Source of the DNA: Escherichia coli | Lineage (GTDB): Bacteria > Pseudomonadota > Gammaproteobacteria > Enterobacterales > Enterobacteriaceae | NCBI RefSeq assembly: GCF_030384885.1 | Contig: NZ_CP128613.1 | Direction: 5' to 3' (one strand) | Length of the DNA: 64,000 nt | Shown: in pieces, positions 1 to 64,000 of the stretch | How the letters are laid out: each line of letters starts with the position of its first letter | How positions within the stretch are numbered: position 1 is the first letter of the stretch | Program-made: the position numbers and the translations under genes | Notes under the pieces: model-generated | Database searches by the model: none | What the model saw: the letters and a program-made list of their open reading frames with translations, nothing else | What the model was told of the DNA's origin: nothing

Positions 1-1
1 C

Positions 2-64
2 GGGCAGTCGTTAATTGTCGATGGTGGCTTTATGCTGGCGAATCCGCAGTTCAACCCAGAATAG
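2..64 (+). CDS. 3' end of a CDS truncated by the window edge (tail ...GGFMLANPQFNPE*), possibly the yohF-like short-chain dehydrogenase
   Basis: Open frame from position 2 ending at TAG 62-64; identity inferred only from expected gene order next to yohD. Confidence 0.3.
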   Translation, partial: GQSLIVDGGFMLANPQFNPE

Positions 65-111
65 CACAGTGAGGTGCGTGGTTATTTCAATGGGTAATAT
101 TTGGTAGGCAT

Positions 112-186
112 GGTAAGACGTGCAAGCGTCGCATCAGGCATGGTGCGACGGATGTCGGATGCGGCGCAAACCACCTTATCCGAGGC
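112..186. repeat. REP-like palindromic element
   Basis: gcatcaggcatggtgcgac...tgtcggatgcggcg...ccttatccg matches the REP consensus family (GGATGCGGCG / CCTTATCC motifs). Confidence 0.55.
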
Positions 187-193
187 AATGGTT

Positions 194-772
194 TTACGCC
201 TGATCATCCGGCTTTTTCTTCCCGCGCCGTTTCAGCCACCAGCGCACGCCAACCACCAGAACCACGACCAGGATCAACCAGACCCAGTGCTTCAAATGCT
301 GGTCGAGATTGTGCAACCACGGCGCAATCACCTGACCACCAGCATAACCGATAGTGGTAAAAATCAACGCCCAGGCAAATGCGCCGAGAATATTCAGCGG
401 CAGAAAGATTTTCGGCGGCAGCTGGCTGGCACCAATCAGCGTCGGGCCAATGACCCGAAAGCCATACATAAAACGCGTACCAATGACAAACAGATACGGA
501 TGGCGCTGGATAAGTTTCTGCGCCCGCTCAATTTTATCCTGATGCTTAGAGAAGCGGCGTAACAGCTTGCCACCAAACCGCCGCCCGCACAGATAAAGCA
601 CCTGGTCGCCAATCATGCCGCCAAGCGCTACAGAAAGTACCACCAGCGGGAACTTTAATAACCCCTGATGTGCCGCAACGCCTCCCAGCAACGTCACGGT
701 TTCACCTTCCGCCAGACTTCCGAGCACCAGCGCAGCATAACCATATTGTGAGATGAGTGTATTGAGATCCAT
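194..772 (-). CDS. yohD: DedA-family inner membrane protein YohD
   Basis: ORF 194-808(-); internal start at 772 gives 192 aa beginning MDLNTLISQYGYAALV; hydrophobic DedA-like protein. Confidence 0.9.
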   Translation of the reverse strand: MDLNTLISQYGYAALVLGSLAEGETVTLLGGVAAHQGLLKFPLVVLSVALGGMIGDQVLYLCGRRFGGKLLRRFSKHQDKIERAQKLIQRHPYLFVIGTRFMYGFRVIGPTLIGASQLPPKIFLPLNILGAFAWALIFTTIGYAGGQVIAPWLHNLDQHLKHWVWLILVVVLVVGVRWWLKRRGKKKPDDQA

Positions 773-941
773 AGGCCCGTCTGTCTCCCTTTGGTTGCTT
801 GTAAGCATACACCCTGTGAATCATTCACGCTGAAAAAGGACGCTCATCAGACGGTGCAAATTCTATGAATGCACAAAAAATAATCACAAGCTGACTTATA
901 CTTGAACTGTCAGGTTCATGAACTCACAACAAGGGGGCGGT

Positions 942-1529
942 ATGAGCCATGTCTGGGGACTGTTTTCCCATCCCGATCGTGAAATGCAGGTGATTAATCG
1001 CGAAAACGAAACGATTTCTCATCACTACACCCACCACGTTTTGCTGATGGCGGCGATTCCGGTGATTTGCGCCTTCATTGGCACTACACAGATTGGCTGG
1101 AATTTTGGCGATGGCACTATCCTGAAGTTATCCTGGTTCACCGGACTGGCGCTGGCCGTCTTGTTTTATGGCGTTATGCTGGCTGGGGTCGCGGTGATGG
1201 GGCGGGTCATTTGGTGGATGGCACGCAATTACGCGCAGCGTCCGTCGCTTGCGCACTGTATGGTCTTCGCGGGCTACGTTGCGACGCCGCTGTTTTTAAG
1301 CGGTCTGGTGGCGCTTTACCCGCTGGTCTGGTTGTGTGCGCTGGTCGGCACGGTGGCGCTGTTTTACACCGGCTACCTGCTTTACCTCGGTATTCCAAGC
1401 TTCCTGAATATCAACAAAGAGGAAGGCCTTAGCTTCTCCAGTTCGACGCTGGCGATTGGCGTGCTGGTACTGGAAGTGCTGCTCGCCCTTACCGTTATAC
1501 TATGGGGCTACGGTTATCGTTTGTTCTAG
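942..1529 (+). CDS. yohC: Inner membrane protein YohC (Yip1 family)
   Basis: ORF 918-1529; internal start at 942 gives 195 aa beginning MSHVWGLFSHPDREMQV; multi-TM. Confidence 0.9.
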   Translation: MSHVWGLFSHPDREMQVINRENETISHHYTHHVLLMAAIPVICAFIGTTQIGWNFGDGTILKLSWFTGLALAVLFYGVMLAGVAVMGRVIWWMARNYAQRPSLAHCMVFAGYVATPLFLSGLVALYPLVWLCALVGTVALFYTGYLLYLGIPSFLNINKEEGLSFSSSTLAIGVLVLEVLLALTVILWGYGYRLF

Positions 1530-1702
1530 CAAGTTCTTTTGCGTTGCATTGCTGGCGTAAATGTCAGCAATGCAGCATTTCCTCACGATTCTTCTTTGAC
1601 GATCGCACTTTTTGCTCGTTATGATGGCGTCGCTAGCCTCAGTAAATCCTTACTCCGGCGGTGCGCAACCTGTGCGCGTGAACCACTATCTGAATGCTCA
1701 TC

Positions 1703-2635
1703 ATGCCGAAATTTCGAGTTTCTTTATTTAGCCTGGCCCTGATGCTGGCTGTGCCTTTTGCACCGCAGGCCGTTGCGAAAACGGCAGCCGCTACCACCGC
1801 TTCACAGCCGGAAATTGCCTCCGGTAGCGCTATGATTGTTGATCTGAATACCAACAAAGTGATCTATTCGAACCACCCGGATCTGGTGCGTCCGATTGCG
1901 TCTATCAGCAAATTAATGACCGCGATGGTTGTGCTGGATGCACGATTGCCGCTGGATGAAAAACTGAAAGTGGATATCAGCCAGACGCCGGAGATGAAAG
2001 GGGTCTATTCGCGCGTACGACTGAACAGCGAAATCAGCCGTAAAGATATGCTGTTGCTGGCGCTGATGTCTTCAGAAAACCGCGCGGCGGCAAGCCTTGC
2101 GCACCATTATCCCGGTGGTTACAAAGCCTTTATTAAGGCGATGAATGCGAAAGCGAAATCGCTCGGAATGAACAACACGCGCTTTGTTGAACCGACCGGA
2201 TTGTCGGTGCATAACGTTTCAACTGCCCGTGACTTAACCAAACTGCTCATTGCCAGCAAACAATATCCGTTGATTGGTCAGTTAAGTACTACCAGGGAAG
2301 ATATGGCAACCTTCTCTAACCCGACGTATACGCTGCCGTTCCGCAATACTAACCATCTGGTGTATCGCGATAACTGGAATATTCAGTTAACCAAAACGGG
2401 CTTTACCAATGCGGCGGGCCATTGTCTGGTGATGCGTACGGTTATCAATAATAAACCGGTAGCGTTGGTGGTGATGGACGCGTTTGGCAAATATACCCAT
2501 TTTGCCGATGCCAGCCGCCTGCGTACCTGGATTGAAACCGGTAAAGTGATGCCTGTTCCGGCAGCAGCGTTGAGCTATAAAAAACAAAAAGCCGCCCAGA
2601 TGGCGGCGGCGGGGCAGACGGCGCAGAACGATTAA
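1703..2635 (+). CDS. pbpG: D-alanyl-D-alanine endopeptidase PBP7
   Basis: 310 aa from [25 protein letters not shown] (signal peptide); SxxK motif region [14 protein letters not shown]. Confidence 0.93.
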
Positions 2636-2637
2636 GG

Positions 2638-2820
2638 GTAGGCAGGATAAGGCGTTTACGCCGCATCAGGCATTCGGAGCACGATGCCTGATGCGATGCT
2701 TGCGCATCTTATCAGGCCTACAAACGTGACGCGTCCGTAGGCAGGATAAGGCGTTCACGCCGCATCCGGCATTCGGTGCACGATGCCTGATGCGATGCTT
2801 CTATTTGCATCAGGCATCCA
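2638..2820. repeat. REP/BIME cluster (at least two REP units) between convergent pbpG and dld
   Basis: Duplicated ggcaggataaggcgtt(t/c)acgccgcatc(a/c)ggcattcgg...gatgcctgatgcgatgctt units. Confidence 0.85.
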
Positions 2821-2827
2821 GCCGTAT

Positions 2828-4543
2828 TTACTCCACTTCCTGCCAGTTTTTCCGCTTACTGGTTTTACCGATCCCCGGATTCATGCTGTTGGTCGGATCG
2901 TTCTCGCGATAGAACTTCTGCAACGTCTCCGGTGCTTTATACAAATGACCGACGTTATGCTCGGCAGGGTATTGCGCGCCGCGCTGCTGTAGCAGTTCCA
3001 GCATCTGTTCTTTCAACGCATGCACATCCACGCCTTTTTTAACGATGTAATCCTGATGGAAGACATAGCACATAAAATGGCCGTAATAGAGCTTGTGCAC
3101 CAGCTGGCAGTCGATCTCCGGCGGTAAATGCTCATACCACTCGGTGTCGTTACGCCGCAGAGCGATATCCAGTGCCAGAATGTCTTCGACTTCATCGGAA
3201 TGCACCGCCTGATAACGAATTGCTGCGCCCGCAGCGGCGAAACGGTGTAAAAACGCTTTGCTGCCTTCTTCCGGCGTACAGACAAAGAAATCGCCCTCGG
3301 CCTGTTTGAAATAATCCACCAGCCACGATTTAGCTTCGCCGACGCCATCGCCCGCCATTTTTAACAGCAGATGATGTTCATATTTATCGCGCCAGCTTTT
3401 CATGCGCGGTGGTAAATGGCTGGGGAACAAGTGACCGAATTTTTGCATCGCACGGTCGGTAAAATGCGGACGGAAGAATTTCACTTTCTCCAGCATCGCA
3501 TCGGTGCGTCCCTTGAGATTAAAGAAGAACGGCATCTTGTCGGTGCCTAACTTATCAATCATCAGGAAGGTGTCTTTGCCGTATTTTTCCGCAATATCGT
3601 AGATATCCCGGTGCATATATTCCCCGGCAACTGGCAGATTTTCGAAATTAGCCAGGATATGGCGGCGGATTTCGGTCAGCACTTCCGGCTGGTTGGTGCC
3701 GATATAAAACACTTGCTGATTTTTTTCTGCTTCGAAGGTATCAAGACGTACCGCAAAGACGGCCAGTTTACCGGCGCAACCGGAGGATTCAAACAGGCGA
3801 TCCGGGTCGGCGTTATAACGTGCTGGTGTGTCGGCTTCAATATCACGAACGCGGTGGACATAGTCATAATCGTGGGCGTGACGACCATCGTGGCGCACAT
3901 CGTCATCTTTGATGCGATCGTCATCCAGCTTGCTAAGGATCTGCTCCGGCGTTTCGCCGAGATCAATCCCCAGATGGTTCACCAGCGTCAGTTTGCCGTC
4001 TTCATTTATACGCGCGAATAACGACATTTCGGTATACGCCGGGCCACGCTGCACCAGCGAGCCGCCGGAGTTGTTACAGATACCGCCGATGACTGATGCG
4101 CCTATACACGATGAGCCAATCACCGAGTGCGGTTCGCGTCCCAGCGGTTTGAGGGCTTTTTCCAGCGAATAAAGCGTGGTGCCCGGATAGGCCAGCACCT
4201 GTTCGCCCTTGCCAAGAACATGTAGTTTGTCGAGACGCAGGGTGCTGATGATCACGATATCGCGATCATAGTCGTTACCGTTTGGCGTCGAGCCTTCGGT
4301 CAGACCTGTATTGGCAGCCTGCATCAGAATAATTTTGTCGGCGGTGACGCAGGCTTTCAGCACCCGCCACAATTCCAGTAGTGAGCCAGGGAAAACGACA
4401 GCCAGCGCGTCGCCCTGACCAGAACGGAAGCCCTTGCGATAGCGGGCCGTTTTTGCGGGATCGGTGAGCAGGTGTGAATGACCGACCAGACGGGCAAGTT
4501 CATTCAAAAAGGCTTTATTATCAGTTGTTGTCATGGAAGACAT
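2828..4543 (-). CDS. dld: FAD-dependent D-lactate dehydrogenase
   Basis: ORF 2828-4576(-); start at 4543 (cat on + strand) gives 571 aa beginning MSSMTTTDNKAFLNELARLVG. Confidence 0.95.
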   Translation of the reverse strand: MSSMTTTDNKAFLNELARLVGHSHLLTDPAKTARYRKGFRSGQGDALAVVFPGSLLELWRVLKACVTADKIILMQAANTGLTEGSTPNGNDYDRDIVIISTLRLDKLHVLGKGEQVLAYPGTTLYSLEKALKPLGREPHSVIGSSCIGASVIGGICNNSGGSLVQRGPAYTEMSLFARINEDGKLTLVNHLGIDLGETPEQILSKLDDDRIKDDDVRHDGRHAHDYDYVHRVRDIEADTPARYNADPDRLFESSGCAGKLAVFAVRLDTFEAEKNQQVFYIGTNQPEVLTEIRRHILANFENLPVAGEYMHRDIYDIAEKYGKDTFLMIDKLGTDKMPFFFNLKGRTDAMLEKVKFFRPHFTDRAMQKFGHLFPSHLPPRMKSWRDKYEHHLLLKMAGDGVGEAKSWLVDYFKQAEGDFFVCTPEEGSKAFLHRFAAAGAAIRYQAVHSDEVEDILALDIALRRNDTEWYEHLPPEIDCQLVHKLYYGHFMCYVFHQDYIVKKGVDVHALKEQMLELLQQRGAQYPAEHNVGHLYKAPETLQKFYRENDPTNSMNPGIGKTSKRKNWQEVE

Positions 4544-4738
4544 TTTCCACTCCTTGTGGTGGCGAAAAAATATCACAAACTAGAATAGCGCCTTGTATGA
4601 CAATTCAGCGAGTGAATATTTTGAAAATTCAGACAATAAACTGAGCATTCTTTTTCTCTCTCCATCATGCTTATGGCAAACTACGGTTTTTGCACCATTT
4701 TCGCTGCCTCGTCGGGCAACAGAGGAAGAATAATCCAT

Positions 4739-7036
4739 ATGAAATGGCTATGTTCAGTAGGTATCGCGGTGAGTCTGGCCCTGCAACCAGCACTGGCGGA
4801 TGATTTATTCGGCAACCATCCATTAACGCCTGAAGCGCGGGATGCGTTCGTCACCGAACTGCTTAAGAAAATGACGGTTGATGAGAAAATTGGTCAGCTG
4901 CGCTTAATCAGCGTCGGCCCGGATAACCCGAAAGAGGCGATCCGCGAGATGATCAAAGACGGGCAGGTTGGGGCGATTTTCAACACCGTAACCCGTCAGG
5001 ATATCCGCGCCATGCAGGATCAGGTGATGGAATTAAGCCGCCTGAAAATTCCTCTTTTCTTTGCTTACGACGTGCTGCACGGTCAGCGCACGGTGTTCCC
5101 GATTAGCCTCGGTCTGGCCTCGTCTTTTAACCTCGATGCGGTGAAAACGGTCGGACGTGTCTCTGCTTATGAAGCGGCAGATGATGGCCTGAATATGACC
5201 TGGGCACCGATGGTCGATGTTTCGCGCGATCCGCGCTGGGGACGTGCTTCCGAAGGTTTTGGGGAAGATACGTATCTCACTTCGATTATGGGTAAGACTA
5301 TGGTGGAAGCGATGCAGGGTAAAAGCCCGGCAGATCGCTACTCGGTGATGACCAGCGTCAAACACTTTGCCGCTTACGGCGCGGTAGAAAGTGGTAAAGA
5401 GTACAACACCGTCGATATGAGTCCGCAGCGCCTGTTTAACGACTATATGCCGCCGTACAAAGCGGGGCTGGATGCAGGCAGCGGTGCGGTAATGGTGGCG
5501 CTGAACTCGCTGAATGGCACGCCAGCAACTTCCGACTCCTGGCTGCTGAAAGATGTGCTGCGCGATCAGTGGGGCTTTAAAGGCATTACCGTTTCCGATC
5601 ATGGCGCAATCAAAGAGCTGATTAAACATGGCACGGCGGCAGACCCGGAAGATGCGGTGCGCGTGGCACTGAAATCCGGCATCAACATGAGTATGAGCGA
5701 CGAGTACTACTCGAAGTATCTGCCCGGTTTGATCAAATCCGGCAAAGTGACGATGGCAGAGCTGGACGACGCTGCCCGCCACGTGCTGAACGTCAAATAT
5801 GATATGGGGCTGTTCAACGACCCATACAGCCACCTTGGACCGAAAGAGTCTGACCCGGTTGATACGAATGCTGAAAGCCGCCTGCACCGCAAAGAAGCGC
5901 GTGAAGTGGCGCGCGAAAGCCTGGTATTGCTGAAAAACCGCCTTGAAACGCTGCCGCTGAAAAAATCGGCAACCATTGCGGTGGTAGGGCCACTGGCGGA
6001 CAGCAAACGTGACGTGATGGGCAGCTGGTCCGCAGCCGGTGTTGCCGATCAATCTGTGACCGTACTGACCGGGATTAAAAACGCCGTCGGTGAAAACGGC
6101 AAGGTGCTGTATGCCAAAGGTGCGAACGTTACCAGTGATAAAGGCATTATCGATTTCCTGAATCAGTATGAAGAGGCGGTCAAAGTCGATCCGCGTTCGC
6201 CGCAAGAGATGATTGATGAAGCGGTGCAGACCGCGAAACAATCTGATGTGGTGGTGGCTGTGGTCGGTGAAGCTCAGGGGATGGCGCACGAAGCCTCCAG
6301 CCGTACCGATATCACTATTCCACAAAGCCAACGTGACTTGATTGCAGCGTTGAAAACCACTGGTAAACCGCTGGTGCTGGTGCTGATGAACGGGCGTCCG
6401 CTGGCGCTGGTGAAAGAAGATCAGCAGGCTGATGCGATTCTGGAAACCTGGTTTGCGGGGACTGAAGGCGGTAATGCAATTGCCGATGTATTGTTTGGCG
6501 ATTACAACCCGTCCGGCAAGCTGCCAATGTCCTTCCCGCGTTCTGTCGGGCAGATCCCGGTGTACTACAGCCATCTGAACACCGGGCGGCCGTATAATGC
6601 CGACAAGCCGAACAAATACACTTCGCGTTATTTTGATGAAGCTAACGGGGCGCTTTATCCGTTCGGCTATGGTCTGAGCTACACCACTTTCACCGTCTCT
6701 GATGTGAAACTTTCTGCGCCGACCATGAAGCGTGACGGCAAAGTGACCGCCAGTGTGCAGGTGACGAACACCGGTAAGCGCGAAGGGGCGACGGTAGTGC
6801 AGATGTACTTGCAGGATGTGACGGCTTCCATGAGTCGTCCGGTGAAGCAGCTGAAAGGCTTTGAGAAAATCACCCTGAAACCGGGCGAAACTCAGACCGT
6901 CAGCTTCCCAATTGATATCGAGGCGTTGAAGTTCTGGAATCAACAGATGAAATATGACGCCGAGCCTGGCAAGTTCAATGTCTTTATCGGCACTGATTCC
7001 GCACGCGTTAAGAAAGGCGAGTTTGAGTTGCTGTAA
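4739..7036 (+). CDS. bglX: Periplasmic beta-glucosidase BglX (GH3)
   Basis: ORF 4667-7036; ATG at 4739 gives 765 aa beginning MKWLCSVGIAVSLALQPALA (signal peptide). Confidence 0.95.
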   Translation: MKWLCSVGIAVSLALQPALADDLFGNHPLTPEARDAFVTELLKKMTVDEKIGQLRLISVGPDNPKEAIREMIKDGQVGAIFNTVTRQDIRAMQDQVMELSRLKIPLFFAYDVLHGQRTVFPISLGLASSFNLDAVKTVGRVSAYEAADDGLNMTWAPMVDVSRDPRWGRASEGFGEDTYLTSIMGKTMVEAMQGKSPADRYSVMTSVKHFAAYGAVESGKEYNTVDMSPQRLFNDYMPPYKAGLDAGSGAVMVALNSLNGTPATSDSWLLKDVLRDQWGFKGITVSDHGAIKELIKHGTAADPEDAVRVALKSGINMSMSDEYYSKYLPGLIKSGKVTMAELDDAARHVLNVKYDMGLFNDPYSHLGPKESDPVDTNAESRLHRKEAREVARESLVLLKNRLETLPLKKSATIAVVGPLADSKRDVMGSWSAAGVADQSVTVLTGIKNAVGENGKVLYAKGANVTSDKGIIDFLNQYEEAVKVDPRSPQEMIDEAVQTAKQSDVVVAVVGEAQGMAHEASSRTDITIPQSQRDLIAALKTTGKPLVLVLMNGRPLALVKEDQQADAILETWFAGTEGGNAIADVLFGDYNPSGKLPMSFPRSVGQIPVYYSHLNTGRPYNADKPNKYTSRYFDEANGALYPFGYGLSYTTFTVSDVKLSAPTMKRDGKVTASVQVTNTGKREGATVVQMYLQDVTASMSRPVKQLKGFEKITLKPGETQTVSFPIDIEALKFWNQQMKYDAEPGKFNVFIGTDSARVKKGEFELL

Positions 7037-7184
7037 TGCTTTAGTAAGGGCGCGACGTCTGCGCCCTTTAAGTATTTCTCTGATTCTGCAATTGAATCCC
7101 TCCGCTCAGGCTAACCCCGCCATTATCAACTATGCTTTTCTCTTAATTCGCTGAAAACAACAGTAAAAGAATGAGGAAAGCATC

Positions 7185-8102
7185 ATGCCACTCTCAAAGC
7201 TCTGGGCAGGTTCACTGGTTTTGTTGGCAGCCGTGAGCCTGCCGCTACAGGCGGCTTCTGCCGTTAAAGTCGGTTCAAAAATCGATACCGAAGGCGCGCT
7301 ACTCGGCAACATTATTTTGCAAGTGCTGGAAAGCCACGGCGTACCGACGGTGAATAAAGTCCAGTTGGGAACCACGCCGGTGGTGCGCGGCGCGATCACT
7401 TCTGGCGAGCTGGATATCTATCCGGAATATACCGGTAATGGCGCTTTCTTCTTTAAAGATGAAAATGATGCGGCGTGGAAAAATGCCGGACAAGGCTACG
7501 AGAAAGTCAAAAAGCTCGATGCAGAGCAAAACAAGTTAATCTGGCTAACGCCCGCGCCTGCAAATAACACCTGGACCATCGCCGTGCGTCAGGATGTGGC
7601 AGAGAAAAATAAACTCACTTCGCTTGCCGACCTGAGTCGTTATCTGAAAGAGGGTGGCACCTTCAAACTGGCAGCCTCGGCTGAGTTTATCGAACGCGCC
7701 GATGCCTTACCCGCTTTTGAAAAAGCCTACGACTTTAAACTCGGTCAGGATCAGTTGCTGTCACTGGCCGGTGGCGACACGGCGGTGACAATCAAAGCTG
7801 CTGCCCAGCAAACATCCGGCGTTAATGCGGCGATGGCTTACGGCACCGACGGCCCGGTCGCGGCGCTGGGGCTGCAAACCTTAAGCGATCCGCAAGGCGT
7901 GCAACCTATCTACGCGCCTGCACCAGTGGTGCGTGAATCGGTGTTGAAGGAGTATCCGCAAATGGCACAGTGGCTACAGCCAGTCTTCGCCAGCCTCGAT
8001 GCAAAAACATTGCAGCAACTGAATGCCAGCATTGCTGTGGAAGGACTGGATGCCAAAAAAGTGGCTGCCGACTACCTGAAACAAAAAGGGTGGACGAAGT
8101 AA
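7185..8102 (+). CDS. osmF: Osmoprotectant ABC transporter periplasmic binding protein
   Basis: 305 aa, signal peptide MPLSKLWAGSLVLLAAVSLPLQAASA; first gene of osmF-yehYXW. Confidence 0.9.
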   Translation: MPLSKLWAGSLVLLAAVSLPLQAASAVKVGSKIDTEGALLGNIILQVLESHGVPTVNKVQLGTTPVVRGAITSGELDIYPEYTGNGAFFFKDENDAAWKNAGQGYEKVKKLDAEQNKLIWLTPAPANNTWTIAVRQDVAEKNKLTSLADLSRYLKEGGTFKLAASAEFIERADALPAFEKAYDFKLGQDQLLSLAGGDTAVTIKAAAQQTSGVNAAMAYGTDGPVAALGLQTLSDPQGVQPIYAPAPVVRESVLKEYPQMAQWLQPVFASLDAKTLQQLNASIAVEGLDAKKVAADYLKQKGWTK

Positions 8103-8108
8103 TTTCCC

Positions 8109-9266
8109 GTGACTTATTTCCGTATTAATCCTGTTCTGGCGCTGCTGCTGTTGCTGACGGCAATCGCAGCGGCGCTGCCGTTTATCAGTTACGCGCCTAA
8201 TCGTTTAGTCTCGGGTGAGGGGCGTCATCTCTGGCAGCTGTGGCCGCAAACGATCTGGATGCTGGTGGGCGTTGGTTGCGCCTGGCTGACCGCCTGTTTT
8301 ATTCCCGGTAAAAAAGGCAGCATTTTTGCACTCATTCTGGCGCAATTCGTCTTCATATTGCTGGTGTGGGGCGCGGGAAAGGCGGCGACACAACTGGCGC
8401 AAAATGGCAGTGCGCTGGCGCGTACCAGCCTCGGCAGTGGTTTCTGGCTGGCTGCGGCGCTGGCACTGCTGGCCTGTAGCGATGCCATCCGCCGAATCTC
8501 CACGCATCCGCTGTGGCGCTGGTTGTTGCATATGCAGATTGCCATTATTCCGCTGTGGTTGCTGTATTCCGGCGCGCTTAACGATCTCTCGCTAATGAAA
8601 GAATACGCCAACCGTCAGGATGTGTTTAATGACGCGCTGGCGCAACATCTGACGTTGCTGTTTGGTGCGGTGCTGCCTGCGTTAGTGATTGGTGTGCCGC
8701 TGGGCGTCTGGTGCTACTTTTCCACTGCGCGGCAGGGGGCGATTTTTTCTCTGCTGAATGTCATTCAGACCGTGCCTTCGGTGGCGCTCTTTGGCCTGTT
8801 GATTGCGCCGCTTGCCGCGCTGGTTACGGCCTTTCCGTGGCTGGGAACGCTCGGCGTAGCAGGAACCGGAATGACACCCGCACTGATTGCCCTGGTGCTC
8901 TATGCCTTGCTGCCGCTGGTGCGCGGTGTGGTAGTCGGCTTGAACCAGATCCCGCGCGATGTGCTGGAGAGCGCCAGAGCGATGGGCATGAGCGGGGCGC
9001 AGCGATTCCTGCATGTTCAGTTACCGCTGGCGTTACCGGTATTTCTGCGCAGCCTGCGGGTGGTGATGGTGCAAACCGTCGGCATGGCGGTGATTGCGGC
9101 GTTAATCGGCGCAGGTGGTTTTGGTGCGCTGGTTTTCCAGGGGCTGCTAAGCAGTGCCATTGATTTAGTGTTGCTGGGGGTGATCCCGGTAATCGTACTG
9201 GCGGTGCTGATCGACGCACTGTTCGATCTGGTTATCGCACTGCTGAAGGTGAAAAGTAATGATTGA
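8109..9266 (+). CDS. yehY: Osmoprotectant ABC transporter permease
   Basis: 385 aa, GTG start, multi-TM; overlaps yehX start (9259). Confidence 0.9.
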
Positions 9267-10185
9267 ATTTAGCCATGTCAGCAAACTGTTCGGCACACAA
9301 AAAGCCGTTAACGATCTCAACCTCAATTTTCAGGAAGGGAGTTTCTCGGTGCTGATTGGTACATCAGGCTCCGGTAAATCCACCACATTGAAAATGATCA
9401 ACCGTCTGGTAGAGCATGACAGCGGAGTGATCCGCTTTGCCGGAGAAGAAATTCGCTCGCTGCCAGTGCTGGAGTTACGCCGCCGGATGGGCTATGCCAT
9501 TCAATCTATTGGCCTGTTTCCCCACTGGAGCGTGGCGCAAAACATTGCTACTGTGCCGCAATTACAAAAATGGTCGCGGGCGCGGATCGACGACCGTATC
9601 GACGAATTAATGGCGCTACTGGGGCTGGAGCCAAATTTGCGTGAGCGTTATCCGCATCAGCTTTCCGGTGGTCAGCAGCAACGTGTGGGAGTGGCCCGCG
9701 CGTTGGCTGCCGATCCGCAAGTCTTACTGATGGATGAACCTTTTGGCGCACTGGACCCGGTAACGCGTGGTGCGTTGCAACAAGAGATGACGCGTATTCA
9801 CCGTTTGTTAGGGCGCACCATTGTGCTGGTCACTCATGATATTGATGAGGCGCTACGGTTGGCAGAACATCTGGTATTGATGGATCACGGTGAAGTGGTG
9901 CAGCAGGGCAATCCTCTGGCGATGCTGACTCGTCCGGCGAATGATTTCGTCCGCCAGTTTTTTGGCCGTAGTGAACTGGGGGTCCGCCTGCTTTCGTTAC
10001 GTAGCGTGGCGGATTATGTGCGCCGCGAAGAACGGGCAGAAGGTGAGGCACTGGCAGAAGAGATGACGCTACGCGATGCGCTCTCCCTGTTTGTCGCGCG
10101 GGGATGCGAAGTGCTGCCGGTGGTAAACACGCAGGGCCAGCCTTGCGGCACGCTGCATTTTCAGGATCTGCTGGTGGAGGCGTAA
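9259..10185 (+). CDS. yehX: Osmoprotectant ABC transporter ATP-binding protein
   Basis: Walker [13 protein letters not shown] signature LSGGQQQR, Walker B LLMDEP. Confidence 0.93.
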
Positions 10186-10189
10186 GCGT

Positions 10190-10921
10190 ATGAAGATGTT
10201 GCGCGATCCGCTGTTCTGGCTCATTGCTCTGTTTGTGGCACTGATTTTCTGGCTGCCTTACAGCCAGCCGCTGTTTTCTGCCTTGTTCCCACAACTGCCA
10301 CGCCCCGTTTATCAGCAAGAAAGTTTTGCTGCTCTGGCACTGGCTCATTTCTGGCTGGTGGGAATTTCGAGTTTGTTTGCGGTGATCATTGGCACAGGTG
10401 CCGGAATTATTGTTACTCGCCCGTGGGGTGCGGAATTTCGCCCACTGGTGGAAACTATTGCCGCCGTTGGGCAGACTTTTCCGCCCGTTGCGGTGCTGGC
10501 GATTGCCGTTCCGGTGATTGGGTTTGGTCTGCAACCGGCGATTATCGCCTTGATCCTGTACGGTGTGCTGCCCGTCCTGCAGGCGACACTTGCCGGGCTG
10601 GGAGCGATTGATGTCAGCGTGACAGAAGTTGCGAAAGGTATGGGAATGAGCCGTGGTCAGCAACTGCGTAAGGTCGAGCTACCGCTGGCGGCTCCGGTGA
10701 TTCTGGCGGGCGTGCGAACTTCGGTGATTATCAACATTGGTACGGCGACGATCGCCTCAACGGTAGGGGCCAGCACGCTGGGTACGCCCATCATCATCGG
10801 GCTTAGCGGATTTAATACCGCGTATGTGATCCAGGGGGCGTTACTGGTGGCACTGGCGGCGATCATCGCAGACCGCCTGTTTGAAAGGCTGGTGCAGGCG
10901 CTTAGCCAGCACGCAAAATAA
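10190..10921 (+). CDS. yehW: Osmoprotectant ABC transporter permease
   Basis: 243 aa multi-TM ORF immediately after yehX. Confidence 0.9.
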
Positions 10922-11009
10922 AGGTATAACCTGCGAGCATGACGCCACCAATTCCGCCTAACGCCATAAAAAGGAACAGGGCGATGACCCCAATTTTAGC
11001 TATGCGCAT
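10902..11009 (-). CDS. yohO: Small membrane protein YohO (35 aa)
   Basis: Minus-strand ATG (cat at 11007-11009) preceded by an AGGAG-like SD; translates to [35 protein letters not shown]; overlaps yehW 3' end by 20 nt convergently. Confidence 0.75.
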
Positions 11010-11068
11010 AATGCACTCCTTATGTTAACGAAAGGATTGTACAGTAAAGCGCATTTGTTAACGAATCA

Positions 11069-11800
11069 TTAAATGCCGAGTGGGAAAATATCATGGCCTT
11101 GTTCCTGCCAACTGGTAAGTTGCTGCTGTTGGGCAGAGGTTCGATTTTCACCGCACCACACCAGCAATGTACGGCCTTCGAACAGTTCTGGGCGTAGTTG
11201 ATTGAGCGAGTGGGCGAGGACATCAATGCGCCATCCTTGTTGACTGGCAATCCAGCCCTCTAGCCACAGACGGGTGGTATCCTGAATATTCCAGCCAACC
11301 ACCAGCGCATCTTTACCCTGTTTTTTACGTGCCGAAGCCAGACAAATGGCGATGTAGTTGATCAGTACGCCGTCGAGGATCGCCAGCAGCGCCTGGAGAG
11401 TCGGTTGTTGGCACTGAAGCCGTCGGCGCAGAGGAATAAACAGGTGCGTGGTGAGTGTCTGGGCGGGGTAATCCTGACCGCGCTCTTTGATCCACGTTCG
11501 CAGGCTATGCAGATTGCCGCTTTGCAGGTAAGTCAGTAATGTTTCTTGCTGATCGCGCCAGCCGTTCTGCACATCAACATTTTCATTACTGAGCAGCATT
11601 TTAACTTTGCTGACCTGCACGCCGTTGTCGATCCAGCGTTTGATCTCGCGGATCCGGTCAATATCGGCATCATTGAACAGCCGATGACCGCCGTCTGTCC
11701 GTTGCGGTTTCAGCAATCCGTAACGCCTCTGCCACGCGCGTAACGTGACAGGGTTAATATCACAAAGCAACGCCACTTCACCAATTGTGTAAAGCGCCAT
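11069..11800 (-). CDS. mlrA: MerR-family transcriptional regulator MlrA
   Basis: 243 aa, N-terminal MerR HTH (YTIGEVALLCDINPVTLRAWQRRYGL). Confidence 0.92.
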   Translation of the reverse strand: MALYTIGEVALLCDINPVTLRAWQRRYGLLKPQRTDGGHRLFNDADIDRIREIKRWIDNGVQVSKVKMLLSNENVDVQNGWRDQQETLLTYLQSGNLHSLRTWIKERGQDYPAQTLTTHLFIPLRRRLQCQQPTLQALLAILDGVLINYIAICLASARKKQGKDALVVGWNIQDTTRLWLEGWIASQQGWRIDVLAHSLNQLRPELFEGRTLLVWCGENRTSAQQQQLTSWQEQGHDIFPLGI

Positions 11801-12021
11801 CGTCTCACCCTTGCTCGCGAGGTCCCAGTTTAACTTTAGACGCAGTTTTGCGAACCAGGTAGTTTTGCCCGTTTTTTGTTCATCTATAGGGTGATTTTAT
11901 TTTTGCCAGGCGATTTTGAGTGATCGTACTCACGAATTCTCATTTTTCTGCAAGAGTTCAAAGAAAGTTAAACGCAGGCAATGTATGTTACGCGTTTTAA
12001 AGGGAAGTGTGGTTTGCGGGT

Positions 12022-13707
12022 ATGTACGATTTTAATCTGGTGTTGCTGCTGCTTCAGCAGATGTGCGTTTTTTTAGTCATTGCGTGGTTAATGAGTAAAA
12101 CGCCATTATTCATACCGTTAATGCAGGTCACGGTTCGTCTGCCGCATAAATTTCTCTGCTACATCGTCTTTTCCATCTTCTGCATCATGGGCACCTGGTT
12201 TGGGCTGCACATTGACGATTCTATTGCCAATACCCGTGCGATTGGTGCGGTAATGGGCGGCTTACTCGGCGGTCCGGTCGTCGGTGGGCTGGTTGGTCTG
12301 ACCGGCGGGTTACATCGATATTCGATGGGGGGCATGACCGCGCTAAGTTGCATGATCTCGACCATCGTTGAAGGATTGCTCGGCGGCCTGGTACACAGCA
12401 TCCTGATCCGTCGCGGGCGTACTGATAAAGTCTTTAATCCCATTACCGCGGGTGCCGTCACGTTCGTCGCTGAAATGGTGCAAATGCTGATCATCCTGGC
12501 TATCGCCCGACCTTATGAAGATGCGGTGCGTCTGGTGAGTAATATTGCTGCGCCAATGATGGTCACCAATACCGTCGGCGCGGCGCTGTTTATGCGTATA
12601 TTGCTCGATAAACGCGCGATGTTTGAAAAATACACCTCGGCTTTTTCTGCCACCGCACTGAAAGTGGCGGCTTCGACGGAAGGCATTTTGCGCCAGGGTT
12701 TTAACGAAGTGAACAGCATGAAAGTGGCACAGGTGCTGTATCAGGAGCTGGATATTGGTGCAGTCGCGATTACCGATCGAGAGAAATTGCTGGCTTTTAC
12801 CGGAATTGGTGACGACCACCATTTACCCGGCAAACCGATTTCTTCGACTTATACCTTAAAAGCGATTGAAACCGGTGAAGTGGTCTACGCTGATGGCAAC
12901 GAAGTACCTTATCGTTGCTCTTTGCATCCGCAATGCAAACTGGGGTCGACGCTGGTAATTCCGTTGCGTGGTGAAAATCAGCGGGTGATGGGTACCATCA
13001 AATTGTATGAAGCCAAAAACCGTTTATTCAGTTCAATCAATCGCACGCTGGGCGAGGGGATTGCGCAATTGCTTTCGGCGCAGATCCTCGCTGGGCAATA
13101 TGAGCGGCAAAAAGCGATGCTCACCCAGTCAGAGATCAAACTACTTCACGCCCAGGTGAACCCCCATTTTCTGTTCAATGCGCTTAACACCATTAAAGCG
13201 GTGATCCGACGCGACAGCGAACAGGCCAGTCAGCTGGTGCAGTATCTTTCCACTTTTTTCCGTAAAAACTTAAAGCGGCCTTCGGAGTTTGTGACTCTCG
13301 CCGACGAAATTGAACATGTGAATGCTTATCTGCAAATTGAAAAGGCGCGCTTCCAGTCGCGGTTGCAGGTCAACATTGCTATTCCGCAAGAATTATCCCA
13401 GCAGCAACTGCCCGCGTTTACCCTGCAACCGATAGTGGAAAACGCTATTAAACATGGGACATCACAACTGCTCGATACAGGGCGAGTGGAAATCAGCGCC
13501 CGACGTGAGGGGCAACATTTGATGCTGGAGATCGAAGACAATGCTGGTTTGTATCAACCGGTAACCAATGCCAGTGGGCTGGGGATGAATCTGGTGGATA
13601 AGCGTTTACGTGAACGGTTTGGCGATGACTATGGGATAAGCGTCGCCTGTGAACCTGATAATTACACCCGAATAACGTTACGACTGCCATGGAGGGACGA
13701 GGCATGA
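12022..13707 (+). CDS. btsS: LytS-type sensor histidine kinase BtsS (YehU)
   Basis: ORF 12007-13707; ATG at 12022 gives 561 aa beginning [13 protein letters not shown]; 5TM-LytS N-terminus, GAF, His kinase motifs (HFLFNALN). Confidence 0.93.
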
Positions 13708-14423
13708 TTAAAGTCTTAATTGTCGATGACGAACCGTTAGCACGGGAGAACCTGCGCGTATTTTTGCAGGAGCAGAGTGATATTGAAATTGTCGGCGAGT
13801 GTTCAAACGCTGTAGAAGGGATCGGCGCGGTGCATAAACTGCGCCCGGACGTGCTGTTTCTCGATATCCAGATGCCGCGTATTAGCGGTCTGGAAATGGT
13901 GGGGATGCTCGACCCGGAACATCGTCCGTATATCGTTTTTCTCACCGCGTTTGACGAATACGCCATTAAAGCCTTTGAAGAACATGCATTTGATTATCTC
14001 CTGAAGCCAATTGATGAAGCGCGGCTGGAGAAAACGCTGGCGCGTTTGCGTCAGGAGCGCAGCAAGCAGGATGTTTCGCTGTTACCGGAAAATCAACAGG
14101 CGCTGAAATTTATCCCTTGTACGGGGCATAGTCGGATTTATTTGCTGCAAATGAGAGATGTAGCATTTGTCAGCAGTCGGATGAGCGGTGTCTACGTTAC
14201 CAGCCACGAAGGGAAAGAAGGTTTTACCGAACTGACTTTGCGCACCCTGGAGAGCCGTACACCACTACTGCGCTGCCATCGTCAGTACCTGGTTAACCTC
14301 GCGCATTTACAGGAGATTCGTCTGGAAGATAACGGCCAGGCCGAGTTGATTTTACGTAATGGCTTAACTGTTCCGGTCAGCCGCCGCTATCTGAAAAGTT
14401 TAAAAGAGGCGATTGGCCTGTAA
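13704..14423 (+). CDS. btsR: LytTR-family response regulator BtsR (YehT)
   Basis: 239 aa beginning [16 protein letters not shown]; start overlaps btsS stop (ATGA). Confidence 0.93.
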
Positions 14424-14469
14424 AAGACTGCTAAAATGGTTTTTTGCCTCATCAACACCTGAAGGCCTC

Positions 14470-14940
14470 ATGCTAAGTAACGATATTCTGCGCAGCGTGC
14501 GCTACATTTTGAAAGCCAATAATAACGACCTGGTGCGCATTCTGGCGCTGGGTAATGTCGAAGCCACTGCGGAACAGATCGCCGTCTGGCTACGCAAAGA
14601 AGACGAAGAAGGGTTTCAGCGTTGTCCGGACATTGTTCTGTCTTCATTCCTGAATGGCCTGATTTATGAAAAACGTGGCAAGGATGAGTCAGCTCCGGCA
14701 CTGGAGCCGGAACGTCGCATTAATAACAACATCGTGCTGAAAAAATTACGTATCGCGTTTTCGCTGAAAACTGATGATATTCTGGCGATCCTTACCGAAC
14801 AGCAGTTCCGCGTTTCGATGCCGGAAATTACGGCGATGATGCGTGCACCGGATCATAAAAACTTTCGTGAATGCGGCGATCAATTCATGCGTTATTTTCT
14901 GCGTGGGCTGGCAGCGCGCCAGCATGTGAAGAAAAGCTAA
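14470..14940 (+). CDS. yehS: Uncharacterised protein YehS (DUF1456 tandem domain)
   Basis: ORF 14413-14940; ATG at 14470 gives 156 aa beginning MLSNDILRSVRYILK. Confidence 0.85.
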   Translation: MLSNDILRSVRYILKANNNDLVRILALGNVEATAEQIAVWLRKEDEEGFQRCPDIVLSSFLNGLIYEKRGKDESAPALEPERRINNNIVLKKLRIAFSLKTDDILAILTEQQFRVSMPEITAMMRAPDHKNFRECGDQFMRYFLRGLAARQHVKKS

Positions 14941-14982
14941 GACGGGTATGGCGGCCATGCGAAGAACATGGCCGCCGACAGA

Positions 14983-15444
14983 TTATTTCACTTCTTTAAA
15001 ACCAGCGGCTTTCATCACCAGTTCCATTTGCGCCATAGTGATACCTTTTTTGGCATCTTCAGCAGAAACGTTGATACCTGAAATACCCTGCAGGGCTTTA
15101 AAATCAACTTTTTCCATATCGATAGTCACGTTTTCCTGAGCATAGGTATCGGTAAAGGTTAATTTTTCTTCAACGCCAGGGATGTTTTTATATTTGGCAC
15201 TTAACGGCTCAAGTGTCTTGGCAGCATCTTCTTTGGTGGTTGCACCAATGGAGGCAAATTGAATTTTGGTTTCAGAAGATTGCTTAAGAACCTTGTCACC
15301 TTTGTAGACATAGGTAATAGCAATTTCAGTACCGTTCAGATTAGCGCTAAATTTCTTCGATTCTTCTTTGTCACCGCAGCCAGCAAGAGAGAAAACCAGA
15401 ACAGATGCAACAACAAGGGAAAACAGCTTATTGAAAGCCTTCAT
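14983..15444 (-). CDS. yehR: Lipoprotein YehR (DUF1307)
   Basis: 153 aa beginning MKAFNKLFSLVVASVLVFSLAGCGDKEE (lipobox LAGC). Confidence 0.88.
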   Translation of the reverse strand: MKAFNKLFSLVVASVLVFSLAGCGDKEESKKFSANLNGTEIAITYVYKGDKVLKQSSETKIQFASIGATTKEDAAKTLEPLSAKYKNIPGVEEKLTFTDTYAQENVTIDMEKVDFKALQGISGINVSAEDAKKGITMAQMELVMKAAGFKEVK

Positions 15445-15575
15445 GTAAAACTCCATTTTATTTAATCAAGGAACTGGTGACCACACCAGGGGCCATATAG
15501 GATATGCCTAATACCTTGGCGTGAGCAGTCCGGAACTGGAGTAGAACTCTTTGTAAAAAGCACTATTTGTTCTTG

Positions 15576-17567
15576 TTACTCAAGCAAGGTTAATAATTGT
15601 TCGCAAAGCAAAACGCAGTTATTCATTGCTTCTCCCCGTGCCTCGCCTTCTGTATTACGAAATTGTCCCAACACATGTGCCAGCCGATAAAAACCCATCG
15701 CGGTGAGTTCATTGACCAGCAACTCTGACTGACTAATGGCACTCTGTTCCTGATAGCGCCAGCCATTATGGAGCAGTTGAATAAGCAACGCCTGACAGCG
15801 CATCAGTAACTGATGAGTGGTAGACGGTACAGGCAGAACGCTGGTAGAAGGTAGCGGTGCCACAGGCGAAGTTTCTGCGTCCAGTGCCCAGGCGCGGGTT
15901 TGCGTCATCATTACTCGTGGTTCCAGTGTCAATTGCCCCTCAGCAAAATTGATAAACCCAGAAACCAGACTAACGGGATCTTCTGTTTGTTGTAACAGAG
16001 CTGCCATGCGTTCAACAGCAAAGGGCGCACTGGCTGAAGCTGGCAGTGATAACGTCAGCACATTATCGTCACCTTCGCCACTGATTACCTGCGCATCCAG
16101 TGTCTGCCGACTGCTGTCCCAACCGAGTGAAATGCACTCTTCTACTGGCAGAATAAATAAGTTATCGACCTGGTTAAGCGGTCGTATGGCGGCTGGCGGA
16201 CGTTGGCGTAAATATTCCCGCAAAGCCACAATGCCCGGCTGGCGCAGTGGTGCGCTCAACATTTGCCAGGCATCAGGCGACAGCGGAACAACACTGCTTA
16301 AGCGGTTGCGGGTAGCTAACAGCAACTCGCCATCGGCACTGCGTTTTGCTGCTTGTGAAACAATTTGCCCACCCGCCAGCGCGCCAGCCTGAAAACTAAA
16401 CAGCCGCCGTTTTGCCGCTGGAGAGTTATCCTGTTCACTTCTCGGCCAACTGCGCGAAAGATGCAAAATACTGCCGGTGTCGGGATCGGTGAACCAGATG
16501 CGTAAACCATACCGCTCATTATCCTGCCAGCAACGCATACCTAGTGACACCAGCCGCAAATGATCAAGCTTTGCTTCGCCAGCAATGCCTGCGCCGACGA
16601 GCGTGCGCCACGGTATGGGCGGTACCTCACCGACACTGTCACGTCGCGCCATCTCTTGTGCACTGTTCAAGCGACTGGTTAACGCCGCAATCTGGCACAA
16701 GCATTTTCCGGCATGATAGTGGCTGGCGCGGGCGTGGAAGGCATCAACGCTTGCCCGTAGCTGTCGTAGTGATTCACTTACCCAACGCCAGTTGCAGCGT
16801 TCCGCCGCTTGCTGCGCGCGGCTGAAAGCGGCCTCGTAGTGGATTGGCGGTTGGCTGATCCCGCCCAGCCATAATGCCTGACTTAATTGCTGAACATATT
16901 GACGACATGCTTTACCTTCGTCGCTGGAAAACGGATCGTCAGATGATGTGACGTGTTCACTGTGCATCTGCCAGATCAAATGAGTAAATTCCGCTTGTTG
17001 ATTTTTGGCCTCGACGAAGGCCTGCACAGCCAGTGCTACGTGTTCACACAGCGTTCCTTCAATACAATCACAACGGGCGAAACGAATGCTGCTGCGGGAA
17101 TAAAAACGCACATCGCTCATCGGTAAGCGGGCAGAGGGAATTTCGCCCGGTGTGCAGAACAACTCAATGGTGATGCCTTTAGCGACCAGCGCCTGCGCGC
17201 GTTTACGCGTGGTATTGGGCAGGGTAGCCAGTTCTTCCTGCCAGATTGCCGGATCCCACTCTTCTTCTTTTTCCGTAGGCTGGGCGGTGGCACAAAGTCG
17301 TTGATAACTTAACACCAGCATCACGCGATGACGGCACATGCCGCTGGCCCCGCAGCTACATTGAGCCTCTTTCAGTGCCTGACTGTTCGCCAGCCGGGTA
17401 CGGACACCGTCACTGAAGGTGGCGATTAAAGCGCCGTTCTCATGGCAGATTTCCGGGACATTGCCATTTTCCAGTTCCTTAAGGCTGCGCTTCACAAAAC
17501 CAGCATTGCTTAACGCCGTCAGGGCCTGCGGTGTCAGTTCTAATAATTCCGGACGTAGTGAATTCAT
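15576..17567 (-). CDS. yehQ: SWIM zinc-finger protein YehQ
   Basis: ORF 15576-17672(-); start chosen at 17567 where ATG overlaps yehP stop (ATGA); two CxC...CxH SWIM-like motifs (CSCGASGMCRH, CDCIEGTLCEH). Confidence 0.85.
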   Translation of the reverse strand: MNSLRPELLELTPQALTALSNAGFVKRSLKELENGNVPEICHENGALIATFSDGVRTRLANSQALKEAQCSCGASGMCRHRVMLVLSYQRLCATAQPTEKEEEWDPAIWQEELATLPNTTRKRAQALVAKGITIELFCTPGEIPSARLPMSDVRFYSRSSIRFARCDCIEGTLCEHVALAVQAFVEAKNQQAEFTHLIWQMHSEHVTSSDDPFSSDEGKACRQYVQQLSQALWLGGISQPPIHYEAAFSRAQQAAERCNWRWVSESLRQLRASVDAFHARASHYHAGKCLCQIAALTSRLNSAQEMARRDSVGEVPPIPWRTLVGAGIAGEAKLDHLRLVSLGMRCWQDNERYGLRIWFTDPDTGSILHLSRSWPRSEQDNSPAAKRRLFSFQAGALAGGQIVSQAAKRSADGELLLATRNRLSSVVPLSPDAWQMLSAPLRQPGIVALREYLRQRPPAAIRPLNQVDNLFILPVEECISLGWDSSRQTLDAQVISGEGDDNVLTLSLPASASAPFAVERMAALLQQTEDPVSLVSGFINFAEGQLTLEPRVMMTQTRAWALDAETSPVAPLPSTSVLPVPSTTHQLLMRCQALLIQLLHNGWRYQEQSAISQSELLVNELTAMGFYRLAHVLGQFRNTEGEARGEAMNNCVLLCEQLLTLLE

Positions 17568-18700
17568 GACTGAAGATTCTCCGCAAGCCAGGTAGCCAGT
17601 TCGCCCGGTGTCATGGCAGCTATTTGTGCGCCGACATTTACCAGCGCCTGGGCTGTATCGCGGTCGTAGCAAGGTGTTGCGGTGCTATCGAGCGCTGCCA
17701 GTCCCAGCACTTTGATGCCGCTCTGGACACACTTTTTCACCTGATGCGTCAGCAAAGATGATGAACCCCCTTCATAAAAATCGCTCACGAGTATGATGAC
17801 GCTTTTCGCTGGTTGTTCAATAAGTTGCCGACCATATTCCACGGCACTGGCGATATTGGTCCCGCCGCCCAATTGTACTTTCATTAATAACTCTACCGGA
17901 TCGGCAACGTCGGCAGTGAGATCGACGACGTTAGTGTCAAAAGCGACCAGATGGGTACGAATGCCGGGTAACTGCCATAAACAGGCCGCCATCACCGCTG
18001 AGTGGATCACCGAGTCAACCATCGATCCGCTTTGATCAACCAGTAACACCAGCTGCCATTGTTCGCTATGGCGCTTAATGCGACTGTTAAAGCGGGGGGA
18101 TTCGATATACAACTTGCCGTGTTGCGGGTGCCAGTGTTGCAGGTTGGCGCGCAGAGTACTTTTGAAATCGAAATTACGCGCCAGTGGAATAAATGAGCGG
18201 CGACGGCGATCGCGGACACCAGAAAAAGCCTGACGAACTTCCTTTGCCAGTCGCGCCATAATTTCTTCAACAACCTGGCGCACTATCCGGCGGGCGGCAG
18301 CCAGCACTTCGGGATTCATCAGATGTTTGGTGTGCAAAACGGCGCGTAACAGGCTTTCAGAGGGCTGCATACGTTCCAGCACGTCGAGATTTGTCACTAC
18401 ATCTTCAATGCCATAGCGCAGTACAGCATCGCTTTCCAGCCGCTCAATCACCTGTTGCGGAAACAGCGTGTGAATACTGTTGATCCAATCAGGGGTGGTG
18501 AGATTTGAGCCACCTAATCCACCGGAGCGTTCACCACGCTGGAGCCGTTCAGGATCGCGCCCGTACAGCCACTCCAGCGCGTGGTCCATCCGCCGGGCGT
18601 TGTCATCCAGCCCACAAAGCGTCGTTTCTGCCGCTTCGCCAAGAATTAATCGCCAGCGTTGTAGCTCACGAGTGGTCAGAAGATCGTTCAGTTCAGACAT
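17564..18700 (-). CDS. yehP: von Willebrand factor A domain protein YehP
   Basis: 378 aa beginning MSELNDLLTTRELQRW; MIDAS motif LVLLVDQSGSM; start overlaps yehM stop. Confidence 0.9.
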   Translation of the reverse strand: MSELNDLLTTRELQRWRLILGEAAETTLCGLDDNARRMDHALEWLYGRDPERLQRGERSGGLGGSNLTTPDWINSIHTLFPQQVIERLESDAVLRYGIEDVVTNLDVLERMQPSESLLRAVLHTKHLMNPEVLAAARRIVRQVVEEIMARLAKEVRQAFSGVRDRRRRSFIPLARNFDFKSTLRANLQHWHPQHGKLYIESPRFNSRIKRHSEQWQLVLLVDQSGSMVDSVIHSAVMAACLWQLPGIRTHLVAFDTNVVDLTADVADPVELLMKVQLGGGTNIASAVEYGRQLIEQPAKSVIILVSDFYEGGSSSLLTHQVKKCVQSGIKVLGLAALDSTATPCYDRDTAQALVNVGAQIAAMTPGELATWLAENLQS

Positions 18701-20972
18701 GGAAAACTCCCCAGTGTTGCAGTGATGCCAGTGCCTGCTGTTCGAGCTGTTGATGATGTGCAATGGCTTGCGGTGGGCAATGCAACGGCATTTGCAGCGC
18801 CGAAACGGGAAGCTGAGCGAGCTGGTAATGCTCAAGCACCTGATGCGCCAGCGTCCCGCGTTCTCGTGGCGGTAGCCAGGCCATCGCCGCGCGTAAATCG
18901 GGCAGGGCGTTAATAAAATCGGCGTCACTCAGTTGATTCAAATGGCTGCTGAAACCGGCGATAAATGCAGGCTGACTGGCCAGTTGATGGCGGGCTAATG
19001 CCAGCAAACCGTGCAGCGCCTCGCCAGATTGTGCCGGGGATAATTGTGCCAGCATCGTCAGCGCCGCTTCGGCACTGGCGTTGGGATGTTCCAGACGCAT
19101 CAGCGCGCCAAGGGCCGCACCGCGATCCAGCGCTGGGGCATGAATCGCCTGACTGCGACGTTCCAGTAAGGCTACCGCCGCAGAAAGCGAAACGCCGGGT
19201 AAATTAACGCCGCTATTTAGATCGCGCAGGATATGGCAAAGCGCCTGCCAGCTATGCAGGTGAGCGTGAAACTCCTTCTCATCCGGCCTGCCGTTGGATT
19301 CACATAGCCACAGTGTGCGATCGATAGCCGCGTATAACGTCGTCTGTAATATCTGCGCGCCTTGCATACCGCTGATTTCATCGAGCTGCCACAAGGCGTA
19401 AAGCACTTCCAGCGCCTGGCCCATTTCGGCAAACTGATTTTCCTGGGCGATTAATAATGTGAGTTGTTCCAGTAATTGCTGACTGAAGGACGCCAGACCC
19501 GCTAACGCTGCCTGGCTAAGACATGTGGTGATGCCGCTGATTCCACCCGCGTCCAGCATATCGGCTTCTAATTTATTGCGTGCGGCCTCCTGGAGTGTGG
19601 CACCAAAGCAGGCGGCTTCAATCAATGCCGCATGTTGGCTAAGTGGCTGGGTTAATGTCCAGCGTTCTTCACCGTTGCCCGCCAGCGTCAGTGTACTTCC
19701 TTGCTCGCGCACAATGCCGGGAATCTCCAGTATTGCCAACCGATGTAGCACCTGACTTTGCGCCAGTCCATCGGGGGTAAAGCGATTTAAGGTAAGCTCC
19801 GCCGGAAGAGAGATTCCGGTACGTTCCAGTTCGCAGGTGACATCTTTTGGCAGAGGTGGCTGTGGCGTCGAGGGGGCAAGTTTACCGAATCCGTCACCTG
19901 CTAATGTGTCTATCAACGTTACCAGTATCGGATCGGTATCGGGATGAATAACGCCGCGATAGCTCCACGGCAACGGCGCATTCAAGGCTTCTTTAATCAG
20001 CGAGCCTGCTATGGCATCCAGCCAGTCAGCGCGTAACGGTAGTGTATGACCGCGCAGCTGTGCCAGCGCCATCGCATGTAGATGAGCGGCAGCCATATCC
20101 GCGGTTGAAGCAGGCAAGTGGTGCTGGCGCAAACGGGTAAGAACCGTTTTTAGTAGTTGTTCACCTGCCTGCTGCAAACCTGACTGCCAGCACCAGTTTT
20201 GCCAGACCGGGGCTGGCATTCCTGAAAGGTATCCTGCCAGCACATCAAGGCGCTTTTCACTGTATGGCGTGAGATAGCAACCTGTAACGGCATCATCCTG
20301 TGAGAGCAATTCTGGCTTGTTAATTTCTTGCGGGCATTCGCGCCACATTTTTGCAAGTGCCGGAGCGTGCCAGCCTCCGCAGACGACTAATACGTCGCCA
20401 TTATTTTGCTGCATCGCCCATGCAATCCAGCGGGCCATAAAGGCTTCGCGCTGACGATTGAGTGCATCGCCGGAGGCGTCGCCCCGCAGTTGTGCAAAAT
20501 AGTGCGCCAGTGCAGAGGGTAATATAGTTTGCTGGCTTTCATCTTCGAACAAGTGATCCCACAAGGTGTCGCTGTTATCCATGCGGGTGGCACGCAGCAG
20601 CAAGGCCTGGCTTTCCTCTTGCATATCAGGCGAATCATCCTCTTCTTCACTTTGTGCCCAGCAAGGCAAATCGATGAAGTAAGTTTGTGCCTGAATACGA
20701 CGTGCGGCTTGTAGCGCCTGCCACTCCGGCGAAAATTCAGCAAATGGCGTCCAGGCACCACGCCCAGGGGCCGCACCGTCCTGATACTGGCAATAACTGT
20801 AAATAGCTACCGGAAGCTGGTGGGCTAACAACAGTTCGTCTACCCGGTCATTAAAATCAGCAGGGCCTTCAATCAATACGTATCGTGGCCGCTGTCTTTC
20901 GATTAACGATTTCACCAGCCTGGCACAGGCTGGGCTATGATGCCGGATGCCGACAATTAACGGCTCGCTCAT
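18693..20972 (-). CDS. yehM: Uncharacterised protein YehM (759 aa)
   Basis: ORF 18693-21113(-); start at 20972 gives 759 aa beginning MSEPLIVGIRHHSPACARL; start overlaps yehL stop. Confidence 0.88.
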   Translation of the reverse strand: MSEPLIVGIRHHSPACARLVKSLIERQRPRYVLIEGPADFNDRVDELLLAHQLPVAIYSYCQYQDGAAPGRGAWTPFAEFSPEWQALQAARRIQAQTYFIDLPCWAQSEEEDDSPDMQEESQALLLRATRMDNSDTLWDHLFEDESQQTILPSALAHYFAQLRGDASGDALNRQREAFMARWIAWAMQQNNGDVLVVCGGWHAPALAKMWRECPQEINKPELLSQDDAVTGCYLTPYSEKRLDVLAGYLSGMPAPVWQNWCWQSGLQQAGEQLLKTVLTRLRQHHLPASTADMAAAHLHAMALAQLRGHTLPLRADWLDAIAGSLIKEALNAPLPWSYRGVIHPDTDPILVTLIDTLAGDGFGKLAPSTPQPPLPKDVTCELERTGISLPAELTLNRFTPDGLAQSQVLHRLAILEIPGIVREQGSTLTLAGNGEERWTLTQPLSQHAALIEAACFGATLQEAARNKLEADMLDAGGISGITTCLSQAALAGLASFSQQLLEQLTLLIAQENQFAEMGQALEVLYALWQLDEISGMQGAQILQTTLYAAIDRTLWLCESNGRPDEKEFHAHLHSWQALCHILRDLNSGVNLPGVSLSAAVALLERRSQAIHAPALDRGAALGALMRLEHPNASAEAALTMLAQLSPAQSGEALHGLLALARHQLASQPAFIAGFSSHLNQLSDADFINALPDLRAAMAWLPPRERGTLAHQVLEHYQLAQLPVSALQMPLHCPPQAIAHHQQLEQQALASLQHWGVFHV

Positions 20973-20982
20973 GCATCTTTCC

Positions 20983-22071
20983 TCACGGCAGGCGGTGGCG
21001 AGCTTGATAATAAGCCTGCCAGTGAGCTTCTTTATGTGTAGCGACACGCTGTTCGAAGTAACGGCGCAGACGTGCGCGATCTTCTTCGTTATCTTTGACG
21101 ATGGTTCCGGCAATACAGTCTACCAGGTCGGCAGGCTCCCCAGCGCGATTCGCTAAAAACCAGGCGCGGAAACCCACGGCGTGTGCTACGTTAACGGCTT
21201 CAGCGGTGGACATAATCGCTGTAAGGGTATCCATTGAGGTTTTCTTTTCGCCGTTGGCACGCAGATCGCGGAAGGTGCGGACCAGTAACTCCAGTACCGC
21301 GTCAGGCACTTTATGCGGAATACCGCTATGGGCCAGCAAACGTGCCGAAGCGCTGGCGACAAGCTCCAGCTCCTGGGCGAAATCCATAATCGGAAAGACA
21401 GTTTCAAAATCGAAGCGACGCTTGAGTGCGGCACTCATTTCATTGACGCCGCGATCGCGGGTATTGGCAGTAGCAATAATATTAAAGCCTTCCCGCGCAT
21501 AGAGCTGACTGGCTTCACCAGTGAGTTCCGGCACCGTCATAACCCTGTCAGAAAGCATACCTAACAGACAGTCTTGTACTTCCAGTGGTGTACGCGTTAT
21601 CTCTTCAAAACGGACAATTTTGCCGTCGCGCATTCCCTGGTAGAGCGGGGCAGGGACCAGCGCTTCCGTTGACGGACCATGGTTGATAAGCAGGGCGTAG
21701 TTCCAGCCGTACTTGATTTGATCTTCGGTGGTAGATGCGCCGCCCTGGATGGTTAACCCGGCATCGCCGCTAATAGCGGTTGCCAGTAATTCAGACAGGA
21801 GCGATTTTGCGGTGCCAGGTTCCCCCACCAACATCAAACCGCGCCCGGTAGCGAGAGTGACTAACATGCGTTCGACAGCGGAGGGGCTAATCACGACTTT
21901 ACGGCTAATATTTTGTGCTTCGTCGCCAAGGATAAAAACACGGGCCGCAGGCAAACTTAACTGCCAACCGGGCGGGCAAGGTGCGTGATCATTTTGTTTT
22001 AATTTTGCCAGTTCATCGGCGTATAACACAGCGGCAGGCGGACGCTGCAGATGATTATTCTGCGGTGACAT
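20983..22071 (-). CDS. yehL: MoxR-type AAA+ ATPase YehL
   Basis: 362 aa beginning MSPQNNHLQRPPAAV; Walker A GEPGTAKS; CbbQ/NorQ-like. Confidence 0.9.
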   Translation of the reverse strand: MSPQNNHLQRPPAAVLYADELAKLKQNDHAPCPPGWQLSLPAARVFILGDEAQNISRKVVISPSAVERMLVTLATGRGLMLVGEPGTAKSLLSELLATAISGDAGLTIQGGASTTEDQIKYGWNYALLINHGPSTEALVPAPLYQGMRDGKIVRFEEITRTPLEVQDCLLGMLSDRVMTVPELTGEASQLYAREGFNIIATANTRDRGVNEMSAALKRRFDFETVFPIMDFAQELELVASASARLLAHSGIPHKVPDAVLELLVRTFRDLRANGEKKTSMDTLTAIMSTAEAVNVAHAVGFRAWFLANRAGEPADLVDCIAGTIVKDNEEDRARLRRYFEQRVATHKEAHWQAYYQARHRLP

Positions 22072-22182
22072 ATATTCATCCCTGAAATGTATTAATGAAA
22101 TAAACGATATTTTACGCGCAATAAATGTTTGGCGCATTAGTTGTTTGAGCGGAAAATATCTGGAAAGCAGATCACAGTAAAT

Positions 22183-22265
22183 AAAAAAACCTGCTGGTGA
22201 GGCAGGTTCTTTTATTTACTACTTTCAGGCCTAACACCACGGCCTGTGCAACATCGTGTTCCAAC
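22183..22265 (-). ncRNA. orzO: OrzO-like type I antitoxin sRNA (boundaries estimated)
   Basis: Minus-strand -35 TTGCAA (22295-22300), 17-nt spacer, -10 TATAAT (rc of 22272-22277); intrinsic terminator at 22182-22214; 5' ~20 nt (rc of 22246-22265) complementary to toxin 5'UTR 22412-22431 with one mismatch. Confidence 0.6.
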
Positions 22266-22271
22266 GAACGA

Positions 22272-22322
22272 ATTATAACCATCGGTGGACCCCGTTGCAA
22301 TTAAGATAATGAGATTTATAAT
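22272..22322. promoter_or_regulatory. Divergent overlapping sigma70 promoters for the antitoxin sRNA (-) and the toxin mRNA (+)
   Basis: Palindromic TTGCAA serves as -35 on both strands; + strand -10 TATAAT at 22317-22322 places the TSS near 22330. Confidence 0.55.
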
Positions 22323-22503
22323 CCTGACTGTTGGGACGTTGCGCCGGATCGAACCCATTTCAAGTCCTGGCTACCGGACGGGTGGTGCCGCAGGTAGTGC
22401 CCTGATCCGGAGTGCAACATCGTGGTCCAACATACGTAAACCAGTATCGACAGGCAGTGTAAGGGTAAGATGCTGGTGTTGCGCTCCTTAATAAGGAGAG
22501 CGG

Positions 22504-22593
22504 ATGGACACGCTGACACAAAAGTTAACCGTGCTCATTGCCGTACTGGAGTTATTAGTGGCTCTGTTACGGCTGATTGATTTGTTGAAGTAA
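22504..22593 (+). CDS. zorO: Type I toxin, ZorO-like 29-aa hydrophobic peptide
   Basis: ATG at 22504 preceded by SD AAGGAG; translates to MDTLTQKLTVLIAVLELLVALLRLIDLLK; ~174-nt 5'UTR; recognised from memory as ZorO/ZorP family (which paralog is uncertain). Confidence 0.75.
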   Translation: MDTLTQKLTVLIAVLELLVALLRLIDLLK

Positions 22594-22616
22594 CGGGCAA
22601 ATTGAAACGCATCTAA

Positions 22617-22641
22617 GGGGGAAAATACCGCTTCCCCCTTT
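22617..22641 (+). terminator. Hairpin terminator downstream of the toxin ORF
   Basis: gggggaa-aataccgc-ttccccc stem-loop followed by a U-rich tract. Confidence 0.5.
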
Positions 22642-22759
22642 AATAAAATGATTATTGCTTCCATTAATTCACCCGATAACTTTTTTCTTATTTATTAATT
22701 CATCGATTTTATAATTAACGTACATTTGACCGGGATGTGAGTATTTATGGTGGCTATTG

Positions 22760-22972
22760 GCGAAAAATATCTGGAAACCAGATCGCGGAAAATAAAAAAA
22801 CCTGCTGGTGAGGCAGGTTCTTTTATTTACTACTTTGACGATAACTTGCTGATTGTGCAACATTTCGTACCAACGAGTAAATTATAACCATATCCACACT
22901 CCATTGCAATTCAGTGAGTGAGATTTATAATCCTGCCCCTTGGGAGGTTGTGCCGGATCGGACCAATTTGAA
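22760..22972. repeat. Copy 2 of the repeat; truncated toxin-antitoxin unit with no toxin ORF
   Basis: Homology to copy 1 ends about 15 nt before the yehK stop codon; terminator and both promoters conserved. Confidence 0.85.
22793..22876 (-). ncRNA. Second Orz-like sRNA gene (OrzP-like), apparently orphan
   Basis: Minus-strand -10 (rc of attata 22882-22887) and -35 ttgcaa 22904-22909; terminator at 22793-22825; 5' pairing region diverged (gtgcaacatttcgtaccaac). Confidence 0.5.
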
Positions 22973-22986
22973 TTATTTAGAGTATA

Positions 22987-23304
22987 TTATTCTATTTCTT
23001 GGTTGAATATGTTCTGTAGTTCACGATTAAAAATGGCTATTACCGTTTCTGGTGATTCACCTCGTAATTTTCGCTCATCAATAAATTCATCTCTTATATA
23101 AATCAACGCATCATTTATTAGCGGGTCGGCATCTTCTCCATCACGTTGATGAAATGTTGGACGTAGCCGGAATCGTTCCTGTCGATAGACGGAACCTGTA
23201 AATAATTCAGAGCATTTATGGATCTCAAGTCTGAAGGAAAACGGATCTTCAGGTACAGGGACTTCATAATCATAAGTAGCGACCAGCTCTTTTTGCACGA
23301 TCAT
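22987..23304 (-). CDS. yehK: Uncharacterised protein YehK (105 aa)
   Basis: 105-aa ORF 60 nt downstream of yehI on the same strand. Confidence 0.8.
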   Translation of the reverse strand: MIVQKELVATYDYEVPVPEDPFSFRLEIHKCSELFTGSVYRQERFRLRPTFHQRDGEDADPLINDALIYIRDEFIDERKLRGESPETVIAIFNRELQNIFNQEIE

Positions 23305-23364
23305 CGCTTTTCCCGGTGGTAAGTCGTGTTGATAACGGGCAGTCGCATCACTGCCCGCTGTGTT

Positions 23365-26300
23365 TTAATGGAAAATGACGTCAGGTGCGCTTAACGCTTC
23401 ACTCAAATCAAACGTATCGAGTTCGGCAAAAGTGACAGATTTATTGTCACGGTACACTCGAAGAGAACGGAAGCTCATTAGCGCTTTGCTATCAGCACTG
23501 TAGTGGTTAAAACCGGGTGAAAACTTAAGGACCAGCCGATACTCGCCCAGGTCATAGACACATGCGTCCTCAAAACCTGACTCCCAGCCTTTGTATCGCA
23601 TTCCCATAAGTTGCCCAACGGTTGCGGATTTACCTTCCCAGCGAGTCAGGCTGTTACTGGCTGACTCGTCAGGTGTGAGCAGCACTGTGCGCCGCATCAA
23701 CTGGCGAAAAGGCGGCATAATTTCGTAATCGGCAAAAACCTGTGCAAATTCACTGCGCATTTCTGCTGTCATTTCTAACGGGTGGGCAATGCCAATCAGA
23801 GCATCCGCAGGCAGGTCAATTGGCTCATCTTGTGCGTTGCAGAACTCCCTCTCAGCGGCCACACGAAAGGCGTTAAGTAAACGACGCGGTTCATTTGCCG
23901 GATAAACCGCCCATATTAATCGCTGAGTAACCAGGCGAGTAAAGGGATGATTAACAAACAGAGAATGAAAATCTGCCAGCGACCAGCGTCGAGTGGTGCG
24001 TAGGGCAGTTTCAAGACGCGGGAGCAGGTTTTTGCTCACCTGAGTGGCATCTTTTTTTAGCCCTTTTAGTCGGGCCAGTGCCTCGGGTGCTTTCAGCTGA
24101 TCGTCATCGGCGCGCAACCGGGGAACACTTTTCTGGCGAACGTTTTGCTGATCAAAGATAACCGGGTTGAGGTTTTCATCGAAGCGAACGGTAAACTGCC
24201 GGGGTCCAAAATCAAATATCAACGCCTGCGGATCATCCAGGCCCAGTGTTGGGACTAATCTGTCCGCTAACTCTTCCTGGCTTAGTCCACGATTTTCTGC
24301 GACCACCTGAAGAAATTCCGCCGCGTTATCACGTAAGGGACGGGATTTCGCCCGTTGCGATATATGATGCAGCTGTATCAGCGCCATATCATTATTCATC
24401 AGGGTAAGTATATTCAGACCACTGACAGCACGGGCAGATTTGCCCTCTTGAGGCCAGGCAAGGATCTGTGTCGTCAGATCCCGTGCCGTGCTTTCGTCGC
24501 CAAAGAGACTTAACGCCAGAAATGCCCAGTTGTCTTTTGCGGGAGCACCAGCTTGTTGCCACGCGGTGAAAAGATCCCAGGCAAAAGCGGCCAGCGTTTG
24601 TGGCTGGCAGAACGTTTTCAGTTGTTCCAGCCCGCAATAAAAACGTCCGCCCTGGGTAAAGCGCAGCATTTCGCCAATAATTTCCAGAGCGTCATCAGTA
24701 ACAGGTTGATTATTCGTGATAAGTCTCGGTCTGGACCACATTGTCGGATGCCAGAAATCAGGAGCTTTTGGAATGCGTGTTGGGTAAATCTCTATTGGAC
24801 TCTGTTTAAGTAATTGATCCAGGGCAGGCCATACATCTGTACGCTGCCAGCGGTTTGCCACGGTTTGCAGTAATTCGCCATGCCCTTGTTCATACAGTAA
24901 ACGCAGAGCGCTGAGTGCCGCTTCGCTGTTATCGCCAGACCTGGCAAAGATTAATGGGATCAGCGCCGTAGCCGTATGCTCCGGCCATTGTAAAATCCAC
25001 TGGCGAGCCAGATTACGCTGGCCCGCAAAACGATGCCAGACGCGGGCAACGGGCAGCGCCAGTTCTGTTGCGCCAAAATGAATCAGCAGCGGAAATATCT
25101 CTTTGGGATGTCGGGCAAAGGCGGTGATTAATCCGGGCAAAGCATCGGTACCCAGGACACTTAACAGATATTCTACCCCGGTGTAATGAAAATCAGCCGC
25201 AACAATTTGTTGCCAGCACGATACCGCCATTTCGCGCGGCATCTGCGCGATAAGGTACAGATTCCACACTCCCCAACGCTTTTCATCAGTGTAATTAAAT
25301 TTGCGTTGGAAAGTTCGCCACCCCTCCATCAACGCAACGCTATCTTGTGCCAGTAATGCGCTGGCGGCCTCTTCCCGGTAGTGTTTATTTTCAGTCTGTT
25401 TTGCCTGATAATTGAGCAATCTTCCTAATGAAGTATGTGTCTCTAGTTGATCGGTATCCAGAGCATCCAACTGTCCTGTGAGAATAAACTCATTAAACTT
25501 CCACCTGTGATCTTCAAAACCTAATTCCCGCAAGAAGGTATCTGCCCCTCTGCTTACGAGACGTTCGTCAAAAGACATGGCGCTAAAATGGTCAATTGCA
25601 GTTTGCTGTTCCGGCGTCCAGTGTTTATTCGGCGACCTATACGCTTGCGGTACAAGCGTAAGTTCAGGTAGCGAAAAGTGAGTTATGGAAGTCTTTTTCC
25701 TGCCACGCCATGGTGGTGAAACGAGGATTTCAGGCAGACTGCTGTTATCGGTGCTATCAATAACCGGTTTTGGCGATGCCGATAAATAACTATTCACCAC
25801 TGCCCGGGCTTGAGTACTTAACCACGGGATCACCTCTTCTGCCAGTTGTGGCTGCGATGCCATCAGCGTTTGTAACAGCGTACGCCAGTATTCATCACGT
25901 GCTTTTTGCTGTGCAGGCAGCTTTTTGTCTTCGATGATAGGATAACCAGGGCGCGTAGGGGGGGCTTTTAACGCCAGTAGTTCTGCCAGTGCGGCGAGCG
26001 TCGCATGGGGAAAGTTTTTACTGTATTTAGCCACACGCTGCAGGCTGGGTTTGTTTTTATCGGCAACTAACAGCAAGATGCGAATAATTTGCGGATGGTT
26101 AATTTGTACCAGCAGGCTACCGCAATCTTCTTTATGGGCATACATTGCCAGGTGTGGAATGGCTGCCAGTCCTTGTTCGCGCAAAAGGGCAGCGCAGGCC
26201 GCGTAGCCGAAGTGGTTTTCATGCGACATGTAGCTGGCTTCCCGATCGCTAAATATATCCTGGCTCCAGTAGCGTTCGAGTTTTTTCACCGCTCTGGGGT

Positions 26301-27015
26301 CATTAGCAACAACTTTTAACCACTCCTTAGAATGAAAATGAGTCCGCGGGCATTCAAGGCCTACCAACTCATTGGCGATTTCTGGTTTCTCCGGGAGGAT
26401 GAGTGCAATAAAAGGACGGCGAACTTTGGGTATTCCTGGCAGTGCGGCAATGAGTTTGTCGGCGCAACGCTGCCAGCAGCTTTCCTCTGCCAGAGAGAGA
26501 TGCTTACGCAGTCGGAGATCGAATTCGTTATAGGTTTCTGAGCGATAACCATAACCATCGTCCTCGTTCTGATACTGCAATGTTACTACCAGAGGATCAC
26601 TCTCATAACACCGTACAATAAACTGGCGTGCAATCACCACTTCAGTCGCATATTCCAGTCCCTCTTGTTGGACGATTTCGTCGAGCAACTGTTGGCTATC
26701 ATTTTGCGCGATACAGGCTAGCGCCGCCATTGTCCGGGCCGGAATTGAGGGTTTGTGCTCGCCGATCAAGTTGATGGCTTGCGTAATGGCCGACTGCCAC
26801 TCCAGTGAAAAATTTTCATAACGCCAGACGATGTTTTTTTTCTTCTCAGCAATGTGTAGCAATTTATCACCCAGTGTCTGGATGAGGCTTTCAGTGATAA
26901 CAGGCACCGGTTCGCCCGGCCAATTGCGATGGCTGAGTGGTGTTTTGCCTTTTTTATATTTCAGTTCCAGTTGGGCGTTATCCGCCAGCCACGGTAATTC
27001 CTTGTCCATGCTCAT
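23365..27015 (-). CDS. yehI: Large DUF4132-family protein YehI (MolR paralog lacking the WGR domain)
   Basis: 1216-aa ORF; C-terminal two-thirds alignable with both MolR-like genes (GAPAKDNWAF...FGPRQFTV...YEIMPPFRQL); begins at the position homologous to just after their WGR domain. Confidence 0.88.
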   Translation of the reverse strand: MSMDKELPWLADNAQLELKYKKGKTPLSHRNWPGEPVPVITESLIQTLGDKLLHIAEKKKNIVWRYENFSLEWQSAITQAINLIGEHKPSIPARTMAALACIAQNDSQQLLDEIVQQEGLEYATEVVIARQFIVRCYESDPLVVTLQYQNEDDGYGYRSETYNEFDLRLRKHLSLAEESCWQRCADKLIAALPGIPKVRRPFIALILPEKPEIANELVGLECPRTHFHSKEWLKVVANDPRAVKKLERYWSQDIFSDREASYMSHENHFGYAACAALLREQGLAAIPHLAMYAHKEDCGSLLVQINHPQIIRILLLVADKNKPSLQRVAKYSKNFPHATLAALAELLALKAPPTRPGYPIIEDKKLPAQQKARDEYWRTLLQTLMASQPQLAEEVIPWLSTQARAVVNSYLSASPKPVIDSTDNSSLPEILVSPPWRGRKKTSITHFSLPELTLVPQAYRSPNKHWTPEQQTAIDHFSAMSFDERLVSRGADTFLRELGFEDHRWKFNEFILTGQLDALDTDQLETHTSLGRLLNYQAKQTENKHYREEAASALLAQDSVALMEGWRTFQRKFNYTDEKRWGVWNLYLIAQMPREMAVSCWQQIVAADFHYTGVEYLLSVLGTDALPGLITAFARHPKEIFPLLIHFGATELALPVARVWHRFAGQRNLARQWILQWPEHTATALIPLIFARSGDNSEAALSALRLLYEQGHGELLQTVANRWQRTDVWPALDQLLKQSPIEIYPTRIPKAPDFWHPTMWSRPRLITNNQPVTDDALEIIGEMLRFTQGGRFYCGLEQLKTFCQPQTLAAFAWDLFTAWQQAGAPAKDNWAFLALSLFGDESTARDLTTQILAWPQEGKSARAVSGLNILTLMNNDMALIQLHHISQRAKSRPLRDNAAEFLQVVAENRGLSQEELADRLVPTLGLDDPQALIFDFGPRQFTVRFDENLNPVIFDQQNVRQKSVPRLRADDDQLKAPEALARLKGLKKDATQVSKNLLPRLETALRTTRRWSLADFHSLFVNHPFTRLVTQRLIWAVYPANEPRRLLNAFRVAAEREFCNAQDEPIDLPADALIGIAHPLEMTAEMRSEFAQVFADYEIMPPFRQLMRRTVLLTPDESASNSLTRWEGKSATVGQLMGMRYKGWESGFEDACVYDLGEYRLVLKFSPGFNHYSADSKALMSFRSLRVYRDNKSVTFAELDTFDLSEALSAPDVIFH

Positions 27016-27018
27016 TCC

Positions 27019-30000
27019 TTATTCAAACAGGGCTTCGATGTCGTTAATTAACTCGCTAGCGGTGATGTCATCGAGTGCGGAGAACAGCGCTTCCTGTGTT
27101 GAATTAATCCCCCAGCCATAGCTTTCTGCTTTGCCTTCCCATAGCCACAGCTTGCTTAAGAGTTGCTCGGCACTGAGTTCGGCTGGCGACATACCAACTG
27201 CAAATCCTTCATCGATTTCCATGATTAATGACCAGCGGCCCAGAGGTTTGATCATCCAGCCGATCCAGCCACCGTCCTGCGGTTCACCACGCACCCAGCC
27301 TTTATTCGACAGCCCCATAACCCGACCGCTCGGGCATTTTCTGCCTGCCCAGCGGGTTAGTTCGCTGGTGTTTCGTTCGACTTCAGTCAGGGCATAACTG
27401 TTGCGGTCGAGCTGGCGGAACGGCGGTAACAGCTCGTAGTCGGCAAAAAGCTGACCAAAGGCGGCGGCATCCGTCGGTGATATTTCCAGAACGTGAGGAA
27501 TACCTATAGAGATATCGCCTTCCGGCAGGGTGAAAAGATCATCGTCAGCGGTGCTGTAGCTGTTATCTTCCGCCACACGGAAGCACGCCAGTAACTGGTT
27601 GTCTGCGCTATAAATGCCCCAAATCAGACGGCGGGTTAAGTGGCAGACCAGCGGATTCTCAACCAGAAAGAGCTGAAAGTTTTCTGGCGACCAGCGGCGG
27701 CGCAGGCACATGGCGGATTCCAGCCTTGCCACCTGCTGGGCGGCAACGGTACGCGCATCTTTTTTCAGCAGTTTGTAGCGGTTAACTGCATCGTTCGCTT
27801 GGGTTTCATCATCGCTTTTGTTCGGTTTAGGCAAGTCTTTCAGGCGGCTGCCGGAAGCATCACGCACAAACGGTTTTAAGGTTTCATCAAAGCTGACGGT
27901 GAACTGCCGTGGCCCGAAATCCAGCAGCAGCGAACCGTTATCATCCAGACCGAGATCGGGCGCTAAGCGATCTTCAAGTTCTGCCACTGTGAGTTCGCGG
28001 CTTTCGGCAATGTCGGCAATTTTTTCTTTTGCCCGCTCCTGTAATGCTTTGAATTTCAGTTTCTGGGCGATGCCGTTAAGCTGCATCAGGGCGATATCAC
28101 TACCGATAGCAGCGAGAATATCCAGCCCGACGGTGGCGCGTTTATGCTGGGATTCACCAGGCCAGGCGCGGATTAATGGCGTCAGTTTGCGGGCGGTGTC
28201 ATCGTTGCCAAGAACACCTAATGCAGTGAACGCCCAGCTCTCTTTCGACGGCGCGCCAGCGGTCTCCCAGGCGGTAAACAGATCCCAGGCAAACTCAGCC
28301 AGTGAGTCGGCAGTACAGGCGTCTTTCACCTGTAATAACCCCGCATACAGCGTATCTTCCTGAGGGAAGCGGAGCATTTCACCGAGGTGGAAGAGGGCGC
28401 TATCTGGCAGTGATTGGGCGTTTGCTTTTAATACCGGGCGTGTCCAGAGCGATGGCTGATAAAAGGCCGGAAGTGTCGGGATTTTAGTCGGGTGATTATC
28501 TAAGGGATCGAGCGCAAGTAGAGCGTTCACCGCATCGGTTACTTCCGGCTGGTTATAACGCTGGGCGATTTCTTGCAGTAATGACGGATAACCACTTTCA
28601 ATCAACATACGTAAGGCGGCGCGGGCGTTATCCTGGGCTTCACCAGCTTTGCCGAGTGCCGCAGGCAACAGGCCGATAATGGCATGTTCCGGATATTTCA
28701 GCAGCCAGGTGCGGGCGTCTTGTCGTAGAGTTTTGAGTTTGTTAAAGGCGCGGGCGACGGCAGGAGCCAGCTCACTCGCTGCGAAGTAATTCGTTATGGG
28801 CAAGGCTTCCTGTGGATAGCGTGCAAGTGAGTTTACTAACCCAGGTAATCCTTTGAGTCCAAAATGTAACATGGCGTATTCGGTATCGGTATGCGGAGAT
28901 ACAGTAAGGGCATTCCATGCTCTTATTGCTTTCTCCAGCGGCAATGTTGTCAAAATCCCCAAATGCCAATAATGCCCGGTAGGTGAATGAAACACCTTAA
29001 ATTCACTTATTAAGGTTGAATAATCTTCATTTAGCCATGCCTCAACTACCGCTTCGGGAGCTTTAATATATGTACCAGCGATCCGTCGTTGAAAACCCAT
29101 CCTTGCCAACAGATTGGCAGTACTTTCTTCATGACTAACCGTGATGTGTTTTGAATACCAGATATATTTCGCCAAAAGTTGATTACTGATTTCTTCTGTC
29201 AGATAACTGATTGGCTCAATGCCTAATGGTGCTAAATCAAGCACCGGAATCGACGATTTTTTCTTTTTCGAAAGCCATGGTGGGGAGACTACTATGGCCG
29301 GCAGTAGATCGGTGCTGGCATGGTTTGAGGGCTGTGTCAGTTGTTGCTGGCATGATTTCAGCACTGCAGCTGCGGGTGTCGAAAGCCAGGGAATGACCTG
29401 TTCTGCCAGTGCTGGTTGCGAGATAAGCATCGTCATTAGCATAATGCGCCAACTATTCTCTTCTTTTTGCACTAGAAGTTCCGCCAGTGCTGCCAGTGCT
29501 GCGTGTGGGAACGCAGCGCAGGCTTTCGTCATTCGATCGTGACAGCGTTTAGTATGCCCGGCTACACGTATAAGCAGTGTTAATGCGAACGGATGATTGA
29601 TATGACGCAACACATCGGCGCAGTAGTCACTTGCGGCATAGGGAGCAAATCGGGGCAGGGCTGCAACACCTTGCTCCTGTAATACGGTGGCTGACCATAT
29701 CGCACCACAATAGTAATCATCAAAAATGGCATATGGCTCGTGATATTTTTCTAATGAGGCAAGAATGTGCTCATCAGTCGCCACTATTTTTAGCCACTCA
29801 AGCGAGGGTAATTTTTTTTTCCCCAGTAGACGCTGGGCAATTTCATGTGCAATTTCTGGTTTTTCGGGTAATAACAAAGCAATTAATGGTTGCCGCCATT
29901 CTGGAATATGTGGAATTGCGGCAATGAGTTTTTGTGCACATTTTTGCCAGAGAGACTCTTCCGCCAGTGATAAATGTTTCCGTAGGCGTAATTCAAAACT

Positions 30001-30813
30001 GGAATATTGCTGCAAGTTATCAGGTGCAATGCCAGACGGCAGAATAATAATGATATTATTCGCATAATTCCATTCAATATCAATCTGTTGAAGGTGTATT
30101 ATTACATCAGTAGCATATTCCAGACCGCCTTCCTGAATGATCTGATCCATAACATCCTCACGCACTTTATATCTTGTGCATTTCATTTCAAGTGCCGTGA
30201 GTACAGCCATTACTGGTGATGGTAACTGTGTTGTTTTCAGGCAGTCGATCTGACTGATCGCCTGGGCGACGGTGTTTTGCCATACTAAAGAACAGGCGCT
30301 GAAGTCAAATGTGGCTGTTTTATTATCCCGTTGCGACACGCTACAGGCTAAGCGACGTAACTGGGTCAAGTTGTCTGCTTGCTGAACAGGAACTCCGGGA
30401 AAGCGGCGATGGCTTAACGTGGTGTGTACAACTTCGGGCGGAAAAACGACAGCAATATCTTTCGCCAGCCACGGTAAAACATCATCTGTATTTTTGTCAG
30501 CCACACGGGCTTCTGCTACGCAAAAGGGTTGTTCCTGAATAATGGTGGATAAGGCCGCTACCTTGAGAGAATCCGTTACCGTTTGGGAAGGTTGCAAAGA
30601 ATTATCCTTCGCTTGCTCCACATACCCCTTCTTCATCTTCTCCGCAATCAGCCTCAGTTCCGCTTTTTCCGCCGCCGCAGCATCAGCAAAGCTTTTTACC
30701 TGGCTTTGCCCGTTGGTACCAACTTTGCCCCAACTAATATGCAGCTCGTTTCCCTGTTGCTCCACTGCCCAGAATTTATGTGATTTTTCGTCCTGATAAA
30801 TATAGGTTTTCAT
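27019..30813 (-). CDS. molR: MolR-like protein, WGR domain plus DUF4132 (1264 aa), copy A
   Basis: N-terminus MKTYIYQDEKSHKFWAVEQQGNELHISWGKVGTNGQ is a WGR domain; C-terminal DUF4132-like region; 3-nt gap to yehI start; which copy corresponds to K-12 molR is uncertain. Confidence 0.85.
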   Translation of the reverse strand: MKTYIYQDEKSHKFWAVEQQGNELHISWGKVGTNGQSQVKSFADAAAAEKAELRLIAEKMKKGYVEQAKDNSLQPSQTVTDSLKVAALSTIIQEQPFCVAEARVADKNTDDVLPWLAKDIAVVFPPEVVHTTLSHRRFPGVPVQQADNLTQLRRLACSVSQRDNKTATFDFSACSLVWQNTVAQAISQIDCLKTTQLPSPVMAVLTALEMKCTRYKVREDVMDQIIQEGGLEYATDVIIHLQQIDIEWNYANNIIIILPSGIAPDNLQQYSSFELRLRKHLSLAEESLWQKCAQKLIAAIPHIPEWRQPLIALLLPEKPEIAHEIAQRLLGKKKLPSLEWLKIVATDEHILASLEKYHEPYAIFDDYYCGAIWSATVLQEQGVAALPRFAPYAASDYCADVLRHINHPFALTLLIRVAGHTKRCHDRMTKACAAFPHAALAALAELLVQKEENSWRIMLMTMLISQPALAEQVIPWLSTPAAAVLKSCQQQLTQPSNHASTDLLPAIVVSPPWLSKKKKSSIPVLDLAPLGIEPISYLTEEISNQLLAKYIWYSKHITVSHEESTANLLARMGFQRRIAGTYIKAPEAVVEAWLNEDYSTLISEFKVFHSPTGHYWHLGILTTLPLEKAIRAWNALTVSPHTDTEYAMLHFGLKGLPGLVNSLARYPQEALPITNYFAASELAPAVARAFNKLKTLRQDARTWLLKYPEHAIIGLLPAALGKAGEAQDNARAALRMLIESGYPSLLQEIAQRYNQPEVTDAVNALLALDPLDNHPTKIPTLPAFYQPSLWTRPVLKANAQSLPDSALFHLGEMLRFPQEDTLYAGLLQVKDACTADSLAEFAWDLFTAWETAGAPSKESWAFTALGVLGNDDTARKLTPLIRAWPGESQHKRATVGLDILAAIGSDIALMQLNGIAQKLKFKALQERAKEKIADIAESRELTVAELEDRLAPDLGLDDNGSLLLDFGPRQFTVSFDETLKPFVRDASGSRLKDLPKPNKSDDETQANDAVNRYKLLKKDARTVAAQQVARLESAMCLRRRWSPENFQLFLVENPLVCHLTRRLIWGIYSADNQLLACFRVAEDNSYSTADDDLFTLPEGDISIGIPHVLEISPTDAAAFGQLFADYELLPPFRQLDRNSYALTEVERNTSELTRWAGRKCPSGRVMGLSNKGWVRGEPQDGGWIGWMIKPLGRWSLIMEIDEGFAVGMSPAELSAEQLLSKLWLWEGKAESYGWGINSTQEALFSALDDITASELINDIEALFE

Positions 30814-30825
30814 TGCAAAGTCCTT

Positions 30826-33800
30826 TTAATCAAAAAGTGATTCAACATCGTTAATCAACTCGCTGGCGGTGATGTCGTCGAGCATGGAAAAAGTAAGTAA
30901 AGGTTGTTTACCGTAGCGATCATCTGGCGAGGTGATTTTTACGCTTTCAACAGGTAACAGGTCGCCATAACCTGTTTCACCATAAATTAATGAAAAATGT
31001 TCTGTTTCAAGTTCGAGATCGCCATAAGGGGTAGATTTGCGCATCGCATAGACGCTGCCGCTTTCTTCCAGACGTTGCCAGCCTCGGCGCTCTAGCCCGA
31101 CAATACGTCCGGCCTGACAGAGCTGTCCTTGCCAGCGTGTCAGGTCGTGGGTATTCCGTTCATTATCAGCAAGACGATAACTACCACGATCGAGCTGTTG
31201 GAAGGGGGGAAGCAGTTCGTAATCAGCGTAAATTTGCCTGAATGCAGCGGCAGATTCAGGGGGGATTTCCAGCACATGCGGTATACCGATGTTTCCTGCT
31301 GGCAGCGTGAATAACTCATCCTGCGCATCGCTGTAAGTGCTGTCTTCTGCGACCCGGAAGCAGGCAATCAGCGTGTTTTCTTCAGTATATACTCCCCATA
31401 ACAGCCGTCGGGTTAAGTGACGTACCAGCGGATGCTCCACCAGAAACAGGCGGAACTGTTCTGCCGTCCAGCGTCTGCGCTGGCACATAGCCTGCTCCAG
31501 ACGATCAATCTGCTGACTGGCAATGGCGCGCACATCTTTCTTCAATTGTTTGAAGAGGTTAACGGCGTCAGTTGCCAGTGTTTTATCATCGCTCTGATTT
31601 GGTTTGGGTAAATCTTTCAGGACTTTGCCGTTTGCATCGCGCACTACAGGTTTTAAGGTTTCGTCAAAACCAACGGTGAATTGACGTGGGCCGAAATTAA
31701 GTATCAGCGAGCCGTTGATATCAAGCCCTAAATCTGGAGCCAGGCGGTCTTCCAGTTCGGCCATAGTCAGCCCACGGTTTTCAGCAACTATGTTGATTTT
31801 CTCGCGGGCATGTTCCTGTAATACAACGAATTTAATCTTTTTCGCAATGCCATTAAGCAGCATTAGCGCAACATCGCTGCCAATATCAGCTAATACATCC
31901 AACCCGGACACCGCCCGTTTATGCTGTGATTCCCCAGGCCAGGCACTGATAAGCGGGGTTAATTTACGCGCGGTGTCGTCATTGCCTAAAATCCCCAGCG
32001 AAGTAAATGCCCAGTTTTCTTTTGCGGGTGCGCCAGCTTCTGTCCAGGCGGTATACAGATCCCAGCCAAAGTCAGCCAGTGATTCGCGAGTGAAGGTTTC
32101 TTTGATGATCTCCAGCCCAGCGTAGGCGGTAATGTCGCGAGGAAAGCTCAGCATAGTGCCCAGGTGGCGCATAGCGTCATCTGGTAGAGGCAGGTTGTTA
32201 CTTTTAAGCCGTGGTCTGCGCCATAAGGTGAACTGATAAAAGCCGGGCAGTGGGGCGATTTTTGCGGGATATTCTTCCAGAGGATCGCTATCAAATAATG
32301 TTGCCAGCGCAGCTAAAACATCAGGTTGATTATATCCTTGCGCGATTTTCTCAATCGTTTCTCGCTGGTTTAATTTCACTAGCAGGCGGAGCGCCTGGCG
32401 GGCATATTCCCGATTTTGGCACGGTTTGCCCAGTGCCAAAGGCAGTAGCCCGGCGGCGGCATGGCGCGGGTTATTTGCCAGCCAATTAACGGCATCCTTG
32501 TAAGCCATTTTTTTCTGTAACCGCTGCGCCATTGGTAAGGCTAGTTCACTGGCCCCAATAAAGAGGGTGAATATCCACAGTCGTTGATGATCTCGTTGCA
32601 AGCAGGTCATAAACGCAGGAATGGCCGTACTACCAAAAACTGCCAGAATCTCTTTCTCACCTGAATATCGCTCCTCAATGATTATTTGGTTGAGAAATGA
32701 AATCGCCTGTTGTCCCGGTAAGTAACAAAGCGCAGATAAATTCCAGCTTTTGTTGGCATTGTTGTGATATTTCGCAAACTCAGCTTTTAGTGCTGGAAAA
32801 TCAAAGCGCAACAAGGCATCAACAGCGCTTTGCGGTATGTATTTTTTTTCATGTAAGTCATCTTCGCAATGCAGCCATTCATTAAAACCTAATTGCCAAA
32901 GGATTTGTTGTTCTGGTGTAAAAGGAATGAAAGATGTCTCCCAGCTTTCTTTTTCAATTAGTGGTAGGTCGGTAAATAAGGTTTGCTGTGATGCCTGATA
33001 TTTCGCGATTTCACTGAATCTGGATATGTCAGTGTGACTGATTAACTCTGTAATTCCTGGTGTGATATCCGTGACGGCAGGAATGGGAAGCACAGGTAAA
33101 TCAAATACGGGTATTACATTTTTCTTCTTATTTATTATCCACGGTGGAGCGACAAATAGCTGCGGCAACATATCCGCAGTGGCATACTCACATTCTTTAG
33201 CTACTGACTGAGGACGACATTCAGATAAGATGCCTGCCGCTTTAGCATTAACCCAGGGAATGACGTCAGTGACTAACTCTGGCGTGACGGTAATCAGTTT
33301 GACAAGCGCGTTGCGCCACTGTGCATCTTCATGTATTGCCAGCAAAGTAGCATAAGCGGCAATAGCCGCAGCGGGATGTTTTTGGCAGGCTTTGCTTAAG
33401 TATTCCAGGTGCTTTTTCTTGCCATTTACACCGAGGATCAGAATTTGAATCGCATCCGGGTGATTCGTTTTCCATAGCCATTTGACAAGATCTTCAGTCT
33501 CGCTGATGCGCTCGAAGAGATAAGTGGGATTGTCAGAATGCTCTTCCACAAACTCAGTAAGTATCCGGCTTACACCGCGCCCCCCATTATTTGCCAGCAA
33601 CATTGCCAGATAAGCGCGAAAATCACGATACAACGGTGGGAAGTCGTATTTTTCTGCTGTAGTCAGAGCTATATCATCGGTTACTACCAGTCTTAACCAG
33701 GTTATCGCCGGAACGTTTTGGTCTGCATAATGTAGCGCCATAGCATTGGCAATATCCGGGCGTTCAGGGAGCAGTAACGCGGCAAAAGGTTGCCGTGCTG

Positions 33801-34623
33801 GGGATAGCGTCGGAATAGCAGTAAGCACTTTATCCACACAGCGTTGCCACTCATCTTCTGAAGCGAGTGAAAGATGATGACATAGACGTTGATGCCAACT
33901 CGGTAGCGATTCTGCTTCGTGATTAGGTGGAATGATGGTGGTTACTGCGCCTTTTACTGGTTTATATTTGAGTTGAAGAGCGAGAAGGGCGATTTCAACG
34001 GCACTTTCCAGACCACAGCGAATGACTAAGTCATCGACCAGTTCATCTTGAGAGTAAGAGTTCCAAAAGCCCCAGAGCAATGCTGCATCAGATTGCGCAC
34101 TCCCTGTCGGTTGATTACCCTGAACTCGCATTTGTAACTCAGCAAAAGCCTGCTGCCAGTTTTCTGGATAAGAGCGGTAATTATTGTCGGGGTCATATGC
34201 CCTGGTGTTATTCGCGATGCGCTTCCATATTTGACCATCTTTGTGCAGATAATTGATATCTCTGGGGCGAGAGCGATGTGGAAAAGCAAATCGGTTAATA
34301 TCGTCGGTTAGCGGAATGACTGCATCATCAGCCAGCCATGGGCGTTTGTTTTTACTCTCGGGTGAAGTTTCAACGTCAGGAGTGACTTTGGTGACGGGGG
34401 GGATATGCACGTTTGCCGAAGCGTCTTCCACATAGCCTTTTTTCGTTTTCTCAGCGATAAGCTTCAGTTCCGCTTTTTCCGCCGCCGCAGCATCCGCAAA
34501 GCTTTTTATCTGGCTTTGCCCTTGGGTGCCAACTTTTCCCCAACTGATATGCAACTCGTTACCTTGCTGCCCCACCGCCCAGAATTTATGCGATTTTTCG
34601 TCCTGGTAGATATAACTCTTCAT
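30826..34623 (-). CDS. MolR-like protein, WGR domain plus DUF4132 (1265 aa), copy B
   Basis: N-terminus MKSYIYQDEKSHKFWAVGQQGNELHISWGKVGTQGQ; diverged central region; conserved C-terminus; 12-nt gap to copy A. Confidence 0.85.
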   Translation of the reverse strand: MKSYIYQDEKSHKFWAVGQQGNELHISWGKVGTQGQSQIKSFADAAAAEKAELKLIAEKTKKGYVEDASANVHIPPVTKVTPDVETSPESKNKRPWLADDAVIPLTDDINRFAFPHRSRPRDINYLHKDGQIWKRIANNTRAYDPDNNYRSYPENWQQAFAELQMRVQGNQPTGSAQSDAALLWGFWNSYSQDELVDDLVIRCGLESAVEIALLALQLKYKPVKGAVTTIIPPNHEAESLPSWHQRLCHHLSLASEDEWQRCVDKVLTAIPTLSPARQPFAALLLPERPDIANAMALHYADQNVPAITWLRLVVTDDIALTTAEKYDFPPLYRDFRAYLAMLLANNGGRGVSRILTEFVEEHSDNPTYLFERISETEDLVKWLWKTNHPDAIQILILGVNGKKKHLEYLSKACQKHPAAAIAAYATLLAIHEDAQWRNALVKLITVTPELVTDVIPWVNAKAAGILSECRPQSVAKECEYATADMLPQLFVAPPWIINKKKNVIPVFDLPVLPIPAVTDITPGITELISHTDISRFSEIAKYQASQQTLFTDLPLIEKESWETSFIPFTPEQQILWQLGFNEWLHCEDDLHEKKYIPQSAVDALLRFDFPALKAEFAKYHNNANKSWNLSALCYLPGQQAISFLNQIIIEERYSGEKEILAVFGSTAIPAFMTCLQRDHQRLWIFTLFIGASELALPMAQRLQKKMAYKDAVNWLANNPRHAAAGLLPLALGKPCQNREYARQALRLLVKLNQRETIEKIAQGYNQPDVLAALATLFDSDPLEEYPAKIAPLPGFYQFTLWRRPRLKSNNLPLPDDAMRHLGTMLSFPRDITAYAGLEIIKETFTRESLADFGWDLYTAWTEAGAPAKENWAFTSLGILGNDDTARKLTPLISAWPGESQHKRAVSGLDVLADIGSDVALMLLNGIAKKIKFVVLQEHAREKINIVAENRGLTMAELEDRLAPDLGLDINGSLILNFGPRQFTVGFDETLKPVVRDANGKVLKDLPKPNQSDDKTLATDAVNLFKQLKKDVRAIASQQIDRLEQAMCQRRRWTAEQFRLFLVEHPLVRHLTRRLLWGVYTEENTLIACFRVAEDSTYSDAQDELFTLPAGNIGIPHVLEIPPESAAAFRQIYADYELLPPFQQLDRGSYRLADNERNTHDLTRWQGQLCQAGRIVGLERRGWQRLEESGSVYAMRKSTPYGDLELETEHFSLIYGETGYGDLLPVESVKITSPDDRYGKQPLLTFSMLDDITASELINDVESLFD

Positions 34624-34720
34624 CCGCGTTCCCTGTATTTATATCCAGTTATAAGCGGATGCTAGCAGTTAATGAAAAAAATTAAGAGCGTTGAACAAAC
34701 AAGAAAACAACTTTAGGAAT

Positions 34721-34753
34721 TCATAAAGAAAAGGCGCTGTCGATGCAGCGCCT
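34721..34753 (-). terminator. Intrinsic terminator of metG
   Basis: Minus-strand hairpin ggcgctg-catcga-cagcgcc followed by ttttctttat, 10 nt after the metG stop. Confidence 0.7.
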
Positions 34754-34763
34754 TGAAGGGGGA

Positions 34764-36797
34764 TTATTTCACCTGATGGCCCGGTTTAGCACCGGCATCC
34801 GGGCTTAGCAGGAAAATATCTTTCCCGCCAGGACCAGCAGCCATCACCATGCCTTCAGAGATACCGAAGCGCATTTTACGTGGTGCCAGGTTAGCCACCA
34901 TAATGGTGTGACGACCAATCAGTGCCTGCGGATCCGGGTAGGCAGAACGAATGCCGGAGAAGACATTGCGTTTTTCACCGCCGAGATCCAGCGTCAGGCG
35001 CAGCAGTTTGTCAGAACCTTCAACAAACTCTGCGTTTTCAATCAGCGCCACGCGCAGGTCAACTTTAGCGAAGTCGTCAAAGGTGATGGTTTCCTGAATC
35101 GGATCATCTGCCAGCGGGCCAGTCACGGGGGCGGCAGTGGCTTTCACTTCTTCTTTAGACGCTTCCACCAGTGCTTCAACCTGCTTCATGTCAATACGGT
35201 TATACAGCGCCTTGAACGGATTCACTTTGTGGCCCAGCAGCGGTTGCTGGATACCATGCCAGGTCAGTTCCGTATTGAGGAATGCTTCTGCACGCTCGGT
35301 CAGTTTCGGCAGTACCGGCTTCAGGTAAGTCATCAGCACGCGGAACAGGTTTATGCCCATCGAGCAAATTGCCTGCAGGTCGGCATCGCGGCCTTCCTGT
35401 TTCGCCACCACCCACGGAGCCTGTTCATCGACATAGCGGTTAGCCAGATCAGCCAGCGCCATAATTTCGCGCACTGCTTTACCAAATTCGCGGCTTTCCC
35501 ATGCTTCACCAATCACTTCAGCGGCATCCGTGAAGGTTTTGTACAACTGCGGGTCAGCCAGTTCGCTTGCCAACACGCCGTCAAAACGCTTGTTGATAAA
35601 GCCCGCGTTACGGGATGCCAGGTTTACAACCTTATTAACGATATCGGCATTCACGCGCTGGACGAAATCCTCGAGGTTGAGATCGATATCATCAATGCGC
35701 GAAGAGAGTTTCGCAGTGTAGTAGTAACGCAGGCTGTCAGCGTCAAAATGATTCAGCCAGGTGCTGGCTTTAATAAAGGTGCCGCGAGACTTGGACATCT
35801 TCGCGCCGTTCACCGTTACATAGCCGTGAACAAACAGGTTGGTCGGCTTGCGGAAGTTGCTACCTTCCAACATGGCAGGCCAGAACAGGCTGTGGAAGTA
35901 AACGATATCTTTACCGATGAAGTGGTACAGTTCGGCGGTGGAGTCTTTCTTCCAGTATTCATCGAAGCTTACGCTGTCGCCGCGCTTGTCGCACAGATTC
36001 TTGAAGGAACCCATGTAGCCAATCGGCGCGTCCAGCCAGACGTAGAAATATTTGCCCGGCGCGTTCGGAATTTCAAAACCGAAGTACGGTGCATCGCGGG
36101 AGATATCCCACTGTTGCAGACCGGACTCAAACCACTCCTGCATTTTGTTTGCCACCTGCTCCTGCAACGCGCCGCTGCGGGTCCATGCCTGCAACATTTC
36201 GCTGAAAGAAGGCAGATCAAAGAAGAAGTGTTCAGAATCACGCATTACCGGGGTAGCGCCAGAAACCACCGATTTCGGCTCGATCAGTTCAGTCGGGCTG
36301 TAGGTCGCGCCGCAGACTTCGCAGTTATCGCCGTATTGATCCGGGGATTTACATTTCGGGCAGGTGCCTTTTACAAAACGGTCCGGCAGGAACATGCCTT
36401 TTTCCGGATCGTACAGCTGAGAGATGGTGCGGTTTTTAATAAAACCGTTTTCTTTCAGGCGAGAATAGATAAGTTCTGACAACTGGCGGTTCTCTTCGCT
36501 GTGCGTCGAGTGATAGTTGTCATAGCTGATGTTAAAGCCTGCAAAATCAGTCTGATGTTCCTGACTCATTTCGCCAATCATCTGCTCCGGAGTGATACCA
36601 AGCTGCTGAGCTTTCAGCATGATCGGTGTACCGTGGGCATCGTCGGCGCAGATGAAGTTGACCTCGTGGCCGCGCATTCGCTGGTAACGGACCCAGACAT
36701 CAGCCTGGATGTGCTCCAGCATATGGCCGAGGTGGATTGAGCCGTTAGCGTACGGCAGTGCGCACGTCACCAGAATTTTCTTCGCGACTTGAGTCAT
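34764..36797 (-). CDS. metG: Methionine--tRNA ligase
   Basis: 677 aa beginning [29 protein letters not shown] (HIGH motif), KMSKS present. Confidence 0.97.
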
Positions 36798-36928
36798 AGT
36801 AGGCATTACTTCTTAATAGTGAAAAGGGGTTAGATAGTACCAAATGGGAAAATGTTAAGTAAGTACTTCTCTATATTCTTCAGGTAAACTATCAGCTGAT
36901 GGTTTATCTATACAAAAAAGGAGTCGGG

Positions 36929-38038
36929 ATGAACGAACAATCCCAGGCCAAATCACCAGAAGCCTTGCGCGCAATGGTCGCCGGGACACTGGCCAATTTT
37001 CAGCACCCAACCCTGAAGCATAACCTCACCACGCTGAAAGCGTTGCACCATGTCGCCTGGATGGACGACACGTTGCATGTGGAACTGGTTATGCCATTCG
37101 TCTGGCATAGCGCGTTCGAAGAGTTAAAAGAGCAATGTAGCGCTGAACTGCTGCGCATCACCGGGGCGAAAGCTATCGACTGGAAACTGTCGCACAATAT
37201 CGCCACCTTAAAACGCGTGAAGAATCAGCCGGGAATTAACGGCGTGAAGAACATCATTGCGGTCAGCTCCGGTAAAGGCGGCGTGGGTAAATCCTCCACG
37301 GCGGTAAATCTGGCGCTGGCACTGGCGGCGGAAGGGGCGAAAGTCGGCATTCTGGACGCCGATATCTACGGCCCATCAATACCCACCATGCTGGGCGCAG
37401 AAAATCAGCGTCCAACTTCGCCGGACGGTACCCATATGGCACCGATTATGTCTCATGGACTGGCAACCAATTCAATTGGTTATCTGGTCACTGACGACAA
37501 TGCGATGGTGTGGCGTGGTCCGATGGCGAGCAAGGCGTTAATGCAGATGTTGCAGGAAACCTTGTGGCCGGATCTCGACTATCTGGTGCTTGATATGCCG
37601 CCAGGCACCGGTGACATTCAATTGACACTGGCACAAAACATTCCAGTAACTGGCGCGGTAGTGGTCACCACCCCGCAGGACATTGCGTTGATCGATGCGA
37701 AAAAAGGCATTGTGATGTTCGAGAAAGTCGAGGTTCCGGTGCTCGGTATTGTCGAGAACATGAGTGTGCATATTTGCAGTAACTGTGGTCACCATGAACC
37801 GATTTTCGGTACCGGTGGTGCAGAGAAACTGGCCGAGAAATACCACACGCAGTTGCTGGGGCAGATGCCGTTACACATTTCCTTACGTGAAGATCTCGAT
37901 AAAGGCACGCCAACAGTTATCAGCCGTCCGGAGAGCGAATTTACCGCTATCTACCGCCAGCTGGCTGACCGCGTTGCAGCCCAGCTTTATTGGCAGGGAG
38001 AAGTCATTCCTGGCGAGATTTCCTTCCGCGCGGTCTGA
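36929..38038 (+). CDS. apbC: Fe-S cluster carrier ATPase ApbC (Mrp)
   Basis: 369 aa beginning MNEQSQAKSPEALRAMVAG; P-loop GKGGVGKSS; SD AAGGAG upstream. Confidence 0.95.
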   Translation: MNEQSQAKSPEALRAMVAGTLANFQHPTLKHNLTTLKALHHVAWMDDTLHVELVMPFVWHSAFEELKEQCSAELLRITGAKAIDWKLSHNIATLKRVKNQPGINGVKNIIAVSSGKGGVGKSSTAVNLALALAAEGAKVGILDADIYGPSIPTMLGAENQRPTSPDGTHMAPIMSHGLATNSIGYLVTDDNAMVWRGPMASKALMQMLQETLWPDLDYLVLDMPPGTGDIQLTLAQNIPVTGAVVVTTPQDIALIDAKKGIVMFEKVEVPVLGIVENMSVHICSNCGHHEPIFGTGGAEKLAEKYHTQLLGQMPLHISLREDLDKGTPTVISRPESEFTAIYRQLADRVAAQLYWQGEVIPGEISFRAV

Positions 38039-38300
38039 CGCGTATTAACCTTTTTGGTTGTTTTTCATACACCGCAGAGATGTTACATTGATGCGGTGTA
38101 TTTGCTTTTGCCGCATTAATGAACACTTATTTAATGCTGCGAATATTCTGCGGACCTTCGTCCGAAACTCTATAAAGTCGATTGATCGTACAGGCAATGC
38201 ATCATTATCATCCTTCGTGGCTGTGTAGTGGATGTACAGCTATAGTTTGTTATGCACTCATTCTATCCAGGCATAACCTTTACTACAGGGATAACGTTCA

Positions 38301-38582
38301 ATGAATAAGTACTGGCTATCAGGAATTATTTTTCTTGCCTATGGAATGGCTTCTCCCGCGTTCTCTTCACAGACTGCCACATTAACGATTAATGGCAGGA
38401 TCAGTCCCCCAACATGCAGTATGGCTATGGTTAATGGTCAACCTCAACAGCATTGTGGTCAGTTAACGTATGATGTTGATACCCGTCATCAGGTTTCTTC
38501 GCCAGTCAAAGGTGTGACGACAGAAGTGGTTGTTGCAGGTAGTGATAGCAAACGTCGAATCGTGTTAAATCGCTACGATTAA
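38301..38582 (+). CDS. yehE: Small secreted protein YehE
   Basis: 93 aa with signal peptide MNKYWLSGIIFLAYGMASPAFS. Confidence 0.8.
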   Translation: MNKYWLSGIIFLAYGMASPAFSSQTATLTINGRISPPTCSMAMVNGQPQQHCGQLTYDVDTRHQVSSPVKGVTTEVVVAGSDSKRRIVLNRYD

Positions 38583-38877
38583 TTTGCCACCCTGGTTTTT
38601 TAAGCGGATTTAGAAAGCTGAAATCATTCGCGTGAATGATTTCAGCTTTTTTATTGATATTAATAATACCATTTAAAAAAATCTGCATTAATTAATAGAT
38701 GTGATAAATATTTAATATGCTTAAGTATTTGTTGTATTTATATTGCAATAGTTAATTTGTTTTAAATCAATAAAACAATATGTTTACATTGCGGCAACTT
38801 TTTTGATGTGAGAAATTTGTTTCCAAGAGATACAGACTCTTAACAACCAAAAAATAAATTTTATTAAGGAACATATT

Positions 38878-39420
38878 ATGAAACGTTCAATTATTGCTGC
38901 CGCTGTCTTTTCTTCTTTTTTTATGAGCGCTGGGGTATTTGCCGCAGACGTTGATACCGGAACATTAACCATTAAAGGGAATATTGCAGAATCTCCGTGT
39001 AAATTCGAAGCAGGTGGCGATTCAGTAAGTATTAATATGCCAACTGTACCAACCACTGTCTTTGAAGGTAAAGCTAAATACTCGACCTATGATGATGCAG
39101 TCGGTGTAACCAGCAGCATGTTAAAAATTAGCTGTCCGAAAGAAGTTGCTGGTGTAAAACTCTCGTTGATTACCAACGATAAAATAACCGGAAACGATAA
39201 GGCGATAGCCAGTAGCAACGATACCGTGGGGTACTATCTCTATTTAGGTGATAACAGTGATGTCCTGGATGTTTCTGCACCTTTTAACATTGAGAGTTAT
39301 AAAACAGCGGAAGGTCAATATGCTATTCCGTTTAAAGCAAAATACCTGAAGCTGACAGATAATTCAGTGCAATCAGATGATGTGTTATCTTCTCTGGTTA
39401 TGCGTGTGGCGCAGGATTAA
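38878..39420 (+). CDS. yehD: Chaperone-usher fimbrial major subunit
   Basis: 180 aa, signal peptide, fimbrial subunit fold signature (C...C, C-terminal donor-strand region). Confidence 0.88.
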   Translation: MKRSIIAAAVFSSFFMSAGVFAADVDTGTLTIKGNIAESPCKFEAGGDSVSINMPTVPTTVFEGKAKYSTYDDAVGVTSSMLKISCPKEVAGVKLSLITNDKITGNDKAIASSNDTVGYYLYLGDNSDVLDVSAPFNIESYKTAEGQYAIPFKAKYLKLTDNSVQSDDVLSSLVMRVAQD

Positions 39421-39500
39421 TAAATAAAATTTCAAATTTCTCCAGGTAATAAACATGGCCGCTATCCCCATGGCGGCCTTTTAATTTAAGAGGCATTAAG

Positions 39501-40175
39501 ATGAAAGGATTATTAGCTTTACTCATTTCTTCTATGGTCCTTCCTGCGCATGCCGGAATTGTTATCTACGGGACGCGCATTATTTACCCGGCAGAAAATA
39601 AAGAAGTGATGGTGCAGTTGATGAACCAGGGAAACCGTTCTTCGCTGCTGCAGGCGTGGATTGATGATGGCGATACGTCGTTACCACCTGAAAAAATTCA
39701 GGTTCCTTTCATGTTAACGCCACCAGTGGCAAAAATAGGGGCAAATTCCGGGCAGCAAGTAAAAATCAAAATTATGTCGAATAAACTGCCCACTAATAAA
39801 GAGAGCATTTTTTATCTGAATGTTCTGGATATTCCACCAAATAGTCCAGAGCAAGAGGGCAAGAATGCACTGAAATTTGCAATGCAAAACAGAATCAAAT
39901 TGTTTTACCGGCCTGCGGGTATTGCACCGGTAAATAAAGCGACATTTAAAAAGTTACTGGTAAATCGCAGTGGCAATGGATTGGTGATAAAAAATGACTC
40001 AGCAAATTGGGTAACGATTTCGGATGTCAAAGCTAATAATGTCAAAGTCAATTATGAAACTATTATGATTGCCCCCTTGGAAAGTCAGAGTATTAATGTC
40101 AAAAGTAATAATGCGAATAACTGGTATCTGACCATTATCGATGACCATGGCAACTATATTAGTGACAAAATTTAA
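39501..40175 (+). CDS. yehC: Periplasmic fimbrial chaperone (PapD-like)
   Basis: 224 aa, signal peptide, GTRIIYP motif typical of pilus chaperones. Confidence 0.9.
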   Translation: MKGLLALLISSMVLPAHAGIVIYGTRIIYPAENKEVMVQLMNQGNRSSLLQAWIDDGDTSLPPEKIQVPFMLTPPVAKIGANSGQQVKIKIMSNKLPTNKESIFYLNVLDIPPNSPEQEGKNALKFAMQNRIKLFYRPAGIAPVNKATFKKLLVNRSGNGLVIKNDSANWVTISDVKANNVKVNYETIMIAPLESQSINVKSNNANNWYLTIIDDHGNYISDKI

Positions 40176-40190
40176 TTGCAGGAGCTGCCT

Positions 40191-42671
40191 ATGTTGAGAA
40201 TGACCCCACTTGCATCAGCAATCGTAGCGTTATTGCTCGGCATTGAAGCTTATGCAGCTGAAGAAACCTTTGATACCCATTTTATGATAGGTGGAATGAA
40301 AGACCAGCAGGTTGCAAATATTCGTCTTGATGATAATCAACCCTTGCCGGGGCAGTATGACATCGATATTTATGTCAATAAGCAATGGCGCGGGAAATAT
40401 GAGATTATTGTTAAAGACAACCCGCAAGAAACATGTTTATCCAGGGAAATTATCAAGCGGTTAGGCATTAATACCGATAACTTTGCCAGCGGTAAGCAAT
40501 GTTTAACATTTGAGCAACTTGTTCACGGTGGGAGCTATACCTGGGATATCGGAGTTTTTCGTCTCGATTTCAGTGTACCGCAGGCGTGGGTGGAAGAACT
40601 GGAAAGTGGCTATGTTCCACCGGAAAACTGGGAGCGGGGTATTAATGCGTTTTATACCTCTTATTATGTGAGTCAGTATTACAGCGACTATAAAGCGTCG
40701 GGTAATAGCAAGAGTACATATGTACGTTTTAACAGCGGGTTAAATTTACTGGGGTGGCAACTGCATTCTGATGCCAGTTTCAGTAAAACAAATAGCAATC
40801 CAGGGGTGTGGAAAAGCAATACCCTGTATCTGGAACGTGGATTTGCCCAACTTCTCGGCACGCTTCGCGTGGGTGATATGTACACATCAAGCGATATTTT
40901 TGATTCTGTTCGCTTCAGCGGTGTGCGGTTGTTTCGTGATATGCAGATGTTGCCTAACTCGAAACAAAATTTTACTCCACGGGTGCAGGGGATTGCTCAG
41001 AGTAACGCGCTGGTAACTATTGAACAGAACGGTTTTGTGGTTTATCAGAAAGAGGTTCCTCCTGGCCCGTTTGCGATTACAGATTTGCAGTTGGCCGGTG
41101 GTGGAGCAGATCTTGATGTCAGCGTGAAAGAGGCGGACGGTTCGGTAACCACCTATCTGGTGCCTTATGCAGCAGTGCCGAATATGCTGCAACCCGGCGT
41201 GTCGAAATATGATTTTGCGGCAGGTCGTAGCCATATTGAAGGGGCGAGCAAACAAAGTGATTTTGTTCAGGCGGGTTATCAGTATGGTTTTAATAACTTA
41301 TTGACGCTGTATGGCGGATCGATGGTCGCGAATAATTATTACGCGTTCACTTTGGGGACTGGCTGGAATACACGCATTGGTGCCATTTCCGTCGATGCCA
41401 CGAAGTCGCATAGTAAACAAGACAACGGCGATGTGTTTGACGGGCAAAGTTATCAAATTGCCTACAACAAATTTGTGAGCCAAACGTCGACGCGTTTTGG
41501 TCTGGCGGCCTGGCGTTATTCGTCGCGTGATTACCGGACATTTAACGATCACGTTTGGGCAAACAATAAAGATAATTATCGCCGTGATGAAAACGATATC
41601 TATGACATTGCCGATTATTACCAGAACGATTTTGGCCGTAAAAATAGCTTTTCTGCCAATATGAGCCAGTCATTGCCAGAAGGCTGGGGTTCTGTGTCCT
41701 TAAGTACGTTATGGCGAGATTACTGGGGGCGTAGCGGCAGCAGTAAGGATTATCAGTTGAGTTATTCCAACAACCTGCGACGGATAAGCTATACCCTCGC
41801 AGCAAGCCAGGCTTATGACGAGAATCATCATGAAGAGAAACGTTTTAATATTTTTATATCGATTCCCTTTGATTGGGGTGATGACGTTACGACGCCTCGT
41901 CGGCAAATATATATGTCTAACTCAACGACATTTGATGATCAGGGTTTTGCCTCAAATAATACGGGATTATCGGGAACCGTTGGAAGCCGGGATCAATTTA
42001 ACTATGGGGTCAACCTGAGTCATCAGCATCAGGGAAATGAAACGACAGCTGGAGCGAATTTAACCTGGAACGCGCCGGTGGCAACGGTGAATGGCAGTTA
42101 TAGTCAGTCGAGTACTTATCGACAGGCTGGAGCCAGTCTTTCAGGGGGCATTGTCGCCTGGTCGGGTGGCGTTAATCTGGCGAACCGTCTTTCCGAAACG
42201 TTTGCTGTGATGAATGCGCCAGGAATTAAAGATGCTTATGTCAATGGGCAAAAATATCGCACAACAAACCGTAATGGAGTGGTGGTATACGACGGAATGA
42301 CACCTTATCGGGAAAATCACCTGATGCTGGATGTGTCGCAAAGCGATAGCGAAGCAGAATTACGTGGCAACCGGAACATTGCCGCCCCTTTTCGCGGCGC
42401 GGTTGTACTGGTTAATTTTGATACCGATCAGCGCAAGCCCTGGTTTATAAAAGCGTTAAGAGCGGATGGGCAACCATTAACGTTTGGTTATGAAGTCAAT
42501 GATATCCACGGTCACAATATTGGTGTTGTCGGTCAGGGAAGCCAGTTATTTATTCGCACTAATGATGTACCGCCATCGGTTAATGTGGCAATTGATAAAC
42601 AACAAGGGCTCTCATGCACAATCACCTTCGGTAAAGAGATTGATGAAAATAGGAACTATATTTGCCAGTAA
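40191..42671 (+). CDS. yehB: Fimbrial outer membrane usher
   Basis: ORF track starts at a TTG (40176); ATG at 40191 with an upstream AGGAG gives 826 aa beginning MLRMTPLASAIVALLLG. Confidence 0.9.
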   Translation: MLRMTPLASAIVALLLGIEAYAAEETFDTHFMIGGMKDQQVANIRLDDNQPLPGQYDIDIYVNKQWRGKYEIIVKDNPQETCLSREIIKRLGINTDNFASGKQCLTFEQLVHGGSYTWDIGVFRLDFSVPQAWVEELESGYVPPENWERGINAFYTSYYVSQYYSDYKASGNSKSTYVRFNSGLNLLGWQLHSDASFSKTNSNPGVWKSNTLYLERGFAQLLGTLRVGDMYTSSDIFDSVRFSGVRLFRDMQMLPNSKQNFTPRVQGIAQSNALVTIEQNGFVVYQKEVPPGPFAITDLQLAGGGADLDVSVKEADGSVTTYLVPYAAVPNMLQPGVSKYDFAAGRSHIEGASKQSDFVQAGYQYGFNNLLTLYGGSMVANNYYAFTLGTGWNTRIGAISVDATKSHSKQDNGDVFDGQSYQIAYNKFVSQTSTRFGLAAWRYSSRDYRTFNDHVWANNKDNYRRDENDIYDIADYYQNDFGRKNSFSANMSQSLPEGWGSVSLSTLWRDYWGRSGSSKDYQLSYSNNLRRISYTLAASQAYDENHHEEKRFNIFISIPFDWGDDVTTPRRQIYMSNSTTFDDQGFASNNTGLSGTVGSRDQFNYGVNLSHQHQGNETTAGANLTWNAPVATVNGSYSQSSTYRQAGASLSGGIVAWSGGVNLANRLSETFAVMNAPGIKDAYVNGQKYRTTNRNGVVVYDGMTPYRENHLMLDVSQSDSEAELRGNRNIAAPFRGAVVLVNFDTDQRKPWFIKALRADGQPLTFGYEVNDIHGHNIGVVGQGSQLFIRTNDVPPSVNVAIDKQQGLSCTITFGKEIDENRNYICQ

Positions 42672-42686
42672 TAATCGGGTGGCTCT

Positions 42687-43721
42687 ATGAAAATTCGCAT
42701 AATGTTATTTATATTAATTATGATGGTAATGCCTGTGAGTTATGCAGCATGTTATGGAGAGTTATCTGCCCAGCATAATTTTGCTGTTCAGGGGGATTTT
42801 GCACTGACTCAAACACAAACGGCAACATATGAGCATAATTTTAATGATTCGTCATGCGTGAGTACAAATACTATCACCCCTATGAGCCCGTCGGATATTA
42901 TTGTTGGACTTTATAACGATACCATTAAATTAAATTTACATTTTGAATGGACCAATAAAAACAACATCACGTTGTCAAATAATCAGACCAGTTTCACCAA
43001 TGGTTATTCGGTAACGGTGACACCTGCGGCCAGTAATGCAAAAGTGAATGTTTCTGCGGGGGGCGGCGGTTCAGTGATGATTAATGGTGTTGCGACATTA
43101 TCCAGTGCTTCATCATCGACACGCGGGAGTGCTGCAGTACAATTTTTACTGTGTTTATTCGGTGGCAAGTCATGGGATGCATGTGTAAATAGCTACAGAA
43201 ATGCATTGGCACAAAATGCAGGTGTCTATTCCTTTAATCTGACATTGTCATACAACCCGATAACCACAACCTGCAAACCGGACGATTTATTAATTACTTT
43301 AGAGAGTATTCCCGTTTCACAATTACCAGCTACAGGTAACAAAGCAACAATAAATAGTAACAAAGGGGATATTGTTCTGCGTTGTAAAAACTTATTAGGT
43401 CAACAAAATCAAACATCACGGAAAATGCAGGTGTATTTATCAAGTTCTGACTTGTTAACCAACAGCAACACAATACTGAAAGGTGCGGAAGATAATGGCG
43501 TAGGATTTATTCTTGAAAGTAATGGTTCTCCAGTCACACTTTTAAATATCACTAACAGCAGTAAAGAATACACAAATTTAAAAGAAATTGCGGCAAAGTC
43601 AAAACTTACAGATACAACGGTTTCAATTCCGATAACTGCCAGTTACTACGTCTACGATACAAATAAAATTAAATCTGGCGCACTGGAGGCAACCGCATTA
43701 ATCAACGTGAAATACGACTAA
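42687..43721 (+). CDS. yehA: Fimbrial adhesin-like protein
   Basis: 344 aa with signal peptide; last gene of the yehDCBA operon. Confidence 0.85.
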   Translation: MKIRIMLFILIMMVMPVSYAACYGELSAQHNFAVQGDFALTQTQTATYEHNFNDSSCVSTNTITPMSPSDIIVGLYNDTIKLNLHFEWTNKNNITLSNNQTSFTNGYSVTVTPAASNAKVNVSAGGGGSVMINGVATLSSASSSTRGSAAVQFLLCLFGGKSWDACVNSYRNALAQNAGVYSFNLTLSYNPITTTCKPDDLLITLESIPVSQLPATGNKATINSNKGDIVLRCKNLLGQQNQTSRKMQVYLSSSDLLTNSNTILKGAEDNGVGFILESNGSPVTLLNITNSSKEYTNLKEIAAKSKLTDTTVSIPITASYYVYDTNKIKSGALEATALINVKYD

Positions 43722-43802
43722 TAACAAGCAAGACGAGCAAGTGGCTAATAATAAAAAATAACAAGGTGTCTGCATTTCCACCTCATGATGAGGGGGCTTT
43801 TT

Positions 43803-44141
43803 TTAGCGATGATAAAAAATCTCACCATCGTAGGCTTTAATGATTTTACCGTCGGTGTCGCTGATCAACACGTACGCGCCACCCATATAGGTCCAGTGCG
43901 TCCCGGCATCAGGCGCGGGCAGGTTACGTAACTGCCACTGCTTAATGTTGTACTCATCGGTGCGGTACATCTCTGGGACGGTATCGCCTGGTTTGAAATG
44001 CTTAAAGTCAGCAATGAAACTGCTTAACTCATACTTAGAAATTCCCGAGGTATTGGTCGAACCCGCGGTGGCTGGTGCGGCCCAGGCGGCACTGGTAACC
44101 AGCAAAAGCACACCCAGCAACATCTTATTTTTAATGGTCAT
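43803..44141 (-). CDS. rcnB: Periplasmic nickel/cobalt homeostasis protein RcnB (YohN)
   Basis: ORF 43803-44321(-); start at 44141 gives 112 aa beginning MTIKNKMLLGVLLLVTSAAWA. Confidence 0.88.
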   Translation of the reverse strand: MTIKNKMLLGVLLLVTSAAWAAPATAGSTNTSGISKYELSSFIADFKHFKPGDTVPEMYRTDEYNIKQWQLRNLPAPDAGTHWTYMGGAYVLISDTDGKIIKAYDGEIFYHR

Positions 44142-44359
44142 AAACTCTCCACTTTGGGGATCTGTAATATCAGTCGCATATCTTTCCTGCCATACAATAT
44201 AACTGACAAGCGATATTTTGTTAGTGATCCCATGATTTCGTAAAAAGTGTAAATGAAAGGATGCCCTAAAAGCATCCTTAGCGAGCAGAGAGCCAGCGGA
44301 AATAGCTGATTTAAGAATCATCCTGGGCTGAAGATAACATGCAAGCCTAAAGGATTGAG

Positions 44360-45181
44360 TTATCGTATTATGCCCATAAAGCCATGTACGCCCATATACA
44401 CACCAACTAAGCCAATCAACAGACTGGAAAAATAGGGGGCGCGTTTAGCGAGAGTGTTAAATCCGCTCCAGCGTTTTGCGACCTGCTGAACGCTGATTGC
44501 TGCGCCAATGCCTACGGTGACCAGCGTTAACGCAAGGCCAATGCTGAAACTGACGACCAGTGTTGCGCCCAGTGTCAGGGCTTTCAACTGAATGCAAATC
44601 AACAGCACGGTAATTGCTGCCGGGCAGGGGATAAGGCCACCGGTTAAGCCAAATAACAAAATTTGCCAGTTGGTGACCTCTCTACCATCGAAGCGTCGTT
44701 TAATGTCATTGGCATGGGCTCGTGCATGAGCATCCTGATACTCCCCATGTTCGTGATGGTGATGATGTCCATGGTCGTGGTGATCTTCGTGATCGTGATG
44801 ATACTCATGATCATGCCCGTGCATATTCTCCAGCCAGTTGCGTTCGCCGCGCCAGGTACGCCAGAACATCCAGAACGCGGTGCCAATAATGATCACCGCG
44901 GAAATCAACTGGAGCCACGGTTCTGCAGATTGAGCAGTAAAACGTTTGCTGATCACCATCCCGCCAAAGGCAATCAACCAGACCACCGCGGTATGCGAAA
45001 TGGTTGCTGCCAGTCCGAGCATCACCGCCTGTTTAATGGTGCCTTTGATGGCGATGATAAACGCCGCCATCATCGTTTTTGAGTGCCCTGGTTCCAGGCC
45101 ATGAAGCGCACCAAGTAAGATGGCGCTGGGGATGAAGAACCAGGCATTTCCTTGCTGAAGAAGAGTGGTAAATTCGGTCAT
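44360..45181 (-). CDS. rcnA: Nickel/cobalt efflux protein RcnA
   Basis: 273 aa membrane protein with His-rich loop HGHDHEYHHDHEDHHDHGHHHHHEHGEY. Confidence 0.93.
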   Translation of the reverse strand: MTEFTTLLQQGNAWFFIPSAILLGALHGLEPGHSKTMMAAFIIAIKGTIKQAVMLGLAATISHTAVVWLIAFGGMVISKRFTAQSAEPWLQLISAVIIIGTAFWMFWRTWRGERNWLENMHGHDHEYHHDHEDHHDHGHHHHHEHGEYQDAHARAHANDIKRRFDGREVTNWQILLFGLTGGLIPCPAAITVLLICIQLKALTLGATLVVSFSIGLALTLVTVGIGAAISVQQVAKRWSGFNTLAKRAPYFSSLLIGLVGVYMGVHGFMGIIR

Positions 45182-45218
45182 GATAATAATTCTTAGTATT
45201 AATTCGGCAATCCGATTC

Positions 45219-45253
45219 TACTCCCCCCCAGTACCTGATACTACCCCCCAGTA
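45219..45253. promoter_or_regulatory. Two tandem RcnR operator sites in the rcnA-rcnR divergent promoter region
   Basis: tactcccccccagta (45219-45233) and tactaccccccagta (45239-45253), i.e. TACT-C(6-7)-AGTA inverted repeats. Confidence 0.8.
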
Positions 45254-45301
45254 GAATAATAGTGCTATGATTTTTCATGTTCTTGTTAACCAGGTGTTGC
45301 C

Positions 45302-45574
45302 ATGTCTCATACAATCCGTGATAAACAGAAACTGAAAGCGCGTGCCAGTAAGATTCAGGGTCAGGTCGTGGCGCTCAAGAAAATGCTCGACGAGCCGCAC
45401 GAATGCGCAGCTGTTCTACAACAGATTGCTGCTATCCGTGGCGCGGTAAACGGCCTGATGCGCGAAGTGATTAAGGGGCATCTGACGGAACACATCGTTC
45501 ACCAGGGGGATGAGCTAAAACGTGAAGAAGATCTGGATGTCGTTCTGAAGGTGTTGGATTCATATATCAAATAA
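45302..45574 (+). CDS. rcnR: Ni/Co-responsive repressor RcnR (CsoR/RcnR family)
   Basis: 90 aa beginning [22 protein letters not shown]. Confidence 0.93.
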
Positions 45575-45667
45575 TTTCACAACGTTATTGTAATCCCGCC
45601 GTTTTTCCTCGTTTACAACGTGTGCGCGGGACATTACCATCCATCTCTGCGATTCATCATCGCAACC

Positions 45668-45790
45668 AAACGACTCGGGGTGCCCTTCTGCGTGAAGGCT
45701 GAGAAATACCCGTATCACCTGATCTGGATAATGCCAGCGTAGGGAAGTCACAGACCACCAGGTCATTGCTTCTTCACGTTATGGCAGGAG
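45668..45790 (+). ncRNA. TPP (thi-box) riboswitch in the thiM leader
   Basis: cgactcggggtgcccttctgcgtgaaggctgagaaatacccgtatcacctgatctggataatgccagcgtagggaagtc matches the thiM TPP aptamer; expression platform runs to the SD of thiM. Confidence 0.9.
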
Positions 45791-45796
45791 CAAACT

Positions 45797-46585
45797 ATGC
45801 AAGTCGACCTGCTGAGTTCCGCGCAATCAGCGCACGCGTTAAACCTCTTTTACCAACACTCTCCTCTTGTGCATTGCATGACCAATGATGTGGTGCAAAC
45901 CTTTACTGCCAATACTTTACTGGTGCTCGGTGCATCGCCAGCGATGGTTATCGAAGCAGAAGAGGCCAGTCAGTTTGCGGCTATCGCCAGTGCCTTGCTA
46001 ATTAACGTCGGCACGCTGACGCAGCCACGCGCACAGGCAATGCGTGCTGCCGTTGAACAGGCAACACACTCCCAAACGCCCTGGACGCTTGATCCGGTCG
46101 CGGTTGGCGCACTCGATTATCGTCGCCATTTTTGTCATGAACTTTTATCTTTTAAACCGGCAGCGATACGTGGTAATGCTTCGGAAATCATGGCATTAGC
46201 TGGCGTTGCTAATGGTGGACGGGGAGTGGACACCACTGACGCCGCGGCTAACGCGATACCTGCTGCACAAACACTGGCACGGGAAACTGGCGCAATCGTC
46301 GTGGTCACTGGCGAGGTGGATTATATTACCGATGGTCGTCGCACCGTTGGCATTCACGGCGGCGATCCGTTAATGACCAAAGTGGTAGGAACTGGCTGTG
46401 CATTATCGGCGGTTGTCGCTGCCTGTTGTGCGTTACCAGGTGATACGCTGGAAAATGTCGCATCTGCCTGTCACTGGATGAAACAAGCCGGAGAACGCGC
46501 CGTCGCCAGAAGTGAAGGGCCTGGCAGTTTTGTTCCCCATTTTCTTGATGCGCTCTGGCAATTGACGCAGGAGGTGCAGGCATGA
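45797..46585 (+). CDS. thiM: Hydroxyethylthiazole kinase
   Basis: 262 aa; start [32 protein letters not shown]. Confidence 0.93.
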
Positions 46586-47382
46586 AACGAATTAACGCTC
46601 TGACGATTGCCGGTACTGATCCGAGCGGTGGCGCAGGGATTCAGGCCGATCTTAAAACCTTCTCGGCACTTGGCGCTTATGGTTGCTCAGTTATTACTGC
46701 ACTGGTGGCGCAAAATACCCGTGGCGTACAGTCGGTGTATCGCATTGAGCCTGATTTTGTCGCCGCCCAGCTCGATTCGGTGTTCACTGATGTGCGAATC
46801 GACACCACTAAAATCGGTATGTTGGCGGAAACCGATATTGTTGAAGCGGTGGCAGAACGGTTGCAACGTTATCAGATCCAAAACGTGGTACTCGACACCG
46901 TTATGCTGGCAAAAAGCGGCGACCCTCTGCTTTCACCTTCGGCGGTTGCCACGCTGCGCAGTCGATTATTGCCACAGGTTTCATTAATAACGCCAAACTT
47001 GCCCGAAGCTGCCGCCTTGCTCGACGCGCCACACGCGCGCAACGAACAGGAAATGCTGGAACAAGGGCGATCGCTGTTGGCGATGGGTTGTGGCGCAGTG
47101 CTAATGAAAGGTGGTCATCTGGATGATGAGCAAAGCCCGGACTGGCTGTTTACCCGAGAGGGGGAACAACGGTTTACTGCACCGCGCATTATGACCAAAA
47201 ACACCCACGGCACTGGTTGTACGCTCTCTGCGGCGTTGGCTGCACTACGCCCGCGCCATACAAACTGGGCTGACACCGTACAGGAGGCAAAAAGCTGGCT
47301 TTCATCGGCGTTAGCCCAGGCCGACACGCTGGAAGTTGGCGACGGTATTGGTCCGGTTCACCACTTCCACGCCTGGTGGTGA
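46582..47382 (+). CDS. thiD: Hydroxymethylpyrimidine/phosphomethylpyrimidine kinase
   Basis: 266 aa; start overlaps thiM stop; [27 protein letters not shown]. Confidence 0.93.
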
Positions 47383-47437
47383 GCACCGTACTATAGCTGC
47401 TTTGGTTATTGTCAGTCTTTGGCGCTGACATTCAGGG

Positions 47438-48265
47438 ATGAAACCAATGCAACTGAGAATCACCAGTCGAAAAAAATTCACCGCTTTATTATGCGCTCTG
47501 GGGCTCATTTCTATCGTTGCGATTTATCCGCGTCAGACGGTGAATTTTTTCTATTCGACAGCAATTCAGATTAAAGACTACATCCACTTCTACGGTTATC
47601 GCCCGGTCAAATCTTTTTCTATTCGCATTCCTGCCGCTTATACCATTCACGGAATAGATGTTTCGCGCTGGCAGGAGCGGATCGACTGGCAGCGGGTGGC
47701 TAAAATGCGCGATAACGGTATTCGCTTGCAATTTGCCTTTATCAAGGCGACGGAAGGCGAAAAGCTGGTGGATCCGTATTTTTCGCGTAACTGGCAACTA
47801 AGCCGCGAAAATGGCTTGCTGCGCGGGGCGTATCATTATTTCTCCCCGTCGGTATCCGCTTCAGTTCAGGCGCGATTATTTCTGCAAACGGTGGATTTCT
47901 CACAAGGCGATCTCCCTGCCGTGCTGGACGTAGAAGAACGGGGAAAATTATCGGCAAAAGAATTACGCAAGCGGGTAAGTCAGTGGCTAAAAATGGTCGA
48001 AAAACGCACGGGAAAAAAGCCGATTATTTACTCAGGAGCCGTTTTTTATCACACCAATCTGGCGGGCTATTTCAATGAATATCCGTGGTGGGTGGCTCAC
48101 TATTATCAACGTCGTCCGGACAATGACGGCATGGCCTGGCGCTTCTGGCAGCATTCCGACCGTGGACAGGTAGATGGCATTAATGGTCCGGTGGATTTTA
48201 ATGTGTTTAATGGCACGGTGGAGGAGTTGCAGGCATTCGTTGATGGGATTAAAGAAACGCCTTAA
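47438..48265 (+). CDS. yegX: Glycoside hydrolase family 25 (lysozyme-like) protein YegX
   Basis: 275-aa ORF (start could be 47447); GH25-like sequence with N-terminal membrane anchor. Confidence 0.8.
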   Translation: MKPMQLRITSRKKFTALLCALGLISIVAIYPRQTVNFFYSTAIQIKDYIHFYGYRPVKSFSIRIPAAYTIHGIDVSRWQERIDWQRVAKMRDNGIRLQFAFIKATEGEKLVDPYFSRNWQLSRENGLLRGAYHYFSPSVSASVQARLFLQTVDFSQGDLPAVLDVEERGKLSAKELRKRVSQWLKMVEKRTGKKPIIYSGAVFYHTNLAGYFNEYPWWVAHYYQRRPDNDGMAWRFWQHSDRGQVDGINGPVDFNVFNGTVEELQAFVDGIKETP

Positions 48266-48316
48266 ATAAGAAGCAGTGATATACTCCCACCAGACTCCCT
48301 GGCAGGAAAAAGACAA

Positions 48317-49063
48317 ATGGAACAAGCGCATACCCAGCTGATTGCCCAACTGAACGAACGTATTTTAGCGGCGGATAACACGCCGCTTTATATTAAGTTT
48401 GCCGAAACGGTGAAAAATGCCGTGCGCAGCGGGGTGCTGGAACATGGCAATATTTTACCCGGCGAGCGCGATTTAAGTCAGTTAACTGGCGTTTCGCGCA
48501 TTACGGTGCGCAAGGCGATGCAGGCGCTGGAAGAAGAGGGGGTGGTGACGCGTTCGCGCGGTTATGGCACGCAGATCAACAACATCTTCGAATACTCGTT
48601 GAAAGAAGCGCGAGGTTTTTCTCAGCAGGTGGTATTGCGCGGGAAAAAGCCCGATACGCTATGGGTTAACAAGCGTGTCGTGAAATGTCCCGAAGAAGTC
48701 GCGCAGCAGCTGGCGGTCGAAGCGGGAAGTGATGTCTTTTTGCTTAAGCGTATTCGCTATGTCGATGAAGAAGCGGTATCGATTGAGGAATCGTGGGTTC
48801 CGGCGCATTTAATTCATGATGTTGATGCCATCGGAATTTCTCTTTATGACTACTTCCGCAGCCAGCACATTTACCCACAACGTACCCGTTCCCGCGTTAG
48901 CGCCCGGATGCCGGATGCCGAGTTTCAGTCACATATTCAATTAGATAGTAAAATACCGGTGCTGGTGATCAAGCAAGTGGCGCTTGACCAACAGCAACGG
49001 CCTATTGAGTACAGCATCAGCCACTGTCGCAGTGATCTATACGTTTTTGTGTGCGAGGAGTAG
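48317..49063 (+). CDS. yegW: GntR-family transcriptional regulator YegW
   Basis: 248 aa; N-terminal GntR HTH and UTRA-like C-terminus. Confidence 0.85.
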   Translation: MEQAHTQLIAQLNERILAADNTPLYIKFAETVKNAVRSGVLEHGNILPGERDLSQLTGVSRITVRKAMQALEEEGVVTRSRGYGTQINNIFEYSLKEARGFSQQVVLRGKKPDTLWVNKRVVKCPEEVAQQLAVEAGSDVFLLKRIRYVDEEAVSIEESWVPAHLIHDVDAIGISLYDYFRSQHIYPQRTRSRVSARMPDAEFQSHIQLDSKIPVLVIKQVALDQQQRPIEYSISHCRSDLYVFVCEE

Positions 49064-50002
49064 TTCCTCGCGGGTTGGCGCGCAATCACCGCCGCGATGC
49101 CCGACAACCCACGACGCCACTGCATTGCCCAGCAATACGGCATCCGGCAGTGGCAGACCAGAGGCCAGCCCGGCAAGTACGCCACCGGCATGACTGTCGC
49201 CCGCCCCAATGGTGTCTACAACTTGCGTTGGAAATGCCGGAATGCAGCCAGAAGCGTCGTTGCTGAAATACCATGCGCCTTCTTTATCGAGACGAACGAT
49301 CAACGGCGCGGCAAATTTCTCCTGCCATTGCTTGCCAAGTGTTGTTATCTCTGCGGATAAAGCAAAACGTTCGGCGGCAATCTCAGCCTCCTGACGATTG
49401 AGTGACACTAAAGGTCGACAGGCCATGATCCGCGCCAGTAATGCGTCCGGGATATCGCCAATACGTGGGCCAAAATCGATAAACGGCGTCACGTCTTGCA
49501 GCTTTTCCAGCCATTCCACTAACAATTCGCCGCAGGGCGAGGCCAGTTGATAACCGGAAAAATAGAGCAGGCTGCCAGGCGCAACGGTTAATCGCGCCAA
49601 CCATTGGCGATTCCACTGATTTTCCACACCGCTGAATGACATAAAAGTGCGTTCGCCATCCGGCTCAACCAGCGCCAGACACCAGCCGTTATCACCTTCG
49701 GCGTTATCGATCTGGCTGATTAAGCCCTCTTTTGCCATCCGGTTGCGAATAATCTCCGCCCAAACCCCCTGACCGAGCGGCAAGGCATTACCCGCTTCGA
49801 TGCCGAGGCGCTTTAACGCCACGGCAATATTCAGTGCGCAGCCGCCAACGTTAACGCTCTGCTGTTTCAGTTCGATATCGCACCCACGCCAGGGGAGGGC
49901 ATAAGCGTCGGCGATCACGTCAATGACCGCCGCGCCGACGACCATCACCGGCTGACGCGTGGTTAATTCAGGCAGCAGCGTGTGTAATCGAGCGCCGCTC
50001 AT
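49037..50002 (-). CDS. yegV: PfkB-family sugar/nucleoside kinase YegV
   Basis: 321 aa; ribokinase-like GAGD motif (DTIGAGDSHAGG); 3' end overlaps yegW 3' end by 27 nt. Confidence 0.85.
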   Translation of the reverse strand: MSGARLHTLLPELTTRQPVMVVGAAVIDVIADAYALPWRGCDIELKQQSVNVGGCALNIAVALKRLGIEAGNALPLGQGVWAEIIRNRMAKEGLISQIDNAEGDNGWCLALVEPDGERTFMSFSGVENQWNRQWLARLTVAPGSLLYFSGYQLASPCGELLVEWLEKLQDVTPFIDFGPRIGDIPDALLARIMACRPLVSLNRQEAEIAAERFALSAEITTLGKQWQEKFAAPLIVRLDKEGAWYFSNDASGCIPAFPTQVVDTIGAGDSHAGGVLAGLASGLPLPDAVLLGNAVASWVVGHRGGDCAPTREELLLAHKNV

Positions 50003-51003
50003 ACCGCCTCCCGTTGTTGACGATACTTCGCCAGCGCTGTGGCATAGCGGTTGAAATCAAGCTGATTTACCGCATCCAGTTCCGCCTTTAACGCAGGATC
50101 GATAGCGTTAACGCCATGCAACGCGCCGCAAATTGCCGTCGCCATAGCACCGATGGTGTCTGTGTCGCCGCCAAGGTTAGCGCACAGGACGGCGCAACGG
50201 TTCGGGTCGGTTTGTGCCAGTTCAACCAGCGCAATGGCGCACGGAACGGACTCAATAGTGCTGGTACCTGCGCCAATGACCTGGTAAAGCTGTTCGCTGG
50301 CGGATTCGGTGCCGTCGGCATTGCGCACAATTTTCAGCGCAATCTCCAGGCGTGCCGCCAGTGAGGCGCTGAAGGTGGTGATGCGTTTTTGCTGTGCATG
50401 TCGCGCAATCGAGGGTAGAGAATCAACAATCGCTGACCAGCTTTCTCCGTCAATGGCACGGGAAATCGCCCATGCGATGACTACCGCACCTGCAACCGCC
50501 AGATCGGATTTATGGGTCGGGCTGGACGCCAGCGCCACATCATCAATAAAGGAATCAACATCGCGCGCCGGAAGCAAACAACCTAATGGCGAGACGCGCA
50601 TCGCTGCGCCGTTGGTCACGCCATTGTTTTCCAGTTCAGCAACGGGTTTACCGTCGCGAATGGCGTTGAGAGCAATCTTCGAGGTCGGACCTAGTACGTT
50701 TTTGTTAAAGGCGTCGAAACGCAGCGCCCAGTCGAGAATATTACGCCCAATCAGATCCGGATCGATCTCGCCTTCACGTTCCAGTAACGCATCCGCCAGA
50801 CACAGCGCCATTGAGGTATCGTCGGTGAATTCGGCGCGGTTAAAATAACAGGCCGCGTTATTCTCCTTTGGGCCAGGCAAAAAACGGTCAATCCAGCCAA
50901 AGTGTGCTTTAACGCGGCTGCGTGGCCAAAGCTCGGACGGCATCCCCATCGCATCCCCTAACGCCTGCCCGTAAAGAGCACCGAGAATACGTTCTGTTTT
51001 CAT
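49999..51003 (-). CDS. yegU: ADP-ribosylglycohydrolase-family protein YegU
   Basis: 334 aa; 4-nt overlaps with yegT and yegV. Confidence 0.85.
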   Translation of the reverse strand: MKTERILGALYGQALGDAMGMPSELWPRSRVKAHFGWIDRFLPGPKENNAACYFNRAEFTDDTSMALCLADALLEREGEIDPDLIGRNILDWALRFDAFNKNVLGPTSKIALNAIRDGKPVAELENNGVTNGAAMRVSPLGCLLPARDVDSFIDDVALASSPTHKSDLAVAGAVVIAWAISRAIDGESWSAIVDSLPSIARHAQQKRITTFSASLAARLEIALKIVRNADGTESASEQLYQVIGAGTSTIESVPCAIALVELAQTDPNRCAVLCANLGGDTDTIGAMATAICGALHGVNAIDPALKAELDAVNQLDFNRYATALAKYRQQREAV

Positions 51004-52277
51004 TTAACTTCCCCTTGTGTCAACGCAATATCGCGATCATCGACCTTGATAGCCGTAATTTCGTTGTCGGATTCGCGGAAAAAAATCATGAACAGCACGG
51101 CGATAATGGCAATCATCACCGCGCCGAAAGTCCACATCCCGGACCAGTTGAAAGTCAGTCCGTTTACCGGTTCCGGATAAGCGAACATCTTTTCCATCAT
51201 CACACCGCCAAGACGATAGCCGAGCAAACTGCCGAATCCCTGGCAGCAGAGCGTGATCAGCCCCTGCGCAGCGGTACGCATATGCACGGGGGCTTTTTTA
51301 TCGACATAGATGTAAGCGGTAACGTAGTAAAAATCGTAACTTACTCCATGCAGCAAAATGCCGAGGAACAGTAACGCGTAGGTGAAATATTCATCCGCAC
51401 TACCGTAAATAAAGAAGCCATAGCGGATCGCAGCGGTGACCAGACCAAGTAATAATACCTTTTTGATACCAAAGCGTTTGGTAAAAAACGGCAATGCCAG
51501 CATAAAGAAGATTTCAGAGAACTGGCCGAGCGTCATCCAGCCGGTGGCATTTTTCATGCCGACTTCGGTCAGATAACCGTTGGCAAAGATGTAATAGAAC
51601 GCCAACGGCATCGCAAACAGGAATGAACAGAAGAAAAAGACGAGGAAGTTTTTATCGCGCAGCAGGATCAGCGCATCCAGTCCGAGCATGACTTTAATGT
51701 CCATTTTGCCGGTGCTTTTTGGCGGCGTGTCAGGCAGGAAAAACGCAAACACACCGAGCAGAGCAGAACTTCCGGCGGTAATCAGCAGCGGGATGTTAGT
51801 CGGAGAGATATCGGCATAACCCAGCATTTGCGGCAAGAATCCACATGCCAGACCGGAGGCAATCCAGCCGATAGTGCCCATCACACGAATGCGTGGGAAA
51901 TCACGCTCCACATCCGGCACGTTGGCAAAAGCGATACTGTTAGTCAGCGCAATGGTCGGCATATAGGTTAGCGAGTAGGCCAGCAGTAACGGGAAGAAGC
52001 CGGCAAAAGTGGTCTGTTGCGCAGCGAAATACATCAGCGCCGCACCAGCGAACATCAATACCGCCAGCACTTTCTGCGCCGAGAAAAAGCGGTCAGTGAT
52101 GGAGCCAACCAGAATTGGCGACAGGATCGCTGCAATGGCGGTACAGGCATACGACCAACCAATTTCTCCGGCACTAAAACCGCTTTTACTTAACCACAAC
52201 CACAATGGCACAAACCACGCGCCCCAGATAAACCATTCAACAAACATCATGAACGACAGCTTTGCTGTTGTTTTCAT
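51000..52277 (-). CDS. yegT: Nucleoside:H+ symporter-family transporter YegT
   Basis: 425 aa, 12-TM MFS-like. Confidence 0.85.
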   Translation of the reverse strand: MKTTAKLSFMMFVEWFIWGAWFVPLWLWLSKSGFSAGEIGWSYACTAIAAILSPILVGSITDRFFSAQKVLAVLMFAGAALMYFAAQQTTFAGFFPLLLAYSLTYMPTIALTNSIAFANVPDVERDFPRIRVMGTIGWIASGLACGFLPQMLGYADISPTNIPLLITAGSSALLGVFAFFLPDTPPKSTGKMDIKVMLGLDALILLRDKNFLVFFFCSFLFAMPLAFYYIFANGYLTEVGMKNATGWMTLGQFSEIFFMLALPFFTKRFGIKKVLLLGLVTAAIRYGFFIYGSADEYFTYALLFLGILLHGVSYDFYYVTAYIYVDKKAPVHMRTAAQGLITLCCQGFGSLLGYRLGGVMMEKMFAYPEPVNGLTFNWSGMWTFGAVMIAIIAVLFMIFFRESDNEITAIKVDDRDIALTQGEVK

Positions 52278-52533
52278 CTTTTAATTCCTTCATGACAGGT
52301 AATGTAAGGTACGCGATGACAATACCATTTAATAATACCTTTTAAATACCTTTGTGGTGAAAAATTGACCGCGGTAACATTTTTTCTGATGAATCGAGCC
52401 AACAGAAAACGCTGAAAAAACATCCAAAAGATGGAAAAACTCGCCTGTAACGACCAGGATTATGATTGCCCGCAAAAGGCGGGCCAGGACAATCCATAGC
52501 CGATATCCAATCGGAATTTACGGGAGCATAGTA

Positions 52534-53586
52534 ATGACAGATATTGCGCAGTTGCTTGGCAAAGACGCCGACAACCTTTTACAGCACCGTTGTATGACTA
52601 TTCCTTCTGACCAGCTTTATCTCCCCGGACATGACTACGTAGACCGCGTGATGATTGACAATAATCGCCCGCCAGCGGTGTTACGTAATATGCAGACGTT
52701 GTACAACACTGGGCGTCTGGCTGGCACAGGATATCTTTCTATTCTGCCGGTTGACCAGGGCGTTGAGCACTCTGCCGGAGCTTCATTTGCCGCTAACCCG
52801 CTCTACTTTGACCCGAAAAACATTGTTGAACTGGCGATCGAAGCGGGCTGTAACTGTGTGGCGTCAACCTACGGCGTGCTGGCATCGGTATCGCGGCGTT
52901 ACGCGCATCGCATTCCATTCCTCGTCAAACTTAATCACAACGAGACGCTAAGTTACCCGAATACCTACGATCAAACGCTGTATGCCAGCGTGGAGCAGGC
53001 GTTCAACATGGGCGCGGTGGCGGTTGGGGCGACTATCTATTTTGGCTCGGAAGAGTCACGTCGCCAGATTGAAGAAATTTCTGCGGCCTTTGAACGCGCG
53101 CATGAGCTGGGCATGGTGACCGTGCTGTGGGCCTATTTGCGTAACTCCGCCTTTAAGAAAGATGGCGTTGATTACCATGTTTCCGCCGACCTGACAGGTC
53201 AGGCGAACCATCTGGCGGCAACCATAGGTGCAGATATCGTCAAACAAAAAATGGCGGAAAATAACGGCGGTTATAAAGCGATTAATTACGGTTATACCGA
53301 CGATCGCGTGTACAGCAAGTTGACCAGCGAAAACCCGATTGATCTGGTGCGTTATCAGTTAGCTAACTGCTATATGGGCCGGGCAGGGTTGATAAACTCC
53401 GGCGGTGCTGCAGGCGGTGAAACTGACCTCAGCGATGCAGTGCGTACTGCGGTCATCAACAAACGCGCTGGCGGAATGGGGCTGATTCTTGGACGTAAGG
53501 CGTTCAAGAAATCGATGGCTGACGGCGTGAAACTGATTAACGCCGTGCAGGACGTTTATCTCGATAGCAAAATTACTATCGCCTGA
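52534..53586 (+). CDS. fbaB: Class I fructose-bisphosphate aldolase
   Basis: ORF 52462-53586; ATG at 52534 gives 350 aa beginning [32 protein letters not shown]. Confidence 0.93.
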
Positions 53587-53609
53587 TACGCCTCATACGA
53601 ACAGCACTA

Positions 53610-53648
53610 CCCCGTAGGGCGGATAAGGCGTTCGCGCCGCATCTGACA
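53610..53648. repeat. REP element
   Basis: ccccgtagggcggataaggcgttcgcgccgcatctgaca. Confidence 0.8.
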
Positions 53649-53671
53649 TAAAACAACGTGCACTTTGTTAC

Positions 53672-53698
53672 GGCTTCCCCCGGGAGGCCGTTTTTATT
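53672..53698 (+). terminator. Putative intrinsic terminator after fbaB
   Basis: ggcttcccccgggaggcc hairpin followed by gtttttatt. Confidence 0.55.
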
Positions 53699-53801
53699 GC
53701 CTGTCATTCTGGATTGATTTTCATATTGTCTTTTTTGTGATCGATATCGCGACATTTGGAAACAAAAAATTTCATTATATTTTGAAATCGAAAATAAATA
53801 A

Positions 53802-55959
<2,158 letters not shown>

Positions 55960-55968
55960 GGACGGTAT

Positions 55969-56418
55969 ATGACTAACCTGTTTGTTCGTAGCGGAATTTC
56001 TTTTGTCGATCGTAGCGAAGTTTTAACCCATATCGGTAATGAGATGATCGCGAAAGGTGTGGTTCATGAAACCTGGCCACAGGCATTAATTGCCAGAGAA
56101 GCAGAATTCCCCACCGGGATAATGCTTGAACAGCACGCCATTGCAATACCGCATTGTGAGGCGATTCATGCTAAGTCGTCAGCCATTTATCTGTTAAGAC
56201 CGGCGAATAAAATAAAGTTTCAGCAAGCTGATGATGATAACGACGTGGCGGTGTCGTTGATTATCGCGCTGATTGTCGAAAATCCGCAGCAGCAACTGAA
56301 GCTTTTGCGGTGCTTATTTGGCAAGTTGCAGCAACCAGATATCGTTGAAACGCTAATCACCATTTCTGAATCGCAATTAAAGGAATATTTCACACAGCAT
56401 ATTTTAGATTCCGAATAA
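55969..56418 (+). CDS. gatA: Galactitol PTS enzyme IIA
   Basis: 149 aa PTS IIA-like. Confidence 0.9.
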   Translation: MTNLFVRSGISFVDRSEVLTHIGNEMIAKGVVHETWPQALIAREAEFPTGIMLEQHAIAIPHCEAIHAKSSAIYLLRPANKIKFQQADDDNDVAVSLIIALIVENPQQQLKLLRCLFGKLQQPDIVETLITISESQLKEYFTQHILDSE

Positions 56419-56452
56419 CCAAAAACCTCTGTACCAATAAAAAGGATTGATT

Positions 56453-56737
56453 ATGAAACGCAAGATTATTGTCGCTTGCGGAGGCGCGGTTGCGACCTCT
56501 ACGATGGCGGCGGAAGAAATTAAAGAGTTGTGCCATAGCCATAATATCCCCGTTGAAGTAATCCAGTGTCGGGTTAATGAAATAGAAACCTATATGGATG
56601 GTGTACATCTTATTTGTACTACCGCCAGAGTTGACCGCAGTTTTGGCGATATTCCGTTAGTTCACGGCATGCCTTTTGTTTCTGGTGTCGGTATCGAAGC
56701 ATTACAAAATAAAATTCTGACTATCTTACAGGGGTGA
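56453..56737 (+). CDS. gatB: Galactitol PTS enzyme IIB
   Basis: 94 aa from ATG 56453 ([16 protein letters not shown]; active-site Cys). Confidence 0.9.
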
Positions 56738-56740
56738 CCT

Positions 56741-58096
56741 ATGTTTTCAGAAGTCATGCGTTATATTCTCGACCTCGGCCCTACGGTCATGTTGCCGATT
56801 GTCATCATTATTTTTTCTAAGATATTAGGCATGAAGGCAGGCGATTGCTTTAAAGCGGGTCTGCATATCGGGATTGGCTTTGTTGGCATCGGCCTGGTGA
56901 TTGGCTTAATGCTGGATTCCATTGGCCCGGCGGCGAAAGCGATGGCGGAAAATTTCGACCTGAATCTGCATGTGGTCGATGTCGGCTGGCCGGGCTCTTC
57001 ACCAATGACCTGGGCGTCGCAAATTGCGCTGGTGGCGATTCCGATTGCGATTCTGGTTAACGTGGCGATGCTACTGACCCGTATGACGCGGGTGGTAAAT
57101 GTTGATATATGGAATATCTGGCATATGACCTTCACCGGCGCATTGCTGCATCTGGCAACCGGTTCATGGATGATAGGGATGGCGGGTGTGGTAATTCACG
57201 CGGCGTTTGTTTATAAGCTCGGCGACTGGTTTGCCCGCGATACCCGAAATTTCTTTGAGCTGGAAGGCATTGCTATTCCGCACGGTACGTCGGCGTATCT
57301 GGGGCCAATTGCGGTGCTGGTGGATGCTATCATCGAGAAAATCCCAGGCGTTAACCGTATTAAATTTAGCGCCGACGATATTCAGCGCAAATTTGGCCCA
57401 TTTGGCGAACCTGTCACTGTGGGCTTTGTTATGGGGCTGATTATCGGCATCCTCGCGGGTTACGATGTCAAAGGTGTATTGCAGCTGGCGGTAAAAACGG
57501 CGGCAGTTATGCTGCTGATGCCACGGGTGATTAAACCCATCATGGATGGTTTAACGCCCATCGCTAAGCAGGCCCGTAGTCGTTTACAGGCGAAGTTCGG
57601 CGGTCAGGAGTTCCTGATTGGCCTTGATCCGGCGTTGCTGCTGGGGCATACGGCGGTGGTATCGGCAAGCCTGATTTTTATCCCGCTCACCATTTTAATT
57701 GCTGTTTGTGTTCCGGGTAATCAGGTACTGCCGTTTGGCGACCTTGCCACCATCGGCTTCTTTGTTGCGATGGCAGTTGCCGTGCATCGTGGAAATCTGT
57801 TCCGCACCTTAATCTCGGGTGTCATCATTATGAGCATCACCCTGTGGATCGCGACGCAAACTATTGGTTTGCACACCCAACTGGCGGCTAATGCTGGGGC
57901 GTTAAAAGCCGGGGGCATGGTGGCTTCAATGGATCAGGGCGGTTCTCCCATTACCTGGTTACTGATTCAGGTTTTCTCCCCGCAAAATATTCCCGGTTTC
58001 ATTATTATCGGTGCCATTTATCTTACCGGTATTTTCATGACCTGGCGTAGAGCGCGCGGCTTTATTAAACAAGAGAAAGCCGTTCTCGCAGAATAA
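56741..58096 (+). CDS. gatC: Galactitol PTS enzyme IIC
   Basis: 451 aa multi-TM. Confidence 0.93.
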   Translation: MFSEVMRYILDLGPTVMLPIVIIIFSKILGMKAGDCFKAGLHIGIGFVGIGLVIGLMLDSIGPAAKAMAENFDLNLHVVDVGWPGSSPMTWASQIALVAIPIAILVNVAMLLTRMTRVVNVDIWNIWHMTFTGALLHLATGSWMIGMAGVVIHAAFVYKLGDWFARDTRNFFELEGIAIPHGTSAYLGPIAVLVDAIIEKIPGVNRIKFSADDIQRKFGPFGEPVTVGFVMGLIIGILAGYDVKGVLQLAVKTAAVMLLMPRVIKPIMDGLTPIAKQARSRLQAKFGGQEFLIGLDPALLLGHTAVVSASLIFIPLTILIAVCVPGNQVLPFGDLATIGFFVAMAVAVHRGNLFRTLISGVIIMSITLWIATQTIGLHTQLAANAGALKAGGMVASMDQGGSPITWLLIQVFSPQNIPGFIIIGAIYLTGIFMTWRRARGFIKQEKAVLAE

Positions 58097-58143
58097 TTTT
58101 TACCTGAGGGGGAGTTTATCCCCCTTAATAATCAGGAGTTTTT

Positions 58144-59184
58144 ATGAAATCAGTGGTGAATGATACTGATGGTATCGTACGCGTTGCCCAACGAGTCATT
58201 CCTGAAATTAAACATCAGGATGAGGTGCGGGTAAAAATTGCCAGCTCGGGATTATGTGGTTCCGATTTACCCAGAATTTTTAAAAATGGTGCACATTATT
58301 ATCCAATAACGTTAGGCCATGAATTTAGCGGCTATATTGATGCTGTGGGATCCGGTGTTGATGATTTACATCCTGGCGATGCGGTTGCCTGTGTGCCGTT
58401 ATTACCCTGTTTTACTTGTCCAGAGTGTCTGAAAGGGTTTTATTCCCAGTGCGCAAAATATGATTTTATTGGCTCACGGCGTGATGGTGGGTTTGCCGAA
58501 TATATTGTCGTTAAGCGGAAAAATGTCTTTGCTCTACCTGCGCATATGCCTATTGAGGATGGGGCTTTTATTGAACCGATTACCGTTGGCCTGCATGCTT
58601 TCCATTTAGCGCAAGGTTGTGAGAATAAAAACGTTATTATTATTGGTGCCGGAACCATTGGCCTGCTGGCCATTCAGTGCGCTGTCGCGCTGGGAGCAAA
58701 GAGTGTGACGGCTATCGACATTAGCTCAGAAAAACTGGCACTGGCAAAATCTTTCGGTGCGATGCAAACATTTAACAGCCTTGAAATGAGCGCGCCGCAA
58801 ATGCAGCCCGTTTTACGCGAGCTGCGCTTTAATCAGCTTATCCTCGAGACGGCTGGCGTCCCGCAAACCGTCGAACTGGCGGTAGAGATTGCCGGGCCTC
58901 ATGCCCAGCTGGCGCTGGTGGGCACGTTGCATCAGGATCTGCATTTAACATCGACAACGTTTGGCAAAATATTACGTAAAGAGCTGACGGTTATCGGCAG
59001 TTGGATGAACTACTCCAGCCCTTGGCCGGGGCAGGAGTGGGAAACGGCGAGCCGGTTGCTGACAGAACGTAAGTTAAGCCTGGAGCCATTAATCGCTCAC
59101 CGTGGAAGCTTTGAAAGCTTCGCCCAGGCGGTGCGTGACATCGCTCGTAATGCTATGCCGGGCAAAGTGTTGCTTATTCCCTGA
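58144..59184 (+). CDS. gatD: Galactitol-1-phosphate 5-dehydrogenase (Zn-dependent)
   Basis: 346 aa; MDR family with Zn-binding Cys/His motifs (GHEFSG, CxxCxxC). Confidence 0.93.
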   Translation: MKSVVNDTDGIVRVAQRVIPEIKHQDEVRVKIASSGLCGSDLPRIFKNGAHYYPITLGHEFSGYIDAVGSGVDDLHPGDAVACVPLLPCFTCPECLKGFYSQCAKYDFIGSRRDGGFAEYIVVKRKNVFALPAHMPIEDGAFIEPITVGLHAFHLAQGCENKNVIIIGAGTIGLLAIQCAVALGAKSVTAIDISSEKLALAKSFGAMQTFNSLEMSAPQMQPVLRELRFNQLILETAGVPQTVELAVEIAGPHAQLALVGTLHQDLHLTSTTFGKILRKELTVIGSWMNYSSPWPGQEWETASRLLTERKLSLEPLIAHRGSFESFAQAVRDIARNAMPGKVLLIP

Positions 59185-59289
59185 AACCGCGGGCCAGCGT
59201 GATGCTGGCCCGGTATTGTGCAAAACAGATCATTCACCAATGGTCCCCCTTCGTTTACACTAGCCACAATTGAATATGGGTAAATGACG

Positions 59290-60063
59290 ATGAATTCATT
59301 CGAGCGAAGGAATAAGATCATCCAATTAGTGAATGAACAGGGAACCGTGCTTGTTCAGGATCTGGCGGGAGTATTTGCTGCCTCGGAAGCGACAATCCGT
59401 GCCGATTTGCGCTTTCTCGAACAAAAAGGCGTGGTTACGCGCTTTCATGGCGGTGCGGCGAAAATAATGTCCGGTAATAGTGAAACCGAGACCCAGGAAG
59501 TCGGGTTTAAAGAGCGATTTCAGCTCGCCAGCGCACCGAAAAACAGAATAGCGCAGGCGGCAGTCAAAATGATCCACGAAGGGATGACCGTTATTCTCGA
59601 CAGCGGAAGTACGACAATGCTTATCGCCGAAGGTTTAATGACCGCCAAAAATATCACGGTGATTACCAACAGTCTCCCGGCGGCGTTTGCCCTTTCCGAA
59701 AATAAAGACATTACTCTGGTCGTCTGTGGTGGCACGGTCCGCCATAAAACGCGCTCGATGCATGGCTCCATTGCCGAGCGTTCATTGCAGGATATTAATG
59801 CCGATTTAATGTTTGTCGGTGCTGATGGTATTGATGCGGTTAATGGTATTACGACCTTTAATGAAGGTTATTCGATTAGCGGTGCGATGGTCACAGCCGC
59901 TAATAAAGTGATTGCCGTTCTCGATTCATCGAAATTTAACCGTCGCGGTTTTAATCAGGTACTACCAATCGAAAAAATTGACATTATTATTACCGATGAT
60001 GCCGTGTCAGAGGTGGATAAACTGGCATTGCAGAAGACACGGGTGAAATTAATTACGGTGTAG
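59290..60063 (+). CDS. gatR: DeoR-family repressor of the gat operon (intact)
   Basis: 257 aa from ATG 59290 (alternative start 59284); DeoR HTH N-terminus; uninterrupted reading frame. Confidence 0.88.
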   Translation: MNSFERRNKIIQLVNEQGTVLVQDLAGVFAASEATIRADLRFLEQKGVVTRFHGGAAKIMSGNSETETQEVGFKERFQLASAPKNRIAQAAVKMIHEGMTVILDSGSTTMLIAEGLMTAKNITVITNSLPAAFALSENKDITLVVCGGTVRHKTRSMHGSIAERSLQDINADLMFVGADGIDAVNGITTFNEGYSISGAMVTAANKVIAVLDSSKFNRRGFNQVLPIEKIDIIITDDAVSEVDKLALQKTRVKLITV

Positions 60064-60144
60064 CATTGTTCTTTATGCCGGATAAGGTGTGTACACCGAA
60101 TCCGGCATCACTGATACTCCCTGAATTAAGAAAGAGAAATTTGA

Positions 60145-61044
60145 TTAACGCAATAATGGACAATCCGGTGGTAATCGACAGCGCAATGCTGCCGGAAGTA
60201 TTTCAATATGAAAGTTTTGTCCACTCAACGGTTCGCCATCAAGATTAAAGGTAATTTCGTGTGGCGCTTGTATATCGAACCACGCCGAAGCACCTTCGAT
60301 AATATTCGGGTTATCTTCGTCAGATTTTAAGGTTGATACGAGAGCCGGAAGAATTTCATCGCCGGTGAAAATGCGCAGTTGCAGTAAGCCGTCGTTAATT
60401 AATGCGTTCGGGCACAATTGCTGACCGCCACCTGCCTGACGGCCGTTACCAATACCAATGACTAGTGCGTCACCTTGCCAGTGAAAGTTTTCACCGCGGA
60501 TTTCACAACGGTCCGGTTGCAGTGTATCCATGCGCATTAAGCCGTGAATGATGTAAGAGACGCCACCCAGCGCTGCTTTTAATTTTTCCGGCGTTTCTGT
60601 GGTAATACGTGTCCCAAACCCACCCGTTGCCATATTAATAAAACAGGTTTGTTTGTTGACCTGCGCCATATCAATCGCAATAGCGTCACCAGCAATTGCT
60701 TGTTTCAGCGCCTTATCCAGTGCCTCAGGAATCCCTACACTGGTGGCAAAATCATTGGCGGTTCCTAATGGCAAAATTCCCAGCGCGGGTATGTCATCCC
60801 CCTCACACTGAATCAACGCCGTAGAAACTTCATTAATGGTGCCATCGCCACCACCGGCAATCACCGTTGCGACGCCCAACTTCCGGGCCTCTTCTACAAA
60901 TCGGGCGGCATCGCCTTTCTCCCAGGTGACCCGCACATGGATCGTCATTCCTTCCTCGCGCAACAGCATAATTGCTTCGCGCAAGGGTTGATTGTCAGTA
61001 CTTTTGCCGTTAAGAATCAGTAAGCTGGCGGGAAATTCTGCCAT
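60145..61044 (-). CDS. yegS: Lipid kinase YegS (DAGK-like catalytic domain)
   Basis: 299 aa; GGDGT motif ([11 protein letters not shown]). Confidence 0.92.
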
Positions 61045-61457
61045 AATCGTATGCCTTTATGATTGGTCTGTAGATAGTGTAGAGCAGAAAAGAAAAGGTG
61101 GAGTCAGAACAGGATGAAAATCGGAGGATAAAAAGTCAGTTCAAGTATGGGGGATTCAGTGGTTACCACCAGGAGCTTGCAATGGGGACAGTGAATGTTA
61201 ACGGTAGCCACCGATAAATTTCAAAAAAGAACATATACCTAATATTCAACTAAACAGTGGCATCTTCAATATCTTATTCTAAATATATTAAAGCCCTCAT
61301 GGGGGTACCTGGGAAGGGCCTTCATGTTTGTAATTCCTACTTATGTAGGAAATGTTGTACAGAACATTTATTATAATCCTATTCAATTATAATAATCATG
61401 CCATTATTATATTTAAACACCATAGCGTGTCGTTGGTATTTAATGGGGGAAGGTGAG

Positions 61458-61775
61458 ATGAAAAAGACAGCTGCTATATCATTAATTAGTGTTTTTCTTA
61501 TGTCTGGTTGTGCTGTGCATAATGATGAGACAAGTATCGGTAAATTCGGTCTTGCCTATAAAAGTAATATCCAGCGTAAACTCGATAACCAATACTACAC
61601 TGAAGCCGAAGCATCTTTAGCCAGGGGAAGAATATCTGGTGCGGAAAATATAGTGAAAAATGATGCAGCTAATTTCTGTGTTACTCAGGGCAAAAAAATG
61701 CAGATAGTTAACCTGAAGACTGAAGGGGCAGGATTACATGGCGTCGCGCGTCTGACATTCAAATGTGGAGAGTGA
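61458..61775 (+). CDS. yegR: Small lipoprotein YegR
   Basis: ATG at 61458 after SD; 105 aa beginning MKKTAAISLISVFLMSGCAV (lipobox). Confidence 0.8.
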   Translation: MKKTAAISLISVFLMSGCAVHNDETSIGKFGLAYKSNIQRKLDNQYYTEAEASLARGRISGAENIVKNDAANFCVTQGKKMQIVNLKTEGAGLHGVARLTFKCGE

Positions 61776-61945
61776 GAATATTTTTTTGTAAGCGTCAAAC
61801 ATGCGCGTTCTGGTTGTGCGTAGCCGGAGCCTGTACGAGCACGATGCCGTTAAGTGAAAGGCATCGTGCTATGAAGGGGGATTCTATCGATGTGGTCAAT
61901 GGAAGACGGTCACCTGGGATCAATCCGTCTCTATGGTTTATGCAT

Positions 61946-62032
61946 AAAAAATAAGCCCGTGTAAGGGAGATTACACAGGCTAAGGAGGTGGTTCCTGGTA
62001 CAGCTAGCATTTTATGGGTTATGTTTTTCAGC
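61946..62032 (-). ncRNA. cyaR: CyaR (RyeE) Hfq-dependent sRNA
   Basis: Minus strand reads GCTGAAAAACATAACCCATAAAATGCTAGCTGTACCAGGAACCACCTCCTTAGCCTGTGTAATCTCCCTTACACGGGCTTATTTTTT, matching CyaR including its terminator, as recalled. Confidence 0.9.
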
Positions 62033-62116
62033 GAAACGGATGATAACCTTAATAAATGCAGCTGTATGTGATCGGTTTCTAAGAATTTTCCATCCGGGAA
62101 AAATAATCGAAATTAA

Positions 62117-63478
62117 TCACTTACCGTGGGGGTTACGCGTGGTTTCCCCGGAGAAATTACGCATCAGCAGCGCGTAATTTAGCTCAAGATCCTGCGGGAC
62201 CGGGATCCACACAGTATAACCATCGCCCGGTGCGACCGGCATTGCTTCGCCTTTGGCGTTTTCCATATGCTCAAGGGTAAAGTTAATGTTCCCTTGCGGC
62301 GTCATCAGCTCAAGGCTGTCGCCAACGGAGAATTTATTTTTCACCGCTACCGCCGCGAGGTCGCCCTTGCGCTCACCGGTAAACTCACCAACAAACTGCT
62401 GGCGGTCAGAAACTGAATAACCGTATTCGTAGTTCTGATAATCGTCGTGAGTATGACGACGCAGGAAACCTTCGGTATAGCCACGATGCGCCAGACCTTC
62501 CAGAGTTTCCAGCAGGCTGGTATCGAATGGTTTTCCCGCAGCTGCGTCATCGATAGCTTTACGGTAAACCTGCGCGGTGCGTGCGCAATAGTAGAAAGAT
62601 TTTGTACGACCTTCGATTTTCAGCGAATGCACGCCCATTTTGGTCAGGCGTTCTACGTGGGCAATGGCGCGCAAATCTTTTGAGTTCATGATGTAAGTGC
62701 CGTGCTCATCTTCAAACGCGGTCATATACTCGCCCGGACGCTGGGCTTCTTCGATCATAAACACTTTGTCGGTTGGCGCGCCGATACCCAGCGTCGGCTC
62801 AACATTTTGCACCGGAATTGGCTCGTACTTGTGTACGATGTTGCCAACGTCATCTTCTTTACCTTCCTGGACGTTGTACTCCCAGCGGCAGGCGTTGGTG
62901 CAGGTGCCCTGGTTCGGATCGCGCTTGTTGATATAACCAGAGAGCAGGCAGCGACCAGAGTAGGCCATGCACAGCGCGCCGTGAACGAAGATTTCGAGTT
63001 CCATATCCGGCACCTGATTGCGGATCTCTTCAATCTCTTCCAGCGACAGTTCGCGAGAGAGGATCACGCGGGTCAGGCCCATTTGCTGCCAGAATTTCAC
63101 CGTCGCCCAGTTCACTGCGTTAGCCTGTACCGAGAGATGGATCGGCATTTCAGGGAAGTGCTCACGCACCAGCATAATCAGCCCTGGATCGGACATAATC
63201 AGCGCATCCGGCCCCATTTCCACCACCGGTTTCAGGTCACGGATAAAGGTTTTCAACTTAGCGTTGTGCGGTGCAATGTTGACCACGACATAAAACTTTT
63301 TCCCCAGCGCGTGGGCTTCATTAATGCCGAGCTGAAGATTTTCGTGGTTGAATTCGTTGTTGCGCACACGCAGGGAGTAACGCGGCTGGCCCGCATAAAC
63401 AGCATCTGCGCCATAAGCGAAAGCGTAACGCATATTTTTCAGCGTTCCCGCCGGGGAAAGGAGTTCCGGTTTAAACAT
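62117..63478 (-). CDS. yegQ: Peptidase U32-family protein YegQ (TrhP, tRNA U34 hydroxylation)
   Basis: 453 aa beginning MFKPELLSPAGTLKNMRYAFAYGADAVYAGQPRYSLRVRNNEF; U32 Cys-rich region. Confidence 0.93.
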   Translation of the reverse strand: MFKPELLSPAGTLKNMRYAFAYGADAVYAGQPRYSLRVRNNEFNHENLQLGINEAHALGKKFYVVVNIAPHNAKLKTFIRDLKPVVEMGPDALIMSDPGLIMLVREHFPEMPIHLSVQANAVNWATVKFWQQMGLTRVILSRELSLEEIEEIRNQVPDMELEIFVHGALCMAYSGRCLLSGYINKRDPNQGTCTNACRWEYNVQEGKEDDVGNIVHKYEPIPVQNVEPTLGIGAPTDKVFMIEEAQRPGEYMTAFEDEHGTYIMNSKDLRAIAHVERLTKMGVHSLKIEGRTKSFYYCARTAQVYRKAIDDAAAGKPFDTSLLETLEGLAHRGYTEGFLRRHTHDDYQNYEYGYSVSDRQQFVGEFTGERKGDLAAVAVKNKFSVGDSLELMTPQGNINFTLEHMENAKGEAMPVAPGDGYTVWIPVPQDLELNYALLMRNFSGETTRNPHGK

Positions 63479-63681
63479 AATTCTCTCGTTCTGATGACAG
63501 GTCAGATCCGCTTCACCTGATGAAGCGGTTGGGGGAGTGCCCCCACTTTAAGGGCGGGCATTGTAGCGCAATCGGTGGGGTTGACTCCAGTGACAATGTT
63601 AAGGGAAAGACTGCGCATTTATTTCGTTTTGACTCCGATAGTCGTCAGGTTCAATTGTTATCAGTTGACCTTAATTTGGTG

Positions 63682-63951
63682 TTAAAGAAAGGGAATATAA
63701 CCCCATAACTTGTTGTGAAGTTCCGGATTGCAGGTAAAAAGCGCCTGAAGTTGCTGACGCTGAGGAGCATTTGGTTGAATGCCCGAAAGATTGAAATTGC
63801 GTTGCCATATCGCGAGCTGTTTACCTGCAAATTCTTCAGTTAGCTTGTGTTGCGATTGCAGAAGAAGAATTAAACAGGCCCATTTGTTCAAGTTATGATA
63901 CAGCCGACAATATGCGCAAGCATGTTTAACTGACGGTGCGTTTTCCAGCAA
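63682..63951 (-). CDS. Hypothetical 89-aa ORF of doubtful coding status
   Basis: Only an open frame (MLENAPSVKHACAYCRLYHNLNKWACL...); no recognisable family and no clear SD checked. Confidence 0.15.
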   Translation of the reverse strand: MLENAPSVKHACAYCRLYHNLNKWACLILLLQSQHKLTEEFAGKQLAIWQRNFNLSGIQPNAPQRQQLQALFTCNPELHNKLWGYIPFL

Positions 63952-64000
63952 CTTACGTATTTCCTCGAACGTAAGCGGAACTCGACACCATACACAGATG

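Follow-up and report, generated by a model that had tools for sequence, protein, structure and literature searches.

We found that the short open reading frame running into the 3' end of yehW, in the 64,000-nucleotide stretch of Escherichia coli DNA analysed here (contig NZ_CP128613.1; hereafter the window), is yohO, a previously annotated and experimentally detected E. coli gene whose translation and whose transcript overlap with yehW were already known. We estimate a probability of about 85% for the joint reading that yohO encodes a known single-pass inner-membrane microprotein, that it is probably repressed by ArcA at low oxygen, that its helix probably packs against other helices and that its overlap with yehW is likely to be ancient.

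The yohO coding sequence occupies positions 10902-11009 on the minus strand, with an ATG start, 35 codons and a TAA stop, and a Shine-Dalgarno sequence AAGGAG lies at 11016-11021 on the same strand, 6 nt from the ATG. On the plus strand, yehW (10190..10921, 243 codons) encodes the permease of the OsmF-YehYXW glycine betaine ABC transporter, and the two coding sequences converge and share the 20 nt at 10902-10921. A preliminary description of this DNA, made from the sequence alone, had proposed a very hydrophobic 35-codon gene with a good Shine-Dalgarno sequence, overlapping the last 20 nt of yehW, and had named it yohO. We observe that the reading frame, its ribosome-binding site and its hydrophobicity (GRAVY 1.58) are as proposed, and that the overlap is exact to the nucleotide. 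The name is also right: RefSeq annotates 10902-11009 as 'protein YohO', between yehW and mlrA, the layout is that of MG1655, and the NCBIfam equivalog NF010225 (UPF0387) is matched at 80.1 bits against a cutoff of 57 (E = 8.8e-23), with residues 1-35 aligned to profile positions 1-35. The arrangement had further been called easy to miss, which no longer holds since yohO is now annotated routinely.

When comparing the locus across E. coli, an 801-nt stretch spanning yohO is matched at 95-100% in 5423 of 5426 complete genomes, and in strain 2013C-4282, whose DNA is 100% identical to the window, yohO is annotated. In MG1655, yohO (b4542) is located at 2215657-2215764, yehW at 2215745-2216476 and the end of mlrA at 2215597. 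The K-12 gene (b4542, YP_588460.1) is the same gene, with 195 of 196 nt of promoter and coding sequence identical and one synonymous change; it also has the same neighbours, follows mlrA after 59 nt and overlaps yehW by 20 nt, leaving no substantive difference. The position downstream of mlrA and convergent with yehW is the one found in RefSeq, in MG1655 and in most of the best 80 of 159 species loci described below. Furthermore, the YohO family is narrow, comprising 17 clusters among 1.84 billion representative proteins, mostly frameshifted or chimeric copies of the E. coli sequence. Pfam holds no YohO family, its B12D match (E = 0.36) being insignificant, and searches of the PDB by sequence and by profile returned nothing significant and no solved structure or complex with YohO; likewise, Rfam and PADLOC searches at yohO gave nothing significant.

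Several lines of evidence indicate that YohO is a real protein. Small reading frames are plentiful, and the six frames of the window contain 300 ATG ORFs of 25-60 aa, a number that by itself would leave room for a chance, over-annotated ORF. Among these 300, however, only one has a GRAVY of at least 1.5 and five have a strong Shine-Dalgarno sequence, with yohO alone combining both, and it therefore exceeds chance expectation even without other genomes. The preliminary description had named a missing translation signal as the observation that would count against the gene; instead, published work reports Ribo-seq coverage in the annotated frame (10.1101/2020.05.05.079178), membrane localisation (Hemm 2008, as cited in 10.1101/2020.05.05.079178) and detection of YohO by top-down mass spectrometry in a 2025 proteomics study (PMC12529367). 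A profile scan of one genome per species detected relatives in 159 species, of which the best 80 were analysed, covering Escherichia, Salmonella, Citrobacter, Klebsiella, Raoultella, Kosakonia, Pluralibacter, Leclercia, Trabulsiella, Shimwellia and others, together with Erwinia. All 80 of these best loci carry an intact ATG ORF of 34-37 aa. Using the Nei-Gojobori method on codons 2-28, which leaves out the overlap with yehW, we calculated a dN/dS of 0.128 in the yohO frame. Four of the other frames give 1.1-3.4, and the antisense frame whose third codon positions coincide with those of yohO gives 0.29. Comparison of these orthologous sequences thus reveals strong purifying selection on the YohO peptide throughout Enterobacteriaceae and Erwinia, and selection this strong at the level of the peptide marks the protein as the functional product. 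The conservation excludes a chance ORF, whose probability we regard as practically nil.

Next, we consider the structure of the peptide. AlphaFold2 predicts YohO to be one helix spanning residues 3-33 (pLDDT 92.8), and together with the GRAVY value this describes a protein of fewer than 50 aa with a single hydrophobic transmembrane helix. The N-terminus has a net charge of +1 to +2 and the C-terminus one of 0 to +1, which, by the positive-inside rule, weakly favours an N-in orientation. Among the best 80 of the 159 species, residues K5, G19, I20, G22, V23, M24, L25, G27, Y28 and I31 are invariant, and residues 15-33 are almost so, following the pattern MA-[ILV]-[GS]-G-I-[GS]-G-V-M-L-A-G-Y-[ST]-F-I-[VL]-[RH]. 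Near-total conservation of this segment, and not of one helical face, suggests a helix enclosed on every side. We propose that the glycine-rich invariant half (G18/G19, G21/G22 and A26/G27, with the spacing G18xxxG22xxxA26) would pack tightly on other helices, and that YohO may, by analogy with other small membrane proteins of E. coli, either form oligomers or serve a larger membrane protein as an accessory or regulatory subunit. The conservation of the C-terminal half would fit a buried or oligomeric helix, whereas an accessory-subunit role is a further step that conservation alone does not establish. The accessible literature that was searched yielded no partner, phenotype or biochemical activity for YohO.

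The small inner-membrane regulatory and accessory proteins of E. coli include AcrZ, MgtS, MgrB, CydX and KdpF. YohO resembles proteins of this type in its length (under 50 residues), its one transmembrane helix, the separate initiation of its small ORF and its condition-specific transcription, represented for yohO by its ArcA-bound promoter. It differs from them in having no sequence similarity, and in being conserved over almost the whole C-terminal half of the helix and not along a single face.

Upon comparing the gap between mlrA and yohO across genera, we observed a conserved promoter-like block with the consensus TTAATGgTTCATTAACA-N-GCTT-N-TAtAaT-N-GTTAACAtAAGGAG-N6-ATG. In the window, mlrA (11069..11800, minus strand) ends 59 nt upstream of yohO, and the -10 hexamer of the yohO promoter lies at 11036-11041 on the minus strand, reading TACAAT here and TATAAT in most genera. 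On the plus strand is the ArcA box ttgttaacgaatcattaa at 11055-11072, with the sequence as published and consisting of the direct repeats DR1 (TGTTAA, 11056-11061) and DR2 (CATTAA, 11067-11072); it overlaps the mlrA stop codon and the putative -35 region of yohO, whose hexamer would be weak (3/6 match). A third conserved repeat, TGTTAAC at 11023-11029 on the plus strand, lies 33 bp from DR1, close to the putative transcription start and 5' UTR, and its columns are at least 90% conserved. The elements were counted in the 76 Enterobacteriaceae loci among the best 80 of the 159 species. A -10 of the form TAnAnT is present in 76/76 loci, with exact TATAAT in 48; at least one copy of TTAACA occurs in 75/76 and two copies in 49/76, of which 47 are exactly 33 bp apart; the ArcA box pattern TTAA[TG]-N6-TTAAC is found in 64/76. 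A Shine-Dalgarno sequence (A/C)AGGAG is present in 74 of the 76 loci, and an SD-like core sits 6 nt before the ATG in 74 as well.

The block is kept in nine Enterobacteriaceae loci that have no upstream mlrA (among the best 80 of 159), and also where 100-530 nt separate mlrA and yohO. Judged by this conservation, the promoter-like block belongs to yohO and not to mlrA. RNAalifold, applied to 59 orthologous spacers, detected 0 conserved pairs in the promoter region, and hence the constraint acts on the DNA. Several other candidate elements were rejected. A hairpin that would hide the Shine-Dalgarno sequence in RNA reading through from mlrA looked plausible in E. coli and was dropped on the same RNAalifold result. 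TTAACA as a -35 element would leave a spacing of 14 nt to the -10, which is too short; a resemblance to an MlrA box half-site (TGTACAA) is confined to Escherichia and coincides with the -10. A promoter-like match at 10984-11012 on the plus strand reaches 9/12, which is within chance expectation, and its second hexamer falls on variable bases before the ATG.

Read on the plus strand, the conserved repeats give TGTTAA, an ArcA half-site, a match that was noticed before the published ArcA box was found. Park et al. 2013 report an ArcA ChIP-seq/ChIP-chip region named yohO (PMC3798270, Table S1), an ArcA box of 14.2 bits with this sequence (Table S3) and a pair of direct repeats scoring 10.0 and 1.6 bits (Table S4). 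The third TGTTAAC repeat at 11023-11029 is absent from the yohO repeats in the accessible part of Table S4. Given the published ChIP data and the identical sequence in the window, ArcA binds the yohO promoter block in vivo, at a box of two repeats spaced 11 bp centre to centre.

As for the consequence of binding, phosphorylated ArcA would cover the -35 region and probably also the third repeat at about +1, repressing yohO at low oxygen. Two expression data sets bear on this. In the tables of Park et al., yohO has a log2 expression of 7.17 in the wild type and of 7.77 when arcA is deleted, and it falls in a 'lowly expressed' class that the authors set aside (PMC3798270, Table S8); the effect of the deletion amounts to only approximately 0.6 log2 units. 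In Shigella flexneri, yohO changes by log2 -2.96 in anaerobic relative to aerobic growth, with no effect of fnr (PMC4229854), a result that concerns anaerobiosis and not arcA. These data are suggestive, not decisive, and we infer that ArcA represses yohO at low oxygen, so that YohO would be mainly an aerobic protein. ArcA-repressed promoters with multiple direct repeats, such as icdA, trxC, paaA and phoH (PMC3798270), share with yohO the two repeats 11 bp apart centre to centre, the overlap of the repeats with promoter elements and a further repeat placed at whole helical turns. The extra repeat of yohO is, however, 33 bp from DR1 and 44 bp from DR2, beyond the 11 and 22 bp spacings described for ArcA promoters (PMC3798270), and unlike those four genes, ArcA-dependent expression was not called for yohO because of its assignment to the lowly expressed class (PMC3798270).

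At the other end of the gene, the yohO transcript extends into yehW. Adams et al. 2021 report a primary yohO 3' end at MG1655 position 2215813, antisense to yehW (PMC7815308, Supplementary file 1), and 'yohO' occurs three times in their curated 3' end table, which covers three growth conditions (PMC7815308). This position corresponds to 10853 in the window, 49 nt past the yohO stop, giving a 3' UTR to the Term-seq end at 10853-10901 (minus strand) that lies wholly antisense to yehW codons. A Rho termination region was mapped at MG1655 2215995 (PMC7815308, Supplementary file 2), which is position 10671 on the minus strand of the window, approximately 231 nt past the stop and also antisense to yehW. 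We found no intrinsic terminator downstream of yohO on its strand. The mapped 3' end lies 5 nt beyond a 7-bp GC-rich stem; the stem is followed by no U tract, its fold is ordinary compared with shuffled sequences (z = -0.39), and the RNA downstream of yohO contains more C than G. The simplest reading is that Rho terminates transcription and that subsequent trimming would produce the yohO 3' end. A terminator-like hairpin at 10992-10977, in the 5' part of the coding region, was rejected as a chance feature: its conservation does not extend beyond Escherichia, and MG1655 lacks the synonymous variant on which its T run depends.

The overlap between the two coding sequences is itself widespread, being present in 74 of the best 80 loci of the 159 species. 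It measures 20 nt in the class with 35-aa peptides, 26 nt in a 37-aa class ending in RGGVG and 17 nt at one 34-aa locus. Since both YohO and YehW are two residues longer in the 26-nt class, an in-frame indel of 6 nt within the overlap is the best explanation for the difference between 20 and 26 nt. The C-terminus of YohO is near-invariant (GYTFILRAG or GYSFIVRGGVG), whereas the tail of YehW after FERL is highly variable (for example NRRISRHRREQ), and thus it is the YohO frame that bears the constraint in the overlap, which the YehW tail tolerates. Because the coding sequences overlap, complementary mRNA 3' ends are guaranteed; the complementarity of the mature yohO mRNA to the yehW coding sequence covers at least 69 nt.

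When examining the neighbours of yohO among the best 80 of the 159 species, we find that it is linked to yehW in 76 loci, two degraded yehW copies included, and that 67 loci have mlrA upstream of it in the same orientation, 48 of these with 57-61 nt between the two genes. The exceptions are informative about the retention of the gene. In Escherichia sp. MOD1-EC7003, osmF, yehY, yehX and most of yehW are deleted, which leaves a yehW remnant of 46 codons directly next to bglX, and the yohO gene there is intact; in one Trabulsiella locus, yehW is internally deleted. Four Erwinia loci carry yohO with neither mlrA nor yehW nearby. In the two of these that were inspected, yohO lies 135-195 nt upstream of a gene for a 492-aa MFS transporter on the same strand, and the other neighbours differ. 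From these comparisons, the 20-nt overlap would be an ancient, compact arrangement and probably not what keeps yohO in the genome.

These observations bear on several other roles that could be assigned to the locus. The preliminary description had raised potential transcriptional interference between yohO and the transporter operon, which is consistent with the published excludon listing and with the yohO 3' end inside yehW. In the functional sense, an excludon is a pair of genes with mutually exclusive expression. Under such a regulatory excludon, the arrangement would serve mainly for antagonism between the RNAs: antisense transcription from yohO would lower osmF-yehYXW, by polymerase collision or by RNase III acting on the duplex, and transcription of the operon would in turn lower yohO. 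The 20-nt coding overlap, held in 74 of the best 80 loci, would agree with this, as would the positions of the mRNA 3' end (49 nt) and of the Rho region (about 231 nt) inside yehW and the lack of an intrinsic terminator after yohO. Moreover, ExcludonFinder places yohO-yehW among 165 convergent excludons detected in at least 50% of 58 MG1655 RNA-seq samples (PMC12288877), and the pair shares with these the convergent neighbours and the overlapping transcripts. What distinguishes yohO-yehW from convergent excludons in general is that the coding sequences themselves overlap, making transcript overlap unavoidable and the listing near-automatic once both genes are expressed. Furthermore, we found no data on reciprocal or mutually exclusive expression of the pair in the literature searched, selection on the peptide marks the protein as the functional product, and yohO is intact without yehW in Escherichia sp. 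MOD1-EC7003 and in Erwinia. We therefore regard a regulatory excludon as unlikely; as a secondary effect, it is compatible with the reading of yohO as a microprotein gene. An extension of it, in which ArcA-controlled transcription of yohO would continue antisense into yehW for at least 230 nt until stopped by Rho and would thereby couple oxygen to osmoprotection, tuning the OsmF-YehYXW betaine transporter to the respiratory state, possibly with YohO also acting as a transporter-associated subunit, appears to us distinctly improbable. The pairing of yohO with an MFS transporter gene in Erwinia is the hint on which the subunit part of this extension is based.

That pairing, in which the other neighbours vary, is also what would speak for a role of YohO as the dedicated small subunit, or a modulator, of a transporter (OsmF-YehYXW in Enterobacteriaceae), by comparison with KdpF and Kdp or AcrZ and AcrB, and linkage to yehW in 76 of the best 80 loci points the same way. 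However, this linkage is forced by the overlap itself, and yohO and the operon are encoded on different strands, yohO having a separate ArcA-bound promoter. Its persistence in Escherichia sp. MOD1-EC7003 despite the loss of osmF, yehY, yehX and most of yehW, and in Erwinia without an adjacent yehW, further argues against such a role, for which we found no interaction evidence in the literature searched; we consider it improbable. Membership in an mlrA-yohO operon, with yohO as the distal gene within the MlrA/curli stationary-phase circuit, would agree with the shared strand in 67 of the best 80 loci, with the spacing of 57-61 nt in 48 of them and with our finding no terminator-like site between the two genes. 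Against this, yohO has its own conserved -10 and ArcA box, the promoter block stays with it in the nine loci without upstream mlrA and past insertions of 100-530 nt, and Erwinia carries yohO without mlrA, which makes the operon reading decidedly improbable. All three of these roles (excludon, transporter subunit and operon member) are weakened by the same observation, that yohO keeps its own promoter and survives without yehW or mlrA. Finally, the small size and high hydrophobicity of the peptide, together with the complementary transcript that converges on its gene, are reminiscent of a type I toxin restrained by overlapping antisense RNA. Yet yohO is a single-copy gene, vertically inherited and syntenic across genera, YohO is detected in ordinary cultures, and a yohO overexpression clone was recovered in a growth-based screen (PMC10299036). 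Rfam and PADLOC gave no match, the antisense partner is the mRNA of the transporter gene yehW and not a dedicated sRNA, and the promoter-like match on the opposite strand is at chance level. By these measures the locus does not look like a type I toxin-antitoxin system, and we judge a toxin-like peptide to be extremely improbable.

Overall, the value of these results as discovery is small, since databases or published supplements already contain the gene, its translation, the ArcA site, the mRNA 3' end and the transcript overlap with yehW. What the synthesis adds is that the ArcA box, the -10, the Shine-Dalgarno sequence, the 35-codon ORF and the Rho-terminated 3' end in yehW form one small conserved unit. 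The comparative analysis additionally indicates that conservation across Enterobacteriaceae extends to both the promoter block and the overlap, that within the overlap the YohO frame is constrained and the YehW tail is not, and that yohO outlasts the loss of the transporter operon. These points lead to concrete and cheap experiments on the YohO microprotein.

Among the relatives of yohO, several departures from the E. coli arrangement were observed in the species loci (L-numbers; one genome per species, the best 80 loci out of relatives in 159 species). In Escherichia sp. MOD1-EC7003 (L004 4092-6838), osmF, yehY and yehX have been lost along with most of yehW; a 46-codon yehW remnant adjoins bglX, and both yohO and mlrA are intact. 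In Erwinia, the yohO homolog encodes 34 aa with a C-terminal RS, its upstream region is unlike the others (L029 4001-5716, L081 4001-5776), and a conserved MFS transporter (492 aa, weakly matching the aromatic-acid and sugar-porter families) lies 135-195 nt downstream on the same strand; this neighbourhood description covers L029 and L081 of the four Erwinia loci (L029, L042, L046 and L081).

The locus labelled Chryseobacterium sp. 18061 (L078) shares its YohO peptide, its upstream sequence and the layout of its neighbours with that of Citrobacter sp. 18056 (L076), and the assembly carrying it looks mislabelled or contaminated. The proteins P0002-P0017, retrieved from the 50%-identity representative library, consist mostly of E. 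coli YohO joined to frameshifted or foreign tails. For example, P0012 ends in LSLIHISEPTRPY, which looks like translated sequencing adaptor, and P0017 continues into the antisense strand of yehW. Most of these entries are assembly or gene-calling artefacts and not diversity of the YohO family.

Upstream of yohO, we observed a third conserved TGTTAAC repeat at window 11023-11029 (+), exactly 33 bp from the first direct repeat (DR1, 11056-11061) of the published ArcA box and approximately at the inferred yohO transcription start. This spacing recurs in 47 of the 49 loci with two repeat copies, and the third copy is absent from the repeats given for yohO in the available portion of Table S4 of PMC3798270. 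In seven loci of the Citrobacter freundii complex (L012, L013, L014, L017, L024, L025 and L026), the stretch from the ATTAACA box to the -10 element, roughly 30-40 nt upstream of yohO, has lost 8 nt, which places TTAATA at a spacing of 17 nt and makes it a possible -35 element (4/6 match). From its sequence, the yohO promoter of this complex is predicted to be rewired with the ATTAACA box kept. Insertions of ~50 to 470 nt between mlrA and the promoter block were also found in six loci (L009, L024, L030, L034, L037 and L050), belonging to Citrobacter koseri, C. portucalensis and several Klebsiella species, with mlrA-yohO gaps of 109-529 nt compared to 59 nt in the window.

On the strand antisense to yohO, opposite its start codon, there is a sigma-70-like match (ATGACC-17-CATAAT, window 10984-11012, +; 9/12), which we rejected as a promoter, as such matches occur at chance level (1 found versus 1.4 expected) and its bases are not conserved. 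Within yehW, a row of the genomic SELEX data given as 'yohO > yehW < yehX' reports an intragenic (type D) minor sigma factor peak (PMC5493296), whose U00096.2 (MG1655) coordinate, 2214150, corresponds to about 10.5 kb in the window. Finally, the first 13 codons of mlrA contain a terminator-like hairpin on the minus strand (window 11796-11774, followed by GCGTTGCTTT; whole feature 11762-11796). Term-seq places an ORF-internal 3' end at MG1655 2214904 (PMC7815308), and upon coordinate mapping this position is window 11762, 38 nt into mlrA, coinciding with the hairpin. Transcription of mlrA may terminate prematurely or be attenuated at this hairpin.

Follow-up and report, generated by a model that had tools for sequence, protein, structure and literature searches.

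A horizontally spread five-component MoxR/VWA cassette with giant DUF4132 proteins and a possible role in the response to damaged or foreign DNA

In the MoxR/VWA pairs RavA-ViaA, CbbQ-CbbO, NorQ-NorD, and CoxD-CoxE, an AAA_5/MoxR ATPase adjoins a VWA protein with a complete MIDAS. CoxD and CoxE, for example, serve the Mo-Cu center of CO dehydrogenase, and MoxR/VWA biology has so far mainly been one of enzyme maturation. Class I chelatases (CobS/CobT/CobN and BchI/BchD/BchH) combine a small AAA+ protein and a VWA protein with a partner of ~1,250 aa. Midasin (Rea1) likewise joins a small AAA+ motor, a VWA/MIDAS domain, and a very large partner, all in one chain. MoxR and vWA proteins also form the core of ternary conflict systems of the VMAP, iSTAND, FtsH, and beta-propeller types, in which this core is predicted to act as a switch (Kaur et al. 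2020, PMC7159879). The classification of Snider and Houry recognizes seven MoxR subfamilies, one of which already has YehL as its type (PMC3893208). The genes around yehL have long been annotated as being of unknown function, and one of them, molR, has stood in SOS regulon lists since 2000 without a role. K-12 has been uninformative so far because molR and yehQ are pseudogenes in this strain. No paper describing the system was found in the literature on the gene names, DUF numbers, and domain combinations, and to this extent the original prediction that these genes have no documented function holds.

The locus analyzed here lies in a 64,000-nucleotide stretch of an E. coli chromosome (contig NZ_CP128613.1 of assembly GCF_030384885.1), referred to below as the window. 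In it, the minus strand carries metG and then three DUF4132 paralogues (two of them with a WGR domain), yehK, yehL, yehM, yehP, and yehQ; ORFs and RefSeq annotation bear out the predicted strand and positions of all named genes. The window matches E. coli 2013C-4282 at 100% identity. The start and stop codons of yehL, yehM, yehP, and yehQ had been predicted to overlap throughout. This is true of yehM/yehP (8 nt) and yehP/yehQ (4 nt), but yehL and yehM are separated by a 10-nt gap. The motifs quoted for YehL (GEPGTAKS), YehP (DQSGSM), and YehQ (two CxC..CxH) were all found in the translations.

Do these genes belong together? A YehM scan of one genome per species returned at least 597 loci, and the taxa among the matches listed include Gamma-, Beta-, Alpha-, and Deltaproteobacteria, Myxococcota, Actinomycetota, Planctomycetota, Verrucomicrobia, Cyanobacteria, Leptospira, and Bacillota. 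The cassette, whose composition is secure, unites yehL, yehM, yehP, and yehQ with one to three DUF4132 giants and recurs as a unit in at least nine phyla. In 70 of 80 loci kept from other species, one to three DUF4132 genes stand beside yehL-M-P-Q, within 1 kb in 65 cases and sharing the strand in 67; a contig end truncates each of the remaining 10 loci. A single metagenomic locus carries yehLMPQ without a nearby DUF4132 gene. Likewise, yehP is found within the cassette at 78 of 85 loci, and the missing cases are at contig ends. In Alphaproteobacteria, the giants even lie inside the cassette, in the order yehM-giants-yehP. Gene neighborhood was the test named for the idea that the DUF4132 giants belong with yehLMPQ, and the near-obligate co-occurrence across phyla strongly supports it, as well as the broader idea of one functional module with a MoxR and VWA core. 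Across the 80 flanks, no further gene family was shared by more than 8. The unrelated flanks and the lack of a conserved sixth gene thus indicate a self-contained five-gene cassette, which lets eight orphan annotations be tested as one system.

The cassette also occurs in Variovorax, Serratia, metagenomes, and plasmids of Bacillus mycoides, Iodobacter, and Sinorhizobium. Some plasmid-borne cassettes lie beside type I restriction-modification or SMI1/KNR4-like immunity genes, which is an anecdotal observation; the annotated flanks that were inspected are mostly ordinary genes. An NCBIfam scan gave generic AAA, VWA, and WGR matches only. A viral origin was ruled out, the sole match in a phage collection being a bacterial contig, and PHROGs matches were to tiny, nearly identical families, apparently artefacts of prophage boundaries.

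Judged by its motifs, YehL (20983-22071, minus strand; Pfam AAA_5, 2.6e-34) is an intact MoxR-type AAA+ ATPase. Its Walker A motif occupies residues 83-90 (window 21802-21825), and this motif, a Walker-B-like VRFEEITR motif, N203, and R218/R219 are kept in at least 79 of 81 homologues, so that Walker A, Walker B, sensor 1, and arginine finger are all represented. The bpMoxR match in Pfam is marginal (0.0024), and among PDB sequences YehL comes closest to Midasin AAA domains (7e-10). YehP (378 aa; 17564-18700, minus strand) is, by the same kind of evidence, a CoxE-type VWA protein whose MIDAS site is complete. The domain covers residues 151-372 at the end of the protein, and its MIDAS residues (D222-x-S224-x-S226, T281, and D307) are kept in 71-72 of 76 homologues. 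In these alignments, YehL and YehP show conservation well beyond what is usual for arms-race proteins.

This core invites a comparison with enzyme maturation. In this explanation, the cassette would encode a chaperone dedicated to maturation or cofactor insertion, in the manner of CoxD/CoxE, NorQ/NorD, CbbQ/CbbO, CobS/CobT-CobN, or BchI/BchD-BchH, the giant would be either the client being matured or a large subunit that binds the substrate, and the molybdate label of molR would reflect a real metal link. YehP matches VWA_CoxE across the full model length (2.2e-71) and, as in CoxD/CoxE, is paired with a MoxR ATPase. The AAA_5 relatives of YehL include GvpN- and CbbQ-type proteins, the combination of a small AAA+ protein and a VWA protein with a partner of ~1,250 aa parallels that of the class I chelatases, and both the housekeeping-like conservation of YehL and YehP and the ordinary flanks would fit. 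However, no recurrent client genes (cox, including coxMSL, nor, cbb, cob/bch, or molybdoenzymes) lie beside the cassette in the 80 loci, and the annotated flanks show no matured-enzyme genes. Membership of the chelatases was rejected because the giants have no CobN/BchH domain, and a search of the giants for this or another enzyme fold found a HEAT-like solenoid only. The molybdate-utilization label of molR reportedly goes back to one genetic study of 1990, carried by a gene that is a pseudogene in K-12. Maturation is therefore an unlikely function of the cassette. Compared with the known MoxR/VWA pairs, moreover, the cassette adds three obligatory partners (a TIKI-like DUF5682 protein, a SWIM protein, and the DUF4132 giants), and unlike in Midasin its parts are separate polypeptides.

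The first of these partners, YehM (18693-20972, minus strand; Pfam DUF5682, 1.1e-97), had been listed simply as unknown. Structural modeling revises this. The N-terminal domain (about residues 1-265, window 20178-20972) is modeled as an α/β domain with a parallel beta-sheet core and a hydrolase-like TIKI/TraB/ChaN fold, and it is followed by a HEAT-like solenoid of ~500 residues. Residues H11/H12, E35, R175, E176, and H202 are invariant and sit at strand ends as expected for TIKI; active TIKI enzymes have a 2His/2Glu set and a basic residue (PMC6254334). The invariant His, Glu, and Arg argue for a predicted catalytic activity. Sequence comparison adds little. Marginal Pfam matches to the TIKI superfamily appear in 3 of 14 homologues (1e-3 to 3e-3), similarity to the superfamily is otherwise at noise level, PDB searches with YehM, a profile search included, gave nothing relevant, and an hhalign comparison with the E. 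coli TraB-family protein YbaP aligned the GGxH segment alone, without significance. TIKI-fold proteins also include non-enzymes such as ChaN and PMT (PMC6254334). Within the TIKI/TraB/PrgY/ChaN/erythromycin-esterase/RRSP superfamily, YehM is set apart by its fused solenoid and its place in a MoxR/VWA system. The only fusions found for YehP are natural YehM-YehP fusions (P0170, P0202, P0232, and P0266), which are new here. A TIKI/TraB-type fold in DUF5682 provides a concrete catalytic hypothesis and candidate point mutants.

The giants were predicted to be tandem paralogues, and they are; the other two are 47% and 39% identical to the middle copy. Copy 3 (1265 aa; 30826-34623, minus strand) has a WGR domain and is the first gene after the promoter. 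K-12 has no such extra paralogue, and the identity of copy 3 to K-12 molR is 70%, along part of the length only. Copy 2 (1264 aa; 27019-30813, minus strand) is the orthologue of molR, which is a pseudogene in K-12 but intact here. Its WGR domain covers about residues 1-78, where the N-terminus matches PDB 2ra8, and its Pfam DUF4132 domain covers residues 988-1173 (window 27295-27852). Copy 1 (1214 aa; 23365-27009, minus strand) lacks WGR and is a YehI orthologue with a mosaic center, nt 1745-2329 of the gene having no nucleotide match in K-12 yehI. In the models, the giants are HEAT-like solenoids with a terminal α/β domain, a description that is also new here. The α/β end domain has no close match among solved structures, a PDB sequence search with the giant body gave nothing useful, and Foldseek against AFDB50 returned the giant family alone.

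Could the giants simply be transcription factors? One paper assigns DNA binding in "MolR-like TFs" to the WGR domain (PMC7824862), and UniProt names for the family include "MolR family transcriptional regulator". The giants would then be WGR-type regulators, yehLMPQ would be unrelated or an accessory chaperone, and the TIKI-like domain of YehM would be a non-catalytic ligand-binding module, for which the TIKI-fold non-enzymes offer a precedent. Lone DUF4132 genes, seen in Rhodococcus (one beside Wadjet) and reportedly in Deinococcus, point the same way. A solenoid of 1,250 aa is atypical of a transcription factor, however. Furthermore, WGR is present in 30 and absent from 10 of 40 aligned giants, among which no other DNA-binding domain recurs, and it is undetectable in about a third of the systems. 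The near-obligate synteny, including giants between yehM and yehP, points to a joint function, and the invariant residues of YehM speak for catalysis. On balance, this reading is very unlikely.

YehQ (15576-17567, minus strand), the SWIM zinc-finger protein, is the most diverged gene relative to K-12 (89%). Pfam finds its SWIM domain weakly (0.0036 and 0.24), and a PDB sequence search gave nothing useful. Both predicted SWIM motifs are present in the sequence, but only the first is conserved across 74 homologues. It belongs to the conserved N-terminal ~90 residues (C70-x-C72...C78-x-H80), and the C-terminal ~570 residues vary.

Clues to the role of the cassette come from its regulation. A LexA (SOS) box-like site of the CTG-N10-CAG type, CTGGATATAAATACAG, lies at 34633-34648 (minus strand) just upstream of the copy 3 ATG and aligns with AACTGGATAAAATTACAGGG upstream of molR in K-12. 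In the literature, molR counts as LexA-regulated and its SOS box as known (PMC6590174), and both marks of the LexA regulon, the box at the promoter and the published LexA regulation, are thus on record. The promoter before the first giant is under LexA and BglJ-RcsB control in E. coli (PMC6590174, PMC3950696). H-NS silences yehLM in K-12: it occupies the intergenic region near yehL/yehM, and expression of both genes is raised in hns/stpA mutants (PMC3686432). By these published data, the first giant has a promoter of its own and yehL a distinct upstream region bound by H-NS, so that the genes are not a single operon in E. coli. Deinococcus responds to mitomycin C by inducing, via DdrO/IrrE, both a DUF4132 protein and a WGR protein (PMC8533742), and its molybdenum genes did not respond alongside the DUF4132 gene. 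Control by LexA, DdrO, and H-NS better suits stress or xenogeneic genes than a maturation chaperone. Upstream of the cassette in other taxa, SOS-type boxes (gamma/beta, alpha, and Cheo-box types) were not found above background.

Taken together, the preferred reading, with a probability of roughly 0.4, is a self-contained, horizontally spread five-component MoxR/VWA machine whose remodeling of the giants would answer DNA damage or foreign DNA (genome stress or genetic conflict) rather than serve metabolism. By analogy with CbbQ/CbbO, NorQ/NorD, Rea1, and CobS/CobT-CobN, a YehL ring with YehP as its MIDAS adaptor on a YehM scaffold would grip and remodel the giants at the expense of ATP. The giants may be large HEAT-like sensors or clients, mostly with a DNA-binding WGR domain, which the SOS response would switch on in E. 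coli. Remodeling may gate the YehM hydrolase (probably a peptidase), which would cut the giant or a giant-bound protein, so that the machine is possibly proteolytic, and the SWIM finger of YehQ may tie the assembly to DNA or a partner. The role in a DNA response is favored by molR in the LexA regulon, the SOS box retained here, the mitomycin C induction in Deinococcus, the H-NS silencing, the tandem paralogy and mosaic center of the giants, and cassettes on plasmids near restriction-modification, immunity-like, or Wadjet genes. Against the preferred reading count the lack of SOS-type boxes in other taxa, the third or so of systems without WGR, the one locus that has no DUF4132 gene nearby, the TIKI-fold non-enzymes and the weak sequence match of YehM, the lack of PADLOC matches, the ordinary flanks, the strong conservation of YehL and YehP, and the near-universality in E. 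coli. If the link to damaged or foreign DNA is true, the cassette would represent a new branch of MoxR/VWA biology.

A more specific possibility, a bacterial functional counterpart of Cdc48/p97 with SPRTN, is quite unlikely. The cassette would in that case be a DNA-associated protein-extraction and proteolysis machine in which SOS-induced WGR giants and the SWIM protein recognize lesions, DNA ends, or DNA-trapped proteins of host or invader, the MoxR/VWA motor pulls, and the TIKI-type peptidase of YehM cuts. It would amount to a new DNA-damage or DNA-surveillance pathway in E. coli and hundreds of other species.

True anti-phage or anti-plasmid immunity is doubtful, though it has a real chance. 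The DUF4132 giants would be diversifying invader sensors, the MoxR/VWA core a licensing switch, and the YehM peptidase an abortive-infection effector. With the ternary conflict systems the cassette shares a MoxR and vWA core, large partners, a patchy distribution, and a peptidase-type candidate effector. Immunity would also suit the horizontal transfer of the cassette (some copies on plasmids), the paralogous and mosaic giants, the variable YehQ C-terminus, and the pseudogenized or disrupted state of the locus in K-12, S. sonnei, and ST131; the neighbors (type I restriction-modification, SMI1/KNR4-like genes, Wadjet by a lone DUF4132 gene, and zor-orz in the window) are anecdotal. However, Pfam detected no VMAP, inactive STAND, FtsH, or beta-propeller third component, the partners giving DUF5682, SWIM, DUF4132, and WGR only, and YehP has no effector domain at its C-terminus. 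The text of Kaur et al. 2020 does not mention YehL, SWIM, or WGR (PMC7159879). No recognized toxic effector domain was seen, and none of the eight proteins matched a PADLOC-DB v2.0.0 family at E <= 0.01. The annotated contexts inspected are mostly not defense islands. Furthermore, 5425 of 5426 E. coli genomes have a region match of some kind (in 491 of 5426, the match spans 80% or more of the three-copy query), and such near-universality is unlike typical accessory defense genes. The defense role proposed earlier accordingly remains speculative.

The small gene yehK (105 aa; 22987-23304, minus strand) had been listed beside the core genes of the module. It has no match in NCBIfam or PADLOC and, among 85 loci, occurs in E. 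coli loci only, which makes it a lineage-specific gene outside the conserved cassette. Between yehK and yehL lies a 915-bp gap (22072-22986), which should hold the yehL promoter. In this strain, a zorO-orzO toxin-antitoxin module is inserted there, with OrzO-P matches in Rfam at 22183-22258 and 22794-22867 and a ZorO-like ORF call at 22504-22593 on the plus strand.

The window lies in the E. coli chromosome and matches strain 2013C-4282 at 100% identity; K-12-like genomes share about 93% identity with it over the locus stretch. The locus is bracketed by metG and yehR, and every gene is on the minus strand. Three large DUF4132 proteins (giants) come first: copy 3 (30826-34623; 1265 aa) and copy 2 (27019-30813; 1264 aa), each with a WGR domain, and copy 1 (23365-27009; 1214 aa) without one. 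They are paralogues, the outer two showing 47% and 39% identity to the middle copy. They are followed by yehK (22987-23304), encoding a small protein of 105 aa, and, across a gap of 915 bp, by yehL (20983-22071; MoxR AAA+, Pfam AAA_5), yehM (18693-20972; Pfam DUF5682), yehP (17564-18700; VWA, Pfam VWA_CoxE), and yehQ (15576-17567; SWIM, with a weak Pfam match). The Walker A, MIDAS, and SWIM motifs quoted in the original prediction were all found in these proteins. The overlapping start and stop codons that it described for yehL-M-P-Q occur at the M/P and P/Q junctions but not at L/M, where the genes are 10 nt apart.

Do the giants belong with yehLMPQ, as was proposed from the sequence of this single locus? 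YehM served as the probe, DUF5682 being the component with the highest specificity. The family comprised 2266 cluster representatives at E <= 1e-3, and a scan that took a single genome for each species yielded at least 597 confirmed loci, which among the matches listed came from Proteobacteria, Myxococcota, Actinomycetota, Planctomycetota, Verrucomicrobia, Cyanobacteria, Leptospira, and Bacillota. Eighty retained loci were annotated with purpose-made ORF calls and HMMs. The complete yehL-M-P-Q quartet was present in 69 of the 80, and DUF4132 genes were present in 70 (within 1 kb in 65, on the same strand in 67); each of the other 10 was truncated on one side by the end of its contig. In other words, the MoxR/VWA/SWIM genes decisively co-occur with DUF4132 genes in other genomes, and the proposal stands. 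The one clean exception is a metagenomic contig (L095, 8306-14586) in which yehL-M-P-Q has flanks of 8.3 kb and 7 kb and no DUF4132 gene. Independent look-ups also found the cassette in Variovorax and Serratia, on plasmids of Bacillus mycoides, Iodobacter, and Sinorhizobium, and on two metagenomic contigs.

Counting giants of at least 600 aa, 38 loci had a single one, 23 had two, and 8 had three. The commonest gene order was giants-L-M-P-Q; Alphaproteobacteria and one Hydrogenophaga have the giants after yehM and before yehP, and in a few loci they lie downstream of yehQ. No additional family recurred in more than 8 of the 80 flanks, the flanks differed between genera and held unrelated genes, and yehK was confined to E. 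coli among the loci annotated. The conserved unit thus consists of five gene families. In Leptospira noguchii (L073, 3177-8030), leucine-rich repeats in the giant replace part of the solenoid as an alternative sensor-like module. On the Rhodococcus plasmid pUSK13_1 (L088, 6848-10485), a solitary DUF4132 gene, possibly split, has no yehLMPQ with it and adjoins a GIY-YIG nuclease and a Wadjet (JetABCD) system.

The locus was already known as an uncharacterised one, since YehL has already been named as the type of one MoxR subfamily (PMC3893208) and each of the genes carries an annotation. The cassette differs from the four MoxR-vWA ternary conflict systems (PMC7159879) and is not a member of them. 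Cofactor maturation is a rival reading that would bring it close to the chelatases and the CoxDE-type maturation loci; YehP has the VWA_CoxE domain, but the cassette belongs to neither group. A literature search found no paper that named DUF5682 or dealt with the whole system. We rate the cassette as a MoxR/VWA system with a new, obligatory partner set, present in E. coli, widespread, and now open to direct testing.

YehL is strikingly conserved between phyla. Its Walker A, Walker-B-like VRFEEITR, sensor asparagine, and paired arginines were each kept in at least 79 of 81 homologues, and its nearest solved sequence relatives are Midasin AAA domains. YehP retains a complete MIDAS site. Conservation of YehQ is limited to the N-terminal ~90 residues, including the first SWIM finger, and the remainder is variable. 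Natural YehM-YehP fusions occur in at least four representative clusters, which argues that the two proteins work in contact.

The N-terminal domain of YehM has a TIKI-type fold. Its fold relatives were a TraB family protein (score 11.1), HopBA1 (9.5), ChaN (9.3), EreA-like 'succinoglycan biosynthesis' proteins (9.0 and 7.6), EreC (7.2), and RRSP (7.2), and marginal Pfam matches to Cofac_haem_bdg (Tiki superfamily) or TraB_PrgY_gumN appeared in 3 of 14 diverse homologues. The C-terminal two-thirds form HEAT-type solenoids. Across 24 sequences with identity down to 28%, R10, H11, H12, E35, H51, E83, D101, R175, E176, and H202 were invariant, several of them at strand ends. Active TIKI enzymes use two histidines and two glutamates together with a basic residue, a set that is missing from inactive members, PMT among them (PMC6254334). 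Judging by the modelled fold and the conservation, we think that YehM acts as a hydrolase, probably of the peptidase kind.

How might the parts work together? In characterised MoxR/VWA pairs, the VWA/MIDAS captures an acidic residue of the client and the AAA+ ring remodels the client (PMC7159879, PMC3893208). By analogy, YehL, YehP, and YehM would form a core of motor, adaptor, and enzyme, the giants would act as client or sensor, YehQ would tether the assembly, and ATP-driven remodelling would gate the YehM hydrolase. A less likely rival reading is a transcription factor with an accessory chaperone.

The giants are under SOS control in E. coli according to the literature, where molR, the K-12 orthologue of copy 2, is among the LexA-regulated genes and has a known SOS box (PMC6590174). 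A CTG-N10-CAG box that aligns with it is kept upstream of the first giant. The molR promoter is also activated by BglJ-RcsB (PMC3950696). In K-12, H-NS occupied intergenic DNA close to yehL and yehM, whose expression was raised in hns/stpA mutants (PMC3686432). With a LexA/BglJ-RcsB promoter at the giants and H-NS near yehL/yehM, there are probably at least two transcription units in E. coli. In Deinococcus radiodurans, DRA0166 (DUF4132) and DR2173 (WGR) are mitomycin C-induced via DdrO/IrrE (PMC8533742). That two unrelated DNA-damage regulons govern DUF4132/WGR domains is suggestive. SOS-type boxes were looked for upstream of the cassette in other taxa and none were found.

The reading that we tentatively prefer (probability roughly 0.4) is a function in genome stress or genetic conflict. 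Our reasons are the regulation by LexA, DdrO, and H-NS, the presence of WGR and SWIM domains, the horizontal spread, the paralogue expansion and mosaic centre of the giants, and the fact that the locus has often decayed in lineages of E. coli. Classical anti-phage immunity is a less probable rival. The Iodobacter cassette is flanked by type I restriction-modification and IS elements and that of Sinorhizobium by immunity-like genes; the remaining annotated contexts hold ordinary metabolic, regulatory, or transport neighbours, and the cassette matches none of the PADLOC systems. It is mostly chromosomal or megaplasmid-borne, with a few copies on smaller mobilisable plasmids.

No genuine phage in the phage collection searched carries the cassette. 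The sole match (L091; MT835988.1, 'Bacteriophage sp.') looks like a mislabelled bacterial contig, with yehL-M-P beside RarA and a polysaccharide deacetylase and a 1207-aa ORF without a family match further downstream. PHROGs v4 holds small families near-identical to the eight window proteins (e.g. phrog_29006, 31592, 30700, 20839). These most likely come from mis-delimited prophage regions and lend no support to a viral origin.

K-12 is a natural mutant of the system, because an internal stop makes its yehQ a pseudogene and its molR, likewise a pseudogene, carries a frameshift. Copy 3 is absent from K-12, and the three-copy arrangement was at least 80% covered in about 491 of the 5426 complete genomes of E. 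coli. At 89% identity to K-12, yehQ is the most divergent gene of the region (neighbours, 93-98%). In the middle of copy 1, about 585 nt (~24681-25265) are without a nucleotide match in K-12 yehI, and both flanks show ~92.5% identity; judged by sequence, this centre looks like a mosaic or hypervariable segment. The region 12000-38000, including metG, apbC, and btsR, shows 94-98% nucleotide identity to K-12, which looks lower than expected of E. coli core genes, although several of its encoded proteins are identical. This stretch may derive from a lineage that has diverged.

The yehK-yehL gap, only 306 bp in K-12, holds a zorO-orzO type I toxin-antitoxin module (22149-22972), with the ZorO ORF at 22504-22593 on the plus strand and OrzO-P RNAs at 22183-22258 and 22794-22867 on the minus strand. 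A direct duplication of ~610 bp in the module accounts for the second antitoxin-like RNA, which has no toxin ORF with it. A Shigella sonnei paper likewise places zorO beside yehL.

Follow-up and report, generated by a model that had tools for sequence, protein, structure and literature searches.

The 915-bp spacer between yehL and yehK in this Escherichia coli chromosome (GCF_030384885.1, NZ_CP128613.1) is almost certainly a chromosomal zor-orz type I toxin-antitoxin locus, and it carries the rare "1.5-copy" allele. We examined it within a 64,000-nucleotide stretch of one strand (referred to here as the window, with positions counted from its first letter), and what we found in the spacer corresponds to the class that Shore et al. 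(PMC11264685) described under that name, i.e., a full zor/orz pair plus an extra orz lacking both a cognate zor ORF and a pairing site. As this is the same type I system that has been the work of the Fozo laboratory (PMC3919570, PMC5397157, PMC9860968, PMC11264685), the locus was already known, its rare copy-number class included; the system, its mechanism, the copy-number classes and the orphan antitoxin of K-12 have all been published, and there is little here that is biologically new. The present analysis cleanly assigns one unit to the P and the other to the O specificity type, gives evidence that the rare 1.5-copy allele has the deletion junction of the common antitoxin-only allele, and predicts that the resident toxin is beyond the control of the orphan OrzO. 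The strain thereby offers a naturally occurring setting in which to ask whether orphan antitoxins of type I systems have other roles.

A sequence-only reading of the window had proposed a Zor/Orz-family type I module with a divergent sRNA and a long toxin leader, lying between yehK and yehLMPQ. The location agrees with the RefSeq annotation of strain 2013C-4282 and with O157:H7 Z1835, and the family assignment was borne out by peptide identity, an Rfam OrzO-P match, synteny with O157:H7, and the literature (PMC3919570, PMC5397157). Strain 2013C-4282 differs from the window at only 1 of 3,901 nt (G/A at 23045, inside yehK), and strain 2020CK-00188 is 99.8% identical to it over a 411-nt query. 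The same genes flank the locus in O157:H7, where a spacer of 1,240 bp (915 bp in the window) accommodates two complete units. In the window, both orz copies belong to a tandem duplication of ~610 bp, with a start-to-start spacing of 609–611 bp. An exact-sequence look-up of the 29-residue peptide MDTLTQKLTVLIAVLELLVALLRLIDLLK, for which database comparison with Zor toxins had been suggested, returned an exact match to the UniProt/UniRef entry ZORO_ECO57 ("Small toxic protein ZorO", E. coli O157:H7). ZorP is a T3S variant of this peptide, and the window peptide carries T3; each charged residue that Bogati et al. examined (PMC9860968), namely D2, K7, E16, R23, D26, and K29, is present. Against the Rfam model RF02083 (OrzO-P, gathering score 60), the sRNA of the intact pair scored 98.9 bits (22183-22258) and the second, orphan sRNA scored 90.6 bits (22794-22867).

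A scan of the 29-residue peptide against NCBIfam found no family model, and neither a zor ORF nor an orz sRNA was annotated in the nine RefSeq records that we inspected, MG1655 (NC_000913.3) included. Family placement rests for this reason on exact identity, Rfam, and the literature, and since the genes are absent from the annotation of all nine records, scanning raw sequence can evidently recover real genes that annotation omits. Other ORFs in the spacer, among them ones of 46 residues (22747-22887) and 64 residues (22669-22863), were set aside as mechanical calls that overlap an sRNA gene or terminator and are otherwise unsupported. Features of the locus are collected in Table 1.

Table 1. 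Features of the yehL-yehK spacer and its flanking genes (window coordinates; arrows give the direction of transcription)
Feature	Position	Strand	Basis or remarks
yehL	20983-22071	-	RefSeq annotation of strain 2013C-4282
Intrinsic terminator of the sRNA	22176-22220	-	Inverted repeat 22176-22194/22202-22220, 19-nt arms, 95% complementary, then U-run
orz sRNA of the intact pair, 83 nt	22183-22265 (22265->22183)	-	OrzP specificity type, V1 = ACG at sRNA nt 9-11
sRNA 5' recognition segment	22246-22265	-	GUUGGAACACGAUGUUGCAC; plus-strand letters GTGCAACATCGTGTTCCAAC
orz promoter, TTGCAA-17-TATAAT	22272-22300 (22300->22272)	-	Sigma-70-like, 10/12 consensus positions (promoter scan)
zor promoter, TTGCAA-16-TATAAT	22295-22322	+	Sigma-70-like, 10/12 consensus positions (promoter scan)
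zor 5' UTR, 174 nt	22330-22503	+	Start placed from published coordinates
Segment lost by processing in the published model, first 28 nt	22330-22357	+	Start placed as for the 5' UTR
EAP/putative ribosome-standby region (+73 to +102)	22402-22431	+	Coordinates from PMC5397157
Conserved GGAGTG in the EAP	22409-22414	+	GGAGTG/AG motif from PMC11264685
sRNA target in the EAP (+83 to +102)	22412-22431	+	GTGCAACATCGTGGTCCAAC
Shine-Dalgarno AAGGAG	22493-22498	+	Lies in a predicted sequestering hairpin, CTCCTT-AAT-AAGGAG (full-length mRNA fold); published RBS, +164 to +169
Toxin ORF, 29 aa	22504-22593	+	Encodes MDTLTQKLTVLIAVLELLVALLRLIDLLK; ORF list
Predicted zor mRNA terminator hairpin	22615-22641	+	AAGGGGGAA...TTCCCCCTT, then TTAATAAAA; 3' end of the predicted fold
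Second, orphan orz sRNA, 81 nt	22794-22874 (22874->22794)	-	OrzO type, V1 = GAA
Orphan-unit zor promoter	22904-22931	+	10/12 consensus (promoter scan)
Orphan-unit orz promoter	22909->22881	-	10/12 consensus (promoter scan)
Stub of the deleted toxin 5' UTR, ~31 nt	22939-22969	+	Ends at the deletion junction ...GGACCAATTT/GAATTATTTAGAGTATA; alignment with O157
yehK	22987-23304	-	RefSeq annotation of strain 2013C-4282

The organization of the intact pair was much as had been read from the sequence. The 29-codon ORF does have a strong Shine-Dalgarno element (AAGGAG, 5 nt before the ATG), and the sRNA gene of ~83 nt on the minus strand is divergent from the toxin gene and does not overlap it. The 5' end of the sRNA had been noted as complementary to the toxin leader with one mismatch, and we found that the two 20-mers in question (GTGCAACATCGTGTTCCAAC and GTGCAACATCGTGGTCCAAC) indeed differ at a single position, so that an RNA transcribed from the minus strand with its 5' end at 22265 would be complementary to the plus-strand leader at 19 of 20 nt. 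These 20-mers were the sole matches at ≤3 mismatches anywhere in the 64-kb window, where shuffled sequence is expected to give 0.02. The predicted energy of this cognate duplex was −40.3 kcal/mol. Pairing is reported to suffice when it extends over 15 nt continuously, or over 17 nt discontinuously with one mismatch (PMC11264685), and 19 of 20 nt is above the latter rule; the target at +83 to +102 also falls within the EAP (+73 to +102), where the family has 18–19 nt of complementarity between the sRNA and the 5' UTR.

The divergent promoters of the intact pair have one common palindromic −35 hexamer, TTGCAA (22295-22300), and the same −35 and −10 (TATAAT) elements have been reported as >99% conserved (PMC11264685). 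With one −35 for two promoters, transcription of the toxin and the antitoxin may compete for a single polymerase-binding site. The arrangement recurs in the orphan unit (22904-22909): in both units the −35 is its own reverse complement and serves both promoters, with spacers of 16 and 17 nt.

We called the orz and zor terminators from Rfam structure and from folding rather than from a consensus scan, which reported the orz hairpins on the plus strand only. The minus-strand orz terminators were likely missed because a stem extended into the A/T runs absorbs the T tail, and the zor terminator was missed because its tail has few T residues. That said, the orz terminator is supported both by a terminator-like site in the scan and by the terminator helix of the Rfam model, and its hairpin is symmetric, flanked by a run of A at one end and a run of T at the other, giving it the form of a terminator on both strands. 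The minus strand carries both orz genes as well as yehK and yehL, with the orz terminators in the spacer separating the latter two; it is plausible that the orz terminator insulates yehL from read-through, as the sequence-only reading had suggested. The same hairpins drew Rfam matches to Thr/Trp leaders, STnc370, ohsC, RsaOG, and BTnc005, which we rejected as terminator look-alikes (16–30 bits, all below gathering).

The toxin mRNA would also follow the published layout, a 174-nt leader with the RBS at +164 to +169 and the EAP region at +73 to +102 (PMC5397157). When +1 is set at 22330 the published RBS falls exactly on AAGGAG and the EAP ends exactly at 22431. In the predicted fold of the full-length mRNA, nt 1–22 pair with +74 to +102, and the Shine-Dalgarno lies inside the CTCCTT/AAGGAG hairpin. 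A predicted fold of the mRNA lacking its first 28 nt, in which the Shine-Dalgarno was freed, was not used, as it contradicts published probing in which the RBS is still structured (PMC5397157). We also saw that the 5' end of the toxin mRNA (22330-22351, GUUGGGACGUUGCGCC...) resembles the 5' end of the antitoxin (22246-22265, GUUGGAACACGAUGUUGCAC). As the mRNA 5' end is predicted to pair with the same +74 to +102 segment, it would act as a built-in antitoxin mimic until processed off.

Our own results bear on how closely the sequences match, on family membership, on sRNA-leader pairing, on synteny, and on how frequent the allele is; the account of toxicity, mRNA processing, ribosome standby, and dependence on RNase III comes from the literature on EDL933, mostly on zorO-orzO, and is extended to the P-type pair by homology. 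Expression of zor-orz in this strain is suggested by its sequence. On this basis, a constitutive-looking promoter would give a toxin mRNA with a 174-nt leader, and the full-length RNA would be poorly translated because its first ~28 nt pair with the EAP (+73 to +102) and the Shine-Dalgarno lies in a hairpin. In the published account both the RBS and the EAP are sequestered in the full-length leader, and the EAP, once open, promotes translation, probably by serving as a ribosome standby site (PMC5397157); loss of the first 28 nt would open the EAP, provide the standby site, and allow the toxin to be made. The toxin would be a 29-residue inner-membrane peptide that, when overproduced, depolarizes the membrane, depletes ATP, and stops growth; ZorO is known to insert in the inner membrane, where its overproduction depolarizes the membrane and depletes ATP (PMC9860968). 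The antitoxin would repress by blocking standby loading and by RNase III-dependent decay of the mRNA. For zorO-orzO of EDL933, growth is inhibited when the toxin is overexpressed and restored by the cognate sRNA, a rescue that depends on RNase III (PMC3919570).

Since the peptide is ZorO, the intact pair might have been taken for zorO-orzO proper, and a match to ZorO/OrzO was what the sequence-only reading had proposed. This holds at the level of the family and of the peptide, but the paralogue is of the zorP-orzP type. The target of an Orz sRNA is decided by three nucleotides (V1), with OrzO carrying GAA and OrzP, which is unable to repress zorO, carrying ACG (Wen et al., PMC3919570). The sRNA of the intact pair reads GUUGGAAC-ACG-AUGUUGCAC, with V1 = ACG and A6 forming the OrzP signature, and its leader target GTGCAACATCGTGGTCCAAC is that of the ZorP-encoding O157 copy and not GAGCAACGTTTCGTACCAAC. 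A V1 of GAA was present only in the orphan sRNA, whose matching target has been deleted. The intact unit is yehL-proximal, as is O157 zorP-orzP, and its identity over the whole unit is 96.5% with the P unit of O157 as against 88.5% with the O unit. The case for zorO-orzO proper comes down to the residue at position 3 (T3, as in ZorO, rather than the S3 of ZorP), together with ZorO being the commonest peptide, which makes up 72.5% of zor ORFs across all locus types (PMC11264685). Against these, T3/S3 is a single polymorphism, and the single-copy locus of ABU 83972 has the same combination of a P-type sRNA with T3. We therefore regard the intact pair as orthologous to zorP-orzP of EDL933 (z3290 with the sRNA divergent from it) and as encoding the commoner ZorO variant of the peptide; that it is zorO-orzO proper is unlikely. 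Compared with the EDL933 zorP-orzP pair it has the same site, recognition sequence, V1, and 20-nt target, and differs by the T3 residue and by a few scattered substitutions. Compared with zorO-orzO of EDL933 (z3289; Wen et al. 2014, 2017; Bogati et al. 2022), it has an identical toxin peptide and a common architecture (divergent sRNA, predicted 174-nt leader, EAP/putative standby region, and RBS predicted to be sequestered); unlike there, the intact toxin is under a P-type sRNA and target. As a check on these assignments, the MG1655 orz was identical to O157 copy 1, in line with the published 100% identity of OrzPmg to EDL933 OrzP (PMC11264685), and the sRNA of the intact pair grouped with both.

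A possible variation on this pairing was seen in strain VCSW5, one of the other genomes with a 1.5-copy structure. The usual 20-mer recognition and target sequences, searched for by pattern in unit 1 of VCSW5 (spacer positions of about 175 and 341), were not found, and the toxin ORF is intact. The VCSW5 pair may be of another specificity type, the published Q type being one possibility.

The orphan orz gene lies outside the interval covered by the sequence-only reading, which ended at 22641. Its unit was 97.1% identical to the yehK-proximal, ZorO-encoding unit of O157 (zorO-orzO) and 77.8% identical to the other unit, and we take it to be what would remain of zorO-orzO after a 325-bp deletion took the leader past its first ~31 nt, the toxin ORF, and the terminator. 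As the spacer is shorter than that of O157 by this same 325 bp, the pairing site, toxin ORF, and terminator of the orphan unit are gone; orzO, the two promoters, and ~31 nt of leader are left. The junction, GGACCAATTT/GAATTATTTAGAGTATA, falls just before the yehK stop codon. The orphaned zor promoter is intact and points into the 3' end of yehK, a geometry also found in MG1655. With the terminator lost in the deletion, this promoter faces yehK directly and could give antisense transcripts.

Judged from its sequence, the orphan OrzO-type sRNA is probably made in this strain, as its promoter and terminator are intact and its Rfam score is strong. These features, and the 15 of 20 positions that it has in common with what would pair with the resident target, would allow it to serve as a second antitoxin, giving two antitoxin genes for one toxin gene. 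The predicted pairing points the other way. The longest continuous run between the orphan sRNA and the resident leader is 9 nt, and the five mismatches take in all of V1, which leaves the pairing short of both sufficiency rules given above and makes the orphan unlikely to act on the resident toxin. Duplex energies agreed: the O157 cognate controls gave −39.0 and −32.9 kcal/mol, O157 OrzP with zorO, a combination found experimentally to be non-repressing (PMC3919570), gave −29.5 kcal/mol, and the orphan OrzO-type sRNA with the resident P-type leader gave −26.2 kcal/mol, weaker than that non-repressing combination. A role as second antitoxin thus appears quite unlikely, and the preferred reading is that the orphan sRNA should not repress the resident toxin, with no cross-talk between the units predicted.

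The 1.5-copy class was reported in 6 of 2,212 assemblies (Shore et al., PMC11264685). When we searched for the structure as a single uninterrupted match among complete RefSeq genomes, we likewise found it in six, here out of 5,426: 2013C-4282, 2020CK-00188, VCSW5, HCP5S3_I2, LCP30S3_I5, and AST215, among which divergence reaches about 5%. Neither this strain nor VCSW5 was found by name or accession in the mSystems supplement. The junction itself is far more common. A 61-nt query across it was covered to at least 80% in 1,844 of the 5,426 genomes (34%), in agreement with the published proportion of strains with orz only, about 30% (PMC11264685).

The sequence-only reading had described the module as inserted between yehK and yehL and as absent from K-12. 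The direction implied by the former was wrong. Sequence of the spacer region was matched in 5,234 of the 5,426 complete genomes, and the K-12 state is a deletion. A genome with no match, that of strain P470, was considered as a possible empty ancestral site and rejected: in it an IS1B (1744-2441 of the extracted locus) replaces yehL, yehM, yehP, yehQ, and the zor-orz spacer, with yehK abutting IS1 and followed by yehR, indicating an IS1-associated secondary loss of yehLMPQ and the spacer. Given the 5,234 matching genomes and the secondary loss in the no-match genome that we examined, the locus is ancestral to the species and not an insertion. As for K-12, the zor toxin is absent as claimed, but MG1655 keeps an orz identical to O157 orzP, published as OrzPmg, an expressed and experimentally detected sRNA (PMC11264685). 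Its 306-bp yehK-yehL spacer (9291-9596 of the extracted locus) has one P-type orz, both promoters, and a leader stub running to the same junction (GGACCAATTT/GAATTATTTAGAGTATA, beside yehK), without zor. K-12 is thus derived by deletion, with an expressed antitoxin retained and with the deletion junction of the window, from which it differs in having one P-type orz and no toxin, where the window has an intact pair and an O-type orphan.

The K-12 stub suggests how the toxin might have been lost. It is P-like up to TGCGCCGGATCG and O-like after (GACCAATTT), as judged from two or three informative sites only; a stub that is P-like at its 5' side and O-like at the junction fits a path of two steps. 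In the first, a single 325-bp deletion would have removed zorO from a two-copy locus, creating the junction now found in 1,844 of the 5,426 genomes. In the second, unequal crossover between the two orz/promoter repeats would have removed zorP and orzO, leaving a K-12-type orzP. The allele in the window, a P-type pair with an O-type orphan, could then be a surviving intermediate in the loss of toxin by about a third of E. coli, K-12 included, which we offer tentatively and would not rate as an even chance. The zor-orz papers (PMC3919570, PMC5397157, PMC9860968, PMC11264685) do not discuss the order of toxin-loss events. If this path is true, the orphan Orz sRNAs and the orphaned zor promoter facing yehK would have been kept for a function unrelated to the toxin.

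That the intact pair is itself a decaying relic that no longer produces toxin is very improbable, because even though the adjoining unit is already without its toxin and about a third of E. coli genomes have no zor at all (PMC11264685 and our junction count), so that selection for the toxin is evidently weak, the promoters, Shine-Dalgarno, ORF, EAP motif GGAGTG, pairing site, and terminators are all intact and match the functional EDL933 sequences.

Among other type I systems, tisB-istR1 and shoB-ohsC resemble zor-orz in that the sRNA gene is divergent from the toxin gene without overlapping it, the sRNA pairs with a long leader at a site well upstream of the RBS, and 5' processing opens a standby site (PMC5397157). 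Their toxin and sRNA sequences are unrelated to those of zor-orz; the ohsC model did give a weak, sub-threshold Rfam match to the orphan orz (28.5 bits). LexA is not known to control zor.

Elsewhere in the window, Rfam matches above gathering were to CyaR sRNA (61949-62034, minus strand), a TPP riboswitch (45666-45762, plus strand), naRNA4 (2641-2718, plus strand), and the Peptidase-S11 RNA motif (1618-1698, plus strand), all of which are usual in E. coli.

Follow-up and report, generated by a model that had tools for sequence, protein, structure and literature searches.

The 51 bp at positions 22272–22322 of the window, by which is meant the whole 64,000-nucleotide stretch of Escherichia coli DNA analysed here, are best explained as the core promoter of the zor-orz locus, in which a single palindromic hexamer, TTGCAA, would dock RNA polymerase facing either way, the two orientations being mutually exclusive and the interference between them modest; we put the probability of this reading, taken as a whole, at roughly 0.8. 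The shared-hexamer architecture is real and already published, and the idea that two polymerases compete for it is a plausible hypothesis. The features that enter the argument are as follows, the first nine belonging to the full copy of the locus and the last three to a second, shortened copy.

22182–22265, minus strand: orz sRNA gene of copy 1, an OrzP-type antitoxin RNA of ~84 nt (placed by Rfam and the onset of pairing, with the 3′ end by K-12 homology)
22272–22277, minus strand: −10 hexamer TATAAT of the orz promoter (consensus scan; invariant in 14/14 copies; 99.8% in Shore 2024 Table 3)
22278–22294, minus strand: 17-nt spacer of the orz promoter (consensus scan; 11/17 positions vary, length constant)
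22295–22300, either strand: palindromic TTGCAA, the −35 hexamer common to both promoters (invariant in 14/14 copies)
22301–22316, plus strand: 16-nt spacer of the zor promoter (consensus scan; 4/16 positions vary, 0 indels)
22317–22322, plus strand: −10 hexamer TATAAT of the zor (toxin) promoter (invariant in 14/14 copies; 100% in Shore 2024 Table 3)
22330–22503, plus strand: 5′ UTR of the zor mRNA, 174 nt (the ATG at 22504 minus the published UTR)
22412–22431, plus strand: Orz pairing site in the zor 5′ UTR (direct repeat D3, 22246–22270 and 22412–22436)
22504–22593, plus strand: zor toxin ORF of 29 aa, MDTLTQKLTVLIAVLELLVALLRLIDLLK (ORF translation; the same peptide as in the O157:H7 zorO copy)
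22793–22874, minus strand: orz sRNA gene of copy 2, OrzO-type, an orphan (Rfam; ends by homology with copy 1)
22881–22931, no strand assigned: second three-hexamer core (ATTATA 22881–22886, TTGCAA 22904–22909, TATAAT 22926–22931)
22939–22969, plus strand: 31 nt left over from a zor 5′ UTR (beyond GGACCAATTT, the sequence no longer aligns with the O157:H7 zorO copy)

Read directly and scanned against the σ70 consensus, the core has the form ATTATA-N17-TTGCAA-N16-TATAAT, its letters being ATTATA ACCATCGGTGGACCCCG TTGCAA TTAAGATAATGAGATT TATAAT. On the plus strand, TTGCAA (22295–22300), a spacer of 16 and TATAAT (22317–22322) together match the σ70 consensus at 10/12 positions; on the minus strand, TTGCAA (22300 to 22295), a spacer of 17 and TATAAT (22277 to 22272) likewise score 10/12, and both spacings lie within the 16–18 bp that serves as the criterion for a σ70 promoter. 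Between the two −10 hexamers, whose centres are 45 bp apart, there is a single TTGCAA, which is its own reverse complement; both −10 hexamers are perfect, whereas the shared −35 matches the consensus at only 4/6 positions. The consensus scan finds an extended −10 (TGn) in neither promoter, and all other −35 registers score 3/6 or less. The initial annotation had described back-to-back promoters with these hexamers, coordinates and spacers around one palindromic −35, and that description proves to be exact.

The arrangement is rare in the surrounding DNA. With at most one mismatch allowed, the same pattern occurs twice in the 64-kb window, at 22272–22322 and at 22881–22931, against 0.00 expected by chance from 100 dinucleotide shuffles. 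Across all 64 kb these are also the only two divergent promoter-like pairs with overlapping −35 elements, the shuffle mean for such pairs being 0.36 at a score of at least 9/12 and 0.01 at a score of at least 10/12. A scan of genome contigs for the exact architecture returned at least 120 loci, with none from Escherichia among the matches listed; all of these are chance matches, in AT-rich MAGs, Firmicutes or archaea.

The region around 22272–22322 is the zor-orz type I toxin–antitoxin locus described by Fozo 2010 (PMC2887945) and Wen 2014 (PMC3919570), specifically the yehL-proximal, OrzP-type copy. The locus sits here between yehL and yehK, as judged by the RefSeq annotation of the identical record and of O157:H7; Fozo 2010 (PMC2887945) places the family between yehI and yehL. 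The 901 bases around the core are 100% identical to E. coli 2013C-4282, and related sequence is present in 5,234 of the 5,426 complete E. coli genomes. Rfam model RF02083 (OrzO-P; gathering score 60) matches the minus strand at 22183–22258 with 98.9 bits and at 22794–22867 with 90.6 bits, both matches lying directly downstream of their respective minus-strand promoters. The assignment of the minus-strand promoter to an sRNA is borne out by the OrzO-P match immediately beyond it, and the −35 and −10 have also been published for orz; equally, the assignment of the plus-strand promoter to a toxin gene holds, as the ZorO ORF begins 174 nt past the predicted start, which is the published length of the UTR.

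The encoded peptide, MDTLTQKLTVLIAVLELLVALLRLIDLLK, is identical to the product of the yehK-proximal (zorO) copy of O157:H7, and its ORF is preceded by an AAGGAG ribosome-binding site, as in Table 3 of Shore 2024 (PMC11264685). The full copy in this genome carries an OrzP-type sRNA and target, yet its peptide is of the ZorO type (T at residue 3). Toxicity of Zor on overproduction and its repression by the cognate Orz have been shown experimentally for the EDL933 genes only. The zorO ORF (22504–22593) is absent from the RefSeq annotation of both this strain and O157:H7, because NCBIfam has no model for the 29-aa toxin.

Start positions for this strain were transferred by homology from O157:H7 and K-12 data. 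Fozo 2010 (PMC2887945) used primer extension to locate the starts of the two mRNAs and of the two sRNAs, and the zorO 5′ UTR is 174 nt long (Wen 2017, PMC5397157). Counting back from the initiation codon (22504 − 174) places the zor start at G22330, the eighth nucleotide past the −10, and the same arithmetic applied to the O157:H7 zorO copy gives the same geometry. For the sRNA, Wen 2014 (PMC3919570) describes a continuous 18-nt stretch at the 5′ end of OrzO that pairs with zorO, uses ‘the first 18 nt of orzO’ for chimeras, and reports that the complementarity shrinks to 15 or 12 nt when 3 or 6 nt are trimmed from that end. In the window, complementarity to the zor UTR starts at a G, the seventh nucleotide past the minus-strand −10, at 22265 in copy 1 and 22874 in copy 2, and the orz start was set at G22265 from this onset. 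The 3′ end of K-12 OrzPmg lies at 2204485(+) by Term-seq (Adams 2021, PMC7815308 supplement), and the distance to it from the predicted start at 2204402 gives a length of 84 nt, in agreement with the northern band of ~85 nt that Fozo 2010 (PMC2887945) reports for Orz. The orz and zor starts are 65 bp apart. Both of these homology-transferred starts fall 7–8 nt past their respective −10 hexamers, where 6–9 nt would be expected of a σ70 promoter, and there is no conflict with the hexamers of the initial annotation; the supplements of Cappable-seq, SMRT-Cappable-seq and Kim 2012 hold no entry at the K-12 coordinates.

A second Term-seq 3′ end lies inside OrzPmg, at K-12 2204446(+) (~22221 in the window) and ~45 nt from the start, which points to a processed form or a shorter version of the sRNA. 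The 3′ end of copy 1 orz (22182) is 111 nt upstream of the RefSeq start of yehL (22071), and the consensus scan of the minus strand over 22072–22182 finds no other promoter-like site; in Adams 2021 (PMC7815308), 2204485(+) is classed among the 3′ ends upstream of an ORF (yehL, −111). Transcription that continues past the Orz terminator might feed into yehLMPQ, and this would be a possible reason for the persistence of orz promoters in toxin-less strains. The Orz terminator hairpins (22188–22208 and 22799–22819) also score as plus-strand terminators, because T-runs flank them on both sides. The zor gene's own hairpin (22616–22639) is followed only by a weak T tract, and the copy 2 Orz hairpin could also halt read-through from the upstream zor.

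The pairing between sRNA and mRNA that defines the system is retained in the full copy. The 5′ end of copy 1 Orz (the reverse complement of 22246–22265) is complementary to 22412–22431 in two runs, of 13 and 6 nt, on either side of a single mismatch (duplex energy −40.3 kcal/mol), and it accords with the rule of Wen 2014, which asks for at least 15 nt of continuous pairing, or for 17 nt or more where one mismatch lies within. Against the same site, the copy 2 sRNA (22793–22874) shows perfect complementarity over just 9 nt, and because this is below the published threshold for repression, the OrzO-type sRNA of copy 2 appears to have no cognate toxin in this genome.

The second core, which does not figure in the initial annotation, lies 609 bp downstream of the first. 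In copy 2 the toxin gene is deleted, and the remnant of its UTR runs directly into yehK; judged from its sequence, copy 2 is an orz-only locus as defined by Shore 2024 (PMC11264685), where such loci are described as retaining 27–29 nt of UTR. With one full copy and one orz-only copy, this genome is in the ‘1.5 copies’ state (a full locus plus an extra orz) that was found in 6/2,212 genomes (Shore 2024, PMC11264685). The orphan zor promoter of copy 2 is intact, with its −35 at 22904–22909 and its −10 at 22926–22931 (region 22881–22975, with 773–860 in the K-12 locus, L003, as its counterpart), and any output from ~22939 would read antisense into yehK (22987–23304, minus strand); the base at the usual zor start is C in copy 2 and G in O157:H7. 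The consensus scan finds no plus-strand terminator past the orphan zor promoter and before 23200, and the K-12 Term-seq tables list no minus-strand (antisense-yehK) 3′ ends in the region equivalent to copy 2.

The deletion junction of copy 2, GGACCAATTTGAATTATTTAGAG (22960–22982), is identical in K-12-type orz-only loci (L003 853–875), and the K-12 UTR remnant is P-type-like proximally and orphan-like distally. The ‘1.5-copy’ state may be an intermediate from which recombination between the two UTR stubs gave the ‘0.5-copy’ state of K-12, a reading prompted by the shared junction and dependent on only one or two diagnostic bases. Below the Rfam threshold, the copy 2 orz (22790–22874) also matches ohsC_RNA (28.5 bits) and the Salmonella sRNA STnc370 (30.4 bits), mostly via a common terminator hairpin, AACCUGCC...GCAGGUU, and there are hints here that the orz, ohsC and STnc370 RNAs are related. 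Elsewhere in the window, Rfam matches above the gathering threshold are to the CyaR sRNA (61949–62034, minus strand), a TPP riboswitch (45666–45762, plus strand), naRNA4 (2641–2718, plus strand) and the Peptidase-S11 RNA motif (1618–1698, plus strand).

Conservation of the core was assessed over 14 copies, drawn from eight further E. coli records as well as the window and anchored on the Orz terminator rather than on the promoter; they span the P, O and Q locus types and comprise eight distinct core sequences. The three hexamers have 0/18 variable positions, against 15/33 in the two spacers (Fisher p = 3.6e-4, a value that overstates independence because the 14 copies are mutually related). 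The variability is distributed as 11/17 positions in the orz spacer and 4/16 in the zor spacer, and 56/133 positions vary elsewhere in 22209–22359. None of the 14 copies has an indel inside the 51-bp core, whereas the sRNA body does show indels. This pattern agrees with a survey of 2,439 loci, in which the −35 was conserved at 99.4% and the −10 at 100% for zor and 99.8% for orz (Shore 2024 Table 3, PMC11264685). As a palindrome matches both strands automatically, conservation of TTGCAA cannot show that it is used by both promoters; the fixed length of both spacers would be the better argument that both registers matter. Within the spacers, the bases adjoining the −10 hexamers are invariant in all paralogue types: ACCA at 22278–22281 (TGGT upstream of the orz −10) and TGAGATT at 22310–22316, just ahead of the zor −10. 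In the orz spacer, the part near the −35 is highly variable.

Region 4 of σ contacts the −35 hexamer in the major groove, and the footprint of an open complex extends from about −55 to +20. In the mechanism that we propose, σ70 RNA polymerase would dock on TTGCAA in either orientation: the one with the 17-bp spacer would yield the ~84-nt Orz antitoxin RNA from G22265, and the one with the 16-bp spacer would yield the zor toxin mRNA from G22330. Either orientation would rely on the identical six base pairs, with ~46 bp (about 22275–22320) common to the two footprints; given the shared site for σ region 4 and these overlapping footprints, only one polymerase at a time could, on steric grounds, be accommodated on the region. 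The split between antitoxin and toxin would be set by spacer length together with the flanking sequence, and the antitoxin should be favoured because the orz spacer has the optimal 17 bp. Expression would be constitutive in both directions, with orz favoured and with cross-interference that is at most modest under basal conditions. The decisive, documented control of ZorO acts at later steps: the Orz 5′ end pairs with the zor 5′ UTR, the duplex is cut by RNase III, and the zor 5′ UTR has to be processed, exposing the EAP region, ahead of translation. The known control of ZorO is post-transcriptional (Wen 2014, PMC3919570; Wen 2017, PMC5397157).

The initial annotation went on to propose that competition between the two polymerases would couple toxin and antitoxin transcription, and this is a reasonable suggestion. 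The size of the interference is not predictable from the sequence, because the −10 hexamers are perfect but the −35 is only 4/6, and a −35 of this quality may yield too little occupancy for coupling. In the model of Bendtsen 2011 (PMC3167631), the output of a promoter drops with the occupancy time of its partner, and not with the partner's strength; in the accompanying synthetic test, a consensus competitor represses ~4-fold, and either one −10 change or two −35 changes in the competitor abolish interference. Additionally, at five native bidirectional promoters with a shared −10, no competition was seen at basal activity, strong competition appearing only once one side was improved or activated (NAR 2026, PMC12825309).

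Several other readings of the core have to be set against this one. It is improbable that only one of the promoters uses TTGCAA, with the other relying on its consensus −10 and neighbouring contacts and with the palindrome being a by-product. Conservation cannot separate the users, since the palindrome gives the opposite strand a free −35 match, and the conserved blocks adjoining the −10 hexamers (ACCA/TGGT and TGAGATT) could supply the contacts that the other promoter requires; however, the spacers are fixed at 17 and 16, without indels across three diverged paralogue types and with 11/17 positions varying in the orz spacer, and neither promoter has the TGn of an extended −10 or an alternative −35 register above 3/6. 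It is highly improbable that the main role of the palindrome is to bind a dimeric transcription factor in control of both genes. The palindrome is perfect and invariant over 6 bp, the O-type copy extending it to 8 bp (ATTGCAAT), and a response of expression to carbon source has been reported, but 6–8 bp is too short for a typical dimeric operator, the flanks are asymmetric, and a −35 role fully accounts for the spacing of exactly 16 and 17 bp to the two consensus −10 hexamers. The core was also scanned for CRP-like sites, with no match above chance.

The remaining readings accept that TTGCAA is shared and differ over the consequences. Strong coupling, with polymerase on orz repressing zor and vice versa such that transcription of the two is anticorrelated, deserves some weight, although we consider it unlikely. 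The −35 is shared and the footprints overlap, occupancy could be high given the consensus −10 hexamers and near-optimal spacers, and overlapping promoters do compete once one side is strong (PMC12825309, PMC3167631); furthermore, Fozo 2010 (PMC2887945) has Orz RNAs abundant in exponential phase and dropping in stationary phase, and the literature describes an effect of carbon source on the expression of both genes. The growth-phase changes could equally reflect RNA stability, however, and both lines of precedent cited above point the other way: the five native shared −10 promoters lacked competition at basal levels (PMC12825309), and a two-base weakening of the −35 was enough to end interference in the synthetic system (PMC3167631), the −35 here being 4/6. 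A more far-reaching version, in which either/or docking fixes the toxin:antitoxin ratio, produces anticorrelation in single cells and acts as a noise or bet-hedging device for a persistence-linked toxin, the orphan zor promoter being kept for the same purpose, strikes us as doubtful; were it true, the orphan zor promoter (in copy 2 and in K-12) would tune orz output or drive antisense RNA into yehK. Mutual stimulation, whereby the negative supercoils behind each polymerase help the partner promoter to open, is quite improbable. The twin-domain supercoiling model is established. Reciprocal stimulation at divergent promoters is mentioned in the abstract of the preprint of Warman et al., and other papers report that divergent promoters depend on supercoiling, but the shared site bars simultaneous initiation, so that stimulation could operate only between successive rounds.

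The reading that we prefer, mutually exclusive docking with modest interference, builds on an architecture whose elements have appeared in print. The predicted −35 and −10 are marked in Figure 1A of Wen 2014 (PMC3919570) and Figure 1A of Wen 2017 (PMC5397157), and Table 3 of Shore 2024 (PMC11264685) has one row, ‘−35 (TTGCAA)’, with 99.4% for Zor and Orz alike; both entries must be the same hexamer, because the core has only one TTGCAA. Text searches of Wen 2014 and Shore 2024 turned up no treatment of the sharing of the −35, whether as overlap, competition, interference or in terms of polymerase, and the zor-orz papers searched yielded no experiment in which one promoter is inactivated and the output of the other followed. 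A 2025 review raises promoter interference for divergent type I loci in general terms, and regards the regulation of zorO-orzO as yet to be elucidated. The zor-orz locus is a well-studied chromosomal type I system linked to growth in aminoglycosides, and its known regulation is all post-transcriptional. Reciprocal interference, if true, would add a transcriptional layer that sets the antitoxin:toxin ratio, and the core would be a natural shared −35 counterpart to the shared −10 bidirectional promoters.

The λ promoters PR and PRM are likewise divergent, with close starts, and polymerase bound at one of them affects how open complexes form at its partner; there, the starts are ~82 bp apart, the −35 hexamers are separate, and the repressors CI and Cro dominate. 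The aroP promoters P1 and P3 are another overlapping divergent example, and polymerase at one of them can repress the other. The closest known systems are zorO-orzO and zorP-orzP of O157:H7 EDL933, which represent the same locus, between yehL and yehK/yehI, and share with the present one the hexamers, spacers, 29-aa toxin, sRNA family, 174-nt UTR geometry and pairing, and from which it differs in having one full copy and an orz-only copy of the OrzO type. The type I systems shoB-ohsC and tisB-istR-1 are also divergent: in both, as in zor-orz, the sRNA does not overlap the toxin gene, and 18–21 nt at the 5′ end of the sRNA pair with the long 5′ UTR of the toxin. Unlike zor-orz, shoB-ohsC does not share its −35, the shoB −35 (GTGACC) lying 70 bp from the ohsC −35 (TTGTAA), and its starts are ~143 bp apart. 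A weak minus-strand match, TTTACA/16/TAGCAT, does overlap the ohsC −35, but it was rejected as evidence of a shared hexamer at shoB-ohsC, the published shoB promoter being 70 bp away. For its part, tisAB is controlled by LexA and has no listed −35 (Shore 2024, PMC11264685).

Bidirectional promoters that share a −10 (preprint of Warman et al., 2020; PMC12825309) likewise use a symmetric element to which binding is exclusive. There, it is the −10 that serves both directions, with starts 7–25 bp apart (mode 18), whereas in zor-orz it is the −35, and 65 bp separate the starts, which places the core outside the class; indeed, separate divergent promoters are explicitly excluded from it (NAR 2026, PMC12825309). 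By comparison, the overlapping divergent class of Bendtsen 2011 (PMC3167631) is defined by a reverse start between −80 and +20 relative to the forward start, and orz, at −65, falls inside it. About 14% of the forward promoters of E. coli belong to that class, for which no shared hexamer is needed; the full coincidence of the two −35 hexamers at zor-orz is a special case of such overlapping divergent promoters.

Follow-up and report, generated by a model that had tools for sequence, protein, structure and literature searches.

The window analysed here, a 64,000-nucleotide stretch of Escherichia coli DNA, is a 100% match to E. coli 2013C-4282 (NZ_CP027579.1), the genome on which genome-wide statements rest. 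The minus-strand genes yehL and yehK are separated by a 915 bp spacer that holds two copies of a repeat and carries no RefSeq annotation; beyond yehK lies yehI, a DUF4132 gene in RefSeq. Copy 1 (about 22149-22640) contains a zor/orz type I toxin-antitoxin unit in full, and copy 2 (22760-22972) is a second unit in which the sRNA gene is kept and the toxin ORF is absent. In alignment the copies are 94% identical over 22760-22836 versus 22149-22225 and 77% identical over 22854-22972 versus 22245-22363. The features of the locus are as follows.

20983-22071, minus strand: yehL (RefSeq annotation)
22183-22265, minus strand: copy 1 Orz sRNA, OrzP type (V1 = ACG), cognate antitoxin of the surviving toxin (Rfam and pairing)
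22330-22593, plus strand: copy 1 zor toxin mRNA, a 174-nt 5' UTR followed by a 29-aa ORF
22794-22874, minus strand: orphan Orz sRNA gene, OrzO type, 81 nt (Rfam and comparison with O157 OrzO)
22819-22794, minus strand: terminator of the orphan, a 12-bp hairpin with a U7 tail (sequence and fold)
22855-22874, minus strand: 5' pairing region of the orphan (sequence)
22881-22909, minus strand: orz promoter, -10 TATAAT at 22886-22881, 17-nt spacer, -35 TTGCAA at 22909-22904 (promoter scan)
22904-22931, plus strand: retained zorO promoter, -35 TTGCAA at 22904-22909, 16-nt spacer, -10 TATAAT at 22926-22931 (promoter scan)
22939-22969, plus strand: remnant of the zorO 5' UTR, +1 to +31 (alignment to the Z1323CEC0014 allele)
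22987-23304, minus strand: yehK, 105 aa, the antisense target of any transcript from the retained promoter (ORF list and RefSeq annotation)

Both sRNAs and the zor toxin are missing from the annotation of the 2013C-4282 RefSeq record, and the complete zor/orz unit is likewise unannotated in the other E. coli records inspected. Naming the sRNAs and the toxin is useful because RefSeq leaves them unannotated, and its importance beyond annotation is small. Elsewhere in the window, Rfam matches above the gathering score were a CyaR/RyeE sRNA (61949-62034, minus strand), a TPP riboswitch (45666-45762, plus strand), naRNA4 (2641-2718, plus strand) and the Peptidase-S11 RNA motif (1618-1698, plus strand).

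Copy 1 has a divergent promoter pair and is matched over the full OrzO-P model of Rfam (RF02083; 22183-22258, minus strand, 98.9 bits, model 1-76/76, gathering score 60). Its sRNA pairs at 19 of 20 nt with the Orz target site in the zor 5' UTR (22412-22431), with a dG of -34.4 kcal/mol, and its toxin ORF (22504-22593) encodes the 29-aa peptide MDTLTQKLTVLIAVLELLVALLRLIDLLK. This is the only zor gene in NZ_CP027579.1, and control of the remaining toxin would fall to the OrzP-type sRNA of copy 1. The two published sRNA types are told apart by the V1 triplet, ACG in OrzP and GAA in OrzO (Wen et al., PMC3919570). In O157 the yehL-proximal unit combines a toxin beginning MDS (ZorP) with an ACG sRNA and the yehK-proximal unit a toxin beginning MDT (ZorO) with a GAA sRNA, the ZorP/ZorO difference being T3S. 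By name the surviving unit is a hybrid: its sRNA and target site are OrzP-type, but its protein, with T at residue 3, has the ZorO sequence.

Rfam RF02083 also matches copy 2 over its full length (22794-22867, minus strand, 90.6 bits, model 1-76/76), in agreement with the initial annotation, which had recognised an orphan Orz-like sRNA gene that keeps its terminator and promoter. The 5' end, placed from the position of the -10 element and the 18-nt 5' pairing described in PMC3919570, reads GUUGGUACGAAAUGUUGCAC with V1 = GAA. In its 20-nt pairing region the orphan does not differ from O157 OrzO, and over the full sRNA only 3 of 81 nt are different, all in the linker and none in the seed or terminator. 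It is also predicted to fold as O157 OrzO does, leaving the 5' end free and forming a 12-bp terminator; at the sequence level it has the sigma-70 promoter and intrinsic terminator of its own that the OrzO-P family requires for an RNA of ~80-85 nt. Judged by its sequence, the orphan is an OrzO orthologue without its cognate zorO, not a decayed copy. The pairing region had been described as diverged from the toxin UTR, and the strings quoted for it are exact; the implied decay does not hold, since identity to O157 OrzO makes the divergence an ordinary difference of O/P specificity. That the orphan lacks a cognate target follows from the single zor gene in the genome together with the lack of any zorO-type target site within 3 mismatches in the 64-kb window.

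Comparison with strains carrying the tandem zorO-orzO/zorP-orzP locus, a check that the initial annotation had put forward, revealed a clean deletion: relative to the O157:H7 tandem, K-12 and Z1323CEC0014, copy 2 equals the yehK-proximal unit with exactly 325 bp taken out. Its junction falls between 22969 and 22970, with ...GGACCAATTT on its left and GAATTATTTAGAG... on its right; the right flank in Z1323CEC0014, the closest full-length allele, is GCGACTT followed by GAATTATTTAGAG and matches exactly. The breakpoints have only a TT microhomology in common. The deletion took out the zorO UTR from +32 together with the Orz target site, the 29-codon ORF and the terminator of zorO, and it joined +31 of the zorO 5' UTR to a point 17 nt before the yehK stop codon (22987-22989). 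Repeat homology, which had been described as ending ~15 nt before that codon, indeed extends to 22972, slightly past the true junction. No 29-aa Zor ORF follows copy 2, as already noted from the ORF list, and the retained UTR measures 31 nt, or 29-31 nt allowing for the TT microhomology. At the sequence level the OrzO sRNA gene, its promoter and its terminator were left intact and the toxin-side promoter survived. Copy 2 is very probably an intact orphan OrzO gene whose zorO was lost by a 325-bp deletion, which has no action on the remaining toxin and whose stranded toxin promoter is a weak by-product.

The orphan orz promoter is identical to the O157 orzO promoter. Both OrzO and OrzP have been detected in EDL933 (PMC2887945), and the orphan OrzPmg of MG1655 was detected by northern blot in the work of Shore, Ptacek, Steen & Fozo (2024, mSystems; PMC11264685). 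Furthermore, the MG1655 Term-seq supplement of Adams (2021) lists OrzPmg 3' ends at 2204446 and 2204485 on the plus strand. By analogy, the orphan OrzO is probably still transcribed. The MG1655 end at 2204485 is the OrzPmg terminator, and the upstream end at 2204446 would yield a ~45-nt 5' fragment containing the seed. In the deletion alleles, MG1655 among them, the orphan orz lies on the yehK strand directly 3' of yehK (22794-22989, minus strand), its terminator is the first terminator past yehK, and a yehK read-through mRNA would have the Orz sequence in its 3' UTR.

An intact antitoxin beside a surviving toxin could serve as a second, back-up repressor. Against the surviving zorP-type UTR the orphan can pair at 16 of 20 positions in the arrangement 5(2)2(2)9, which includes the first 5 nt of the sRNA and a longest contiguous run of 9, and the duplex has a predicted dG of -24.4 kcal/mol, compared with -34.4 kcal/mol for the cognate pair. 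However, the V1 specificity triplet is mismatched, and repression has been found to need at least 15 contiguous or at least 17 discontinuous pairs (Wen et al., PMC3919570), a level that the orphan does not reach on the sole zor mRNA. The published tests behind this threshold comprised designed mutants and the reciprocal pair, and neither a 5(2)11 mutant with 16 pairs nor OrzP acting on zorO gave repression (PMC3919570). The pairing open to the orphan is weaker than that of such non-repressing mutants. By these pairing rules the orphan should be unable to repress the remaining zorP-type toxin, in line with the earlier suspicion that it may pair poorly with that mRNA, and a back-up role is improbable. 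The O/P specificity of these sRNAs means that an orphan OrzO would be unable to back up the neighbouring unit.

The distribution of the allele was followed in 5,426 complete E. coli genomes, among which 3,397 carry at least one zor gene and 5,232 an orz region. An orzP-only remnant of the K-12/B type with the same junction, recognised by 84% identity to the copy 2 query, is present in about 1,830 of the 5,426 (about a third of E. coli), a share that agrees with the published figure of about 30%. An OrzO-type orphan with this junction was found in only eight: 2013C-4282, 2020CK-00188, VCSW5, HCP5S3_I2, LCP30S3_I5, AST215, MB53 and C41. Sequence divergence among these loci is about 3-5%, and the unit upstream of the orphan varies, being zorP-type in most and of a third type in VCSW5.

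Tandem repeats of ~610 bp can collapse in short-read assemblies, and the truncation of copy 2 might accordingly hide a complete second toxin gene. The census leaves this reading with a negligible probability: the identical junction recurs in 8 independent complete genomes of different lineages with different upstream partners and in about 1,800 K-12/B-type genomes including MG1655, and a collapse would drop a whole unit, not 325 bp ending in unique flanking sequence. The concern that a corrected assembly would restore a second toxin ORF can thus be dismissed, and the loss of zorO is taken as a true deletion.

The K-12-type and OrzO-type orphans have identical breakpoints. As these share only a 2-nt microhomology, it is simplest, and likely, that one deletion occurred and was afterwards transferred between orz types by recombination, a reading that falls short of proof. 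A T in GAATTATTTAGAG was considered as a private SNP that would establish single origin and was rejected, the same T being present in the full-locus strain Z1323CEC0014. It is also possible that the K-12 type arose from the 1.5-copy type by unequal crossover, but the exchange would have to fall within about 20-25 nt, and crossover in the longer identical terminator stretch would give OrzO-only single loci, none of which was seen in the census. The locus is recombinationally plastic in other strains: O157:H7 Gim1-1 carries one hybrid unit made of the orzP side and the zorO 3' flank, the array of MB53 has 2.5 copies, and in VCSW5 the OrzO orphan stands beside a unit with a third type of pairing region (CTGCAACATGGCATCTCAAC), which may be the published zorQ/orzQ. 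Evidently the antitoxin of a type I pair can outlast its toxin.

Persistence of the antitoxin raises the question of whether it is kept for a purpose of its own, and Shore et al. suggest for OrzPmg a target in trans beyond toxin repression (PMC11264685). The intact gene, promoter and terminator in 2013C-4282 would suit such a role for the OrzO orphan, as would the finding that orphan orzP is widespread, conserved and expressed (PMC11264685). However, no target is known, OrzO orphans are rare (8/5,426), and they evolve at about the rate of their neighbours: nucleotide diversity among seven orphan alleles is 0.053 for orz and 0.060 for yehK. Two alleles have seed substitutions, and the terminator stem or U-tract is changed in those of AST215, C41 and HCP5S3. 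With n = 7 there is no sign of special constraint on the orphan orz, some orphans may be decaying rather than maintained, and retention through an acquired trans target is unlikely.

The deletion also stranded the toxin promoter. The promoter scan confirmed the toxin-side elements that the initial annotation had placed at 22904-22909 and 22926-22931, pointing into yehK, although the count from the scan as a whole (4 found against 3.4 expected) is not above chance. The copy 2 promoters are credible because they are orthologous to EDL933 promoters mapped by primer extension, where the z3289/zorO start was determined (PMC2887945; PMC3919570), and because their hexamers are invariant in all seven orphan alleles compared. 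The start site (+1) was set 174 nt before the ATG, as in PMC5397157. The orz and zorO promoters have one palindromic -35 (TTGCAA) in common, and in orz promoter numbering the toxin -10 covers -52 to -57. With the -35 shared and the -10 within the orz promoter zone, survival of the toxin promoter needs no selection for toxin-side transcription. Its retention is in part forced by this interlocking, and it probably persists largely because its -35 belongs to both promoters and its -10 occupies the UP-element zone of orz.

Since the promoter is intact and the toxin terminator is deleted, a transcript from it would enter yehK as an untranslated antisense RNA without a terminator of its own. The initial annotation had this transcript continue through yehK into yehI, which is only a prediction from sequence. 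Its arrival at yehI is doubtful in view of a C-rich, G-poor stretch of the plus strand before yehI (23059-23118) and of a plus-strand GC hairpin (CGGGCAGTCGCATCACTGCCCG) with the T-rich sequence CTGTGTTTTA behind it. The hairpin and this sequence occupy 23336-23367, past the yehK start and just before the yehI stop codon, in the orientation of a terminator for the strand opposite to yehK and yehI. The hairpin is conserved, whatever the zor content, in the 10 loci whose spacer was recovered (none was in locus L015); for this reason the candidate at 23336-23357 was rejected as a terminator specific to deletion alleles. Candidate small ORFs on the antisense transcript were rejected as well, the GTG at 22950 lying only 2 nt after GGGAGG and the others starting before or at the predicted +1.

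Might this RNA nevertheless be a functional cis-antisense regulator, tuning yehK within the yehI-yehK-yehL... transcript by interference or RNase III cleavage? Of the 12 hexamer positions 10 fit the consensus, and the hexamers are those of the promoter mapped in EDL933 and do not vary among orphan alleles; with the toxin terminator gone, nothing halts the transcript before yehK, and in about a third of E. coli the remnant has become fixed. The invariance, however, is explained by overlap with the orz promoter through the common -35. Furthermore, the +1 at 22939 is a C in 2013C-4282 and a G in O157 and the other orphans, a change found among the orphan alleles compared only in 2013C-4282 and 2020CK-00188. 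It leaves 22936-22941 entirely pyrimidine in the 2013C-4282 lineage and should weaken or shift initiation. MG1655 has this remnant too, its predicted start lying at about 2204337 on the minus strand, and there the Term-seq data (few conditions and called peaks only) have no minus-strand 3' end between about 2.193 and 2.2117 Mb, which is weak negative evidence against an antisense transcript. A literature search on yehK, yehL and antisense found no mention of a yehK antisense RNA. In E. coli, antisense RNAs that are not translated usually end by the action of Rho. The predicted transcript would most likely be weak and short-lived, stopped by Rho or at the yehK-yehI hairpin, and a regulatory function for it is unlikely. 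The yehK gene is annotated as frameshifted or with an internal stop in S1-KEN-05-A, TUM13066 and AST215, and damage in several strains suggests that it is dispensable.

Beside the preferred account of the stranded promoter as a weak by-product stands a more speculative proposal, which has only a small chance of being right. The terminator-less toxin promoter of every deletion allele (this strain, K-12 and B) could fire a Rho-limited antisense RNA into yehK, in which case loss of the toxin would have rewired the yehI-yehK-yehL... cluster or, by competition for the shared -35, the orz promoter, and the 1.5-copy allele with an OrzO orphan could be a surviving intermediate between the tandem and the K-12 state. 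As far as sequence can tell, the antisense-yehK idea is reasonable and of modest importance. The locus illustrates how a toxin promoter can end up stranded and aimed into a neighbouring gene, and the antisense idea is cheaply testable on existing K-12 data since MG1655 has the same junction.

Among the closest known systems is the zorO-orzO/zorP-orzP tandem of O157:H7 EDL933 (Fozo 2010; Wen 2014, 2017). Copy 1 resembles a unit of that tandem in its 174-nt UTR, 29-aa toxin and ~83-nt sRNA and likewise has divergent promoters with a -35 in common. Copy 2 corresponds by orthology to the orzO side, whose seed, promoter and terminator it shares, and differs in that zorO is gone from +32 onward. The 31 nt retained are roughly the 28-nt leader that processing normally removes from zorO mRNA; the likeness is taken to be fortuitous, or to reflect how much sequence must stay if the orz promoter region is to be preserved. 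More distantly, tisB/istR-1 and shoB/ohsC share with zor/orz an sRNA that is divergent from its toxin and pairs with a long 5' UTR, but they are different families; the Rfam ohsC match to copy 2 is sub-threshold (28.5 bits against a cut-off of 50), and antitoxin-only shoB/ohsC is very rare, reported from two strains (PMC11264685).

Toxin-less orz loci have been described before. According to PMC11264685, orz-only loci that keep 27-29 nt of the UTR are found in about 30% of E. coli, and 1.5 copies of zor/orz occur in 6 of 2,212 assemblies; 2013C-4282 was not found among the 1.5-copy assemblies listed in the available part of the supplement. Copy 2 shares with these loci the yehK-yehL site, an intact orz with promoter and terminator, and 27-31 nt of zor UTR with neither a toxin ORF nor an Orz target site (PMC11264685). 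Its junction sequence is identical to that of MG1655 (OrzPmg), where the K-12 orz is itself identical to the O157 yehL-proximal copy, matching the published equivalence of OrzPmg and OrzP (PMC11264685). One full unit with an extra orz corresponds to the published 1.5-copy class, and the locus is a member of the orz-only/1.5-copy class, correctly read as a known, rare class of allele. It differs in that published orz-only loci are 96% OrzP-like and stand alone, whereas the orphan here is OrzO-like and adjoins an intact zorP-type unit (PMC11264685). In addition, the available text of that paper does not discuss that the toxin promoter now points antisense into yehK, or how the deletion came about. 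Added here are the subtype (an OrzO orphan beside a zorP-type unit), the exact 325 bp deletion with its TT microhomology, the account of interlocked promoters, the G-to-C change at +1 and the census numbers.
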